Position numbers and translations under genes: made by a program | Source: Mustelus asterias | Taxonomy: Eukaryota | Reading direction: 5' to 3' | DNA length: 64,000 nucleotides | NCBI RefSeq assembly: GCF_964213995.1 | Contig: NC_135811.1 | Coordinates: 29,884,001 to 29,948,000, forward strand | Shown here: piece after piece, positions 1 through 64,000 of the stretch | Position numbering within the stretch: position 1 is the first letter of the stretch | Layout of the letters: each line of letters starts with the position of its first letter | Notes under the pieces: model-generated | Database searches by the model: none | What the model was told of the DNA's origin: nothing | Seen by the model: only the letters and a program-made list of their open reading frames with translations

Positions 1-750
1 AGGTGGATGATCCATTTTAACATCAATAAGATCAAAGTCAGCTTGAATGCTCTCTCTCGCGTGAGCTTAGATTGTTTCTATACTATAAGGGTGATTTTGA
101 GCCTGCACTCTCCATCTGGGGGAATGACAACACGTACTCAAAATCCAGAGAGACAGATTCATGCCAGCGAGTTTGCGAGTTCCGATCTCACCGGCTTCTC
201 CAAGCCAGTAGAGTGGCGGGAAACACGCCGCGGGACTGCAGGAAGCTAATTTTGATACATTAGCATGTCATTAGTGAACACTCTCTCTGGGACTTACCCC
301 TTCACTGGATATTCAGCGATTTACATCAGGTCTACATCAGCGTGAACTTGGCATCTTCACCTCTGAGGAGGATTTCGGAGGCGAGCGCTCAGGCAGCGAG
401 CACCCTCCGTGGTGTGCATTGCTCAAGGGGCACCAGAGAGGATTCGTGGGACACAGATAAATTCAACTCAGAGACAGAGGTGGGGGTCTCAGAATCGCCA
501 TTTCTGGGAGAGGGGCCAGGAGGGGCAGGGGTCACTTGCAGGCCTTACCTTCCCTTCATGCCGGGCGCCCCTTGCTCCAAACGGGTTGTGAAGGCTGATA
601 TGCAGGCAACGCTTCCCATGTCCTGCTTCCTGGGTTCCTGTTCATATCACAGCTGAAGGAATGCACTGGGGGCTGGCGAGAGGGTGGGAGGGATGCAGCT
701 GGAGTGAGGTTCAGAAGCCCCGCTGTCCTCAGGCGCAGACGCACTATGGT

Positions 751-865
751 TCCCAGTTTTCCTCAGAACTTCTGGTACATTATTCATGTTTTCCTTTGTG
801 AAGACAGAAGCAAAGTACGAAGTTAGTTCCTCAGCCATTTCTTTGTTCCCTGTTATGGGCTTTGA
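751..865 (-). mobile_element. CR1-type LINE ORF2 fragment
   Basis: Translates to ITGNKEMAEELTSYFASVFTKE, typical of the CR1 linker region. Confidence 0.75.
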
Positions 866-1075
866 CTGCATGGTGTAGGCACTGATGGGAGTTCACGAGT
901 GTGGGAGGAAACCGGAGCTTCCGGAGGAAACCCACGCAGACAGTGAACCGAGGCCAGAATCGAACCGGATCCTTGACTCTGAGAGGCAGCATGACAGACT
1001 CCAACATTTGTTCATCTCCACCTCCCCCCAATCCACCTTCCCCCCCCCGCGCCCCCCGCCTTTCAGAGTGACGAG

Positions 1076-2344
1076 ATGGCTTTTGCAAGCAACCAATCGA
1101 TCTTGCTGTTCTTCTGGTTGCTGCTGGAGCTGAGGAGGAGGACATGGAGGAAGAACTGTGGGCCCAGGAGGCCCGGGCCATCCCACTTGCAGGACCGGAG
1201 GGAGACGACCATCAGAGGCAGGAGGTGGCCGCCATTTACCCAGAGCGGGGGCTTCGGAGAAGGAGGGAGCAGAGACCCCGGCAGTTCCGTGCACAAGTGT
1301 CCTTCGAGGAGATGTTGGACACCGTATGCCGCCGACGTCTCCGACTCCGAAAGGATACCGTGCGACACCTGTGCAACCTGTTGCAGGACCTGGCGCCTCG
1401 GGGCAGGGGGTGGGGGGCACCCACTCTCAGTGGCTGTCAGATTGACAGTTGCTCTGAACTTCTATGCGACTGGCGCCTTCCAGAGCCCGAGCGGAGATGT
1501 CTGTGGCATCTCCCAGTCTTCAGTCCACACCTGTGTCAAGCAGGTCACTGAAGCCCTGTATGCCCGGGCTGGACAGTACATCAAATTCAACCTGGACCAG
1601 GCCCATCAGGAAGCCCGGGCTGCGGGGTTCGTTGCAATTGCGGGGATGCCAAATGTGCAGGGGGCGGGCGACTGCACCCATGTCACCCTCAGGGCCCCCC
1701 TACAGAATCCACGACAATTTGTCAATAGGAAGGGGTTCCACTCCCGGAATGTACAAATGTTGTGTGACCACAATATGACCATCATGCACATCTGCGCCAG
1801 ACATCCAGGCAGCGTGCATGACAGCTTCATTATAAGGAGCTCGGACATCCCGCAAGCATTTGAGGAGGAGCCCAGGCTGCGGGGGTGGCTCCTGGGTGAT
1901 ATGGGTTACCCGCTTCGGACATGGCTGATGACGCCTGTGCGGAGGCGTGTGACTGAGGCGGAGACCCGCTATAATGAGGCCCATGTAGCCACCCGCGCGA
2001 CAGTGGAGAGGTGCATTGGGCTCCTCAAGATGCGATTCCGGTGCCTGGACCGATCTGGAGGAACCCTCCAGTACAGCCCCCTGATCTCCTCCCGCAGAGT
2101 GGTGGTGTGCTGTGCCCTGCACAATCTGGCTCTGCAGTAAGGTGACCTCTTGGAGGAGGAAGAGGACGTGGAGAATGACCAGCCGGCCATCACTGGAGAG
2201 GATGACCAGCAGGAGGAGGAGGAAGGGGAGGAGGAGGAAGAGGAGGATGAGAGCACCTTGGAACACCTGCCAGGTGGTGCAGGGCTGGCATCTCAGCTGA
2301 GGCATGCGAGGGTGGCTCTGATAACCAGGCGGTTTGGTCGCTAG
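1076..2344 (+). pseudogene. PIF/Harbinger DDE transposase (HARBI1-like), disrupted
   Basis: Motifs CRRRLRL, LSVAVRLTVALNFYATG, DCTHV, FVNRKGFHS, HPGSVHDS, WLLGDMGY, YNEAH, VERCIGLLKMRFRCL, CCALHN. N-terminus lies in another frame (1144-~1415). In-frame TAA at 2138-2140 precedes the acidic tail ending RHARVALITRRFGR* at 2344. Confidence 0.92.
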
Positions 2345-2949
2345 GCGATGGTGATTGTGGGTTCCATCACCCCCCCTCCCTCCACCCCCCCACCCCCAAA
2401 AGGTGCCTTCCATTTATCCTGCACATTGTCACACCAGAGTGGTGGGCCTGGGTACTCTGTGCTCGCGATATTTTTTCCAGGCAGGGGGGTGATGACAACT
2501 TGCTAAGCACCATTCTGATGATGCCCTGGTACAAACCAGTCTGACTGCTGCCTGAGATCCACATGCACGCTGGCACCTGGGCCCACGCCTGTCTAGTGGG
2601 TAAGGGATCCGAAACCCCCAAACAGGGCCCTGGGGCAGGTGGGTTGGGGGACGGGAGGTCATCACTCATGGGGTATGAGAGACCAATGGCTTCCTTTTCT
2701 CAGTGACACCGCATTGAGGGGCCACCTCAACTGATCTCACCGTGAGGCATCCATCGGGTGATCGTCAATGGGGCAGGGATCCTATTCGAGACAACCTATT
2801 CGCAGGTGGTTGTGGAGAAAAAACATTTATTTACAATAAAGGTGTTCAGATAAGCTGGTGAAACTCAAATACTTGTGACAAGAAAACATTAAGGTGCCTC
2901 CAGTCCTTTCTAACTAGTGCAGCCCGTCACCCGTGCCATCTCAGTGCAA

Positions 2950-5209
2950 CTACAACTTCCTCACCTTACGCTGCCTCGCACTCTGCCTCAGTGACTCCCC
3001 AGAATGTGCATCGGAGGTGGAGGGGGCCAGCTGCCGACCTCACCCCGTGGTCTGTGATGCACATGGTGGGCGTCCTCTGGAGGCCCTGGACCTTGAGGGC
3101 CCTGGCCGGCTTCCAGGTGTCTGGGATGTTTCCATGACACCCTCTTCATCCCGCTGCCCCTGAGATGCCCCAGTGTCAGGAACGGGAGAGTCGGAAGGTG
3201 TTGCCATAGCCACAGTCTCCTGGCTGGAAGGCCCCGGCGTGGGCTCGCGCCTTTCCTCCTCTCTTGGGATCCCTTTTGGCCCCTGGGTCACTCCATGGGA
3301 TACTGGTGCTTCTGCAGTCAGCTCCAGAAGCTCCGGCATCACCTGGCACTGCCAGTCCTGGAGGACCACCTGCCTCCTACCCATGGTGGTCGACCCCTCC
3401 GCGATGGCCACTTGAGTCGTGGGCCATCTCTCAATGGCCGCAGCAAGTGCCCTCTGAGACTGGGCCATGCTCTGCAAGCCCCCAGCCGTGGCCCTCTGAG
3501 ACTGGGCCACCTTCTCAAGGGTTGCTGCCATTGCCCGCTGTGTCTCAGTGCTGTCCCTCTGGGTCTCCTGCAAGCTCTCGAACCTTTCAGCCATGGGCCG
3601 CAGAATCTCAAGAAGCCTGCTCAGTCCCTCCGCTGTGGCCTGCTGTGACTTGGCCATTGCTTGGAGCCTGCCACCCATGGTGAGGATCCCCTGCCCCAGG
3701 CTTTCCACTGCAGATGCCACCCTTGCAGTGTTGCCATTGGAAGCACGCATGACAGGCAATAGCTGTTCTGCCTGAAAGCTTTGGGACTCCTCCCAGCAGC
3801 TGCGCAGTTGGTCCAGTGTGGCCGTCAGCATCTCCAGCAGCTGAGGGAGAAGTGATCTCAGAGGCCCAGCATGTAGCCTGGGGCCAGCTGAGTCCTCGCC
3901 TCCAGCAGCCCCCCGCATGCCAGAGGCCTCAGACGTTTCCTCCTCCACCCGATGTACATCAGCAGATGTGTCGTGCTCACCAGAGAGTGACCCAGAAGCC
4001 TCAACACTAACTGGACCCACCGACGTGTCTGTTTCTGCGATGGTGATTTGTGAGGTAGAAGCTGACGGATAAACGGTGCCACCCTCGGAGGTCCCTTCAC
4101 CAATATCCTCCAGGGACTCGTCCGAACTATCGTTCCCAGGATGGATGGGAGCTGTAGCCAGGGCCTGCAGTCCAGAAGGCCCTGGGGCATCAGGATCTTT
4201 CCCTGAAACACAGGACACAAGGTTAAGTGCAAGGGAGGGAGAGGAATCCGGGACGCCAAACACATGAATCACATGGCTCCCTTGAACATAGAACACTGAA
4301 CCCAGACAATCACATCACAGGGACAGGCCCTTCGGACATCCAACCCTGTAGCGGCCAGGCTGCCCATCTGATTTGTTTGCCCCCATATGCCTCTGTTCCC
4401 ATCCCATTCAGATAGCTGTAGACATGCCCCTTAAATGTCCCTGTAGTTTCCACTTCCACGACCTCCCCGGGCAGTGAGTTCCAGGCACCCACTATCCTCT
4501 CAATGTGAATAAAATGCCTCATACATCTCCTTTACTCCTTGCCCCATGCACCCGAAACCCGTGCCCCCAAGAAGTTGCCTCAACGTGAGTGTAGGAATGA
4601 CAGGTGCTCACGTCTGGACGACAGACCGACCATGCTGTCGCTGACAGCCCACGTCTCCCCTTCTCTGGTGAGCTCCAGCGCCCGCTCCTCGAACGGGGTG
4701 AGGACCCGGAGGTCTGGCTCACCACCGCCTGTCTTCGGCCCCCCACAAGTGTTGTGCTCGGTCTTCCTCTGTGTAGACAGATGGAACCATGAAATAAATG
4801 GTGGCGTGACTCATGCAGAGAATCAGGTGGTGACTCTTAGAGGGCAAACACAGTGAGGCTCATTGGGGGGAAAGGACGGAGGTGCTTGGGGGTCAGGAGC
4901 TGGAAGCATGCAGGGTGCTGGGAATAGGAGGATCTGGGGGAGATATGGGGGAGCATGCTGAATGGGGTTCAGCACTCACCCTTGCTGCACGGATGAGGTC
5001 ACTGATTTTTTTCTGGCACTGCCTCGCGGTTCGGGGGGCCAGTGCCCTGGCACTGACCGAGGTGGCAACTGCCTCCCAGGCCGCATGGCCATCAGCCCCC
5101 CGGGTCTGCGTCCTCCTGGGAGGAAGAGGGTGGCCCGCCTTGCCTCTGCTGCATCCAGCAGCCTCCCCAAGTTGTCATCAGAAAATCAGGGGGCTGGTCG
5201 TGCGCACAT
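2950..5209 (-). pseudogene. Harbinger Myb/SANT-like (NAIF1-type) DNA-binding partner gene, 3 exons, disrupted
   Basis: Exon 5209-4980 (AP*FSDDNLGRLLD...AWEAVATSVS...RTARQCQKKISDLIRAAR|gtgag, with TGA and a frameshift); exon 4768-4612 (KTGGGEPDLRVLTPFEERALEL); exon 4202-2950 (low-complexity/coiled, TGA at 3040, basic end RQRKVRKL*). Convergent with the transposase. Confidence 0.85.
4285..4560 (-). mobile_element. CR1 LINE 3' fragment nested in an intron of the Harbinger partner gene
   Basis: RIVGAWNSLPGEVVE...TFKG C-terminal CR1 motif followed by a CR1 3'UTR. Confidence 0.8.
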
Positions 5210-6181
5210 TGTCCTGGACTGCCTGCCTGTCCATTCTGGAGTTTCTTATGGAGCTGCCCTTCGTTAGGGCAGATCAGCTGCAGGCAGTTTGACAGAGTAT
5301 TCCAGCAAGTTCCATGCAGTTTGCTTGTTAACATTGAGGGGAAGGCAAGTGAGCACTTGCAGGTGTGCTGCTGGGGAGGTGGGGGGGTGGGATGGGGTGG
5401 GGGGGGGGGGGGGGGGGAGGGTGCGGGGGAGCGGTGGTGGTGGATGAGTGCCTCAATGATTAGCGACAGGGGAGAGAGAGGGGGGTGTCACACAGCCATC
5501 GGAGTGTAAGTGGGATGGGGCCTTGTGCGGGATTATCCGGCCCGGCAGTGATGTGACGGGCGCGCTTTTTCGATGTTTTTTCAAACTGCGCATGCGCGGT
5601 TCAGAGCTCCGATCGTTCCGGCAGTGCTAAGCCCCGCCCACAGCGCGAATCGGACTGGAGATGGCTGAGAGCGTATGGGGGCACCTGAAAGCGGATTTCT
5701 AAGTCAGATCTGTACTTCGCCCGGATTCGGCACTTAGAATGAAAATGGTAAAATCGGGCCCTTTGTATTACTTCATTTTTGTTTTGTACTCAGTAAAACA
5801 ACTGACTCAAAAAAACTTGTGACCTGCTTTCTGTAAAACTTTAATCAACTTGTCCAATTTATTTAATGAGCTAGATGTTGGATCATGTGTGAATTAGGCA
5901 CAGTCTCAATGCAGTGTGTGCGGCGCACAGCTTGGGGTCAGAAGACAAATTTGTCAAAGTCCTGCCATCAGATCTTGGAACTAGTTCAAAAGAACTGCAT
6001 TGTGATGTTATTCACACTACCCAAAGTAACATTGTTTAAATTCTAAGCAGAAGTGGCAGTATAGTGCACATTTTATGGTCAGCACATTGATCAACAGAAA
6101 ATAATTTAAATATAACATTGAATAAAACATAACAGTACACTGGACTGGTACACAGTACACAGGTGACTCCCCTTGACTTTG

Positions 6182-6500
6182 AATCATACAGAGCAGAAGG
6201 GGGCCATTCAGCCCATCAAGCCTGCACCGACAACAATCTCACCCATGCCCCATCCCCGTAACCCCATGCATTTACCCTGCTAATCCCCCTAACCTACACA
6301 TCCTGGGACACTAAGGGGCAATTTAGCATGGTCAATCAACCTAACCCGCACATCTTTGGTGTGTGGGAGGAAACCGGAGCACCTGGAGGAAACCCACGCA
6401 GACACGGGGAGAACGTGCAAACTTCACAGACAGTCACCCAAGGCTAGAATTGAACCTGGATCCCTTGTGAGGCAGCAGTGCTAACCACTGTGCCACCATG
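6182..6500 (-). mobile_element. HE1-like tRNA-derived SINE
   Basis: Reverse complement begins GGTGGCACAGTGGTTAGCACTGCTGCCTCACA, with the conserved CTCCGGTTTCCTCCCACA core and a CR1-derived tail. Confidence 0.85.
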
Positions 6501-6843
6501 ATAAAAGCTAAATGGCACATGTTAGCAGACTTGGGATGTGTTTTGATTAACCAGGACATGCAAGTTTAAAAAGTTGATTGCCATCTAAAAAATAATGACA
6601 AGATGTTCATATTCACAGATAATAAAACTATGCTATCATAGCCAATGCCAAATGTATATCAACTTAGAATACAATAAACCACCATTTGTGACATTTCCAC
6701 GGCTATATTTGACATGAACAAACATTGCAATTTACACTATGAGTTTATTGGGGGCTATTTTTGAAGGTATTCATGTTCAATAGAAAATAACAAATTATAT
6801 TACTTTATGTTATAGATGTTTCTGACACACCCTTTTCAATGGG

Positions 6844-6851
6844 TATAAATA
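6844..6851 (+). promoter_or_regulatory. TATA box of the SMB-CUB-ZP gene
   Basis: TATAAATA 43 nt upstream of the signal-peptide ATG at 6887. Confidence 0.6.
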
Positions 6852-6886
6852 AAAGATGCCTTTCATAGCTTTGTATCACAGCAGAA

Positions 6887-6953
6887 ATGGCACCCACAGC
6901 AAGAGCTGTTTTGTGTGTCTTTCTCATAACCTTTGCTTACGCTGAGGCCTCTG
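6887..6953 (+). CDS. Exon 1: signal peptide MAPTARAVLCVFLITFAYAEAS(G)
   Basis: Kozak-like GAAATGG, hydrophobic core, A-x-A cleavage motif, donor G|gtaagt, phase 1. Confidence 0.85.
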
Positions 6954-7229
6954 GTAAGTGAGAAAATATTCATTATTGTGCTAAATGTCATATTGTTCAA
7001 AAGTGACACCGGCAAATTATTATTTTAAATGATTTAAAGTGATTTGCGAAAGAGGTAAATGTGAAGAGAGAAAAATCTTTTTCACACAGCGAGTGATTTG
7101 GGTCTGGAATGCGCTGCCTGGAAGTGGAGGAGGCAGGTTCAGGGAAGGCATTCAAGAGCGCATGAGATGATTAATTGAATAGAAACAATATGCAGGGGAT
7201 GAGGAAAAGGCAGGGGAATGGCGCTAAGC

Positions 7230-8298
7230 AATTGGGTGATGAGTCTGGGAAAGGGTGTGTAGATAGTTTGAGTCATGTTGAGATCAAAAAGGAGGAGGTA
7301 TTGGGGTTCTTGAGAAACATTAAGGTAGACAAGTCCCTAGGGCCTGATGGGATATACCCCAGAATACTGAGAGAGGCAAGGGAGGAAATTGCTGGGGCCC
7401 TGAGCGAAATCTTTGTATCCTCACTGGTTACAGGGGAGGTCCCAGAGGATTGGCGAATAGCCAATGTTGTTCCTTTGTTTAAGAAGGGTAGCAAGAATAA
7501 TCCAGGTAATTACAGGCCTGTGAGCCTTACATCAGTGGTAGGGAAATTATTGGATAGGATTCTTTGAGACAGGCTTTATTCCCATTTAGAAATAAGTGGA
7601 CGTATTAGCGAGAGGCAACATGGTTTTGTGAAGGGGAGGTCATGGTCTCACTAACTTGATCGAGTTTTTTGAGGAAGTGATGAAGATGATTGATGCGGGT
7701 AGGGCAGTGGATGTTGTCTACATTGACTTCAGTAAGGCCTTTGACAAGGTCCCTCATGGCAGACTGGTGCAGAAGGTGAAGTCACATGGGATCAGAGGTG
7801 AGCTGGCAAGGTGGATACAAAACTGGCTCGGTCAAAGAAGACAGAGGGTAGCAGTGGAAGGGTGCATTTCTGAATGGAGGGCTGTGACAAGTGGTGTTCC
7901 TCAGGGATCAGTGCTGGGATCTTTGCTGTTTGTAATATATATAAATGATTTGGAGGAAAATGTAACTGGTTTGATTAGTAAGTTTGCGGATGACACCAAG
8001 GTTGGTGGATTTGTGGATAGCGATGAGGACCATCAGAGGATACAGCAGGATATAGATTAGTTGGAGACTTGGGCGGAGAGATGGCAGATGGAGTTTAATC
8101 TGGACAAATGTGAGGTAATGCATTTTGGAAGGTCTAATACAGATAGAAAATATACAGTAAATGGCAGAACCCTTAAGAGTATTGATAGGCAAAGGGATCT
8201 GGGTGTACAGGTACACAGGTCACTGAAAGTGGCAATGCAGGTGGAGAAAGTAGTCAAGAAGGCACATGGCATGCTTGCTTCCATCGACTGGGGTATTG
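7230..8298 (+). mobile_element. CR1/HER1 LINE reverse transcriptase fragment
   Basis: [44 protein letters not shown]; contains stops and frameshifts. Confidence 0.93.
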
Positions 8299-9415
8299 AC
8301 CTTGCTCTCTCCATGGCCTTTTCTCAATTCCATTGCCACGTTCCAGAGCCAGACATTCTGCCAGCATTTGCCCCATTCCTGTTGTATTTCATGTCACCTA
8401 ATCCTTCGCTTCCCTATGAGGATTTGAGTTCATGTTCAGCCAAATTCTTCACAACTCCTAAAGTCAGCAATCCGACATCCCCCCAGTCTGTGGGGCCATG
8501 TGACATCAGGATGGCACTCCTTCTGAGACTTGTACTGACCATCCGGCTCACCAACGGGGGGAACCTCTCAAGAGAGCGTGCCATACTGAGCCTCAATGGA
8601 AATAGTAAGTGACGCGGTGTGTACCAGCAGGAGGGATATGGTGAGGGGCATGGAGAACAGAGAATTTATCTAATTAATGTGGACATTTTCTGCTTCTCTG
8701 AGTCCAATAAAATACATCTCAGTGGGACTTAGAGAGGGCATTTCCGCTGTTGCTGGACTTGCAATTACAACCAACATTTCCAGTATGTTTGGACGAGGGA
8801 TGAAGTGGGAGGAGGAGCAAGGGGTGTGTGTGACTTTCCTTGTCATCCGCACCTGACCATGTGAACTTGACTCAGCTCAATGGCAGATTTCACTGGGGAA
8901 GATGTCACATCATGGGGGAATTTTCTGACCAGTGCTTCTGTTGGTCAAAGGATAACAAACATTTTGATGTTTGGTTAATTATGATTATTAATTACAGCTT
9001 CTTTTGATTATTTTACTTGGCATAACTTGACTGAAAGTTCCCAAAAGGATATTCAAATGCCTTCAAATTAACATGATGTCCTTGGCAGTCTGTAGGTGCT
9101 GGTTTTTGTCTCTTGGCAGGTAGCACCGAACATTTTTTCTGCAGAATGATGTACCTGGCATCTTTTCATAGGGTAGGATTTTCCAGCCCTTCTGGTCAGT
9201 GAGATTTTTCCAGTCACTCTGAAGGTGATCCTGCCGTGGGACCTTACTGGTGGCGTGACCATAGACAATGCAAATGGCCATTGACTTCAGAGAAACTGGA
9301 AAATCCTGCTGGTGACCAATGGCAAGCTGGCTCTGCTGTGGTAAAACCCACTGCAGGGTTCTGGAAAATCCCAGCCACAGATTCTCCTATTGTCCCCAAC
9401 ATGTCAGAGAGGGGA

Positions 9416-9693
9416 TGATGTGTGATTGATTCACACGGGAGGCTAGGACGTGCCCGGGAATAAAGGCTTTTATTTACGACAAAATAGGAGCACACTACTT
9501 AACAATATTATCCCAGACTAAAGGCTACTAGGAAGTAGCAGTGACCTTTATACTCCTGTAAGAAGGCGGAGCCGAACGGAGTGTACCACATAAAGAATAA
9601 TAACAGGTGGAACACCCAAACCCTAACCCCAACAGTAACAAGAGTAACATATGTACAAGTACCCATAGTGGTAACCATCTATGGTTCACCACA
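9416..9693 (-). mobile_element. Solo LTR (278 bp, TG...CA) with 5-bp TSD GGGGA
   Basis: GGGGA at 9411-9415 and 9694-9698; paralogous units read GAGAGGGGATTCCATT without the insert; TATA and AATAAA-like motifs on the minus strand. Confidence 0.75.
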
Positions 9694-10034
9694 GGGGATT
9701 CCATTGTTGCTGCCAATAATGGTGCTAAGGAACGAAAGGAATAAAAATTTACAGCAAATGGCACAAAATTATATCAGAGCTGGTCATTCTTTATTAAATG
9801 TTGTTCAAAAAAATCAAATGAAGTTTGAGGCTTCCATAGATATGAAAAATATTCTTCTTACTTATGCATTTATGTTAGTTGTTTTGACAGAAACATATTC
9901 CCATTTATCACCAAATCTATTGTTCTATTTTTGAATGATAAAAGTTCATTACATTTCTTCGAAAATTTGTAATCAGTAACATTGTTAACAATCAACACAA
10001 GTTCAGATCTAACTTGACATTTACTGTATAACAG

Positions 10035-10073
10035 GACGCAGTGACTCATGCAGATACAACTGTGGGGGCTATT
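10035..10073 (+). pseudogene. 3'-truncated SMB exon copy (acceptor intact, no donor)
   Basis: tgtataacag|GACGCAGTGACTCATGCAGATACAACTGTGGGGGCTATT, then switches to intron-derived sequence. Confidence 0.75.
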
Positions 10074-10734
10074 TACCATTTACTCAGCTCAATGACAGAT
10101 TTCACTGCGGGGGATGTCACTTCATGGGGGAATTTTCTGGCCCATATTTCTGTTTTTCAAAGGATTCTGTATGTTTGTCGGATGTTTGTTCAACTGTGAA
10201 TATTAATTCTAATTTATTATGGTAATTTTGCTTGCCACTCCTGGACTGAAAGCTCCCAAAGAAAATTCAAATGCTTCAAATTAACATCATGTTCCTGGCA
10301 GTCTGTAGATGCTGGATTTTGTCTGTAGGCAGCTAGCACCGAGCATCTTTTCTACAGCAAGATGTACCTGGCATCTGTTCATAGGGTGGGATTTCTCAGC
10401 CCTTCCCGCTAGCAGGATTTTCCAGTTACGCCGAAGATGGCTCTGTGGCCAATGGCAAGCTGGCTCTGCTGCAGGAAAACCCACTGCAGGGATCTGGAAA
10501 ATTCCAGCTGTAGATTCTCCTATTGTCCCCAACATGTCAGAGAGGGGATTCCATTGTTGCTGATAGTGCGAAGGAGGGAAAGGAATATGAATTTACAACG
10601 AGTGGAACAAAGATATATCAGAGCTGGTCATTCTTTCTTACATATTGTACAAAAAGATCAAATGAAGTTTAAGACTTCGATAGATATGAAAAATATTCTT
10701 CTTACTTACGCATTTATTTTCATTATCTTGACAG

Positions 10735-10758
10735 TAACAACTGATTCTGCAACATCAG
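10735..10758 (+). CDS. 24-nt linker microexon (VTTDSATSG)
   Basis: ttgacag|...TCAG|gtatgg, phase 1-1, repeated before each SMB exon. Confidence 0.75.
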
Positions 10759-10899
10759 GTATGGAAAGTTCCTTTAACCTACTTTTGTTCTACTTTTGAA
10801 TGATAAAAATTCATTACATTTCTTCAAAAATTTGTAATTAGTAACATTGTTAACAATCAACACAAGTTCCGATCTAACTTGACATTTACTGTATAACAG

Positions 10900-11025
10900 G
10901 ACACAGTGGGTCATGCAGATACAACTGTGGGGGCTATTCTTCAGATTGTTCCTGTGATTACAACTGTCGAAATTATGGTAGCTGTTGTTCTGATTTCTGT
11001 GATTACTGCCCTTACATTAATTACG
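10900..11025 (+). CDS. SMB exon 1 (GHSGSCRYNCGGYSSDCSCDYNCRNYGSCCSDFCDYCPYINY)
   Basis: 126 nt, aacag|...G|gtaaga, phase 1-1; C-x3-C...C-x-C-x3-C-x5-CC-x-DF somatomedin-B spacing. Confidence 0.9.
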
Positions 11026-11469
11026 GTAAGAGAACTTTCAGATAATAAAAGAACGTTTAATGACAGGAATCTTGTTGAGGTATCAGGGCTGTTGTCTGCC
11101 AGTGAGAGTCCACTTTACTGGAAGGTCCACCAAATCACATGCCAATCAGGCAGTGGTAAGGCCCATGGCGAGACGTACCCGGGAATCCAAACGCTTGGGC
11201 AGTTGGCTCACCTACCGAGAGCTGCCAGCCAATCAGAGGCTGTCCTGTGTTCGGCAGCACCATTGGGGAGACAATGGCAGCTGTTGGAAGTACAGGCGCC
11301 TGATGGAGCGACCCTGGCCACGTATGAGCAGTGTCGGGAGGTGTGGGGTTTTTGGCAGGTTGGTGGTGTGGGAAGAGGCATGCAGGGGGGGGTCAGTGGA
11401 AATGACAGGGGGCTGTCTCTCAGTGCACCCGCTACTTCCCAATGTTCAGCCCCTCAATCAGATACTAAG

Positions 11470-11830
11470 AGGAGGCAGTGGTGCGGTGGTATTGTCGCTG
11501 GATTAGTACTGGGCTACTAATCCAGTGACCTAGGGTAATGTCTGGGGACCCGGGTTTAAATCCCACCATAGCAGATGGTGAAATTTGAATTCAGTGAACA
11601 AAAACTGGAATCAAAAGTCTAATGATGACCATGAAATCATTGTCAATTGTCATAAAACCCCATCGGGTTCACTAACGTCCTTTAGGGAAGGAAAACCGCC
11701 ATCCTTACCCGGTCTGGCCTACGTGTGATTCCAGATTCACAGCAATGTGGCTGACTCTTAAATACCATCAGGGATGGGCAACAAACGTGGGCCCAGCTAG
11801 CGATGTCCACATCCCATAAATTAATAAGTT
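11470..11830 (+). mobile_element. tRNA-derived SINE with LINE-like tail (related copies about 26510-26900 and 55320-55720)
   Basis: GGAGGCAGTGGTG head, GGGTTTAAATCCCACC B-box-like motif, shared GGATGGGCAA...CACATCCCA tail. Confidence 0.65.
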
Positions 11831-12755
11831 TAAGAAAGGTGTCCTCGATTCCCCTTCCCCCACTGAAGGAGACAAGTTGTCCACAGGGTTTTACCTGTGT
11901 TGCATGTTGCACAGTGACAGGCCCACCCCTTGCTCGGTTCACACCAACAGCAGCAGGAAACTGCCCAGAAATGGTTAGTATTTGACCACTCACATTAGCA
12001 GCAGGGTGTGTTGGCCAAACATGGGCCTTTCCTTCTGGAACATCATTCTCGCAGAGCCAGGTTGGCGGTGAGTTTCTGGTGCACCAACATTCCACCTTAG
12101 TAAATGTGCTTCACATCTCCAATCTCACCACCGGGGAGAGCAGAAAATTCCGGCCATGGTGTGTGACATTCCTGTTTCGCAAGGCAGCTGCACATTGAAA
12201 TCTATTGTGTCTGGGAGGCACAGCTGCAGCCCTAGAGCAGGACAAAGATGGCACAGTGAGGGAACGTGAGCCCAAACTGCTTCTCTTAGTTTGCTGTCCA
12301 CTGTGATACAAGAGGTGACTGATATTCAGTAAGCCCAGTCCAGGGAATTCATTTCATTCTCTATTGTGCACTTTAGATTAATCGAGATAGTGGCTTTCCC
12401 CATTGAGCCGACTGTCATTGGCACACACACTTGTGCCTTTGCAGATTTCGCATCTAATTGCAGAAATGTACCATGTAAACAAAGAAATGTGGCCATTCTC
12501 AGCACGTTGTACTTTATTTCTGGATGGGTGTGGGGCTGCATATATTGTGTGTTGTGCGTGACAGGCTGGAACATCAGGCAGGCTGGCTGCAACAGGAAGA
12601 CTTTTACTGTCCAGTTGTTTATAGATTTGAACAATACCTGATGTTAATTATTTTTCTTTTTGTCATGTGTTATATTAATATTTCTGAGTATGAATGGTCA
12701 AAGATTCTTCAAAATCGGTTGACAATGCTAATAAACTGAATGTGTTTCTGTACAG

Positions 12756-12782
12756 GATACTGCAGTGCTTATTCAACAGAAG
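12756..12782 (+). CDS. 27-nt Cys microexon (GYCSAYSTE)
   Basis: tttctgtacag|...AAG|gttagt, phase 1-1; one copy follows each intact SMB exon. Confidence 0.75.
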
Positions 12783-12983
12783 GTTAGTAATATTTCAGTT
12801 CATTTTGGTGTAATTTGGGTGCAATTTGAAGAGAATTTATCAGAGTCAGTTCTTTGGTGAGACAAGTGGTGTGGAACTCTCCAGCTCCACTCGCCAGTTT
12901 GCTCCCTGGATCTTGTCATTTTAACTGCTAACAAAACAATGGGTGTGGTTCATGGTGTCACTCTACCATGATGGAGACTCTTG

Positions 12984-13829
12984 GGGCCCTATTTTACCAT
13001 TTTGATTCTAAGTGCTGGGCGGACTTGAAACTGGGAGTGTTTCAGATCCAACTTTTAGACGTGTTCTCACGTGCCGCATAAGCTCTCTGTCTGCAAAAAT
13101 ATCAGCGATTCTGAATCGCGCTACACAAGCCTGTGGGCGGGGCTTAATGCGCCTGAAACCCTGCAGCTCCAATTGGTGGCTCCAACTGCGCATGTGCAGA
13201 AAAAAAATGATGGAATGCTGCTCCTCTGCCACATCCCGCCCGGGCTGGATAATGCCTCCCCCTGGTCCCCATACTGATTGCCCCACCCCCCCCAACATTA
13301 CTGACCCCCTTATCCCCCCACTCCCTGTCATCCGAACCGATCGCAGGCTCCTCCCTCCTCATCCCCCCACCGACCTCAGGCAGAGTGGCAGCGGACCCCC
13401 TCTCACCCCACCCCCCCCTCCCCCCCACCAATATCAAGCAAAGTGGCAGCAGACCCACCGCCCCCCCACCAATCTCAAGCAGTGAGACGTCGGACCCACC
13501 TGCCCCCTGCCACCATCTCAAGAAGAGAGCCATCGGACGCTTGGCACTTATCTCCTCACTAACCCTCACTGACGGAGCGCTTGGATCGGACTGATATGGA
13601 GCATGTCTGTTTTGCGCTGATTCCGGATGGGCGAACGTGGTGGTAAAGGGGAAAGCACTGGTAAAGTTGGGCGTGCAGCCCATTAAGTCAATTTAAATAC
13701 ATGCTTCGCGCCTTGGTAAAAGGGGAACCAGTGCGGAGGCGGGCGCGGATCGCGATACTAGCCTCATGCCCAACTTTACCAAGTTTTCATGCCTGAAAGT
13801 GGGCATAATTCGATGGTAAAATCGGGCCC
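12984..13829. mobile_element. Harbinger-family MITE (846 bp)
   Basis: TIRs GGGCCCTATTTTACCAT / ATGGTAAAATCGGGCCC, flanked by TTG/TTA (TWA-like TSD); non-coding GC-rich interior. Confidence 0.85.
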
Positions 13830-14993
13830 TTAGAGCCGGGAGTCGGCTCCACTGTGATCAGGGAACCTTTTTAAAGACCTTGAGCCCCTGCTGATGATCT
13901 CACAGACAGTGGGTGCGGCTCAAAATCCCACCCTTCGTCTTTCTCCGTCTAAAGTCTGCATAGCATCACTGTAACCTTGTGTTCATCCAAATCTCTGCTG
14001 TCCATTCTCCATTTGGAACTCACAAATGGCCATTCGATATAAGGATTCAGTGAGACTGTTCTCTCTGTTGTGTCTGAGGGTTATGGGACACAGGCCCTCA
14101 CCGAGAATATTAAACCTCTACCCGTGTCTGCAACACCTTTGACGGGAAGGGCTGGGAAATCATTGTTTACTTCTCTAAGTCAAAAATAAGACTTCTCAGT
14201 GGGACCGAGGGAGGCATTTCTACTCTTACCGAACTCGCAATTACAACCAACATTTCCAGTATGATTGCATGAAGGATATGATGGGAGGAGGAGGAGAAAC
14301 GGGTGTGAGTGACTCCCCTTGTCCTCCAGACCTGACCATTTACTCAGCTCAATGACAGATTTCACTGCGGGGGATGTCACTTCATGGGGGAATTTTCTGG
14401 CCCATATTTCTGTTTTTCAAAGGATTCTGTATGTTTGTCGGATGTTTGTTCAACTGTGAATATTAATTCTAATTTATTATGGTAATTTTGCTTGCCACTT
14501 CTGGACTGAAAGCTCCCAAAGAAAATTCAAATGCTTCAAATTAACATCATGTTCCTGGCAGTCTGTAGATGCTGGATTTTGTCTGTAGGCAGCTAGCACC
14601 GAGCATCTTTTCTACAGCAAGATGTACCTGGCATCTGTTCATAGGGTGGGATTTCTCAGCCCTTCCCGCTAGCAGGATTTTCCAGTTACGCCGAAGGTGA
14701 CTCTGTGGCCAATGGCAAGCTGGCTCTGCTGCAGGAAAACTCACTGCAGGGATCTGGAAAATTCCAGCTGTAGACTCTCCTATTGTCCCCAACATGTCAG
14801 AGAGGGGATTCCATTTTTGCTGATAGTGCGAAGGAGGGAAAGGAATAGGAATTTACAGGAGGTGGCACAAAATACATCAGAGCTGGTCATTCTTTCTGAA
14901 ATGTTGTTCAAAACGATCGAATGAAGTTTAAGACTTCTGTAGATATGAAAATTCTTCTTCTTACTTATGCGTTTATTTTTATTATTTTGACAG

Positions 14994-15017
14994 TAACAAC
15001 TGATTCTCCAACATCAG
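14994..15017 (+). CDS. 24-nt linker microexon (VTTDSPTSG)
   Basis: ttgacag|...TCAG|gtatgg; its own SMB copy is truncated, so inclusion is uncertain. Confidence 0.6.
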
Positions 15018-15160
15018 GTATGGAAAGTTCCTTTAACCAAATCCATTGTTCTACTTTTGAATGATAAAAGTTCATTACATTTCTTCAAAAATTTGTAATC
15101 AGTAACATTGTTAACAATCAACACAAGTTCAGATCTAATTTGACATTTACTGTATAACAG

Positions 15161-15199
15161 GACGCAGTGACTCATGCAGATACAACTGTGGGGGCTATT
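15161..15199 (+). pseudogene. 3'-truncated SMB exon copy (same breakpoint as 10035-10073)
   Basis: Intact acceptor, 39 nt of SMB, then ACAATTTACTCAGCTC intron sequence. Confidence 0.75.
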
Positions 15200-15843
15200 T
15201 ACAATTTACTCAGCTCAGTGACAGATTTCACTGCGGAGGATGTCACTTCATGGGGGAATTTTCTGGCCCATATTTCTGTTTTTCTGTTTGTCGGATGTTT
15301 GTTCAACTATGAATATTAATTCTAATTTATTATGGTAATTTTGCTTGCAACTTCTGGACTGAAAGCTCCCAAAGAAAATTCAAATGCTTCAAATTAACAT
15401 CATGTTCCTGGCAGTCTGTAGATGCTGGATTTTGTCTGTAGGCAGCTAGCACCGAGCATCTTTTCTACAGCAAGATGTACCTGGCATCTGTTCATAGGGT
15501 GGGATTTCTCAGCCCTTCCCGCTAGCAGGATTTTCCAGTTACGCCGAAGATGACTCTGTGGCCAATAGCAAGCTGGCTCTGCTGCAGGAAACCCCACTGC
15601 AGGGATCTGGAAAATTCCAGCTGTGGACTCTCCTATTGTCCCCAACATGTCAGAGAGGGGATTCCATTTTTGCTGATAGTGCGAAGGAGGGAAAGGAATA
15701 GGAATTTACAGGAGGTGGCACAAAATACATCAGAGCTGGTCATTCTTTCTTAAATGTTGTTCAAAACGATCGAATGAAGTTTAAGACTTCTGTAGATATG
15801 AAAATTCTTCTTACTTATGCGTTTATTTTTATTATTTTGACAG

Positions 15844-15867
15844 CAACAACTGATACTCCAACATCAG
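15844..15867 (+). CDS. 24-nt linker microexon (ATTDTPTSG)
   Basis: ttgacag|...TCAG|gtatgg, phase 1-1. Confidence 0.75.
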
Positions 15868-16010
15868 GTATGGAAAATTCCTCCAACCAAATCTATTGTT
15901 CTACTTTTGAATGATAAAAGTTCATTACATTTCTTTGAAAATTTGTAATCAGTAACACTGTTAACAATCAACACAAGTTCAGATCTAACTTGACGTTTAT
16001 TGTATAACAG

Positions 16011-16136
16011 GACACAGTGGCTCATGCAGATACAACTGTGGGGGCTATTCTTCAGGTTGTTCCTGTGATTACAACTGTCGATATAATGGCAACTGTTGTT
16101 CTGATTTCTGTGATTACTGCCCTCACGTTAATTCCG
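16011..16136 (+). CDS. SMB exon 2 (…SCRYNCGGYSSGCSCDYNCRYNGNCCSDFCDYCPHVNS)
   Basis: 126 nt, canonical sites, 9 Cys. Confidence 0.9.
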
Positions 16137-17706
16137 GTAAGAGAACTTTCAGATAATAAACTAATGTTTAAATTTATCTTCTTATTTATTCTGATTAAAG
16201 TGATGAACATAAACATAAGAATGGAACATTAATGAAGATTATTGTTCACATTGTGAATCAGTGTAACTGTGTCCAGCTGATGTGAGATTTGTTTCTGTAA
16301 TGTGTGTTGTGATCCGTACTTTATGGACAGAATGGGTTTGTGCTGTACTTTTTAAACGTTAAAACTGCGTCAGAAACGCAGTGTTTGCAAAATGTCTCCC
16401 TGGATCCCATCTTTTCAGTGAAATGTGGCAGGCCTGATTTTGGCAAGTGTAATTGTCGCTCATTAGGAGTGTGTGCTGGGAGTATGGAGACAGATCGGGA
16501 TGATGCTCGGTGTGTAACATTGATTTGACGCTCACCCTGGCACGTCCAACCTCATCACTCCAACTCATGTCCTCCCTAAACCTCACACAGCTGGACATGA
16601 ATTCAGGAGTAGGAAGGACCACCCATCAACCTGATATAAAAGAATCATCAACGACCTGCATGCTCGTGTCAGGTTCAGAGTTGAACTGGATTTTGCTGAC
16701 TTTGTAGAAATGTTGTGAGTTTTCCACTGTTGTTGTAAATTATTGAAGTTTGCAGGGAGTAGTGACACACCTGGTGAAGGCCTTGGTTTTCACTTCAAGG
16801 TTTCAGCTCAGACCCCTTGCTGTCAGTCATGGGCGATTTTCTACCAACAAACCTTGGCCGGCAGAGATTGAGGAGAGGCAGCACAGAGGAGGGCAAGATG
16901 CTCACAGGGAGGAGGACGGGTAGATAGGCTCACCAGATAATGCCTCATGTCCCAGAGTCTTCAAAGGGCAAATCACTTACCTCAACCTTATTGAAGACCA
17001 AGCAGGAACCTTCTATAGGCGTCCAGACCTGACCATTTACTCAGCTCAATGGCAGATTTCATTGCGGAGGATGTCACTTCATGGGGGAATTTTCTGTCCC
17101 ATATTTCTGTTTTTCAAAGAATTCTGTATGTTTGTCGGATGTTTGTTCAACTATGAACATTAATTCTAATTTATTATGGTAATTTTGCTTGCCACTTCTG
17201 GACTGAAAGCTCCCAAAGAAAATTCAAATGCTTCAAATTAACATCATGTTCCTGGCAGTCTGTAGATGCTGGATTTTGTCTGTAGACAGCTAGTACCGAG
17301 CATCTTTTCTACAGCAAGATGTACCTGGCATCTGTTCACAGGGCTGTTGTCTGCCAGCTGGAGAGTCAGTGAGAGACTGTTTTGTCCAATTTACGGGAGA
17401 GTCCACCAAATCACACGTTAATCAGACAGCGGTTTCAAAGGTTTTCACTCCCTGAATGTGCAATAGAATATGACAATCCTCAGCATGTATTTTATTTCTG
17501 GATGGGCATGGGGCTGTATATATTGTGTGTGACAGGCTGGCTGCTACAGGGTGACTTGTACTGTCCAGTTGTTTGTAGATTTGAACAATACTTGATAACT
17601 ATTTCTCTTTTTGTCATGTGTTATATTAATATTTCTGAGTATGAATGGTAGAAGATTCTTCAAAAACACTTGACAATGCAACTAAGCTGAATGTGTTTCT
17701 GTACAG

Positions 17707-17733
17707 GATACTGCAGTGTTTATTCAACAACAG
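17707..17733 (+). CDS. 27-nt Cys microexon (GYCSVYSTT)
   Basis: gtacag|...CAG|gtgagt. Confidence 0.8.
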
Positions 17734-19299
17734 GTGAGTAACATTTCAATTCATTTTCAGTTACTTTATCAGTTTGTATATTTGCTGACTATAGATCTGT
17801 TAGAGCAATTAATCCCAATGGCTGTACTCAGCGAATCACATCGTTGATTTGATAAAGTTTTTCTCTGTTGCCGTCTAAAGCCTGAATAATATCTCTGTAA
17901 CCATGAGTTCATCCAAATCTCTGCTGTCCATTCTCCGTTCGGGAGTTACAATTGACCATCGGATATAGGGATTCAGTGAGACTGTTCACTCCGTTATGTC
18001 GAGGGGTGATGGGACATTGACACTTACCGAGAACAGTAACCCTCAGCCCGTGTTTGCAGCATCTTTGACAGGATCGTCCCTGATGGACATTGGAAATGTC
18101 TCGTTCACTCTTCTACCTTTAATCCTTATTCTTTAATCAAATGAAGTTTCAGTTTGAATAGATATAAAAATGTTCTTGTGGCTTCTGCATTGATTTTTAT
18201 TATTTTCACTGGGTCTAGTGAAACTACATTAATAGCCACGGAATCAACCTTCAAGGACACATATTCGTCCACTTCTGAACAATAGAACTTATTTACATTT
18301 CTTTGATAATTATGGTTTTCAATGTTTTTTTACAGTGAATGTAACGGCTACATGAGAAGAAATAGGGGCAGACCAGGCCATTTGGCCCATCAAACCTGCT
18401 CCTGAATTCAGTGAGATCATGGTTGGTCTGATTGTGGCCAAAACTCCATTTTCCTCTCCCTTGACTCCCTTGTCGATCAAAAATCTGTCCCGCTGCACAT
18501 TGACTATGATCAATGAGCCATCATCCTCTGCTCACTGGGATGGAGAATTTCACAGATTAATAACCATCTGAGAGGAGAAATTCAAATCACCATTTTAAAT
18601 TATTTTGTTAGGGTGAAAAATACAGCTATTCGGCTGCAGTGTACTTCAATCTCAAGAAAACCAGACAAAGACTCTTGCAATGGAATTTTCCTATTCTGCC
18701 CGCCACGGCAATTGTAGCGGGCAGGACACGGACCATGCAAAGGTCCGTTGACCTTGGGCAGGATTTTCCGGTCTTAGAGTGAGCGCGGCTGGCAAATCCT
18801 GCCTTTGGACATTAAGGCAAGGCCTTTATTATGAATTATAGTACAGGCCGGCCCCAGCGCTCCAACCAGTGGTACACCAGGAAGAGCCTTGGTTCAAGAA
18901 TTGTACAGACAGTTAACAGTTAAAACCCAGTTACAAGAAATTTGCATATACCAATCAAAAGATGTACATTTGCACAAGGGTTATCTTTTTCCACTCCCAG
19001 TTATTGATTAGATTTACATCATGCCTAAGGTGTGAACACAATTGACCAATTATGACTTGTGCACATCTCCTTGATTATAATAATATGCAATCAGTGTAAT
19101 GGTTTGTACAATGTTATGTGGTCTGATTTACTACCGGCTCCAATTAGTTTTCAACATAACAATTTATATCTGGCTTGTGGACATCAGTTACACTCTCTTG
19201 ACCCGTTTTCCCAGTGCTTAATGAATTCTCTAGAGTTGCCTCCCTAAGTTATCATTGGATGATTTGGCTGTCAGTGTAGGTGGTGGATAACCCCACATT

Positions 19300-19369
19300 G
19301 TTTTTACAGACCTTGAGATCTAACACCTGTGAAGGTTTTTACAGACCTTGAGATCTAACACCTGTGAAG
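19300..19369. repeat. 35-bp tandem duplication (single copy in the paralogous block near 48725)
   Basis: GTTTTTACAGACCTTGAGATCTAACACCTGTGAAG twice. Confidence 0.85.
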
Positions 19370-20476
19370 TCCTGCCTGGGAACTAGCCCCTGGCTGGTTG
19401 TGTCCTTGGGGTTCCTCCTTGCAGCTAACAGCTTGCCTCTCACAGACTCAGCTGAAGATTTTCAAACCCTTTAAGTAAATAGTGGAGGTGAAAAACATAT
19501 ACTGGAGTTTTAAATTAATTTTTTCAATATAACATCCATATAACCTGCTACACCCTTTTCACTTTCATAGAGTAAGATCAGCATGCGTTGGCGATCTCTA
19601 ATTGCCCTTGAGAAGGTAGTGGTGAACCTCTTTATCGAAGCCCTGGTGTAGGCCCATCCACTATGTTGTTGGGAAGGGTGTTCCGGAATTTCTGACCCAA
19701 TGACAGCAAAGGAATGGTGATATCGATCTAAATCAAGATGGTGTGTGTCTTAGAGGGGAATTTGCAGCTGGTGGTGTTCCCATCCATTTGTTGCACTTGT
19801 CCTTCTGGGTGGATCAAAATGGGTGGATAGAAACAAATGGTTCTCAGTACTTGAGGGGTCTAAACCTAAAAGGCAGAGTTGCTGAAAAAAGCTGTTGAAG
19901 TTTTTCACCCTGCACTCATCAGGACCAATTCGTAAGAATATCAATTCTAAAGTGAACAACAATTTATACTATCTGAGAGTGGTGATTGGTTAGCAAGTGG
20001 GCTATAATTAGTAGAATTGGTATTGTTGCGAACATGTAACGATAAGTGCAAGACAGAGAGCTTCAACAGCTTAATTCTTCTCAACAATACTGAAGTTCTG
20101 TACCACCAAATGGCTACAAAATGAAATGAATGATATTTTGAACAGGAGACTCAGTTTTCACTTCCTCACTCAGAGTCATGAGGAGATTCAATTCATTTCC
20201 AGGCAGAATGTACATTAATATTCAAGATCAGTTGACAGGTAGAAAAGGGGATGAAGGGATATGATAACGAAGTGTAAATATGAATAGAATTATTTACCCC
20301 CATAGTGGGTAAATATTGCCATGGGCTTGTGGGGATGAATTGTCTGCCATTTTCCGATTTGTATGCATTATATCTGTTATCTTATCCCTTTCAAAAATAT
20401 GTTATCATTATTTGTTTATGGTTAACTGAATCATTTTCCTAATTATAATCTGTACCTTTTAAAAAATCTTTTTCAG

Positions 20477-20488
20477 CACAAGAACCAG
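20477..20488 (+). CDS. 12-nt microexon (AQEP) preceding CUB1
   Basis: tctttttcag|CACAAGAACCAG|gtaact, phase 1-1, identical copy at 49867. Confidence 0.65.
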
Positions 20489-20849
20489 GTAACTATTTTT
20501 AAATGTTCCTCATCTTTTTCTTTAAGCTTAAACTTCAGACTGAAGGGATCCCAAATATAGATATTTCACAGCTGAGTTCTGAGCAATTTTATTCTTGCTT
20601 CAATATTTTCCTTCCAAACCTCTTGTCATGAGCTCCCATTTCATGAACACTGTGATTATGCTTAGGTACAGTTACATACAGCCCAGCAACCATCTGCTAT
20701 TTCACCATGTTGCCATTCTTCACGTATGACCCTGAGGTTTGTGGCTGAGCTGACAACAATGGAGCCAATATTGTCAAAGATTTGACTCAACTGTGCAGTC
20801 AACATTTGACAATAATGGAAGAAGATTACATTTTCCTTTATTTTTCATT

Positions 20850-21835
20850 CTCGGGATTTGGGCGTCGATGGCTAGGCCAACATTCATTGCCCATCCATAA
20901 TTGTCCTTGGGAAGGTGGTGGTGAGTTGCCTTCTTGAACCGTTGCTGTCCATGTGGTGTAGATATATACACAGTGCTGTTAGGGAGGGGGTTTCCAGGAT
21001 TTTGATGCAGCGACAGTGAACAAATGGCGATTTAGTCAGGATAGTGTGCGGATTTTGGGGGAAACATCCAGGTGGTGGAATCCCCATGTACCTGCTGCCC
21101 TTGTCCTTCTGGAATTTTAGGTTGTGGATTTGGAAGGTGCTGTCTTAGAAGGCTTGGTGAGTTCCGACGGTGCTTCTTATAGACTGTACTCACTGCTGCC
21201 ACTGTGCTTCAGTGATGGAGGGATCTAATGTGTGTGGAAGGGGTGCCAATCAAGTGGGTGCTTTGTCCTGGGTGGTGTTGAGCTTCTTGAGTGTTATTGG
21301 AGCTACACTCATCCAGGCAAGTTAACATACTACATCACACTCCTGACTTTTGCCTTGTAGACGGTAGACAGGCTTTGGGGAGTCAGGAAGTGAGTTACTC
21401 GCCACAGGATTTCTATCCTTTCACCTGCTCTTTTAGCCACAATATCTATATGTCCAGTCCAGTTCTGTTTCTGGTCAGTGGTAACTCCAGAATGTTGACA
21501 GTGGGGGATTCAGTGATGGTACTGCCATTGAGTATTAAGGGTTGATAATCAGAATCTTTCCTCTTGTAACTAGTCATTGCCTCACACTTTTGTAGTGTAA
21601 ACGTTACTTGCCACCTTTCAGCCCAAGTCCCGTTGCATTTGGGCACGGACTGCTTCAGTATCTGAGGAATCACAGATAGTGCTGAACATTGTGCAATCAT
21701 CAGTGAACATCCCCATTCTGACCTTATGACGGTGGGAAGGTCATTGATGAAGCAGGTGAACATAGTTGGGCCTAGGACACTACCCTGAGGAACTCCTGCG
21801 CTGATGTCCTGGAGCTGAGATGATTGACCTCTAAT
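20850..21835 (-). mobile_element. Old CR1/L2-type LINE RT and 3' fragment (copy at about 50240-51225)
   Basis: [21 protein letters not shown] motif, decayed. Confidence 0.8.
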
Positions 21836-22287
21836 AACCATAACCACCATATAAAAGGTTGAAATGGTAGTAATGCTGCAAATATTAGTAAGAGAAATGA
21901 TTTTAAAATACAGAAATCTAATGGTCTGCTGCAGTAAAGTAACAAAAGGATCCAAATCTTTGAAGATTGGTCACAATGGACTGGTAGAAATGTCAATTCC
22001 TGCAGAACTGCAGTCCTTCAATATTCACATTCACATCTAAAAATCACAAAGTTCACCTTTTTATGATCAAGGGCAAAATAAATCCACACATAGATTTGGG
22101 GAATACTTTCCAAAACTTTCTGCTGAAAATCAAATTCTTTTGCAAACTCTTTTGTTAATTTCTATATATTAGAAAGTGCATAACTCCACCAAGCACTCTG
22201 CAAGTTTATTGAGTTAACAGCTGGATCATACAAACAGGACAACTCGCGATTTTATTGACAATTAGGTTATCCTGGTCTTAGCCAAGA

Positions 22288-22385
22288 GTCACCTGAAGAA
22301 GCGGCTTGCAGCTCCGAAAGCTTGTGTGGCTTTTGCTACCAAATAAACCTGTTGGACTTTAACCTGGTGTTGTTAAACTTCTTAC
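22288..22385 (+). mobile_element. Penelope-type terminal-repeat fragment with 10-bp TSD
   Basis: TTAGCCAAGA / TTAACCAAGA flanks; absent at the paralogous site (about 51668); contains CTGAAGA...GAAA. Confidence 0.65.
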
Positions 22386-22455
22386 TTAACCAAGATAACA
22401 GTAGGGTTGCTATTGGCCTCAGTACCCAGATAAGCTAGTAAAGTCAAACAAAAAC

Positions 22456-23942
22456 AGTGGAAGGATGCATTTCTGAATGGAGGGCTGTGACAAGTGGTGT
22501 TCCTCAGGGATCAGTGCTGGGACCTTTGCTGTTTGTAATATATATAAGTGATTTGGAAGAAAATGTAACTGGTTTGATTAGTAAGTTTGCGGACGACACA
22601 AAGAATTGCGGATAGCGATGAGGACCATCAGAGGATACAGCAGGATATAGGATGGTTGGAGACTTGGGAGGAAAGATGGCAGATGGAGTTTGACGCAGAC
22701 AAGAGTGGCACGGTGACACAGTAGTTAGCACCGCTGCCTCACAGCTCCAGGCACCTGGGTTTGATTGGCGGCTTGGGTCACTGTCTGTGTGGAGTTTGTA
22801 CGTTCTCCCTGTGTGTGCATGGGTTTCCTCCGGTGCTCCGGTTTCCTCCCACAGTCCAAAGATGTGCGGGTTAGGTTGATTGGCCATGTTAAATTACCGC
22901 TTAGTGTTGCACGATGCGTAGGTTAGAGGGATTAGCAGGGTAAATATGTGGGGTTTCCTCCCACAGTCCAAAGGTTAGGTTGATTGGCCATGTTAAATTA
23001 CTGCTTAGTGTCGTGGGATGCGTAGGTTAGAGGGATTAGCAGGGTAAATATGTGGAGTTACGGGGAAAGGGCCTGGGTGGGATTGTTGTCTGTGCAGACT
23101 CGATGCGCCGAGTGGCCTCCTTCTGCACTGTATGATTCTATGAAATGTGAGGTGATGTATTTTGGAAGGTCTAATACAAATGGAAAAGATACAGTAAATG
23201 GCAGAACCCTTAAGAATATTGATAAGCTGAAGGATCAGAGTGTGCAAGTACACAGGTCACTGAAAGTGGCAACGCACGTGGAGAAGGATGTCAAGAAGGC
23301 ATACAGCATGCTTGTCTTCATCGGCTGGGGCATTGAGTTTAAAAATTGGCAAGTTATGTTGCAGCTTTATAGAACCTTAGTTAGACCGCACTTGGAATAT
23401 AGTGATCAATTCTGGTTGCCACACTGCCAGAATGATGTGGAGGCTTTGGAGAGGGTACAGAAAAGATTTACCAGGTTGTTGCCTGGCATGGAGCGCATTA
23501 GCTATGAGGAGAAGTTGGAGAAACTTGGTTTGTTCTCACTGGAACAATGGTGGTTGAGGAGCAACCTGATGGAAGTCTACAAGTTTATGAGGGACATGGA
23601 CAGAGTGGATAGTCAGAAGCATTTTCCCAGGGTGGAAGAGTCAATTACTAGGGGGCATTGATTTAAGGTGCGAGGAGCAAGGTTTAAAGGCGATGTACGA
23701 GGCAGGTTTTTTACACAGAGGGTGGTGGGTGCCTGGAACTCGCTGCCGGGGGAGGTAGTGGAAGCAGATACAGCAGTGGCTTTCAAGGGGCGTCTTGACA
23801 AATACATGAATAGGATGGGAATGGAGGGATATGGTCCCGGGAAGTGTAGGGGGTTTTAGTTCAGTCGGGCAGCATGGTCGGTGCAGGCTTGAAGGGCCGA
23901 AGGACCGGTTCCTGTGCTGTAATTTTCTTTGTTCTTTGTTCT
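22456..23942 (+). mobile_element. CR1 LINE 3' portion with nested HE1-like SINE (about 22705-23135)
   Basis: [36 protein letters not shown] motifs; TTCTTTG tail. Confidence 0.9.
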
Positions 23943-24341
23943 AAGACATCCTCTCAGCCTTTCCATGTACTGTCATTGGTAGTCAGTGTGTATGGTGAAA
24001 TCAGATGAAATCAGAATCAGGCTCATCTGTGATGGCCCACGAGCTGAGCTGTGAGCACTCACTGTCAAGGCAATCAGTAGTGCCAAAAAACATGGCGATT
24101 GGTGACTGGTAGCTGTGGAACATTATAGCAACAATGAGTGAATGGATGTAAGGGAAATTCTGAGAAAAGGAAGATTATCCATGCTTATAATGGAAGGTGA
24201 AACAGGCGCGAGTGTCTATATGGTCACTCTTGCTTAGATTTCTTATGTTCAGGAAAATTGGCAAAGAATAAAAAAAAATTTGATTGTTATTTTCTAATGC
24301 ATTGCATCACATGAATTTATCCATTTCCTTCCTGTTAATAG

Positions 24342-24489
24342 TTGGAACTTGCGGAGGGTATTTTGATGCTGCCTATGGGTCTGTTCTCAGTCCCTATTAT
24401 CCAAACTCCTATCCACATAATGCACAATGCACGTGGTATATAAGGCCGGTCCAAAACCAAAGAATCAAGCTGGAATTCAGTTACCTTGA
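24342..24489 (+). CDS. CUB1 N-half exon (VGTCGGYFDAAYGSVLSPYYPNSYPHNAQCTWYIR…KLEFSYLE)
   Basis: CGG...SPxYP..Y....C.W.I CUB signature; taatag|...GA|gtgagt, phase 1-2. Confidence 0.93.
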
Positions 24490-24786
24490 GTGAGTAAAAA
24501 TATTTCCACTGTCATGTTTTATTGTGAAGGATGACGGGATTATTGATCATTGCTATTGGATTCACTTCATTTAACATCAATACTCTTGGGAGATTTGAGA
24601 GTAATGTGATGTTGAGTGTCAGAAGTTTTAGGCCTCATACTTAAACTGAAATGTACCCTTCAGAAAACAGGCATTCTTCATTTTGTCAACAATGTTATAG
24701 AAAGCCGTTAGGTTGTGCAGTGAAATAAAACCCATCAGATCAGAGATCTTTCTCTGTTTGACTGACACTCCTTTGAATAGAAATCA

Positions 24787-26147
24787 GGGCTCTTCCCATC
24801 GAGACCCGCAACTTTTCTGGCGGGTCGCGATGGGAGATGCGCGTCGCCAGCCTTGTTCCGGGATTTGCGCATACGCCGGGAACGCACACGCATCTCCCAG
24901 AGCCGGTGAACAGTCGCCAGTCAGACCACGCTGGAAACCGGCGAGAGGGCAGATTTGATCTTTTTCTCTCTTTTAAAATAATTTTATAATGTATTTTAAA
25001 TATGTTTATTAGTTCATTATTGGGAACTTACTAGTCCCGATTGAATCTCCCACCCTGCCAGGAGTACTTTATTCCAGCACGGTTTCGACTAGCTCCTCAC
25101 ATTCGAGGAACTAATGGGAGAACACGCCGGAATGAAAGGGGTCAATCAAGGCCCCCCGAGGGGTCAGGCAGTAGGGGGTTGTGCCCCTGGGCATGTGCAC
25201 TGCCCAAGGGGCAAAGTGCGCATGCCCAGGGGGCACCTTGTCACTGCCCATCAGGCATCGGGCAGTGCCAAGGGGGCGGGGCCTATTGTGGGCAGGGCCT
25301 ATGGGCAATGGGTGGCGTTGGGGGTTCCCGCTGCCATTCTGCAGACAGGATTGGTCTAGGATGGAGGGAGGGCAGCGATTGGGGATGGCTGGGGGGAGGT
25401 GGTTGGTCTGCCGGTGGTGGGGGGGGGGGGGGCCTGACCCCAGGGGAGGGGGCGTTAGTGGGGGTGGGGGGGGGAGTCTGCTGGGGTGAGGGGGTGGGGG
25501 ATCGCCACTGCTGCTGTGGGGGGTGGGGGGGTGGGCTGTACATCGGGGCGCTCAGGGACGGGGAGTGGTCAGGGCTGGCCCTGGAATTGCTGTGAGAGCT
25601 GTGATCAGTCCGTGGGGGGTACTGGACGGGTAGCTCTGCGGGGAGCGATTGAGCTGGCCAGAAAATGGGGAGTCTGACAGATTGGAACCATTGCGCATGC
25701 GCAGAGTTCCAGAACTGTCAGACTCTGGTGTGAATAGGCCTGGTGTCCCTGGGTTTTTAATAATATTCATGACTGGGACCTCTGCAGTGATGTGGCGATG
25801 CCGGTGTTAGACTGGGGTACGCACAGGAAGAAATCTCACAACACCAGCTTAAAGTTCAACAGGTTTATTTGGTAGCACAAGCCACAAGCTTTCAGAAGCT
25901 GCTCCTTTATCTCACATCAATTTTGTAAATTGAGTTTGTGTCTTTATATGCCGTTTGTGAACAGAACTCCCACTCACCCGATGAAGGAGCAGCGCTCTGA
26001 AAGCTTGTGGCTTGTGCTACCAAATAAACTTGTGGTACCTCTGCAGTGCACAGAGTGGGGATGTTCAGATGAGAAGCTGAACTGACAAAACAGTCAGGAT
26101 CTAGAACAGTTCTCCCGCCAATTCAGTGCTTTTGGGAGAATCGCAGC
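24787..26147. mobile_element. GC-rich Harbinger-like MITE in the CUB intron (copy at about 53978-54962)
   Basis: Ends GGCT(CTGA)TTCTCCC / GGGAGAATCGC form imperfect inverted repeats; boundaries approximate. Confidence 0.55.
25790..26036. mobile_element. Penelope-type inverted terminal-repeat insertion with 12-bp TSD
   Basis: ACCTCTGCAGTG at 25778-25789 and 26037-26048; absent from the paralog near 54851; internal inverted repeat 25857-25907 / 25984-26033. Confidence 0.7.
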
Positions 26148-27066
26148 TCAACTTTCTCCTGTTAGAAAATTTACTCATGATCAGGAACCGGTGTAAGACA
26201 GTGTGATTAATTCATTCTTACGTGCTTTGTGCGAAGGATGTTCAATGGAGCTATCTCGAAGAAGTGAAGGGGAGTTATCCCTGGTGCCCCAGCCAATCCC
26301 GCAATCAACATTACATAAACAAATTATCTGGTCATTATCATATTGCTGTTTGTAGAAATTTGCTTTTGCAACATGACTGCCACTCTTCTTACATTGCAAT
26401 CGTGGCTAGACTTCCAAAGTATCTCATTGGCTGTAAAATGCTTTAAGACACCGGGTAGTTATGAATTCTGCTATATAAATTCAGATTTTATTTTTACATG
26501 TCTAGTGCGGAGATGGTGTTGTAGTAATAATGTCACCAGACTAGTAATCCAGAGGCCAAGGGTAATTCTCGGGCATCATATGCACAAATACCACCATAGC
26601 AACTAGTGTCATTTAAATTCAATACATCATTTTGGAACTTAAAACCAGTCTTAGTAATGATGTCCATGAAACTATCGCCAATTTTAATTAAACATTCATT
26701 AATTCTGGTTCACTAATGTGAAAGGGAAATCTGCCATCCTTTCCTGGTCTGGCTTACATGTAACTCCAAACCCACAGAAATGTTGGTTGACTGTTAACTG
26801 CCCCCTGAAGTGGCTTAACAAGTTACTCAGTTCAAGGGCAAATAGGAATGGGCAACAAATGCTGGCCTTGCCAGAAAAGCACACATCTAAAGGAAGAATA
26901 AAAACTAAAATCAATATTCTTTGTTTAGGTCCTGCAATGTCTTTTAGTGATGCTTAAACATGCAGACATATTTGTAATATCTGGTTTATTAAGTAAGTTG
27001 ATTCTTTTTAAAAGACAATGGATTGTTGCTGCATTAATTTTGAAACTATGATAATTGTTTCCACAG

Positions 27067-27275
27067 GCTGGAAATTACATCGAGTTGCTCATATGATTAT
27101 ATTGAAATATATGATGGGCCATCAACAAATTCGGCTTTGCTTTCTAAATTCTGTGATGGATTAAATCAGATATTTGTATCATCATCGAACAGTATGACAG
27201 TTTATTTTAGATCTGATGGCAGTATTACTAGACGTGGGTTTGCTGCAAACTACTATCTTCTGCCAAATGATGACG
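27067..27275 (+). CDS. CUB1 C-half exon (LEITSSCSYDYIEIYDGPS…FCDG…FRSDGSITRRGFAANY)
   Basis: CxYD..EIYDG, FxSDxS and GF CUB motifs; ccacag|...G|gtaaga, phase 2-1. Confidence 0.93.
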
Positions 27276-28039
27276 GTAAGATTCGTTACACTTCTTGTCT
27301 CAAAATTGCAATAGCGCTTTCAGCTCGAAGAAATGTAGAGAAATTGGAGCTTGGTGTATTTTACACATTTAAATTTTAGTTCAAAAGTCTTTATCCGTAT
27401 GTTTAATTAAAAATGGAGCCAAAATGTAGATTTCCAATTTACCACCCATGAACAATTCTGGTCTTGCAGTCAGACAACCATTATAGAATCTGACTGATAT
27501 GCATTTCCATTGATTTCAATCATAACAGGAATTTTATACAATGGTGGCAAATTGAAAATCTATCCCACCTTTTCAAAATAGTTGTATCATTGTTTGTCTT
27601 TTTATGTGAACTCTTCACATAAAACATGTCACAGTTAATCCAACCGACACTCCATTTGCTGTGAAAGGAAAGTCACTTGTACTTACATTACGTGGGACTA
27701 AAATTCAGAACTTTGGAAACGTTAATGAAAAATGAACACAGTTTACTAAAATATACTTGTTGCTAAAATTTGCAATTAAAAGAATTTCAGTTCATATACT
27801 TCAGTTTTTGTTAATACAAATTCAGTTGAAAATATAACATGAATAAATTCTGTATAGAAAAATTCACGGGCAATACAATGACTGGTGATAGAGTTTTGAA
27901 ATGGTACATTTCAAAAATCTATCATGAGCTGGTCATTCTTTCTTAAATGATGTTCAAAAAGATCAAATGAAATATGAGACTTCCATAGATATGAAAAATA
28001 TTCTTCTTACTTATTTATTTATGTTTGTTATTTTGACAG

Positions 28040-28063
28040 CAACATCTACACCTGCAACATCAG
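28040..28063 (+). CDS. 24-nt linker microexon (ATSTPATSG)
   Basis: ttgacag|...TCAG|gtatgg. Confidence 0.75.
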
Positions 28064-28206
28064 GTATGGAAAATTCCTTCAACCAAATCAATTGTTCTAC
28101 TTTTGAATGATAAAAGTTCATTACATTTCTTCGAAAATTTGTAATCAGTAACATTGTTAACAATCAACACAAGTTCCGATCTAACTTGACATTTATTGTA
28201 TAACAG

Positions 28207-28332
28207 GACACAGTGGCTCATGCAGATACAACTGTGGGGGCTATTCTTCAGATTGTTCCTGTGATTACAACTGTCGAAATTATGGTAGCTGTTGTTCTGA
28301 TTTCTGTGATCACTGCCCTCACGTTAATTACG
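28207..28332 (+). CDS. SMB exon 3 (…CSCDYNCRNYGSCCSDFCDHCPHVNY)
   Basis: 126 nt, canonical sites. Confidence 0.9.
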
Positions 28333-28744
28333 GTAAGAGAACTTTCAGATAATAAAAGAATGTTTAATGACAGGAATCTTGTTGAGGTATCAGGGCTGTT
28401 GTCTGCCAGTGAGAGTCCACTTTACTGGAAGGTCCACCAAATCACATGCCAATCAGGCAGTGGTAAGGCCCATGGCGAGACGTACCCGGGAATCCAAACG
28501 CTTGGGCAGTTGACTCACCTACTGAGAGCTGCCAGCCAATCAGAGGCTGTCCTGTGCTCGGCAGCACCATTGGGGAGACAATGGCAGCTGTCGGAAGGAC
28601 AGGTGTCTGATGGAGTGACCCTGGCCACATACGAGCAGTGTCGGGAGGTGTGGGTTTTTAGGCAGGTTGGTGGTTTGGGAAGAGGCATGCAGGAGGGGTC
28701 AGTGGAAATGACAGGGGGCTGTCTCTCAGTGCGCCCGCTACTTA

Positions 28745-28863
28745 TGGCTCATGCAGATACAAATGTGGGGGCTATTCTTCAGATTGTTCCTGTGATTACA
28801 ACTGTCAATATTATAACAGGTGTTGTTCTGATTTCTGTGATCACTGCCCTCACGTTAATTCCA
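28745..28863 (+). pseudogene. 5'-truncated SMB exon lacking its acceptor
   Basis: Begins at TGGCTCATGC directly after unrelated intron sequence; donor A|gtaaga is retained. Confidence 0.75.
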
Positions 28864-30137
28864 GTAAGAGAACTTTCAGATAATAAATTAATGTTTAAAT
28901 TTATCTTCTTATTTATTCTGATTAAAGTGACGAATGTAAACATAAGAATGGAACATTAATAAAGTTTATTGTTCACATTGTGAATCAGTGTAGCTGTGTC
29001 CAGCTGATGTGAGATTTGTTTCTGTAATGTATGTTGTGATCCGTACTTTATGGACAGAATGGGTTTGTGCTGTACTTTTTAAATGTTACAACTGCGTCAG
29101 ACGGAAACGCAGTGTTTGCAAAATGTGTCTCCCTGGATCCCATATTTTCAGCGAAATGTGGCAGGCCTGATTTTGGTAAGTATATTTGTTGCTCATTAAG
29201 AGTGTGTGCTGGGAGTATGGAGACAGATCGGGATGATGCTCGGTGTGTAACATTCATTTGACGCTCACCCTGGCACATCCAACCTCATCACTCCAACTCA
29301 TCTCCTCGCTTAACCTCACACAGCTGGATATGTATTCAAGAGCAGAAAAGACCACCCATCAACCCAAAAAAAAGAGAATCATCAACGACCTGCATGTTCA
29401 TGTCAGGTTCAGGGTTGAACTGGATTTTGCTGACTTTGGAGAAATGTTGTGAGTTTTCCACTGGTATTGTAAGTTATTGAAGTTTGCAGGGAGTAGTGTC
29501 ACACCTGGTGAAGGCTTTGGTTCTCACTTCAAGGTTTCAGTTCAGACCCCTTGCTGTCAGTCATGGGTGATTTATTTACCAGCAACCTTGGCCAGCAGAG
29601 ATTGAGGAGAGGCAGCACAGAGGAGGATAAGGTGCTCACAGAGAGGAGGAGGAGCAGATGGGCTCTCCAGACAATGCCTCATGTCCCAGACTCTTCAAGG
29701 GGCGATTCACTTACCCCAACTTTACTGAAGATCGTGGCAGGAATCTTGTTAAGGCGTCAGGGTGTTGTCTGCCAGCAGGAGAGTCAGTGAGAGACCATCT
29801 TGTCCACTTTACGGGAGAGTCCACCAAATCACACGCCAATCAGGCAGTGGTTTCAAAGGTTTTCACTCCCTGAATGTGCAATGAAATGTGGCCATTCTCA
29901 GCACGTTGTATTTTATTTCTGGATGGGCGTGGGGCTGTAAATATTGTGTGTTGTGTGTGACAGGCTGGCTGCAACAGGGTGACTTTTACTGTCCAGTTGT
30001 TTATAGATTTAAACAATACCGGATGTTAATTATTTCGCTTTTTGTCATGTGCTATATTAATATTTCTGAGTATGAATATTAGAAGATTCTTCAAAAACAC
30101 TTGACAATGCAACTAAGCTGAATGTGTTTCTGTACAG

Positions 30138-30164
30138 GATACTGCAGTGCTTATTCAACAACAG
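30138..30164 (+). CDS. 27-nt Cys microexon (GYCSAYSTT)
   Basis: gtacag|...CAG|gtgagt. Confidence 0.8.
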
Positions 30165-30455
30165 GTGAGTAACATTTCAATTCATTTTCAGTTACTTTAT
30201 CAGTTTGTATATTTGCTGTCCATAGATCTGTTAGAGCAATTAACCTCAATGGCTGTACTCAGCGAATCACATAATTGATTTGGTAAAGTTTTTCTCTGCT
30301 GACGTCTAAAGCCTGAATAATATCTCTGTGACCATGAGTTCATCCAAATCTCTGCTGTCCATTCTCCGTTCGGGAGTAACAATTGACCATCGGATATAGG
30401 GATTCAGTGAGACTGTTCTCTCCGTTATGTCTAGGGATGATGGGACATTGGCTCT

Positions 30456-30745
30456 TGGCGGCACAGTGGCACAGTTGTTAGCACTGCTGCCTCACAGCGC
30501 CAGGGACCCATGGTCGATTCCCGGCTTGGGTCACTGTCTGTGTGGAGTTTGCAAGTTCCCCCATGTCTGCGTGGATTTCCTCCGGGTGCTCCGGTTTCCT
30601 CCCACATTCTGAAAGACGTGCTGGTTAGGTGCATTGACCAGAGCAGGTGCTGGAGGCTGGCAACTAGGGGAATTTCATAGTAACTTCATTGCAGTGTTAA
30701 TGTAAGCCTTACTTGTGACTAATAAATAAACTGAAACTGAATTTA
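30456..30745 (+). mobile_element. HE1-like SINE (co-duplicated copies at about 34044-34330 and 36785-37070)
   Basis: GGCGGCACAGTGGCACAGTTGTTAGCACTGCTGCCTCACAGC head; AATAAATAAACTGAAACTGAA tail. Confidence 0.85.
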
Positions 30746-31317
30746 GTGAGAATGTTAACCCTCAGCCCATGTTTGCAGCATCTTTGAAGGAACAACCCTG
30801 GTGGACATCAGAAATGTCCCGTTTACTCTTCTTTCTTAAATCCTGCTCCTAAACATCATATGAAGTTTGAGGCTTGAACAAATATAAGAAATATTCTTGT
30901 TTTTATGCAATTCTTTTTATTATTTTGACATGGGCAGACTCAGCACAAGCAATAGATATGAAAAATATTCCCCAAGTAATTTACATTAAGTCCTGTCCAG
31001 AGGACATACATTGTTTTTTGTCTATAGGCAGGTAGCACAGAGCATCTTTTCTGCAGCACGATGTACCTGGCAGCTGTTCATAGATTCTCCTATTCGCCCC
31101 CAACATGTCAGAGAGGGGATTCCATTGTTGCTGCCCCCAATGGTGCTAAGGAACGAAAGGAATAGGAATTTACAACGAGTGGCACAAAGATATATCAGAG
31201 CTGGTCATTCTTTCTTAAATGTTGTTCAAAAGGATCAAATGAAGTTTAAGACTTCCATAGATATGAAAAATATTCTTCTTACTTAAGCATTTAATTTTAT
31301 TATTTTGACACTACCAG

Positions 31318-31335
31318 CTCCATCTGAAACATCAG
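31318..31335 (+). CDS. 18-nt linker microexon (APSETSG), shifted acceptor
   Basis: Ancestral gacag is now gacac; new AG in ctaccag; donor gtatgg; frame preserved. Confidence 0.6.
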
Positions 31336-31511
31336 GTATGGAAAATTCCTTCAATCAAATCTATTGTTCTATTTTTGAATGATAAAAGTTCATTACATTT
31401 CTTAGAAAATTTGTAATCAGTAACATTGTTCAATAAGATCAAATGAAGTTTGTGTCTTAGATATGGAAAGTATTCTTCTTATTGATGCATTTATTTTAAT
31501 TTTTTTAATAG

Positions 31512-31535
31512 CACCAACTGATTCTGTATCATCTG
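31512..31535 (+). CDS. 24-nt linker microexon (APTDSVSSG)
   Basis: tttttaatag|...CTG|gtatgg. Confidence 0.65.
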
Positions 31536-31678
31536 GTATGGAAAATTCCTTTTACCAAATCTATTGTTCTATTTTTGAATGATAAAAGTTCATTACATTT
31601 CTTAGAAAATTTGTAATCAGTAACATTGTTAACAATCATCACAAGTTCAGATCTAACTTGACATTTACTGTGTAACAG

Positions 31679-31804
31679 GACGCAATGGCTCATGCAGATA
31701 CAACTGTGGGGGCTATTCTTCAGATTGTTCCTGTGGTTACAACTGTCAATATTATGGCAACTGTTGTTCTGATTTCTGTGATTACTGCCCTCACATTAAT
31801 TACG
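31679..31804 (+). CDS. SMB exon 4 (GRNGSCRYNCGGYSSDCSCGYNCQYYGNCCSDFCDYCPHINY)
   Basis: 126 nt, canonical sites. Confidence 0.9.
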
Positions 31805-33071
31805 GTAAGAGAACTTTCAGATAATAAACTAATGTTTCAATTTATCTTCTTATTTATTCAGATTAAAGTGACAAATGTAAACATAAGAATGGAACATTAA
31901 TAAAGTTTATTGTTCACATTGTGAATCAGTGTAGCTGTGTCCAGCTGATGTGAGATTTGTTTCTGTAATGTGTGTTGTGATCTGTGACTTTATGGAAAGG
32001 ATAGATTTGTGCTGCACTTTTTAGCTGTTAAAACTGGGTCAGTTTTGCAGTGTTTGCAAAATGTGTCTCCCTGGATCTCATATTTTCACCGACATGTGGC
32101 AGGCCTGATTTTGGTAAGTGTATTTGTTGCTCATTAGGAGTGTGTGCTGGGAGTATGGAGACAGATCGGGATGATGCTTGGTGTGTAACATTGACTCGAC
32201 GCTCACCCTGGCACATCCAACCTCATCACTCCAGCTCATGTCCTCTCTAAACTCACACAGCTGGACATAAATTCAGGAGCAGGAAGGACCACCCATCAAC
32301 CTGATAAAAAAAATCAACTATCTGCATGTTCATGTCAGGTTCAGGGTTGAACTGGATTTTGCTGACTTTGTCGAAATGTTGTGAGTTTTCCACTGGTGTT
32401 GTAAGTTATTGAAGTTTGCAGGGAGTCGTATCACACCTGGTGAAGGCCTTGGTTTTCACTTCAAGGTTTCAGCTCAGACCCCTTGCTGTCAGTCATGGGT
32501 GATTTATTTTCCAACTCACCTTTGCTGGCAGAGGTTGAGGAGAGGCAGCACAGAGGAGGACAAGATGCTCACAGAGAGGAGGAGGGGCAGATGGGCTCTC
32601 CAGACAATGCCTCATGTCCCAGACTCTTCAAGGGGCAATTCACTTACCTCAACCTTATTGAAGACCATGGCAGGAATGTTGATGAGGCGTCAGGGCTGTT
32701 GTCTGCCAGCTGGAGAGTCAGTGAGAGACCCTCTTGTCCACTTCATGGGAGAGTCCACCAAATCACATGCCAAACAGGCAGTAGTTTCAAAGGGATTCAC
32801 TCCCTGAATGTGCAGTGGAATGTGACCATTCTCAGCACGTTGTATTTTATTTCTGGATGGGCGTGGGGCTGTAAATATTGTGTGTTGTGTGTGACAGGCT
32901 GGCTGCAACAGGGTGACTTTTACTGTCCAGTTGTTTGTAGATTTAAACAATACCGGATGTTAATTATTTCGCTTTTTGTCATGTGTTATATTAATATTTC
33001 TGAGTATGAATGGTAGAAGATTCTTCAAAAACATTTGACAATGCAACTGAACTGAATGTGTTTCTGTACAG

Positions 33072-33098
33072 GATACTGCAGTGCTTATTTAACATCAT
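33072..33098 (+). CDS. 27-nt Cys microexon (GYCSAYLTS, last nt T)
   Basis: gtacag|...CAT|gtgagt. Confidence 0.7.
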
Positions 33099-34905
33099 GT
33101 GAGTAACATTTCAATTCATTTTCAGTTACTTTATCAGTTTGTATATTTGCTGACCATAGATCTGTCAGAACAATTAATCTCAATGGCTGTACTCAGAGAA
33201 TCACATCGTTGATTTGGTAAAGTTTTTCTCTGCTGCCGTCTAAAGCCTGAATGATATCTCTGGAACCATGAGTTCATCCAAATCTCTGCTGTCCATTCTC
33301 CGTTCGGGAATAACAATTGACCATCGGATATAGGGATTCAGTGAGACTGTTCACTCCGTTATGTCTGAGGGTGACGGGACATTGACACTTACCGAGAACA
33401 GTAACCCTCAGCCCGTGTTTGCAGCATCTTTGACAGGAATTGCCCTGTTGGACATCAGAAATGTCCCGTTCGCTCTTCTTTCTCCAACGTTCTTTCTTCT
33501 CCTAAACATGTTATAAATTTTGAGGCTTGAACAATATAATAAATATTCTGGTTTTTATGCAATTCTTTTTATTATTTTGACATGGGCAGACTCATTGAAG
33601 TTTGCAGGGAGTGTCCAGAGGGGCAGCTTTTTCACACAGAGGGTGGTGAGTGTCTGGAACAAGCTGCCAGAGGTAGTAGTAGAGGCAGGAACAATTTTAT
33701 TTTTTAAAAAGCATTTAGATAGTTACATGGGTACATGGATATAGAGGGATATGGGCCAAATGTGGGCAATTAGGATTAGCATAGGGGTTTTAAAAAAAAA
33801 GGCGGCATGGACAAGTTGGGTCGAAGGGCCTGTTTCCATGCTGTAAACCTCTATGACATCATTGATTTGGTAAAGTTTTTCTCTGCTGCCGTCTAAAGCC
33901 TGAATAATATCTCTGTAACCATGAGTTCATCCAAGTCTCTGCTGTCCATTCTCCGTTCGGGAGTAACAATTGACCATCGGAAATAGGGATTCAGTAAAAC
34001 TGTTCTCTCCATTATGTCTAGGGATGATGGGACATTGGCACTAGGCGGCACAGTGGCACAGTTGTTAGCACTGCTGCCTCACAGCGCCAGGGACCCATGG
34101 GCGATTCCCGGCTTGGGTCACTGTCTGTGTGGAGTTTGCAAGTTCCCCCATGTCTGCGTGGATTTCTTCCGGGTGCTCCGGTTTCCTCCCACATTCTGAA
34201 AGACGTGCTGGTTAGGTGCATTGACCAGAGCAGGAGGTGGAGTCTGGCAACTAGGGGAATTTCATAGTAACTTCATTGCAGTGTTAATGTAAGCCTTACT
34301 TGTGACTAATAAATAAACTGAAACTGAACTTAGTGAGAATGTTAACCCTCAGCCCATGTTTGCAGCATCTTTGAAGGAACAACCCTGGTGGACATCAGAA
34401 ATGTCCCGTTTACTCTTCTTTCTTAAATCCTGCTCCTAAACATCATATGAAGTTTGAGGCTTGAACAAATATAAGAAATATTCTTGTTTTTATGCAATTC
34501 TTTTTATTATTTTGACATGGGCAGACTCAGCACAGGCAATAGATATGAAAAATATTCCCCAAGTAACTTACATTAAGTCCTGTCCAGAGGACAGACATTG
34601 TTTTTTGTCTATAGGCAGGTAGCACAGAGCATCTTTTCTGCAGCACGATGTACCTGGCATCTGTTCATAGATTCTCCTATTCGCCCCCAACATGTCAGAG
34701 AGGGGATTCCATTGTTGCTGCCCCCAATGGTGCTAAGGAGCGAAAGGAATAGGAATTTACAACGAGTGGCACAAAGATATATCAGAGCTGGTCATTCTTT
34801 CTTAAATGTTTTACAAAGGATCAAATGAAGTTTGAGACTTTCACAGATATGAAAAATACTTACTTCCTACTTATGCATTTATTTTTATTATTTTGACACT
34901 ACCAG

Positions 34906-34923
34906 CTCCATCTGCAACATCAG
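34906..34923 (+). CDS. 18-nt linker microexon (SPSATSG)
   Basis: gacactaccag|CTCCATCTGCAACATCAG|gtatgc. Confidence 0.65.
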
Positions 34924-35066
34924 GTATGCAAAATTCCTTCAATCAAATCTATTGTTCTATTTTTGAATGATAAAAGTTCATTACATTTCTTAGAAAATTT
35001 GTAATCAGTAACATTGTTAACAATCATCACAAGTTCAGATCTAACTTGACATTTACTGTATAACAG

Positions 35067-35192
35067 GACGCAATGGCTCATGCAGATACAACTGTGGGGG
35101 CTATTCTTCAGATTGTTCCTGTGGTTACAACTGTCAATATTATGGCAACTGTTGTTCTGATTTCTGTGATTACTGCCCTCACATTAATTACG
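35067..35192 (+). CDS. SMB exon 5 (identical to SMB exon 4)
   Basis: 126 nt, canonical sites. Confidence 0.9.
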
Positions 35193-36465
35193 GTAAGAGA
35201 ACTTTCAGTTAATAAACTAATGTTTCAATTTATCTTCTTATTTATTCAGATTAAAGTGACAAATGTAAACATAAGAATGGAACATTAATAAAGTTTATTG
35301 TTCACATTGTGAATCAGTGTAGCTGTGTCCAGCTGATGTGAGATTTGTTTCTGTAATGTGTGTTGTGATCTGTGACTTTATGGACAGGATAGATTTGTGC
35401 TGCACTTTTTAGCTGTTAAAACTGGGTCAGTTTTGCAGTGTTTGCAAAATGTGTCTCCCTGGATCTCATATTTTCACCGACATGTGGCAGGCCTGATTTT
35501 GGTAAGTGTATTTGTTGCTCATTAGGAGTGTGCGCTGGGAGTATGGAGACAGATCGGGATGATGCTTGGTGTGTAACATTGACTTGACGCACACCCTGGC
35601 ACATCCAACCTCATCACTCCAGCTCATGTCCTCTCTAAACCTCACACAGCTGGACATAAATTCAGGAGCAGGAAGGACCACCCATCAACCTGATAAAAAA
35701 AATCATCAACTATCTGCATGTTCATGTCAGGTTCAGGGTTGAACTGGATTTTGCTGACTTTGTCGAAATGTTGTGAGTTTTCCACTGGTGTTGTAAGTTA
35801 TTGAAGATTGCAGGGAGTCGTATCACACCTGGTGAAGGCCTTGGTTTTCACTTCAAGGTTTCAGCTCAGACCCCTTGCTGTCAGTCATGGGTGATTTATT
35901 TTCCAACTCACCTTTGCTGGCAGAGGTTGAGGAGAGGCAGCATAGAGGAGGACAAGATGCTCACAGAGAGGAGGAGGGGCAGATGGGCTCTCCAGACAAT
36001 GCCTCATGTCCCAGACTCTTCAAGGGGCAATTCACTTACCTCAACCTTATTGAAGACCATGGCAGGAATGTTGATGAGGCGTCAGGGCTGTTGTCTGCCA
36101 GCTGGAGAGTCAGTGAGAGACCCTCTTGTCCACTTCATGGGAGAGTCCACCAAATCACATGCCAAACAGGCGGTAGTTTCAAAGGGTTTTACTCCCTGAA
36201 TGTGCAGTGGAATGTGACCATTCTCAGCACGTTATATTTTATTTCTGGATGGGCGTGGGGCTGTATATATATTGTGTGTTGTGTGTGACAGGCTGGCTGC
36301 AACAGGGTGACTTTTACTGTCCAGTTGTTTGTAGATTTGACCGATACCTGATGTTAATTATTTTTCTTTTTGTCATGTGTTATATTAATATTTCTGAGTA
36401 TGAATGGTAGAAGATTCTTCAAAAACATTTGACAATGCAACTGAACTGAATGTGTTTCTGTACAG

Positions 36466-36492
36466 GATACTGCAGTGCTTATTTAACATCAT
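36466..36492 (+). CDS. 27-nt Cys microexon (GYCSAYLTS, last nt T)
   Basis: gtacag|...CAT|gtgagt. Confidence 0.7.
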
Positions 36493-37646
36493 GTGAGTAA
36501 CATTTCAATTCATTTTCAGTTACTTTATCAGTTTGTATATTTGCTGACCATAGATCTGTCAGAACAATTAATCTCAATGGCTGTACTCAGCGAATCACAT
36601 CGTTGATTTGGTAAAGTTTTTCTCTGCTGCCGTCTAAAGCCTGAATGATATCTCTGGAACCATGAGTTCATCCAAATCTCTGCTGTCCATTCTCCGTTCG
36701 GGAGTAACAATTGACCATCGGAAATAGGAATTCAGTAAAACTGTTCTCTCCATTATGTCTAGGGATGACGGGACATTGGCACTAGGCGGCACAGTGGCAC
36801 AGTTGTTAGCACTGCTGCCTCACAGCGCTAGGGACCCAAGGGCGATTCCCGGCTTGGGTCACTGTCCGTGTGGAGTTTGCAAGTTCCCCCATGTCTGCGT
36901 GGATTTCTTCCGGGTGCTCCGGTTTCCTCCCACATTCTGAAAGACGTGCTGGTTAGGTGCATTGGCCAGAGCAGGAGGTGGAGTCTGGCAACTAGGGGAA
37001 TTTCATAGTAACTTCATTGCAGTGTTAATGTAAGCCTTACTTGTGACTAATAAATAAACTGAAACTGAACTTAGTGAGAATGTTAACCCTCAGCCCATGT
37101 TTGCAGCATCTTTGAAGGAACAACCCTGGTGGACATCAGAAATGTCCCGTTTACTCTTCTTTCTTAAATCCTGCTCCTAAACATCATATGAAGTTTGAGG
37201 CTTGAACAAATATAAGAAATATTCTTGTTTTTATGCAATTCTTTTTATTATTTTGACATGGGCAGACTCAGCACAGGCAATAGATATGAAAAATATTCCC
37301 CAAGTAATTTACATTAAGTCCTGTCCAGAGGACAGACATTGTTTTTTGTCTATAGGCAGGTAGCACAGAGCATCTTTTCTGCAGCACGATGTACCTGGCA
37401 TCTGTTCATAGATTCTCCTATTCGCCCCCAACATGTCAGAGAGGGGATTCCATTGTTGCTGCCCCCAATGGTGCTAAGGAGCGAAAGGAATAGGAATTTA
37501 CAACGAGTGGCACAAAGATATATCAGAGTTGGTCATTCTTTCTTAAATGTTTTACAAAGGATCAAATGAAGTTTGAGACTTTCACAGATATGAAAAATAC
37601 TTACTTCCTACTTATGCATTTATTTTTATTATTTTGACACTACCAG

Positions 37647-37664
37647 CTCCATCTGCAACATCAG
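37647..37664 (+). CDS. 18-nt linker microexon (SPSATSG)
   Basis: gacactaccag|...TCAG|gtatgc. Confidence 0.65.
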
Positions 37665-37807
37665 GTATGCAAAATTCCTTCAATCAAATCTATTGTTCTA
37701 TTTTTGAATGATAAAAGTTCATTACATTTCTTAGAAAATTTGTAATCAGTAACATTGTTAACAATCATCACAAGTTCAGATCTAACTTGACATTTACTGT
37801 ATAACAG

Positions 37808-37933
37808 GACGCAATGGCTCATGCAGATACAACTGTGGGGGCTATTCTTCAGATTGTTCCTGTGGTTACAACTGTCAATATTATGGCAACTGTTGTTCTG
37901 ATTTCTGTGATTACTGCCCTCACATTAATTACG
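37808..37933 (+). CDS. SMB exon 6 (identical to SMB exons 4 and 5)
   Basis: 126 nt, canonical sites. Confidence 0.9.
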
Positions 37934-38648
37934 GTAAGAGAACTTTCAGATAATAAACTAATGTTTAAATTTATCTTCTTATTTATTCAGATTATAGTGA
38001 CAAATGTAAACATAAGAATGGAACATTAATAAAGTTTATTGTTCACATTGTGAATCAGTGTAGCTGTGTCCAGCTGATGTGAGATTTGTTTCTGCAGTGT
38101 GTGTTGTGATCTGTGACTTTATGAACAGGATGGATTTGTGCTGTACTTTTTTAATGTTAAAACTGGATCAGTCGAAACACAGTATTTGCAAAATGTGTCT
38201 CCCTGGATCCCATATTTTCGGCGAAATGTGGTAGGCCTGATTTTGGCAAGTGTAATTGTCGCTCATTAGGGGTGTGTGTGCTGGGTGTATGGAGACGCAT
38301 TGGGACGATGCTCGGTGTGTAACATTGATTTGACGCTCACCCTGGCACATCCAACCTCATCACTCCAGCTCATGTCCTCTCTTAACCTCACACAGCTGGA
38401 CATGAATTCAGGAGAAGGAAGGGCCACCCATCAACCCGATATAAAAGAATCACCAACTACCTCCATGTTCATGTCAGGTTCAGGATTGAACTGGCATTTG
38501 CTGAATTTGTAGAAATGTTGTGAGTTTTTCACTGGTATTGAAAGTTATTGAAGTTTGCAGGGAGTAGTGTCACACGTGGTGGAGGCCTTGTTTTTCACTT
38601 CAAGGTTCCAGCTCAGACTCCTTGCTGTCAGTCTTTGGTGGTTTATTT

Positions 38649-41600
38649 AGAACAAAGAACAGTACAGCACAGGACCAGGCCCTTCGGCCCACCAAGCCTG
38701 TGCCAATCACGTTGTCCTACCTAGATCAACCGCTTGTATTGCTCTATACCCTGCCTGTTCATGTGGCAATCCAGATAAGTCTTAAATGTAGCTAACGTAT
38801 CTGCCTCAACCACCTCACTTGGCAGTGCATTCCTGGCCCCCAGTACCCTCTGTGTAAAAAGACTTCCACCACACATCACTACTGACCCCTTCCCCCTTAC
38901 CTTGAACTTGTGCCCCCTTGTAATTGCCATTTCTTCCCTGGGAAAAAGCTTCTAACTGTTCACCCTATCTATACCTCTAATAATTTTATAAATTTCTATC
39001 AGGTCGCCCCCTCAGCCTCTGTTTTTCCACAATCCCAGTTCATTCATTCTCTCCTCATAGCTACTACTCTCCATACCAGGCAGTATCCTGTTAAACCTTT
39101 TTTGTACTCCCTCCAAAACCATCACATCCTTCTGGTAGTGTGTTGACCTGAATTGGACACAGTATTCCAAATGTGGCCCAACCAACATATTTATAACTGT
39201 AACATAATTTGCCTACTTTTATACTCGATGCCCCGGCCGATGAAGGCAAGTATGCCATATTCTTTCTTCACCACCTTTTCCACCTGGGCTGCCACTTTGA
39301 AGGATCTGTGGACCTGTACTCCAGATCTCTCTGTATGGACTGTGCTAATCAGGACTATGCTCCTGGTTGTTCTGCCATTTATTTTATAGCTCCCATCTGC
39401 ATCATCACCTCGCATTTGTCCAGATTAAATTCCATCTGCCAGTTCTCCGCCCAATTTTCCAGCCTATCTATATCCTACTGGATTCTCTGACAATCTTCAT
39501 CACTATCCGTAACTCCAGCAATCTTAGTATCATTCGCAAACTTGTTAATCAGACCAGTTACATTTTCTTCCAAGTCATTTATATATATTACAAACATCAG
39601 AGGTCCCAGCACTGATCCCTGAGGAACACTAGTTACAGACCTCCATTCAGAAAATCATTCTTACACCGCTACCCTCTGTCTTCCATGGCCAAGCTAGGTC
39701 TAATCCATCTAGCTAGTTCACCCTTGACCCCGTGTGATTTAACCTTTTGTACCATCCTACCATGAGGGACCTTGTCAAATGCTTTACTAAAGTCCATGTA
39801 GACAACATCCACAGCACTTCCCTCGTCAATCATTTTTGTCATTTCCTCAAAAAACTCGACCAAATTAAAGAGACATGACCCCCCTTGTACAAAACCATGC
39901 TGTTTGTCACTAATCAGACCATTCAGTTCCAAATGTGTATTGATCCTATGCCTAAGAGTCTTCTCCAACAATTTCACTATCACTGATGTCAAGCTCACTG
40001 GCCTATAATTATCCGGGTTATCCTTGCTACCCTTCTTAAATAATGGGACAACTTTGGCTATCCTCCAGTCTTCTGGGACCTCACCTGTGGCCAACAAGGA
40101 AACAAAGATTTCTGTTAGAGGCCTGGCAATTTCCTTGCTTGTCTCCCTCAGTAATCTGGAATGGATGCCATCTGGTCCTGGGGATTTGTCTACTTTAATG
40201 CTTTTTAATACACCTAACACTTCCTCCCTCGTAATGGTGACTTGCTCTAGAGGGTTTACATTCCCTTCTGAGACACCATCAATCAACATGGCCCTCTCCT
40301 TTGTGAATACCGATGCAAAGTACTCATTAAGGATCACAGCCACTTGCTTTGGTTCTACGCATAATTTCCCTCCTTTGTCTTTGAGTGGACCAACTCTTTC
40401 TCTAGCTACCATCTCGTTCCTTACATATGTATAAAATGCCTTGGGATTCTCCTTAATGCTGCCTGCCAAGAACATTTTGTGACCTTTTTTTGTCCTCCTA
40501 ACTCCCTGTCTGAGTTATTTTCTACTTTCCCTGTATTCTTCAGGTGCTTCATCTGTTTTAGTTGCCGAGACCTTATGTATACATCTTTTTTCTTTCTGAT
40601 TAGACTTGCAATTTCCACGGTTCCCAAATCCTGCTTTTCCTGTTCTTCCTTTTCACAGGCACCTGTCCTGCATTCCGATCAACTGCTCCTTAAAAGACTT
40701 CCACATGCCAATTGTGGATTTATCCTCAAACATTCTCTCCCAAACAACAGCCTCCAAATCCTGCCTAATCTGGCTGTAGTTAGCCTTTCCCCAGTTTAGC
40801 ATCTTAACCTTAGGACAACACTAGCCCATTTCCTTGAGTACCTGAAAACATATGGAATTGTGGTCACTGTTCACCACATGTTCGCCCACTGCAACTTTGA
40901 TGACCTGGCTGGGCTCATTCCCTAATACCCGGTCCAGTATAACCCCCTCTCTAGTTGGACTATCTACATACTGTTACAAAAATCTTCCGAGACACACTTA
41001 ACAAATTTCACACCATCCGGACCCTTAGCCCGAAGGGATTTCTAGTCAATATGAGGAAGATGAAAGTCTCCCACTCCAACAACCCTATTATTTCTACATC
41101 TGTCCAAAATCTGCTTACATATCCCTTCTTTAACTTCCTGCGGGCTGTTGGGAGGCCTGCAGTATACCCCCATCATAGTGACTGCCTCCTTCTTGTTTCT
41201 GAGCTCTACCCACAGTGCCTCGTTACATGATTCTTCCAAGGTGTCCTCCCTCTGTACAGCTGTAATATGTTTCCCAACCAGTATTGCAACTCCCCCACCT
41301 CTCTTGCTTTCTCCTCTATCTCGCCTAAAACACTTATATCCCAGAATATTTAGCTGCCAGTACTTTTTAACCAAGTCTCTGTTACCACAACCACATCCAA
41401 ATTCTGTGCATGCATTAAGGCTCTAAGTTCATTTTTCTTACCTGCTTTCATTGAAGCAGATGCACTCCAGACCTCTAGGCCCACTGAGTTCGACCTCCCC
41501 AGCCTGCTCTTCCTCTGAGCTAGCCTGGCCTTGGTCCCATGCTCATCACCAGTCTCTACACTTGCTGACCTATTCTTCTGATTCCCACCCCCCAGTCACA

Positions 41601-42073
41601 TTAGTTTAAACCCACCTGAACCACAATAGCAAACCTCCCAGCCAGGAAATTGCTGCCCCTCCAGTTCAGGTGTAACACATCCTTCTTGTAGAGGCCCCAC
41701 CTTTCCTGGAAGACATCCAAATGATCCAAAAATCTGAAGCCTTTCCTCCTGCACCAGTTCTTTATCCACGTGTCCAGCTGCACTATCGCCCTGTTCCTCG
41801 CCTCACTAGCACGTGCCATAGGGGAATAATCCTGAGATTACTACCCTAGAGGTCCTGCTTTTTAATCTTCTACCAAACTCCCTAAATTGCTATTGCAGGA
41901 CCTCGCTACTCTTTCTACCTATGTCATTTGTGCCAATGTGAACAATAATATCTGTCTGATCTCCCTCCCATTTTAGGGTGCTTTGTACCTGTTCAGAAAA
42001 ATGTCCTAGCCTGTCCACTCTCTCCCGATAGCTCAGTCCCTTGAGTCCTGGCAACATCCCTGTAAATCTCTTC
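38649..42073 (-). mobile_element. Long CR1 LINE (ORF1 esterase remnant, APE endonuclease, RT), decayed
   Basis: HIGTNDIG (SGNH-like ORF1), RRDR…KRGGGVA and YCRPPN (endonuclease), NYRPVSLTS and DFSKAFDKV (RT); interrupts an intron that is contiguous in sister units. Confidence 0.92.
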
Positions 42074-42809
42074 TGCAACTTTGGCCAGCAGACATTGAGG
42101 AGAGGCAGCACAGAGGAGGACAAGGTGCTCACAGAGAGGAGGAGAGGTAAATGGGCTCTCCAGACACTGCCTCATGTCCCAGAGTCTTCAAGGGGCAATT
42201 AACTTACCTCAACTTTATGGAACACAGTGGCAGGAACCTTGTTGAGGTGTCAGGGCTGTTGTCTGTCAGCTGGAGAGTCATAGAATCATAGAAACCCTAC
42301 AGTGCAGAAGGAGGCCATTCGGCCCATCGAGTCTACACCGACCACAATCCCACCCAGGCCCTACCCCCACATATTTTACCCACTAATGTACGCATCTCAG
42401 GACTCTAAGGGGCAATTTTTAACCTGGCCAATCAACCTAACCCGCACATCTTTGGACAGTGAGAGACACTTTTGTCCAATTTACAGGCGGGTCCACCAAA
42501 TCACATGCCAATCAGGCAGTGGTTTCAAAGGGATTCACTCCCTGAATGTGCAGTGGAATGAGACCATTCTCAGAACGTTGTATTTTATTTCTGGATGGAG
42601 GTGGAGCTGTATATGTTGTGTGTTGTGCGTGACAGGCTGGCTGTAACAGAGTGACTTTTACTGTCCAGTTGTTTGTAGATTTGATCGATACCTGATGTTA
42701 ATTATTTTTCTTTTTGTCATGTGTTATATTAATATTTCTGAGTATGAATGGTAGAAGATTCTTCAAAAACACTTGACAATGCAACTGAACTGAATGTGTT
42801 TCTGTACAG

Positions 42810-42836
42810 GATACTGCAGTGCTAATTCAACATCAT
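42810..42836 (+). CDS. 27-nt Cys microexon (GYCSANSTS, last nt T)
   Basis: gtacag|...CAT|gtgagt. Confidence 0.7.
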
Positions 42837-43700
42837 GTGAGTAACATTTCAATTCATTTTCAGTTACTTTGTCAGTTTGTATATTTGCTGACCATAGATC
42901 TGTCAGAACAATTTATCCCAATGGCTGTACTCAGCGAATCACATCGTTGATTTGGTAAAGTCTTTCTCTGCTGCCATCTAAAGACTGAATAATATCCCCG
43001 CAACCATGAGTTCATCCAAATCTCTGCTGTCCATTCTCCATGTGGGAGTTACAATTGACCATTGAATATAGGGATTCAGTGAGACTGTTCACTCCGTTAT
43101 GTCTGAGGGTGACGGGACATTGACACTTACCGAGAACAGTAACCCTCAGCCCGTGTTTGCAGCATCTGTGACAGGAACGACCCTGGTGGACATCAGAAAT
43201 GTCCCGTTCACTCTTCTTTCCTAAATCCTGCTCGTAAACATCATATGAAGTTTGAGGCTTAAATAAATAGAAGAAATATTCATGTTTTCATGCAATCCTT
43301 TTTATTATTTTGACATGGGCAGACTCAGCACAGGCAAAACATGTGAAAAATATTCCCCAAGTAATTTACATTAAGTCCTGTCCAGAGGACAGACATTTTT
43401 TTTGTCTATAGGCAGGTAGCACAGAGCATCTTTTCTGCAGCAAGATGCACCTGACATCTGTTCACAGATTCTCCTATTCACCCCAAAATGTCAGAGAGGG
43501 GATTCCATTGTTGCTGCCATTATTGGTGCCAAGGAACGAAAGGAATAGGAATTTACAGCAAATGGCATAAAGATATATCAGGGCTGGTCATTCTTTCTTA
43601 AATATTATTCACAGAGTTCAAATGAAGTTTGAGACGTCCATAGATATTAAAAATATTTTTCTTACTTACGCATTTATTTTTATTATTTTGACACTACCAG

Positions 43701-43718
43701 CTCCATCTGCAACATCAG
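43701..43718 (+). CDS. 18-nt linker microexon (SPSATSG)
   Basis: gacactaccag|...TCAG|gtatgc. Confidence 0.65.
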
Positions 43719-43861
43719 GTATGCAAAATTCCTTCAACCAAATCTATTGTTGTATTTTTGAATGATAAATGTTCATTACATTTCTTTGAAAATTTGTAAT
43801 CAGTAACACTGTTAACAATCAACACAAGTTCAGATCTAACTTGACGTTTATTGTATAGCAG

Positions 43862-43987
43862 GACACAGTGGCTCATGCAGATACAACTGTGGGGGCTATT
43901 CTTCAGATTGTTCCTGTGATTATAACTGTCGATATTATGGTAGCTGTTGTTCTGATTTCTGTGATTACTGCCCTCACGTTAATTACG
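43862..43987 (+). CDS. SMB exon 7 (…CSCDYNCRYYGSCCSDFCDYCPHVNY)
   Basis: 126 nt, tagcag| acceptor, G|gtaaga donor. Confidence 0.9.
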
Positions 43988-44498
43988 GTAAGAGAACTTT
44001 CAGATAATAAACTAATGTTTCAATTTATCTTCTTATTTATTCTGATTAAAGTGATGAACATAAACATAAGAATGGAACATTAATGAAGATTATTGTTCAC
44101 ATTGTGAATCAGTGTAGCTGTGTCCAGCTGATGTGAGATTTGTTTCTGTAATGTGTGTTGTGATCTGTGACTTTATGGACAGGATAGATTTGTGCTGCAC
44201 TTTTTAGCTGTTAAAACTGGGTCAGTTTTGCAGTGTTTGCAAAATGTGTCTCCCTGGATCCCATATTTTCAGCAACATGTGGCAGGCCTGATTTTGGCAA
44301 GTGTATTTGTTGCTCATTAGGAGTGTGTGCTGGGAGTATGGAGACAGATCGGGATGATGCTCGGTGTGTAACATTGATTTGACGCTCACCCTGGCACATC
44401 CAACCTCATCACTCCAGCTCATGTCCTCTCTAAACCTCACACAGCTTGACCTGAACTCAGGAGCAGGAAGGATCACCCATCAACCTGATATAAAAGAA

Positions 44499-45750
44499 TT
44501 TTGATTTTATTTGATTTGATTTATTATTGTCACATGTATTAACATACTGTGAAAAGTATTGTTTCTTGCGCGCTATACAGACAAAACATGCCGTTCATAG
44601 AGAAGGAACTGAGACAGTGCAGAATGTAGTGTTACAGTCATAGCAAGGGGGCGGAGAAAGATCAACTTAATGCAAGGTAAGTCCACTCAAAAATCTGACA
44701 GCAGCAGGGAAGAAGCTGTTCTTGAGTTGGTTGGTATGTGATCTCAGATTTTGTATCTTTTTCCTGAAGGAAGAAGGTGGAAGAGAGAATGTCCGGGGTG
44801 CGTGGGGTCCTTAATTATGCTGGCTGCTTTACCGAGGCAGTGGGAAGTGTAGACAGAGTCAATGGATGGGAGGCTGGTTAGCGTGATGGATTGGGCTACA
44901 TTCACGACCTTTTGTAGTTCCTTGCGGTCTTGGGCAGAGCAGGAGCCATACCAAACTGTGATACAGCCAGAAAGACTGCCTTCTACAGTGCACCTGTAAA
45001 AGTTGGTGAGAGTTGTAGCTGACATGCCAAATTTCCTTATTTTTCTGAGAAAGTAGAGGTGTTGGTGGGCTTTCTTAACTATAGGGTTGGCAAGGGGGGA
45101 CCAGGACAGGTTGTTGGTGAGCTGGACATCTAAAAACCTGAAGCTCTCGACCCTTTCTGCTTCGTCCCCATTGATGTAGACAGGGGCATGCTCTCCTTTA
45201 TGCTTCCTGAGGTCGATGACAATCTCCTTCATTTTGTTGACATTGAGGGACAGATTATTGTTGCCGCACCAGTTCACCAAATTCTCTATCTCATTCCTGT
45301 ACTCTGTCTCGTCATTGTTTGAGATCCAACCCACTACAGTGGTGTCGTCAGCAAACTTGAAAATTGAATTGGAGGGGAATTTGGTCACACAGTCATAGGT
45401 GTATAAGGAGTATAGTAGGGGGCTGAGAACACAGCCTTGTGGGGCACCGGTGTTGAGGATGATCGTGGAGGAGGTTTTGTTGCCTATCCTTACTGATTTT
45501 GGTCTGTGAGTTAGGAAGTTCAGGATCCAGTCACAGAGGGAGGTGCCAAGGCCCAGGCCACGGAGTCTGGAGATGGGTTTCGTGGGAATAATAGTGTTGA
45601 AGGCTGAACTATAGTCAATAAATCGGAGTCTGACATAGGTGTACTTGTTATCTAGGTGTTCCAGGGTTGAGTGCAGGGCCAGGGAAATGGCGTTTGCTGT
45701 GGACCCGTTGCAGCGGTGGGCAAACTGTAGTGGATCCAGGTAGTCTGGGA
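44499..45750 (-). mobile_element. Rex1/Babar-type LINE 3' portion
   Basis: [48 protein letters not shown]; (AAATC)n-like tail. Confidence 0.85.
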
Positions 45751-46383
45751 GTCATCAACTACCTCCATGTTCATGTCACGTTCAGAGTTGAACTGGATTT
45801 TGCTGATTTTGTAGGAATGATGTGAGTTTTCCACTAGTGTTCTAAGTTATTGACATTTGCAGGGAGTTCAAGGTTTCAGCTCAGACCCCTTGCTGTCAGT
45901 CATGGATGATTTATTTACCAGCAACCTTGGCCGGCAGTGATTGAGGAGAGGAAGCACAGAGGAGGACAAGATGCCCACAGAGAGGAGGAGGAGTAGATGG
46001 GCTCTCGAGATAATGCCTCATGTCCCAGAGTCTTTAAGGGGGAGTTCACTTACCTTAACCTTAAGGAACACAGTGGCAGGAATCTTGTTGAGGTGTCGGG
46101 GTTGTTGCCTGCCAGCTGGAGAGTCAGTCAGAGACCCTTATGTCCACTTTACTGGAAAGCCCACCAAATCACACACCAATCAGGCAGTGGTTTCAACGGT
46201 TTCACTCTCTGAATGTGCAATAGAATATGACCATCCTCAGCACGTATTTTATTTTTGGATGGGCATGGGGCTGTATATATTGTGTGTGACAGGCTGGCTG
46301 CTACAGGGTGACTTGTACTGTCCAGTTGTTTGTAGATTTGAACAATACTTGATAATTATTTCTCTTTTTGTCATATGTTATAA

Positions 46384-47045
46384 CAAAACAAAAGAACAAT
46401 ACAGCCCAGGAACAGGCCCTTCGGCCCTCCAAGCCTGTGCCGCTCCTTGGTCCAAACTAGACCATTCTTTTGTATCCCTCCATTCCCACTCCGTTCATAT
46501 GGCTGTCTAGATAAGTCTTAAACGTTCCCAGTGTGTCCGCCTCCACCACCTTGCCTGGCAGCACGTTCCAGGCCCCCACCACCCTCTGTGTAAAATATGT
46601 CCTTCTGATATCTGTGTTAAACCTCCCCCCCTTCACCTTGAACCTATGACCCCTCGTGAACGTCACCACCGACCTGGGGAAAAGCTTCCCACCGTTCACC
46701 CCATCTATGCCTTTCATAATTTTATACACCTCTATTAAGTCTCCCCTCATCCTCCGTATTTCCAGGGAGAACAACCCCAGTTTACCCAATCTCTCCTCAT
46801 AAATAAGCCCCTCCACACCAGGCAACATCCTGGTAAACCTCCTCTGTACTCTCTCCAAAGCCTCCACATCCTTCTGGTAGTGTGGCGACCAGAACTGGAC
46901 GCAGTATTCCAAATGCGGCCGAACCAATGTTCTATACATCTGCAACATCAGACCCCAACTTTTATACTCGATGTCCCATCCTATAAAGGCAAGCATGCCA
47001 TATGCCTTCTTCACCACCTTCTCCACCTGTGATGTCACCTTCAAT
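46384..47045 (-). mobile_element. CR1 LINE 3' fragment, young, specific to this copy
   Basis: Open RT C-terminus LVRPHLEYCVQFWSP…RVVGAWN; absent near 17620. Confidence 0.9.
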
Positions 47046-47132
47046 ATAATATTAATATTTCTGAGTATGAATGGTAGAAGATTCTTCAAAAACACTTGAC
47101 AATGCAACTAAACTGAATGTGTTTCTGTACAG

Positions 47133-47159
47133 GATACTGCAGTGTTTATTCAACAACAG
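47133..47159 (+). CDS. 27-nt Cys microexon (GYCSVYSTT)
   Basis: gtacag|...CAG|gtgagt. Confidence 0.8.
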
Positions 47160-49866
47160 GTGAGTAACATTTCAATTCATTTTCAGTTACTTTATCAGTT
47201 TGTATATTTGCTGTCCATAGATCTGTTAGAGCAATTAATCCCAATGGTTGTACTCAGCGAATCACATCGTTGATTTGAGAAAGTTTTTCTCTGCTGCCGT
47301 CTAAAGCCTGAATAATATCTCTGTAACCATGAGTTCATCCAAATCTCTGCTGTCCATTCTCCGTTCGGGAGTTACAATTGACCATCGGATATAGGGATTC
47401 AGTGAGACTGTTCACTCCGTTATGTCGAGGGGTGATGGGACATTGACACTTACCAAGAACAGTAACCCTCAGCCCGTGTTTGCAGCATCTTTGACAGGAT
47501 CGTCCCTGATGGACATTGGAAATGTCCCGTTCACTCTTCTACCTTTAATCCTTATTCTTTAATCAAATGAAGTTTCAGTTTGAATAGATATAAAAATGTT
47601 CTTGTGGCTTCTGCATTGATTTTTATTATTTTCACTGGGTCTAGTGAAACTACATTAATAGCCACGGAATCAACCTTCAAGGACACATATTCGTCCACTT
47701 CTGAACAATAGAACTTATTTACATTTCTTTGATAATTATGGTTTTCAATGTTTTTTACAGTGAATGTAACGGCTACATGAGAAGAAATAGGGGCAGACCA
47801 GGCCATTTGGCCCATCAAACCTGCTCCTGAATTCAGTGAGATCATGGTTGGTCTGATTGTGGCCAAAACTCCATTTTCCTCTCCCTTGACTCCCTTGTCG
47901 ATCAAAAATCTGTCCCGCTGCGCATTGACTATGATCAATGAGCCATCATCCTCTGCTCACTGGGATGGAGAATTTCACAGATTAATAACCATCTGAGAGG
48001 AGAAATTCAAATCACCATTTTAAATTATTTTGTTAGGGTGAAAAATACAGCTATTCGGCTGCAGTGTACTTCAATCTCAAGAAAACCAGACAAAGACTCT
48101 TGCAATGGAATTTTCCTATTCTGCCCGCCACGGCAATTGTAGCGGGCAGGACACGGACCATGCAAAGGTCCGTTGACCTTGGGCAGGATTTTCCGGTCTT
48201 AGAGTGAGCGCGGCTGGCAAATCCTGCCTTTGGACATGAAGGCAAGGCCTTTATTATGAATTATAGTACGGGCCGGCCCCAGCGCTCCAACCAGTGGTAC
48301 ACCAGGAAGAGCCTTGGTTCAAGAATTGTACAGACAGTTAACAGTTAAAACCCAGTTACAAGAAATTTGCATATACCAGTCAAAAGATGTATATTTGCAC
48401 AAGGGTTATCTTTTTCCACTCCCAGTTATTGATTAGATTTACATCATGCCTAAGGTGGGAACACAATTGACCAATTATGACTTGTGCACATCTACTTGAT
48501 TATAATAATATGCAATCAGTGTAATGGTTTGTACAATGTTATGTGGTCTGATTTACTACCGGCTCCAATTAGTTTTTAACATAACAATTTATATCTGGCT
48601 TGTGGACATCAGTTACACTCTCTTGTCCCGTTTTCCCAGTGCTTAATGAATTCTCTAGAGTTGCCTCCCTAAGTTACCATTGGATGATTTGGCTGTCAGT
48701 GTAGGTGGTGGATAACCCCACATTGTTTTTACAGACCTTGAGATCTAACACCTGTGAAGTCCTGCCTGGGAACTAGCCCCTGGCTGGTTGTGTCCTTGGG
48801 GTTCCTCCTTGCAGCTAACAGCTTGCCTCTCACAGACTCAGCTGAAGATTTTCAAACCCTTTAAGTAAATAGTGGAGGTGAAAAACATATACTGGAGTTT
48901 TAAATTAATTTTTTCAATATAACATCCATATAACCTGCTACACCCTTTTCACTTTCATAGAGTAAGATCAGCATGCGTTGGCGATCTCTAATTGCCCTTG
49001 AGAAGGTAGTGGTGAACCTCTTTATCGAAGCCCTGGTGTAGGCCCATCCACTATGTTGTTGGGAAGGGTGTTCCGGAATTTCTGACCCAATGACAGCAAA
49101 GGAATGGTGATATCGATCTAAATCAAGATGGTGTGTGTCTTAGAGGGGAATTTGCAGCTGGTGGTGTTCCCATCCATTTGTTGCACTTGTCCTTCTGGGT
49201 GGATCAAAATGGGTGGATAGAAACAAATGGTTCTCAGTACTTGAGGGGTCTAAACCTAAAAGGCAGAGTTGCTGAAAAAAGCTGTTGAAGTTTTTCACCC
49301 TGCACTCATCAGGACCAATTCGTAAGAATATCAATTCTAAAGTGAACAACAATTTATACTATCTGAGAGTGGTGATTGGTTAGCAAGTGGGCTATAATTA
49401 GTAGAATTGGTATTGTTGCGAACATGTAACGATAAGTGCAAGACAAAGAGCTTCAACAGCTTAATTCTTCTCAACAATACTGAAGTTCTGTACCACCAAA
49501 TGGCTACAAAATGAAATGAATGATATTTTGAACAGGAGACTCAGTTTTCACTTCCTCACTCAGAGTCATGAGGAGATTCAATTCATTTCCAGGCAGAATG
49601 GACATTAATATTCAAGATCAGTTGACAGGTAGAAAAGGGGATGAAGGGATATGATAACAAAGTGTAAATATGAATAGAATTATTTACCCCCATAGTGGGT
49701 AAATATTGCCATGGGCTTGTAGGGATGAATTGTCTGCCATTTTCCGATTTGTATGCATTATATCTGTTATCTTATCCCTTTCAAAAATATGTTATCATTA
49801 TTTGTTTATGGTTAACTGAATCATTTTCCTAATTATAATCTGTACCTTTTAAAAAATCTTTTTCAG

Positions 49867-49878
49867 CACAAGAACCAG
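49867..49878 (+). CDS. 12-nt microexon (AQEP) preceding CUB2
   Basis: tctttttcag|CACAAGAACCAG|gtaact. Confidence 0.65.
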
Positions 49879-51736
49879 GTAACTATTTTTAAATGTTCCT
49901 CATCTTTTTCTTTAAGCTTAAACTTCAGACTGAAGGGATCCCAAATATAGATATTTCACAGCTGAGTTCTGAGCAATTTTATTCTTGCTTCAATATTTTC
50001 CTTCCAAACCTCTTGTCATGAGCTCCCATTTCATGAACACTGTGATTATGCTTAGGTACAGTTACATACAGCCCAGCAACCATCTGCTATTTCACCATGT
50101 TGCCACTCCTCATGTGTGCCCCTAAAGTTTGTGGCTGAGCTGACAACAATGGAGCCAATATTGTCAAAGATTTGACTCAACTGTGCAGTCAACATTTGAC
50201 AATAATGGAAGAAGATTACATTTTCCTTCATTATTCATTCTCGGGATTTGGGCGTCGATGGCTAGGCCAACATTCATTGCCCATCCGTAATTGTCCTTGA
50301 GAAGGTGGTGGTGAGTTGCCTTCTTGAACCGTTGCTGTCCATGTGGTGTAGATATATACACAGTGCTGTTAGGGAGGGGGTTTTCAGGATTTTGATGCAG
50401 CGACAGTGAACAAACGGCGATTTAGTCAGGATAGTGTGCGGATTTTGGGGGAAACATCCAGGTGGTGGAATCTCCATGTACCTGCTGCCCTTGTCCTTCT
50501 GGAATTTTAGGTTGTGGATTTGGAAGGTGCTGTCTTAGAAGGCTTGGTGAGTTCCTACAGTGCTTCTTACAGACTGTACTCACTGCTGCCACTGTGCTTC
50601 AGTGATGGAGGGATCTAATGTGTGTGGAAGGGGTGCCAATCAAGTGGGTGCTTTGTCCTGGGTGGTGTTGAGCTTCTTGAGTGTTATTGGAGCTACACTC
50701 ATCCAGGCAAGTTAACATACTACATCACACTCCTGACTTTTGCCTTGTAGACGGTAGACAGGCTTTGGGGAGTCAGGAAGTGAGTTACTCGCCACAGGAT
50801 TTCTATCCTTTGACCTGCTCTTGTAGCCACAATATTTATATGTCCAGTCCAGTTCTGTTTCTGGTCAGTGGTAACTCCAGAATGTTGACAGTGGGGGATT
50901 CAGTGATGGTACTGCCATTGAGTATTAAGGGTTGATAATCAGAATCTTTCCTCTTGTAACTAGTCATTGCCTCGCACTTTTGTAGTGTAAACGTTACTTG
51001 CCACCTTTCAGCCCAAGTCCCGTTGCATTTGGGCACGGACTGCTTCAGTATCTGAGGAATCACAGATAGTGCTGAACATTGTGCAATCATCAGTGAACAT
51101 CCCCATTCTGACCTTATGACGGTGGGAAGGTCATTGATGAAGCAGGTGAACATAGTTGGGCCTAGGACACTACCCTGAGGAACTCCTGCGCTGATGTCCC
51201 GGAGCTGAGAAGATTGACCTCTAATAACCATAACCATCATATAAAAGGTTGAAATGGTAGTAATGCTGCAAATATTAGTAAGAGAAATGATTTTAAAATA
51301 CAGAAATCTAATGGTCTGCTGCAGTAAAGTAACAAAAGGATCTAAATCTTTGAAGATTGGTCACAATGGACTGGTAGAAATGTCAATTCCTGCAGAACTG
51401 CAGTCCTTCAATATTCACATTCACATCTAAAAATCACAAAGTTCACCTTTTTATGATCAAGGGCAAAATAAATCCACACATAGATTTGGGGAATACTTTC
51501 CAAAACTTTCTGCTGAAAATCAAATTCTTTTGCAAACTCTTTTGTTAATTTCTATATATTAGAAAGTGCATAACTCCACCAAGCACTCTGCAAGTTTATT
51601 GAGTTAACAGCTGGATCATACAAACAGGACAACCCGCGATTTTATTGACAATTAGGTTATCCTGGTCTTAGCCAAGATAACAGTAGGGTTGCTATTGGCC
51701 TCAGTACCCAGATAAGCTAGTAAAGTCAAACAAAAA

Positions 51737-53132
51737 CAGTGGAAGGATGCATTTCTGAATGGAGGGCTGTGACAAGTGATGTTCCTCAGGGATCAGTGCT
51801 GGGACCTTTGCTGTTTGTAATATATATAAATGATTTGGAAGAAAATGTAATTGGTTTGATTAGTAAGTTTGCGGACGACACAAAAGTTGGTGGATTTGCG
51901 GATAGCGATGAGGACCGTCAGAGGATACAACAGGATATAGAATGGTTGGAGACTTGGGGGGAGAGATGGCAGATGGAGTTTAATCCAGACAACGGCGGCA
52001 CGGTGGCACAGTAGTTAGGACCGCTGCCTCACAGCTCCAGGCACCTGGGTTCGAATCCCGGCTTGGGTCACTGTCTGTGTGGAGTTTGCACGTTCTCCCC
52101 ATGTTTGCATGGATTTCCTCCGGGTCCTCCGGTTTCCTCCCACAGTCCAAAGAAGTGCGGGTTAGGTTGATTGGCCATGTTAAATTACTGCTTAGTGTCG
52201 TGGGATGCGTAGGTTAGAGGGATTAGCAGGGTAAATATGTGGAGTTACGGGGAAAGGGCCTGGGTGGGATTGTTGTCTGTGCAGACTCGATGCGCCGAGT
52301 GGCCTCCTTCTGCACTGTACGATTCTATGATTCTATGAAATGTGAGGTGATGTATTTTGGAAGGTCTAATACAAATGGAAAATATACAGTAAATGGCAGA
52401 ACCCTTAAGAGTATTCATAAGCTGAAGGATCAGAGTGCGCAAGTACACAGGTCACTGAAAGTGGTAACGCACATGGAGAAGGATGTCAAGAAGGCATACA
52501 GCATGCTTGCCTTCATTGGCCGGGGCATTGAGTTTAAAAATTGGCAAGTCATGTTGCAGCTTTATAGAACCTTAGGCCGCACTTGGAATATAGTGATCAA
52601 TTCTGGTTGCCACACTGCCAGAATGATGTGGAGGCTTTGGAGAGGGTACAGAAACGATTTACCAGGTTGTTGCCTGGCATGGAGCGCATTAGCTATGAGG
52701 AGAAGTTGGAGAAACTTGGTTTGTTCTCACTGGGACGATGGAGGTTGAGGAGCAACCTGATGGAAGTCTACAAGTTTATGAGGGACATGGACAGAGTGGA
52801 TAGTCAGAAGCATTTTCCCAGGGTGGAAGAGTCAATTACTAGGGGGCATTGATTTAAGGTGCGAGGGGCAAGGTTTAAAGGAGATGTACGAGGCAAGTTT
52901 TTTTACACAGAGGGTAGTGGGTGCCTGGAACTCGCTGCCGGGGAGGTAGTGGAAGCAGATACAGCAGTGACTTTCAAGGGGCGTCTTGACAAATACATGA
53001 ATAGGATGGGAATGGAGGGATCTGGTCCCAGGAAGGGTAGGGGGTTTTAGTTCAGTCGGGCAGCATGGTCGGTGCAGGCTTGGAGGTCCGAAGGACCGGT
53101 TCCTGTGCTGTAATTTTCTTTGTTCTTTGTTC
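51737..53132 (+). mobile_element. CR1 LINE 3' portion with nested HE1-like SINE (paralog of 22456-23942)
   Basis: Same RT motifs and same insertion site. Confidence 0.9.
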
Positions 53133-53531
53133 TAAGACATCCTCTCAGCCTTTCCATGTACTGTCATTGGTAGTCAGTGTGTACGGACATCCGATGAAAT
53201 TAGAATCAGGCTCCTCTGTGATGGCCCACGAGCTGAGCTGTGAGCACTCACTGTCAAGGCAATCAGTAATGCCAAAAAACATGGCGATTGGTGACTGGTA
53301 GCTGTGGAACATTATAGCAACAATGAGTGAATGGATGTAAGGGAAATTCTGAGAAAAGGAAGATTATCCATGCTTACAATGGAAGGTGAAGCAGGCACGA
53401 GTGTCTATATGGTCACTCTTGCTTAGATTTCTTATGTTCAGGAAAATTGGCAAAGAATAAAAAAACAAATCGATTGTTATTTTCCAATACATTGTATCAC
53501 GTGAACTTATCCATTTCCTTACTGTTAATAG

Positions 53532-53679
53532 TTGAATCATGCGGAGGGTACCTTGACTCTGTCTATGGGTCTGTTCTCAGTCCCAATTATCCACACTACT
53601 ATCCAAATTATGCACAATGCATGTGGTTTATAAGAGCGGACAGAAACCAAAGAATCAAGCTGGAATTCAGTGACATCGA
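53532..53679 (+). CDS. CUB2 N-half exon (VESCGGYLDSVYGSVLSPNYPHYYPNYAQCMWFIR…KLEFSDIE)
   Basis: CUB signature, 148 nt, phase 1-2. Confidence 0.93.
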
Positions 53680-55886
53680 GTGAGTAAAAATATTTCCACT
53701 TTCATGTTTTATTGTGAAGGATGACGGGATTATTGATCATTGCTATTGGATTCACTTCACTTAACATCAATACTCTTGGGAGACTTGGGAGTAATGTGAT
53801 GTTGAATGTCAGAAATTTTAGGCCTCATACTTAAACTGAAATGTACCCTTCAGGAAACAGGCATTCTTCATTTTGTCAACAATGTTATAGAAAGCCGTTA
53901 GGTTGTGCAGTGAAATAAAACCCATCAGATCAGAGATCTTTCTCTGTCTGGCTGACACTCCTTTGAATAGAAATCAAGGCTCTGATTCTCCCATCGCGAC
54001 CCGCAACTTTTCTGGCAGCTCGCAGTGGGAGATGCGCGTCGCCAGCCTTGTTCCGGGATTTGCGCATACGCGGGAATGCATGTGCATCTCCCAGAGCCGG
54101 TGAACAGTCGCCGGTCAGACCATACTGGAAACCGGTGGGAAGGCAGGTAATTAATTTAAATCTTTTAAAAATGTATTTCAAATATGGTTATTAGTTCATT
54201 ATTGGGAACTTACCGGTCCTGGTGGAACTTCCCACCCCGCCAGGAGTACTTCATTCCGGCGGGGTTCAGACTAGCTCTCCACGTTTGGGGAACTAGTGGG
54301 AGACCACACCGGAATTACCACACCCATGCCCAGGGGGCACCTTGGCACTGCCCATTGGGCATTGGGCAGTGCCAAGTGGGTGGGGCCTATTATGGGGAGG
54401 GCCTAGGGGCAATCGGTGGGGTTGGGGGGTCCCGCTGGCACTCTGCAGACAGGATTGGTCTGGGATGGAGGGAGGGCAGCGATTGGGGCGGGCTGGGGGG
54501 GTGGTCTATTGGAGTGGGGGCCCCTGAACCTGGGGGGGATCAGTGCGGAGGGGTCTGCTGGGGTGAGGGGGGTGGGGGTATCGCCACTGCTGGGGGGTTT
54601 GGGTTGTACATTGTGGTGCTCCGGGATGGGGGGGGGGGGGTCAGGGCTGGCCTGGGAATTGCTGTGGGGGCTGCGATCAGTCCTTGGGGGGTGCTGGAGG
54701 GGCAGCACTGCAGGGACCAATCGAGCTGGCCAGCAAACGGGGTGTCCAACAGATTGGAGCCACTGCTCATGCGCAGAATTCCAGAACTGTCAGACTCCGG
54801 CGCGAATAGGCCCCGCTCCCCCTGGGTTTTTAATAATATTCACGACTGGGACCTCTGCAGTGCACAAAGTGGGGATGTTCAGATGAGAAGCTGAACTGAC
54901 AAAACAGTCAGGATCTAGAACAGTTCTCCCGCCAATTCAGTGCTTTTGGGAGAATCGCGGCTCAACTTTCTCCTGTTAGAAAATTTACTCATGATCAGGA
55001 ACCAGTGTAAGACAGTGTGATTAATTCATTCTTATGTGCTTTGCGCGAAGGATGTTCAATGGAGCTATCTCGAAGAAGTGAAGGGGAGTTATCCCTGGTG
55101 CCCCAGTCAATCCCGCAATCAACATTACATAAACAGATTATTTGGTCATTATCATATTTCTGTTTGTAGAAATTTGCTTTTGCAACATGACTGCCACTCT
55201 TCTTACATTGCAATCATGGCTAGACTTCCAAAGTATCTCATTGGTTGTAAAATGCTTTAAGACACCGAGTGGTTATGAATGGTGCTGTCTAAATTCAGAT
55301 CATATTTATACATGTCTAGTGGGGAGATGGTGTTGTAGTAATAATGTCACCAGACTAGTAATCCAGAGGCCAAGGGTAATTTTCGGGCATCATATGCACA
55401 AATACCACCATAGCAACTAGTGTCATTTAAATTCAATACATCATTTTGGAATTTAAAACCAGTCTTAGTAATGATGTCCATGAAACTATTGCCAATTTTT
55501 ATTAAACATTCATTAATTCTGGTTCACTAATGTCCAATACAAAGGGAAATCTGCCATCCTTTCCTGGTCTGGCTTACATGTGAGTCCAGACCCATAGAAA
55601 TGTTGGTTGACTGTTAACTGCCCCCTGAAGTGGCTTAACAAGTTACTCAGTTCAAGGGCAAATAGGAATGGGCAACAAATGCTGGCCTTGCCAGAAAAGC
55701 ACACATCTAAAGGAAGAATAAAAACTATAATCAATGTTCTTTGTTTAGGTCCTGCAATGTCTTTTAGTGATGCTTAAACATGCAGACATATTTATAATAT
55801 CTGATTTATTAGGTAAGTTGATTTTTAAAAAAAGACAATGGATTGTTGCTGCATTAATTTTGAAACTATGATAATTGTTTCAACAG

Positions 55887-56095
55887 GCTGGAAACTTCAT
55901 CGAGTTGCTCATTTGATTATATTGCAATCTATGATGGGCCATCAACACATTCAGCTTTGCTTTCTAAATTCTGTTATGGATCAGATCAGATATTTGTATC
56001 ATCATCGAACAGTATGACAATTTATTTTAGAACTGATGGCAGTGTTACTCGACGTGGGTTTGCTGCAAACTACTATGTTCTGCCGAATGATGACG
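55887..56095 (+). CDS. CUB2 C-half exon (LETSSSCSFDYIAIYDGPS…FRTDGSVTRRGFAANY)
   Basis: 209 nt, phase 2-1. Confidence 0.93.
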
Positions 56096-57848
56096 GTGAG
56101 ATTGGTTACACTTCTTGTCTCAGAATTGCAATGCACTTTCAGCTAGAAGAAATGTAGGGAAATTGAAGCTTGGTATATTTTGCACATTTAAAGTTCAGTT
56201 CAAAAATCTTTATCTGTATATCCATTAGAAATGGAGCCAAAATGTAGATTTCCAATTTACCACCCATGTGCAATGCTGCTCTTGCAGTCAGAAAACCATT
56301 ATAGAATCTGACTGATATGTATTTCCATTGATTTCAATCGCAACAGGAGTTTATACAATGGCGACAAGTTGAAAATCTATCCCACCTTTTCAAAGTAGCT
56401 GTATCATTGTTTGTCTTTTTACGTGAACCCTATTCGCATAAAACATGTCACAGTTAATCCAACCAACACTCCTCTTGCTGTGAGAGGAAAGACACTTGTA
56501 TTTATATTACCTGGGACTGAAATTCTGAACTTTGGTAACGTTAGTGAAAAATTAACACAGTACTAAAATATACTTGTTGCTAAAATTTGCAATTAAAAGA
56601 ATTTCAGTTCATATATTTCAGTTTTTGTTAATACAAATTCAGTTGAAAATATAACATGAATAAATTCTGTATGGAAAAATTCATGGGCAATACAATGACT
56701 GGTGATAGAGTTTTGAAATGATACAACATCATCCTCCAGCAGTCATTTTATTTTTTAAAGAAAGAAAAACTCCTCCTCCATGTGAAGGTTGTTTCATTCC
56801 AAGGAAAACCATCTCAGAGTTGGAAACAGTGGTAGAACACAGGTCTCAATAACTTGAGGTCCAATCATGTATTGACAAATGGTACTGATGATTGACCAAG
56901 AATGTTCCGATCCCTACAGAGACCCATAACTTTTAAACAGAGATTTGAATTCCCAGTGACGATTCAAAGGATTGCACAAGTTTTTACATTTCTAGTTTTT
57001 GACTGAAACAAACAAACTAAAATCAATTCTGACTGAACATTACTTAGTAGGCAATTAAGAAACTAAAGAAAAGGTTACACTGTGTAAAACACCACATTGC
57101 ATTTTTCCCTCACACTACGCTCTTTGCAATCTTTACAGGAAACACTCCAAACTTACTCCCAGCTTCCAACAAATTTGTTTCTTTTTCCCCATTTTGCTGA
57201 GTTGTTACATCCAGTGTCAGCCAAAAATTGTTTCCTTCAGTTTTCTGAGAATCCATAAAAAGATTTCCAGCAGCAATGCGCAGTCTGGTGACTCCTTCTC
57301 CTGGCCACACCAAGACAAATCATCCAGCGTCCTTAAATCTTCATAGGTCCTCTCTCGATAACCAATGAATGTGCTCCCACCTGTCCAGTAGCTAACAGCC
57401 TTCTTTTCTACTGTTCACATTGGCTGCTGTTTCCATGTCTCTTTCTCTCTCTCTGGGATTCTCACTCTATCTCTCTGTCGAGGATGTCTAAGTCAGTAAT
57501 TCCGAAAACTTATATGTCTATCCATAGCAAAGTCAGCTGCTCTTTTATTTTGTGTTCAGCTGTTAAATCTGGCACTTGGGTATCAATATTTCTGGATCTG
57601 GGCCTCCCCATCCCCCTGGCAATCAGGTCAAATAGGCTTATCATTAGGTAAGACTAGTAGTTCATTTTCATTTCTCCATTTTACCTTGAATTAAAGAGAC
57701 AGTTTCATACATAGTAATATTATAAACAAATAACAGGTGAAATTAGTAACACGAAACATTTTAGTACTGGTGCCAATACAGATAATCATTCTCTAAAACA
57801 AGTTCATTTCTGATGTATAGAATTCATTCAACTTTGATTTTTTTCCAG

Positions 57849-58024
57849 GTTTTTTAATCTGCTCGACAGATTATATGGAAGCAAAAATTAGTAGGTCCTA
57901 CCTCCACCTTCTGGGTTTTAATGAACACAGTCTTTATCTGAATGATCAAAACTGCTCGCCGATAATAACAACTCATGACGTGGTGTTCAAAATACCACTT
58001 AATATGTGTGGTACAGAACGGCAG
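57849..58024 (+). CDS. ZP-N exon (GFLICSTDYMEAKISRSYL…LNDQNCSP…FKIPLNMCGTERQ)
   Basis: C…M...I, L.D..C and PL..CGT ZP-N motifs; ttccag|...CAG|gtaagg. Confidence 0.93.
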
Positions 58025-58702
58025 GTAAGGAAACAGGAGTGGGAGGATTGATCCCACAAAATACAAACCATTATTCTTCCATTCCCCATGATGATAAAGT
58101 TGTAGAAATGTTCAAGCTCAACCCTCTTACCCTTTCAACTGCTACACTATTGCCCTTGCAAAAATACTGCATAAAGATATGGTGCTCAAATTATGTACCA
58201 CCTTTGATTTTGACATAGCCATTCTGCACCCAAATACTATAATGAATTGTTAGCCATTGTGTTGTTGTTGTCAAAACCTCTGATATGGTTTGGTATAATG
58301 CGCTTCCAAACTATGGCCTCTGACCTATCTTTGTTACCACTTCCTCCATCAATTTACTTTTTTGCAGTTGAAAGCTCATTCTTTGACTTGCTTTCCATTT
58401 TTCCCATCTTCTCACGGACTGCCCTCACCTCCTCTATTCCTTACCTCTATCAGTGAGCTTGTGAACCTTTTTGCTTTTGATTCCACCCTACATTTTTCTA
58501 GACCACATGCCATCACTTCACCACTTTCACAATGTACGGTGGTATCCTTCATGTCTTTCTTATTCATGAAATGAAAGTCAATTCTTCACTTATAGGGCTA
58601 ATTGACAGCTCTAGCCTCTTATCTTTGATGGTTCTACCATTAGTCCTTTCTCATGGATTGATGTTCCTAGCCTCAGGATCTCAAATTCTTTTCACCCCAT
58701 TC

Positions 58703-59040
58703 ATAGAATCCCTACAGTACAGAAAGAGGCCATTCGGCCCATCGAGTCTGCACCGACCACAATCCCACCCAGGCCCTACCCCCATATCCCCACATATTCT
58801 ACCCACTAATCCCTCTAACCTATGCATCTCAGAAGACTAAGGGGCAATTTTTAGCATGGCCAATCAACCTAACCCGCACATCTTTGGACTGCGGGAGGAA
58901 ACCAGAGCACCCGGAGGAAACCCACGCAGACACGAGGAGAATGTGCAAACTCCACACAGACAGTGACCCAAGCCAGGAATCGAACCCAGGTCCCTGGAGC
59001 TGTGAAGCAACAGTGCTAACCATTGTGCTACCGTGCCGCC
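58703..59040 (-). mobile_element. HE1-like SINE
   Basis: Full head, core and CR1-derived tail on the minus strand. Confidence 0.88.
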
Positions 59041-59340
59041 CATCGCAAATGTCACCTCCTAGAAGAGGGGTTTTTTTTTGCTTTCACGCTGAACAGTTTA
59101 TTTTTCAACTTTCTGGAAGGAAATATTTCCCAAGGCTTGAATTCTGCCTTCTATATAAGGTTAATCTTCCTCCACCACCATTCCCCAGGATTTTTGTGCT
59201 GGGGCTAATTTTATTTTGGATAATAAACTACAATTTGTCATATTTTAAACTTCAAAAATATGAATTTGTGCAGTGAAGTCTACCATCTGCCATCCAGCTT
59301 CTGAAAGATTTCAATTCTAATGTGCATTCTCTGCTCACAG

Positions 59341-59741
59341 GACAACAATGGCAGCATCATATATTCCAACGCCATCCGGTCTTCACCTTCTAACTCAGTT
59401 ATAACTCGGGAAACAAATTTACAGTTCAACATTGGCTGTGAGATGCAGCAGGATACCATGTTTAAAATAATGTATGTGACAAATGAAAGCTTGACAGCTG
59501 ACATAGTAGAAAACGTGACAGCATCTGGCACCTTTAATATCAGCATGGCATTCTATGACTCGCCATCGTTCACCAGGCCAGTGCTGGATTCACCTTACTA
59601 TGTGGATCTGAGGCAGGACCTGTTCCTACAAGTGAACTTGCACAGTTCAGACATGCATCTCGTGGTTTTTGTGGACACCTGCACAGCGTCACCTTATAGT
59701 TATGACTGGACATCAAGGACCTATGATCTAATAAAGAATGG
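59341..59741 (+). CDS. ZP-N/ZP-C exon (IYSNAI…GCEMQ…PYYVDLRQDLFLQV…VFVDTCTASP…YDLIKNG)
   Basis: CUZD1/DMBT1-type ZP motifs; cacag|...GG|gtaaga, phase 0-2. Confidence 0.95.
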
Positions 59742-59836
59742 GTAAGAAATGTTAACCTTTCATCAAAATGTTCCTGATTGAGATATATTGACATTTATTC
59801 AGAATATCTTAAATCCAAACTGCAACAGTCACTGCG

Positions 59837-59895
59837 ATCTTCTGTATGTGTATCTTCTGTATGTGTATCTTCTGTATGTGTATCTTCTGTATGTG
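59837..59895. repeat. 15-bp minisatellite (ATCTTCTGTATGTGT) x4
   Basis: Direct reading. Confidence 0.9.
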
Positions 59896-60594
59896 GTAGT
59901 ATGTCATAAAAAGGGTTTAAAAGCTTCAAATGGAATCTTTCTCAACTAGCACTAGAACTTGAGTTTTGAGCAAGCTTTTTTATGAGCTATTGGTGTGTTA
60001 TGAGAATTATATGTTTTAAAATGCATTCTATTTTCCCTTCATTACTTCAACAACTAACATTTATGAATGTGACTCATGAATTATAAGCCATGAAATGTGT
60101 ACGCAAGCTTAAAATAATTCTAAGCATAACTCTTAGCTGTCTTTTGAAGTATTCCAGCAAGCTATCCGGTTTCTAGTGATAGACAATAGATTTTGGGGTT
60201 GGGTCAATGGGCATGGAAGTACCAGAGCTTGGCATGGGTGGGCATGAAGGGACACAAGCGATGGGTTGAAGGACAGAGTCTGGCATAGGATGCATGAGTG
60301 GCCTGAAGGAGTGGATTGGGCATAACTTGGTACAGGGGCATGAGGAGGACCATTTGAATTTATCTTTTAAAAGGCCCTCTCATTAGGATTTATGACTCCA
60401 CTAAGAGGACATGAACCACAATTCTTGAAAAACCTGCCCAACACCATGAAAATTGCAGAGGAGGAGGTGATGCACATCTCCACAATGGAATTAGTTATGC
60501 CTGGATTGCAAGGTGTGGGCTTCTAACAGGAAGCACCTACACCCTATAAAGGTACCCTCAAGAATTGCACAGCCTGGGAATGGGGTCAGGAGTC

Positions 60595-60958
60595 ATGGAA
60601 TCCCTACAGTGCAGAAGGAGGCCATTCGGCCCATCGAGTCCGTTCCAACTCTCTGACAGAGTGTCTTACCCAGGCCCTCTCCCCCACGCTATCTTATCCC
60701 CGTAACTCCTCACATTTACCATGGTGAATCCATCTAATATGCACAACTTTGGACAAAAAGGGGCAATTTAGCATGGCCAATCCACCTAAGCTGCACATCT
60801 TCAGACTGTGGAAAGAAACTGGAACACGTGGAGGAAACCCACACAGACACGGGGAGAATGTGCAAACTCCATTCTGACAGTCACCAAAGGTGGAATTGAA
60901 CCCAGGTCCTTGGAGCTGTGAGGCAGCAGTGCTAACCACTGTACTACTGTGCTGCCAT
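60595..60958 (-). mobile_element. HE1-like SINE
   Basis: Same family as 58703-59040. Confidence 0.82.
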
Positions 60959-61252
60959 CCCGGAATCAGATACTGTCAACCATTTTTAACGGGCTCCCAA
61001 GTCTAACTGACTCAGTAGAAATCCAGGACTGAGAGTAGGACTCTGAGCAGCAATATGACCAACTACTTTTGTGTCGAGCTGTTACAAACTACACCTGACT
61101 TGGAATAAGTTCCAGTTTGAGTTTCTGTCTTCATAACTGGCAGGTTACATGGGCTTGTCTCCAGGCAGGTTCAGTATGAAGTCACATCCCCTTCTCCAAA
61201 CTATTCAATTTTACCTTGAATTAAAGGAGACAGTTTAAAACATAACAGTCTC

Positions 61253-61368
61253 GTCAAGTCCAGCATTCGGAACAGCTATAATATAGCAACATTGCTATAT
61301 TACAGCTGTTCCGAATGCTGGACTTGACATGTAAAGGCATAGTACATAAATGTACTATGCATTTACAT
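61253..61368. repeat. Two abutting near-perfect inverted repeats (37-bp and 19-bp arms)
   Basis: 61253-61289/61292-61328 and 61329-61347/61350-61368, one mismatch each, 2-nt spacers. Confidence 0.9.
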
Positions 61369-61436
61369 TTTCATTGAAACTCTAGTTTGAACTAAGATTG
61401 TATGCTCCAGAATTAATACTGAAATTTATTTTACAG

Positions 61437-61708
61437 GTGCGTTAGGGATGGGACATACGAGTCATATTCTTCGCCAGCGAATGACATTGCACGATTTAAG
61501 TTCAATGCTTTTAAATTCCTCAACCTTAATCCTTCAGTCTATCTGCAGTGTAAACTTGTGGTCTGTAAAGCTTATGATTATTCTTCTCGCTGTTACCGTG
61601 GGTGCTTATCTCGACATAAAAGAGCCATAACCTCTTCAAAAGGAAGCACTGATGTTCTCATCGGACCCATTGAACTGAAAAATGATCTAAAAGATCATGA
61701 AAGTAGAG
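61437..61708 (+). CDS. ZP-C exon with furin site RHKR and EHP (DVLIGPIEL)
   Basis: GCVRDGTY, ARFKFNAFKF, VYLQCKLVVCKAYDYSSRCYRGC; phase 2-1. Confidence 0.95.
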
Positions 61709-61858
61709 GTGAGCCAATCGTATTACTTACTGATTACATCACCAAAAAGCATGGTTAAATCAGAAACTTGAATATCAAAGTACACTAAAATTTTGTAGCT
61801 CCCACTATTGGTTATATTTATTTTTCAAAAGTAAGAAATTGTTTTGAATGTTTTTCAG

Positions 61859-61902
61859 GACTTGAGAAAAAAGTGGACGGAGCTGATGAGACAACTATCT
61901 AA
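61859..61902 (+). CDS. Last coding exon as sequenced (GLEKKVDGADETTI*)
   Basis: tttttcag| acceptor; in-frame TAA at 61900-61902. Confidence 0.7.
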
Positions 61903-62078
61903 TCCAGCTTTCCATTCTGTCGTTGTTGGTTCTGGTTGCGGTTAGTTCAGTTTTGGTTGCCATGATGTTAAAACTATACAGGAGCCAACAAAGGGACTGT
62001 TCTTGTGAGCAGCTTCGAGGCAATTTTTCCAAGTGTCGCCGCTCACCAAATGGAATAGTCCATGGAGTTCTGCTCTGA
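61890..62078 (+). pseudogene. Out-of-frame transmembrane helix and cytoplasmic tail
   Basis: The -1 frame reads DNYLIQLSILSLLVLVAVSSVLVAMMLKLYRSQQRDC…HGVLL*. Confidence 0.7.
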
Positions 62079-62357
62079 AGTGATCCTGTCAACCAATAAT
62101 CCAGAGGATTAAATTGAACACTGTTTACCATTCCACATCACTTACTGCATAGACAAAATTCAAGAGGTGATCAAAATTAATTTAAAGATTATGTGAAGCA
62201 GCTAATTTAGCTGCTGACGTCAAGTGGAAATAAATGGGAATACATTATCTACTGTATCTGTAATCGCTAATTGGATTACAACAATGGTTGAATCAATTGT
62301 TTCCGCTTTCATCAAATCTGCTACAAAAATCTTGTTATCTACAATTAATAGAAATGC

Positions 62358-62363
62358 AATAAA
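62358..62363 (+). promoter_or_regulatory. Polyadenylation signal AATAAA (second candidate at 62229-62234)
   Basis: Downstream of the last exon, followed by U/GU-rich sequence. Confidence 0.55.
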
Positions 62364-62509
62364 GTATTTTCTTCTGCATATCATTGTGGTACTTTATTAG
62401 AATGTTCCAAGAAGACAACTACCATGTATCAAGACGCTTCTTCCATCGGGTAGTGCTTTAATCTATTGGACCTCACTACCTCCCTCTGTCAGGCTGGAGA
62501 TGAGGGAAA

Positions 62510-63140
62510 AGAACAGAACAAAAAACAGAGAATTCTAAGCAGGTCAGGCAGCATCTGTGGAGAGAGAAAGAAAGTAATGTTTCAGATCAATTACTTGATC
62601 AGAATTGGAAAATATCAGAAGTGTGAGAGGATTTAAGGAAGTGAGGAACAAAAGAGAAGGTCAATGATAGGGTGGAGGGTTGGAGAGTTTAGACAACAAA
62701 AAGTATGATGGTGTAAAATGGATGGTAATGGGGCAAAAAAAGAAACAATAATTGGTATTGAGGAAGTTATAATAAAGGTGGGTGTTGAGGAGGTGTCAAT
62801 AACAGGAGGCAATAACAGAATCATTGCCAATTAGTGCTGTCTGATAAAATGGGAGCAATTGTTATGATTCTGGAATGGTTAAATTCAAAGTTGAATCTGG
62901 GAGGCTCTAATGTGTCTAACTGAAAGGTGAGGTGCATTTCCACAAGCTTCAATCGAGCAGTGAAGAAGGCCCATTGGGACCTAGAACTCAGTGTGACAGT
63001 GTGCTGGAGAATTAAAATGATAGGTGACCAAAAATTCCAGGTTATGCGTGCAGACTGAACAAAAGTGTTCTGAAGAGCAATCACCCAATCCATGTTTGCT
63101 CTTTCACATGTAAAGGAGATTGCTGGGGACACATGAGCTT
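62510..63140 (-). mobile_element. Old Penelope-like element relic (GIY-YIG C-terminus and 3' region)
   Basis: EMHLTFQLDTLEPPRFNFEF resembles the E.hli..l.Tl.P.GlN end of Penelope GIY-YIG domains. Confidence 0.55.
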
Positions 63141-63360
63141 TGGACGTTCTCTGGGTCTCTGCACCAGAATTGTATTATCAGTTTAAAATCTGAGAATATA
63201 TGCTAATAGCAGGATCAGCAGTGTGTAGGTTCTACAAGAAGAAACTATGTTTACCAGTGAATTGGAATATACTCTGCATCAAACAAAATTATTTAATTCA
63301 TGTCAAATTGCTTTGCTTGATTGAAATGCATTTATCATTAAATTGTGTTCTATTTTAGGG

Positions 63361-63712
63361 GAGGCACGGTGGCACAGTGGTTAGCATTGCTGCCTCACAG
63401 TGCCAGGGATCCAGCCTTGGGTGACTTTTCGTGGAGTTTGCACATTCTCCCCATGTCTGTGTGGGTTTCCTCCAGGTGCTCCAGTTACCTTCCAATGTCC
63501 GAAGATGTGTAGGTTAGGTAGATTGGCTATGCTAAATTGCCCCTTAGTGTCCCAAGAGGTGCAGGTTAGGGGGATTAGCCAGGGAAAATGTGCGGGATTA
63601 TGGGGATAGGACGATGAGATAGGCCTGGGTGGGTTGCTGTTTCAGAGAGTTGGTGCAGATTTGATGGGCTGAATGGCCTCCTACTGCAATGTAGGGATTC
63701 TATAGTTCTATG
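63361..63712 (+). mobile_element. HE1-like SINE
   Basis: GGCACGGTGGCACAGTGGTTAGCA head, TTCTAT tail. Confidence 0.82.
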
Positions 63713-63737
63713 GATGAAGCATTTAGGTTAAATAGAA

Positions 63738-64000
63738 AGGCTGGGATTCTCCCAAAAAAATTCTAAGTGCTGAATTCGCATAAAAACTGGAGTAAATCCC
63801 GCTGGTTTTGTCAGTGGGATTTTCAAAATGTATCTCCCATACTCTTTGCATCACAGAATGCCCTGGTGTGAATCATGATAAAAATCAGTGGGCGGGGCCT
63901 TTTCCCAGTGGATAGGCCGGCAGCATAGTTCTGAGCAGGCCATTGAACATGCGCCGACCTGTCAGCACCGAGATCAGAGAATGAACAGTAGCCCGCACTG
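63738..64000. mobile_element. Harbinger-like MITE end, running off the window
   Basis: GGCTGGGATTCTCCC…TTCTAAGTGC terminus resembles the other MITE ends in this window. Confidence 0.5.

Follow-up and report, generated by a model that had tools for sequence, protein, structure and literature searches.

What does a shark gene built with many microexons encode: a combinatorial set of splice isoforms, as an earlier note on this DNA proposed, or a repetitive protein that varies by whole modules? To answer this question we analyzed a window of 64,000 nucleotides from Mustelus asterias, within which no neighbouring gene was identified. With AG/GT boundaries placed by script for each exon, the gene has 34 exons, 18 of them microexons of 12–27 nt, and the joined product has 986 amino acids with the layout signal-SMB2-CUB-SMB5-CUB-ZP (Table 1). 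All 18 microexons and all seven SMB exons (126 nt each) have phase 1-1, and each CUB is encoded by an exon pair of phases 1-2 and 2-1, together a 1-1 unit. These figures, and the count of seven intact and three broken SMB copies, agree with the earlier note. Its expected domain content was found by Pfam on single exons: Somatomedin_B on 7/7 SMB exons (E 6e-5 to 9e-4, two of the seven exceeding the gathering score), CUB on 4/4 and ZP-N/ZP-C on 3/3. No SRCR was detected by Pfam in the 15 larger exon pieces of the product; signal, SMB, linkers, CUB and ZP together account for the whole product. The proposed extent of the locus holds for the 34-exon model but not for its end at 62078, where a transmembrane remnant lying out of frame has its stop; coding stops at TAA 61900–61902.

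Table 1. Features of the SMB-CUB-ZP gene (positions in the window)
Feature	Position	Strand	Basis or remark
TATA-like box, putative promoter element	6844..6853	+	~40 nt 5′ of ATG; putative function
Exon 1, signal peptide, phase 0-1	6887..6953	+	AG/GT model
Broken SMB copy, 3′-truncated, no donor	10035..10073	+	
mA, 24 nt, Ser/Thr/Pro linker	10735..10758	+	AG/GT model, candidate scan
SMB exon 1, 126 nt, 9 Cys	10900..11025	+	AG/GT model, Pfam
mB, 27 nt, tenth Cys	12756..12782	+	AG/GT model
mA, 24 nt, before dead SMB copy, may be unused	14994..15017	+	AG/GT model, candidate scan
Broken SMB copy, 3′-truncated at same junction as 10035..10073	15161..15199	+	
mA, 24 nt	15844..15867	+	AG/GT model
SMB exon 2	16011..16136	+	AG/GT model, Pfam
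mB	17707..17733	+	AG/GT model
mC, 12 nt, linker 5′ of CUB1	20477..20488	+	AG/GT model, relatives' linker
CUB1 first exon, phase 1-2	24342..24489	+	AG/GT model, Pfam
CUB1 second exon, phase 2-1	27067..27275	+	AG/GT model, Pfam
mA, 24 nt	28040..28063	+	AG/GT model
SMB exon 3	28207..28332	+	AG/GT model, Pfam
Broken SMB copy without acceptor, first 7 nt missing	28745..28863	+	
mB	30138..30164	+	AG/GT model
mA, 18 nt, new AG 6 nt downstream of the lost original AG	31318..31335	+	AG/GT model
mA, 24 nt	31512..31535	+	AG/GT model
SMB exon 4	31679..31804	+	AG/GT model, Pfam
mB	33072..33098	+	AG/GT model
mA, 18 nt	34906..34923	+	AG/GT model
SMB exon 5, coding identical to SMB exons 4 and 6	35067..35192	+	AG/GT model
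mB	36466..36492	+	AG/GT model
mA, 18 nt	37647..37664	+	AG/GT model
SMB exon 6	37808..37933	+	AG/GT model, Pfam
mB	42810..42836	+	AG/GT model
mA, 18 nt	43701..43718	+	AG/GT model
SMB exon 7	43862..43987	+	AG/GT model, Pfam
mB	47133..47159	+	AG/GT model
mC, 12 nt, linker 5′ of CUB2	49867..49878	+	AG/GT model, relatives' linker
CUB2 first exon; RefSeq model begins within	53532..53679	+	AG/GT model, Pfam
CUB2 second exon	55887..56095	+	AG/GT model, Pfam
ZP exon a (ZP-N)	57849..58024	+	AG/GT model, Pfam
ZP exon b (ZP-N end, ZP-C)	59341..59741	+	Pfam; 100% to RefSeq Mustelus asterias protein
ZP exon c, ZP-C end	61437..61708	+	AG/GT model, Pfam
Last coding exon, premature TAA 61900-61902	61859..61902	+	AG/GT model
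Vestigial transmembrane helix and tail, frameshift near 61914-61917	61903..62078	+	tblastn, four shark C-termini

The repeat is a three-exon cassette: an mA linker (73% Ser/Thr/Pro), an SMB exon with nine cysteines, and an mB microexon with the tenth. There are nine mA (five of 24 nt, four of 18 nt), seven mB (all 27 nt) and two mC (both 12 nt), thus just three independent classes. mB and intact SMB exons occur 1:1; mA number and length vary, and about eight decayed or truncated mA copies lie besides. When thresholds were set at the scores of the weakest model microexon, 27 plus-strand candidates passed (the 18 of the model and nine others), as did six on the minus strand, so splice signals alone are insufficient as proof. 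Homology backs each class: the mB peptides agree at 9/9 residues with models from Scyliorhinus and Heterodontus; for mA, the flanking intron sequence is conserved in Heterodontus, where a model reads straight through it; and Scyliorhinus, Narcine and Pristiophorus all have a four-residue linker where mC lies. Exon 1 resembles the N-termini of Scyliorhinus and Chiloscyllium models. By these sequence comparisons the microexons look real, as three recopied pieces of one repeat. A further 27-nt candidate (56761–56787) was rejected: its donor scored −1.4 versus at least 5.1 in the others, and 0/12 cartilaginous-fish proteins have an insert at the CUB-ZP junction. Without it the model has exactly the exon, microexon and residue numbers given above.

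The RefSeq model of this gene is a 386-aa protein comprising CUB2-ZP alone. It lacks the first ~600 aa, or ~60% of the coding sequence, including every SMB, and its start has no signal peptide; no Mustelus SMB protein was among 17 matches from 46 candidates. Such an annotation failure had been predicted, and a Heterodontus model likewise reads eight SMB exons out of frame. The short model and the lack of a Mustelus SMB protein among those matches would also suit a recently decaying gene, or an unexpressed SMB region with CUB2-ZP alone being made, as would the stop and frameshift in the last exon, the three broken SMB copies, and pN close to pS, both within the set of SMB copies and in the comparison of the two CUBs, a ratio that also fits relaxed selection. 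We nevertheless regard this reading as quite improbable, and the missing signal peptide of the RefSeq model speaks against it. The other 33 exons are free of stops and frameshifts, and no cysteine has been lost from the SMB exons (63/63 retained, probability by chance ~0.03) or from mB (7/7). The four mA copies whose acceptor is gone all have an in-frame AG 6 nt downstream, against 0/5 of the other mA. At 0.089, compared with 0.10 in Scyliorhinus, the length of the ZP branch is normal, and the anchor is missing in most relatives too.

A stop and a frameshift, found by tblastn with four shark C-termini and missed in the earlier note, interrupt the transmembrane exon, so the product is secreted, as had been supposed. 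The anchor, kept in 7/12 cartilaginous-fish models with a complete end, is lost in Mustelus asterias. ZP exon c contains a basic stretch, which by motif name we take to be a furin-type site, plus a hydrophobic patch; cleavage would probably occur at the basic site after ZP-C.

How much distinction has accumulated among the repeated modules? They are mutually 83–100% identical, and the seven SMBs comprise five distinct sequences, copies 4, 5 and 6 being the same. Between the surroundings of SMB5 and those of SMB6 there are differences at 3/496 nt, and 17623–22287 is 98.2% identical to 47049–51677, which bears out recent tandem duplication or conversion. False haplotype duplication in the assembly might also produce such likeness, parts of the two long segments differing by <1% per 500 nt, but we hold this to be very unlikely. 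The remaining 20/21 cassette pairs differ at 38–99 of ~490 nt, identity is 96% between the 2-kb units round SMB5 and SMB6 and 76%, at the protein level, between the CUB copies, and the same layout is annotated in Pristiophorus. Descent of the two CUBs as ancient CUB1/CUB2 orthologues was not supported: each is the other's nearest row, and CUBs of other species match both about equally. Unequal crossing-over and conversion multiply the cassette; the truncated SMBs found at junctions and the linker exons decaying within introns are what they leave behind.

The eight-cysteine spacing of the SMB core is supported by Pfam on all seven exons and by PDB sequence matches. Across 14 proteins from sharks, rays, bichir, bowfin and gar, the mB cysteine follows 41/47 SMB cores with nine cysteines, and each of the six cores without it belongs to a fragmentary or partial model. 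The AlphaFold prediction for a relative's protein, the two-SMB protein of Chiloscyllium (pTM 0.34, without disulfide pairings), is confident through the mB cysteine in both repeats, with pLDDT <50 at residues 72–89 and 136–163. Its residues 25–60 superpose on the autotaxin and vitronectin SMBs with rmsd 1.6–2.0 Å at a low Z (≤4.2). No Foldseek match reached E 0.001, the top rows being SMB-bearing proteins, and the ESM Atlas gave two SMB clusters, both under 0.9 score and uninformative. The SMB is probably a five-disulfide unit, in which the cysteine supplied by mB would close the fifth disulfide and make SMB and mB one folded unit. Since mB carries this tenth cysteine, it is probably constitutive, and only mA and whole cassettes would be free to vary.

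This bears on the proposal of a system like the schistosome MEG genes, in which microexons and SMBs would be skipped independently, giving many isoforms with differing specificities on a ZP filament. Shuffled extracellular modules usually have phase 1-1, and with all modules in this phase any of them can be skipped without loss of frame. Isoform models are plentiful in relatives (names to X32, clusters of 9 to 38 members), and 12/15 variable SMB positions are non-synonymous, some aligning with Asp22 and Tyr28 of vitronectin, its ligand pocket (PMC8417595). Yet only 5/12 of the amino-acid changes fall in codons 19–27, and three copies are identical. There are three microexon classes rather than 18, and one of them bears a probably structural cysteine and accompanies each intact SMB exon. 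In teleosts, isoform models of the same gene change by whole cassettes in 8/10 species groups, with the last cysteine dropped in none of the listed units. The predicted variability in cassette number is thus seen among relatives, in a form like DMBT1 length variation. The combinatorial reading is weak, and we judge it improbable.

Judged by sequence, the gene belongs to a family of secreted DMBT1/CUZD1-like proteins that is widespread in fishes. That the domain set might not be new was rightly suspected: 119/163 fetched database proteins have SMB, CUB and ZP with 2–14 SMBs each, 117 of these 119 lack a transmembrane helix, and 18 share the SMB-CUB-SMB-CUB-ZP layout, which the Pristiophorus model also has. 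The architecture is already known and is no new class of system. Models from Alosa and Heptranchias combine SRCR and SMB. The ZP exon is 74–86% identical to that of most other sharks. In the ZP tree the Mustelus asterias domain groups with cartilaginous-fish members, whose 13 rows lie on one side of a 98/93 branch, and sharks join mammalian DMBT1 (99/93, no root); AU tests on 22 rows, with Heptranchias and Polypterus left out and no outgroup, did not reject two alternatives to this grouping (p 0.10, 0.11). No description of an SMB-CUB-ZP protein was found in the mostly open-access literature searched; as to tissue, two passing mentions place zebrafish cuzd1 in cells of the intestine and the liver ducts.

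The best explanation overall, which we consider likely, is a secreted, multivalent ZP protein resembling DMBT1 but with SMB replacing SRCR. The SMB domains would fill the role of the SRCR repeats in mammalian DMBT1, and near-identical SMB modules on glycosylated stalks would let it bind multivalently at the surface of gut, duct or mucosa, with variation altering valence and length more than specificity. We infer glycosylation and polymerisation of the shark protein, as well as its tissue and ligand; the proposed function has about an even chance. A broader view seems doubtful. Here the DMBT1/CUZD1 locus would be an ancient jawed-vertebrate display platform with interchangeable cassettes: mammals would use SRCR and most fishes SMB, basking shark and electric ray would use CUB, and sevengill shark and shad would have mixtures. 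The five-disulfide, microexon-completed SMB array of fishes would be a pattern-recognition lectin or agglutinin, its valence and specificity tuned by regulated cassette and linker-microexon splicing and by copy-number alleles, with changes in the vitronectin-type pocket giving different ligands.

The analysis supplies a complete gene model in place of a truncated RefSeq protein, makes visible why the family is mis-annotated in sharks, and draws attention to a common fish protein family. It predicts that a microexon closes a fifth disulfide, that mB is constitutive, that variation occurs at the level of cassettes and that the membrane anchor has been lost. Should microbes prove to be bound by the SMB array, the array would be the fish counterpart of the DMBT1 SRCR array, with module exchange on one scaffold.

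Of the known systems, schistosome MEGs are not expected to be homologous. They have 10–20 short exons and encode disordered proteins with few conserved motifs (bioRxiv 2023.06.21.545858); many frame-preserving short exons, a secreted product and difficult annotation are shared. MEGs have mostly distinct microexons and no folded repeat, whereas the shark microexons encode 135/986 residues as linkers and the domain-closing piece of a repeated folded domain. The SMBs of vitronectin, ENPP1-3 and SUSD2 align with the eight-cysteine core in sequence and, through the relative's model, in fold; the shark unit has two more cysteines and is longer by ~10 residues, some of them encoded by a microexon. 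Fish cuzd1.1/cuzd1.2 or DMBT1-like proteins (Scyliorhinus, Pristiophorus, Heterodontus, gar, bowfin, teleosts) have the same domain set, with a cassette of SMB and Thr/Ser/Pro linker repeated 2–14 times and mostly no transmembrane helix. Teleost SMB units have eight cysteines (639/664 with canonical spacing), whereas the Mustelus asterias gene has the 10-cysteine type of sharks, rays, bowfin and gar. Tetrapod CUZD1 shares two CUBs and a ZP (PMC3654630), but has nine exons and no repeat array in place of the seven SMB cassettes; its transmembrane helix is kept in three reptile models, while the shark anchor is broken. Mammalian DMBT1 is the nearest tetrapod group in the unrooted ZP tree; its models occur with and without a transmembrane helix, and its linkers are encoded by small exons. 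Also known as gp340 or salivary agglutinin, it shares the order repeats-CUB-repeat-CUB-ZP with Ser/Thr/Pro linkers, and its alleles carry 8–13 SRCRs, the short allele binding bacteria 30–45% less (PMC5435793). The shark product differs in lacking SRCR, in having a ~50-aa SMB unit as its repeat, and in placing five repeats between the CUBs where DMBT1 has one.

The exons were placed by reading the window through and then setting them by script (see the table). On the plus strand the gene comprises a signal exon, two SMB (Somatomedin B) cassettes, the two-exon unit CUB1, five further cassettes, CUB2, three ZP exons and the last exon. Each cassette is built from a Ser/Thr/Pro linker microexon (mA, 18 or 24 nt), a 126-nt SMB exon and a 27-nt microexon (mB); a 12-nt linker microexon (mC) lies before CUB. 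The 34 exons, 18 microexons and 986 aa of the earlier note were reproduced exactly once one additional candidate of our own was dropped. Its phase 1-1 claim holds for every microexon and every SMB exon, and its domain set was recovered by Pfam: Somatomedin_B in 7 of 7 SMB exons (2 above cut-off), CUB in 4 of 4 and ZP in 3 of 3. The three broken SMB copies are present as well. Two of them have a common truncation junction within a tandem unit of ~865 nt, which suggests that they are by-products of duplication. The intact acceptors of two dead SMB copies could act as decoy splice sites.

Coordinates of features, counted within the window
Feature	Position	Strand	Basis or remark
Transposon-like element upstream of the gene	995-2137	+	DDE_Tnp_4 match, E 7e-36
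Long ORF accompanying the element	4314-3043	-	
Signal exon	6887-6953	+	script
Intronic interspersed repeats	~7290-8300, ~23240-23940, ~38650-41500, ~46380-47040, ~52440-53130	both	
Decayed or truncated mA-like copies	~9846-9895, ~18180-18265, ~30900-30975, ~33540-33594, ~34490-34562, ~37230-37303, ~43290-43350, ~47610-47691		no GT donor
Dead SMB copies	10035, 15161		acceptors intact
T-rich acceptor region (example)	10705-10734		~25 nt upstream of each mA
mA copy	14994		143 nt upstream of a dead SMB copy
First CUB exon, two copies	24342-24489, 53532-53679		
ZP exon b	59341-59741	+	
Last exon	starts 61859	+	script
Stop in last exon	61900-61902		TAA
Frameshift before helix	near 61914-61917		
Transmembrane helix	ends 62078		
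Candidate polyadenylation signals	62108, 62229, 62358		downstream of last exon

The Mustelus asterias RefSeq protein named CUB and zona pellucida-like domain-containing protein 1 matches ZP exon b at 100% identity. This model has 386 aa, starts inside CUB2 and carries no SMB, and no Mustelus SMB protein was found among 17 matches from 46 candidates. In a Heterodontus model eight SMB exons are translated in the wrong frame. The guess that automated annotation would fail here was right.

The gene clearly belongs to an SMB-CUB-ZP family. With the Scyliorhinus SMB region as query, 3908 candidates yielded 149 matches, 120 of them listed. Together with the ZP exon b search this gave 163 fetched proteins; among these listed matches, 119 combine SMB, CUB and ZP, with 2-14 SMBs by pattern count, under the names DMBT1-like or cuzd1. 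The SMB-CUB-SMB-CUB-ZP layout occurs in 18 of the 163, and a transmembrane helix in 2 of the 119. Which cassette has been expanded differs by lineage: Pristiophorus has 14 SMB, Cetorhinus 9 CUB and Narcine 5 CUB, while Alosa and fragments from Heptranchias combine SRCR with SMB. In the unrooted ZP tree of 40 rows, the rows from cartilaginous fish, 13 in all, group together (98/93), adjoining mammalian DMBT1 (99/93); in a 22-row test, neither sharks with ray-finned fish nor sharks with CUZD1 was rejected (p 0.10 and 0.11). Human CUZD1 lies beside DMBT1 and resembles it in structure, according to an excerpt of PMC3654630. No paper describing the SMB-bearing form was found in literature searched mostly outside subscription journals. 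The gene is real and well spotted, and adds a member to a family that is widely annotated but apparently unstudied.

Can the microexons be accepted as real? A scan by splice signals, with thresholds derived from the model itself, passed 27 plus-strand candidates, including the 18 of the model in their three classes, and 6 on the minus strand. Splice signals by themselves are insufficient, and the matter is decided by homology to database gene models. The mB peptides are identical to Scyliorhinus and Heterodontus models in up to 9 of 9 residues. The mA peptides match relatives at 3-4 of 6-8 residues, which is no more than low complexity would give by chance; in an intron-read-through model of Heterodontus, an mA-like exon is flanked on either side by the same translation, and the downstream flank is present in the Chiloscyllium and Stegostoma models. 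The mC position is filled by a four-residue linker in Scyliorhinus, Narcine and Pristiophorus. Four mA copies have lost the acceptor AG, and all four have an in-frame AG 6 nt downstream that the other five lack, probably as one inherited event. The T-rich region upstream of mA, which in most copies contains a short motif with TGC, is conserved in Heterodontus as judged by read-through translation; it may serve as a splicing enhancer for the microexon or as a branch region. Decayed mA-like copies, and additional linker segments between mB and the following SMB in Scyliorhinus, suggest that linker microexons undergo birth and death.

The SMB exon encodes nine cysteines and mB supplies the tenth. 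This cysteine follows 41 of 47 nine-cysteine cores in 14 proteins (sharks, one ray, bichir, bowfin, gar); the six misses are a partial bichir model and models ending or diverging past the SMB exon. The Chiloscyllium two-SMB protein was modelled with AlphaFold (46-row alignment, mean pLDDT 67, pTM 0.34), and prediction is confident up through the mB cysteine in both repeats. The canonical SMB fold spans only residues 25-60 (Z at most 4.2). On the simplest reading, the mB cysteine would close a predicted fifth disulfide. Teleost units have eight cysteines, with canonical spacing in 639 of 664. The last cysteine is absent from 17 of 712 units, mostly submitter models, which suggests that in teleosts as well a small exon bears a structural cysteine. 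In gar (P0086, P0095) the 8- and 10-cysteine SMB types occur within one protein, possibly a transition towards the teleost form. Every intact SMB exon in the window has its one mB, but mA is variable both in count and in length, with about eight decayed or truncated copies; mB should therefore be constitutive.

Tandem duplication of cassettes, also proposed earlier, is borne out: the SMB5 and SMB6 regions differ at 3 of 496 nt (38-99 in the remaining pairs), and a segment with mB, mC and CUB occurs twice, at 98% identity dropping to about 92%. Recent duplication or conversion has occurred in the array. Between its two copies the first CUB exon shows 23 differences in 146 nt, against 22 in 599 nt of the introns beside it (p 9e-7), about four times the divergence, with pN = pS; it may be an island shielded from gene conversion. 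The second CUB exon showed no excess divergence between copies (p 0.75). The intronic interspersed repeats are probably LINE remnants, and several of them are insertions specific to a cassette. The upstream element, with its accompanying ORF as second ORF, we take to be a PIF/Harbinger-like DNA transposon.

The last exon terminates at a TAA where four shark relatives read on, and a transmembrane helix (the anchor) lies downstream in a different frame. The RefSeq model stops at the same TAA, and two separate lesions, stop and frameshift, argue against a single base-call error. Is the gene then a pseudogene? Its ZP domain retains 10 cysteines, like Scyliorhinus and Heterodontus, its branch in the ZP tree is of normal length, and among cartilaginous-fish models with a complete end the helix is kept in 7 of 12 and absent in 5. 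A secreted functional protein is therefore more likely.

The product would most likely be a secreted DMBT1-like multivalent binder in which SMB replaces SRCR and valence varies with cassette number. Going by general properties of the family, it may polymerise via ZP, be cleaved by furin and carry O-glycosylated linkers. For zebrafish, excerpts of PMC8959185 and bioRxiv 2025.01.09.631719 name cuzd1 in data from intestine and liver ducts.

The earlier note had proposed that microexons and SMB exons could form a combinatorial splice-diversity system; this finds little support. The seven SMB exons give five sequences, copies 4-6 being identical. Between copies 15 positions vary, 12 of them with a different residue and none at a cysteine; pN (0.056) and pS (0.040) are both near the intron divergence (0.054). 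Some of the substitutions correspond in alignment to vitronectin Asp22 and Tyr28, residues lining the ligand pocket of that protein (PMC8417595, in excerpt), and may affect specificity. Among 10 teleost species groups, 8 contain models that share an identical or nearly identical ZP yet vary by whole cassettes, and two of the eight vary in linker length too. Short-read junctions between near-identical repeats can mimic such isoforms. These whole-cassette differences resemble DMBT1 alleles of 8-13 SRCRs, which shift bacterial binding by 30-45% (excerpt of PMC5435793), more than they do the schistosome micro-exon genes, described in part of bioRxiv 2023.06.21.545858 as 10-20 short exons coding for disordered proteins.
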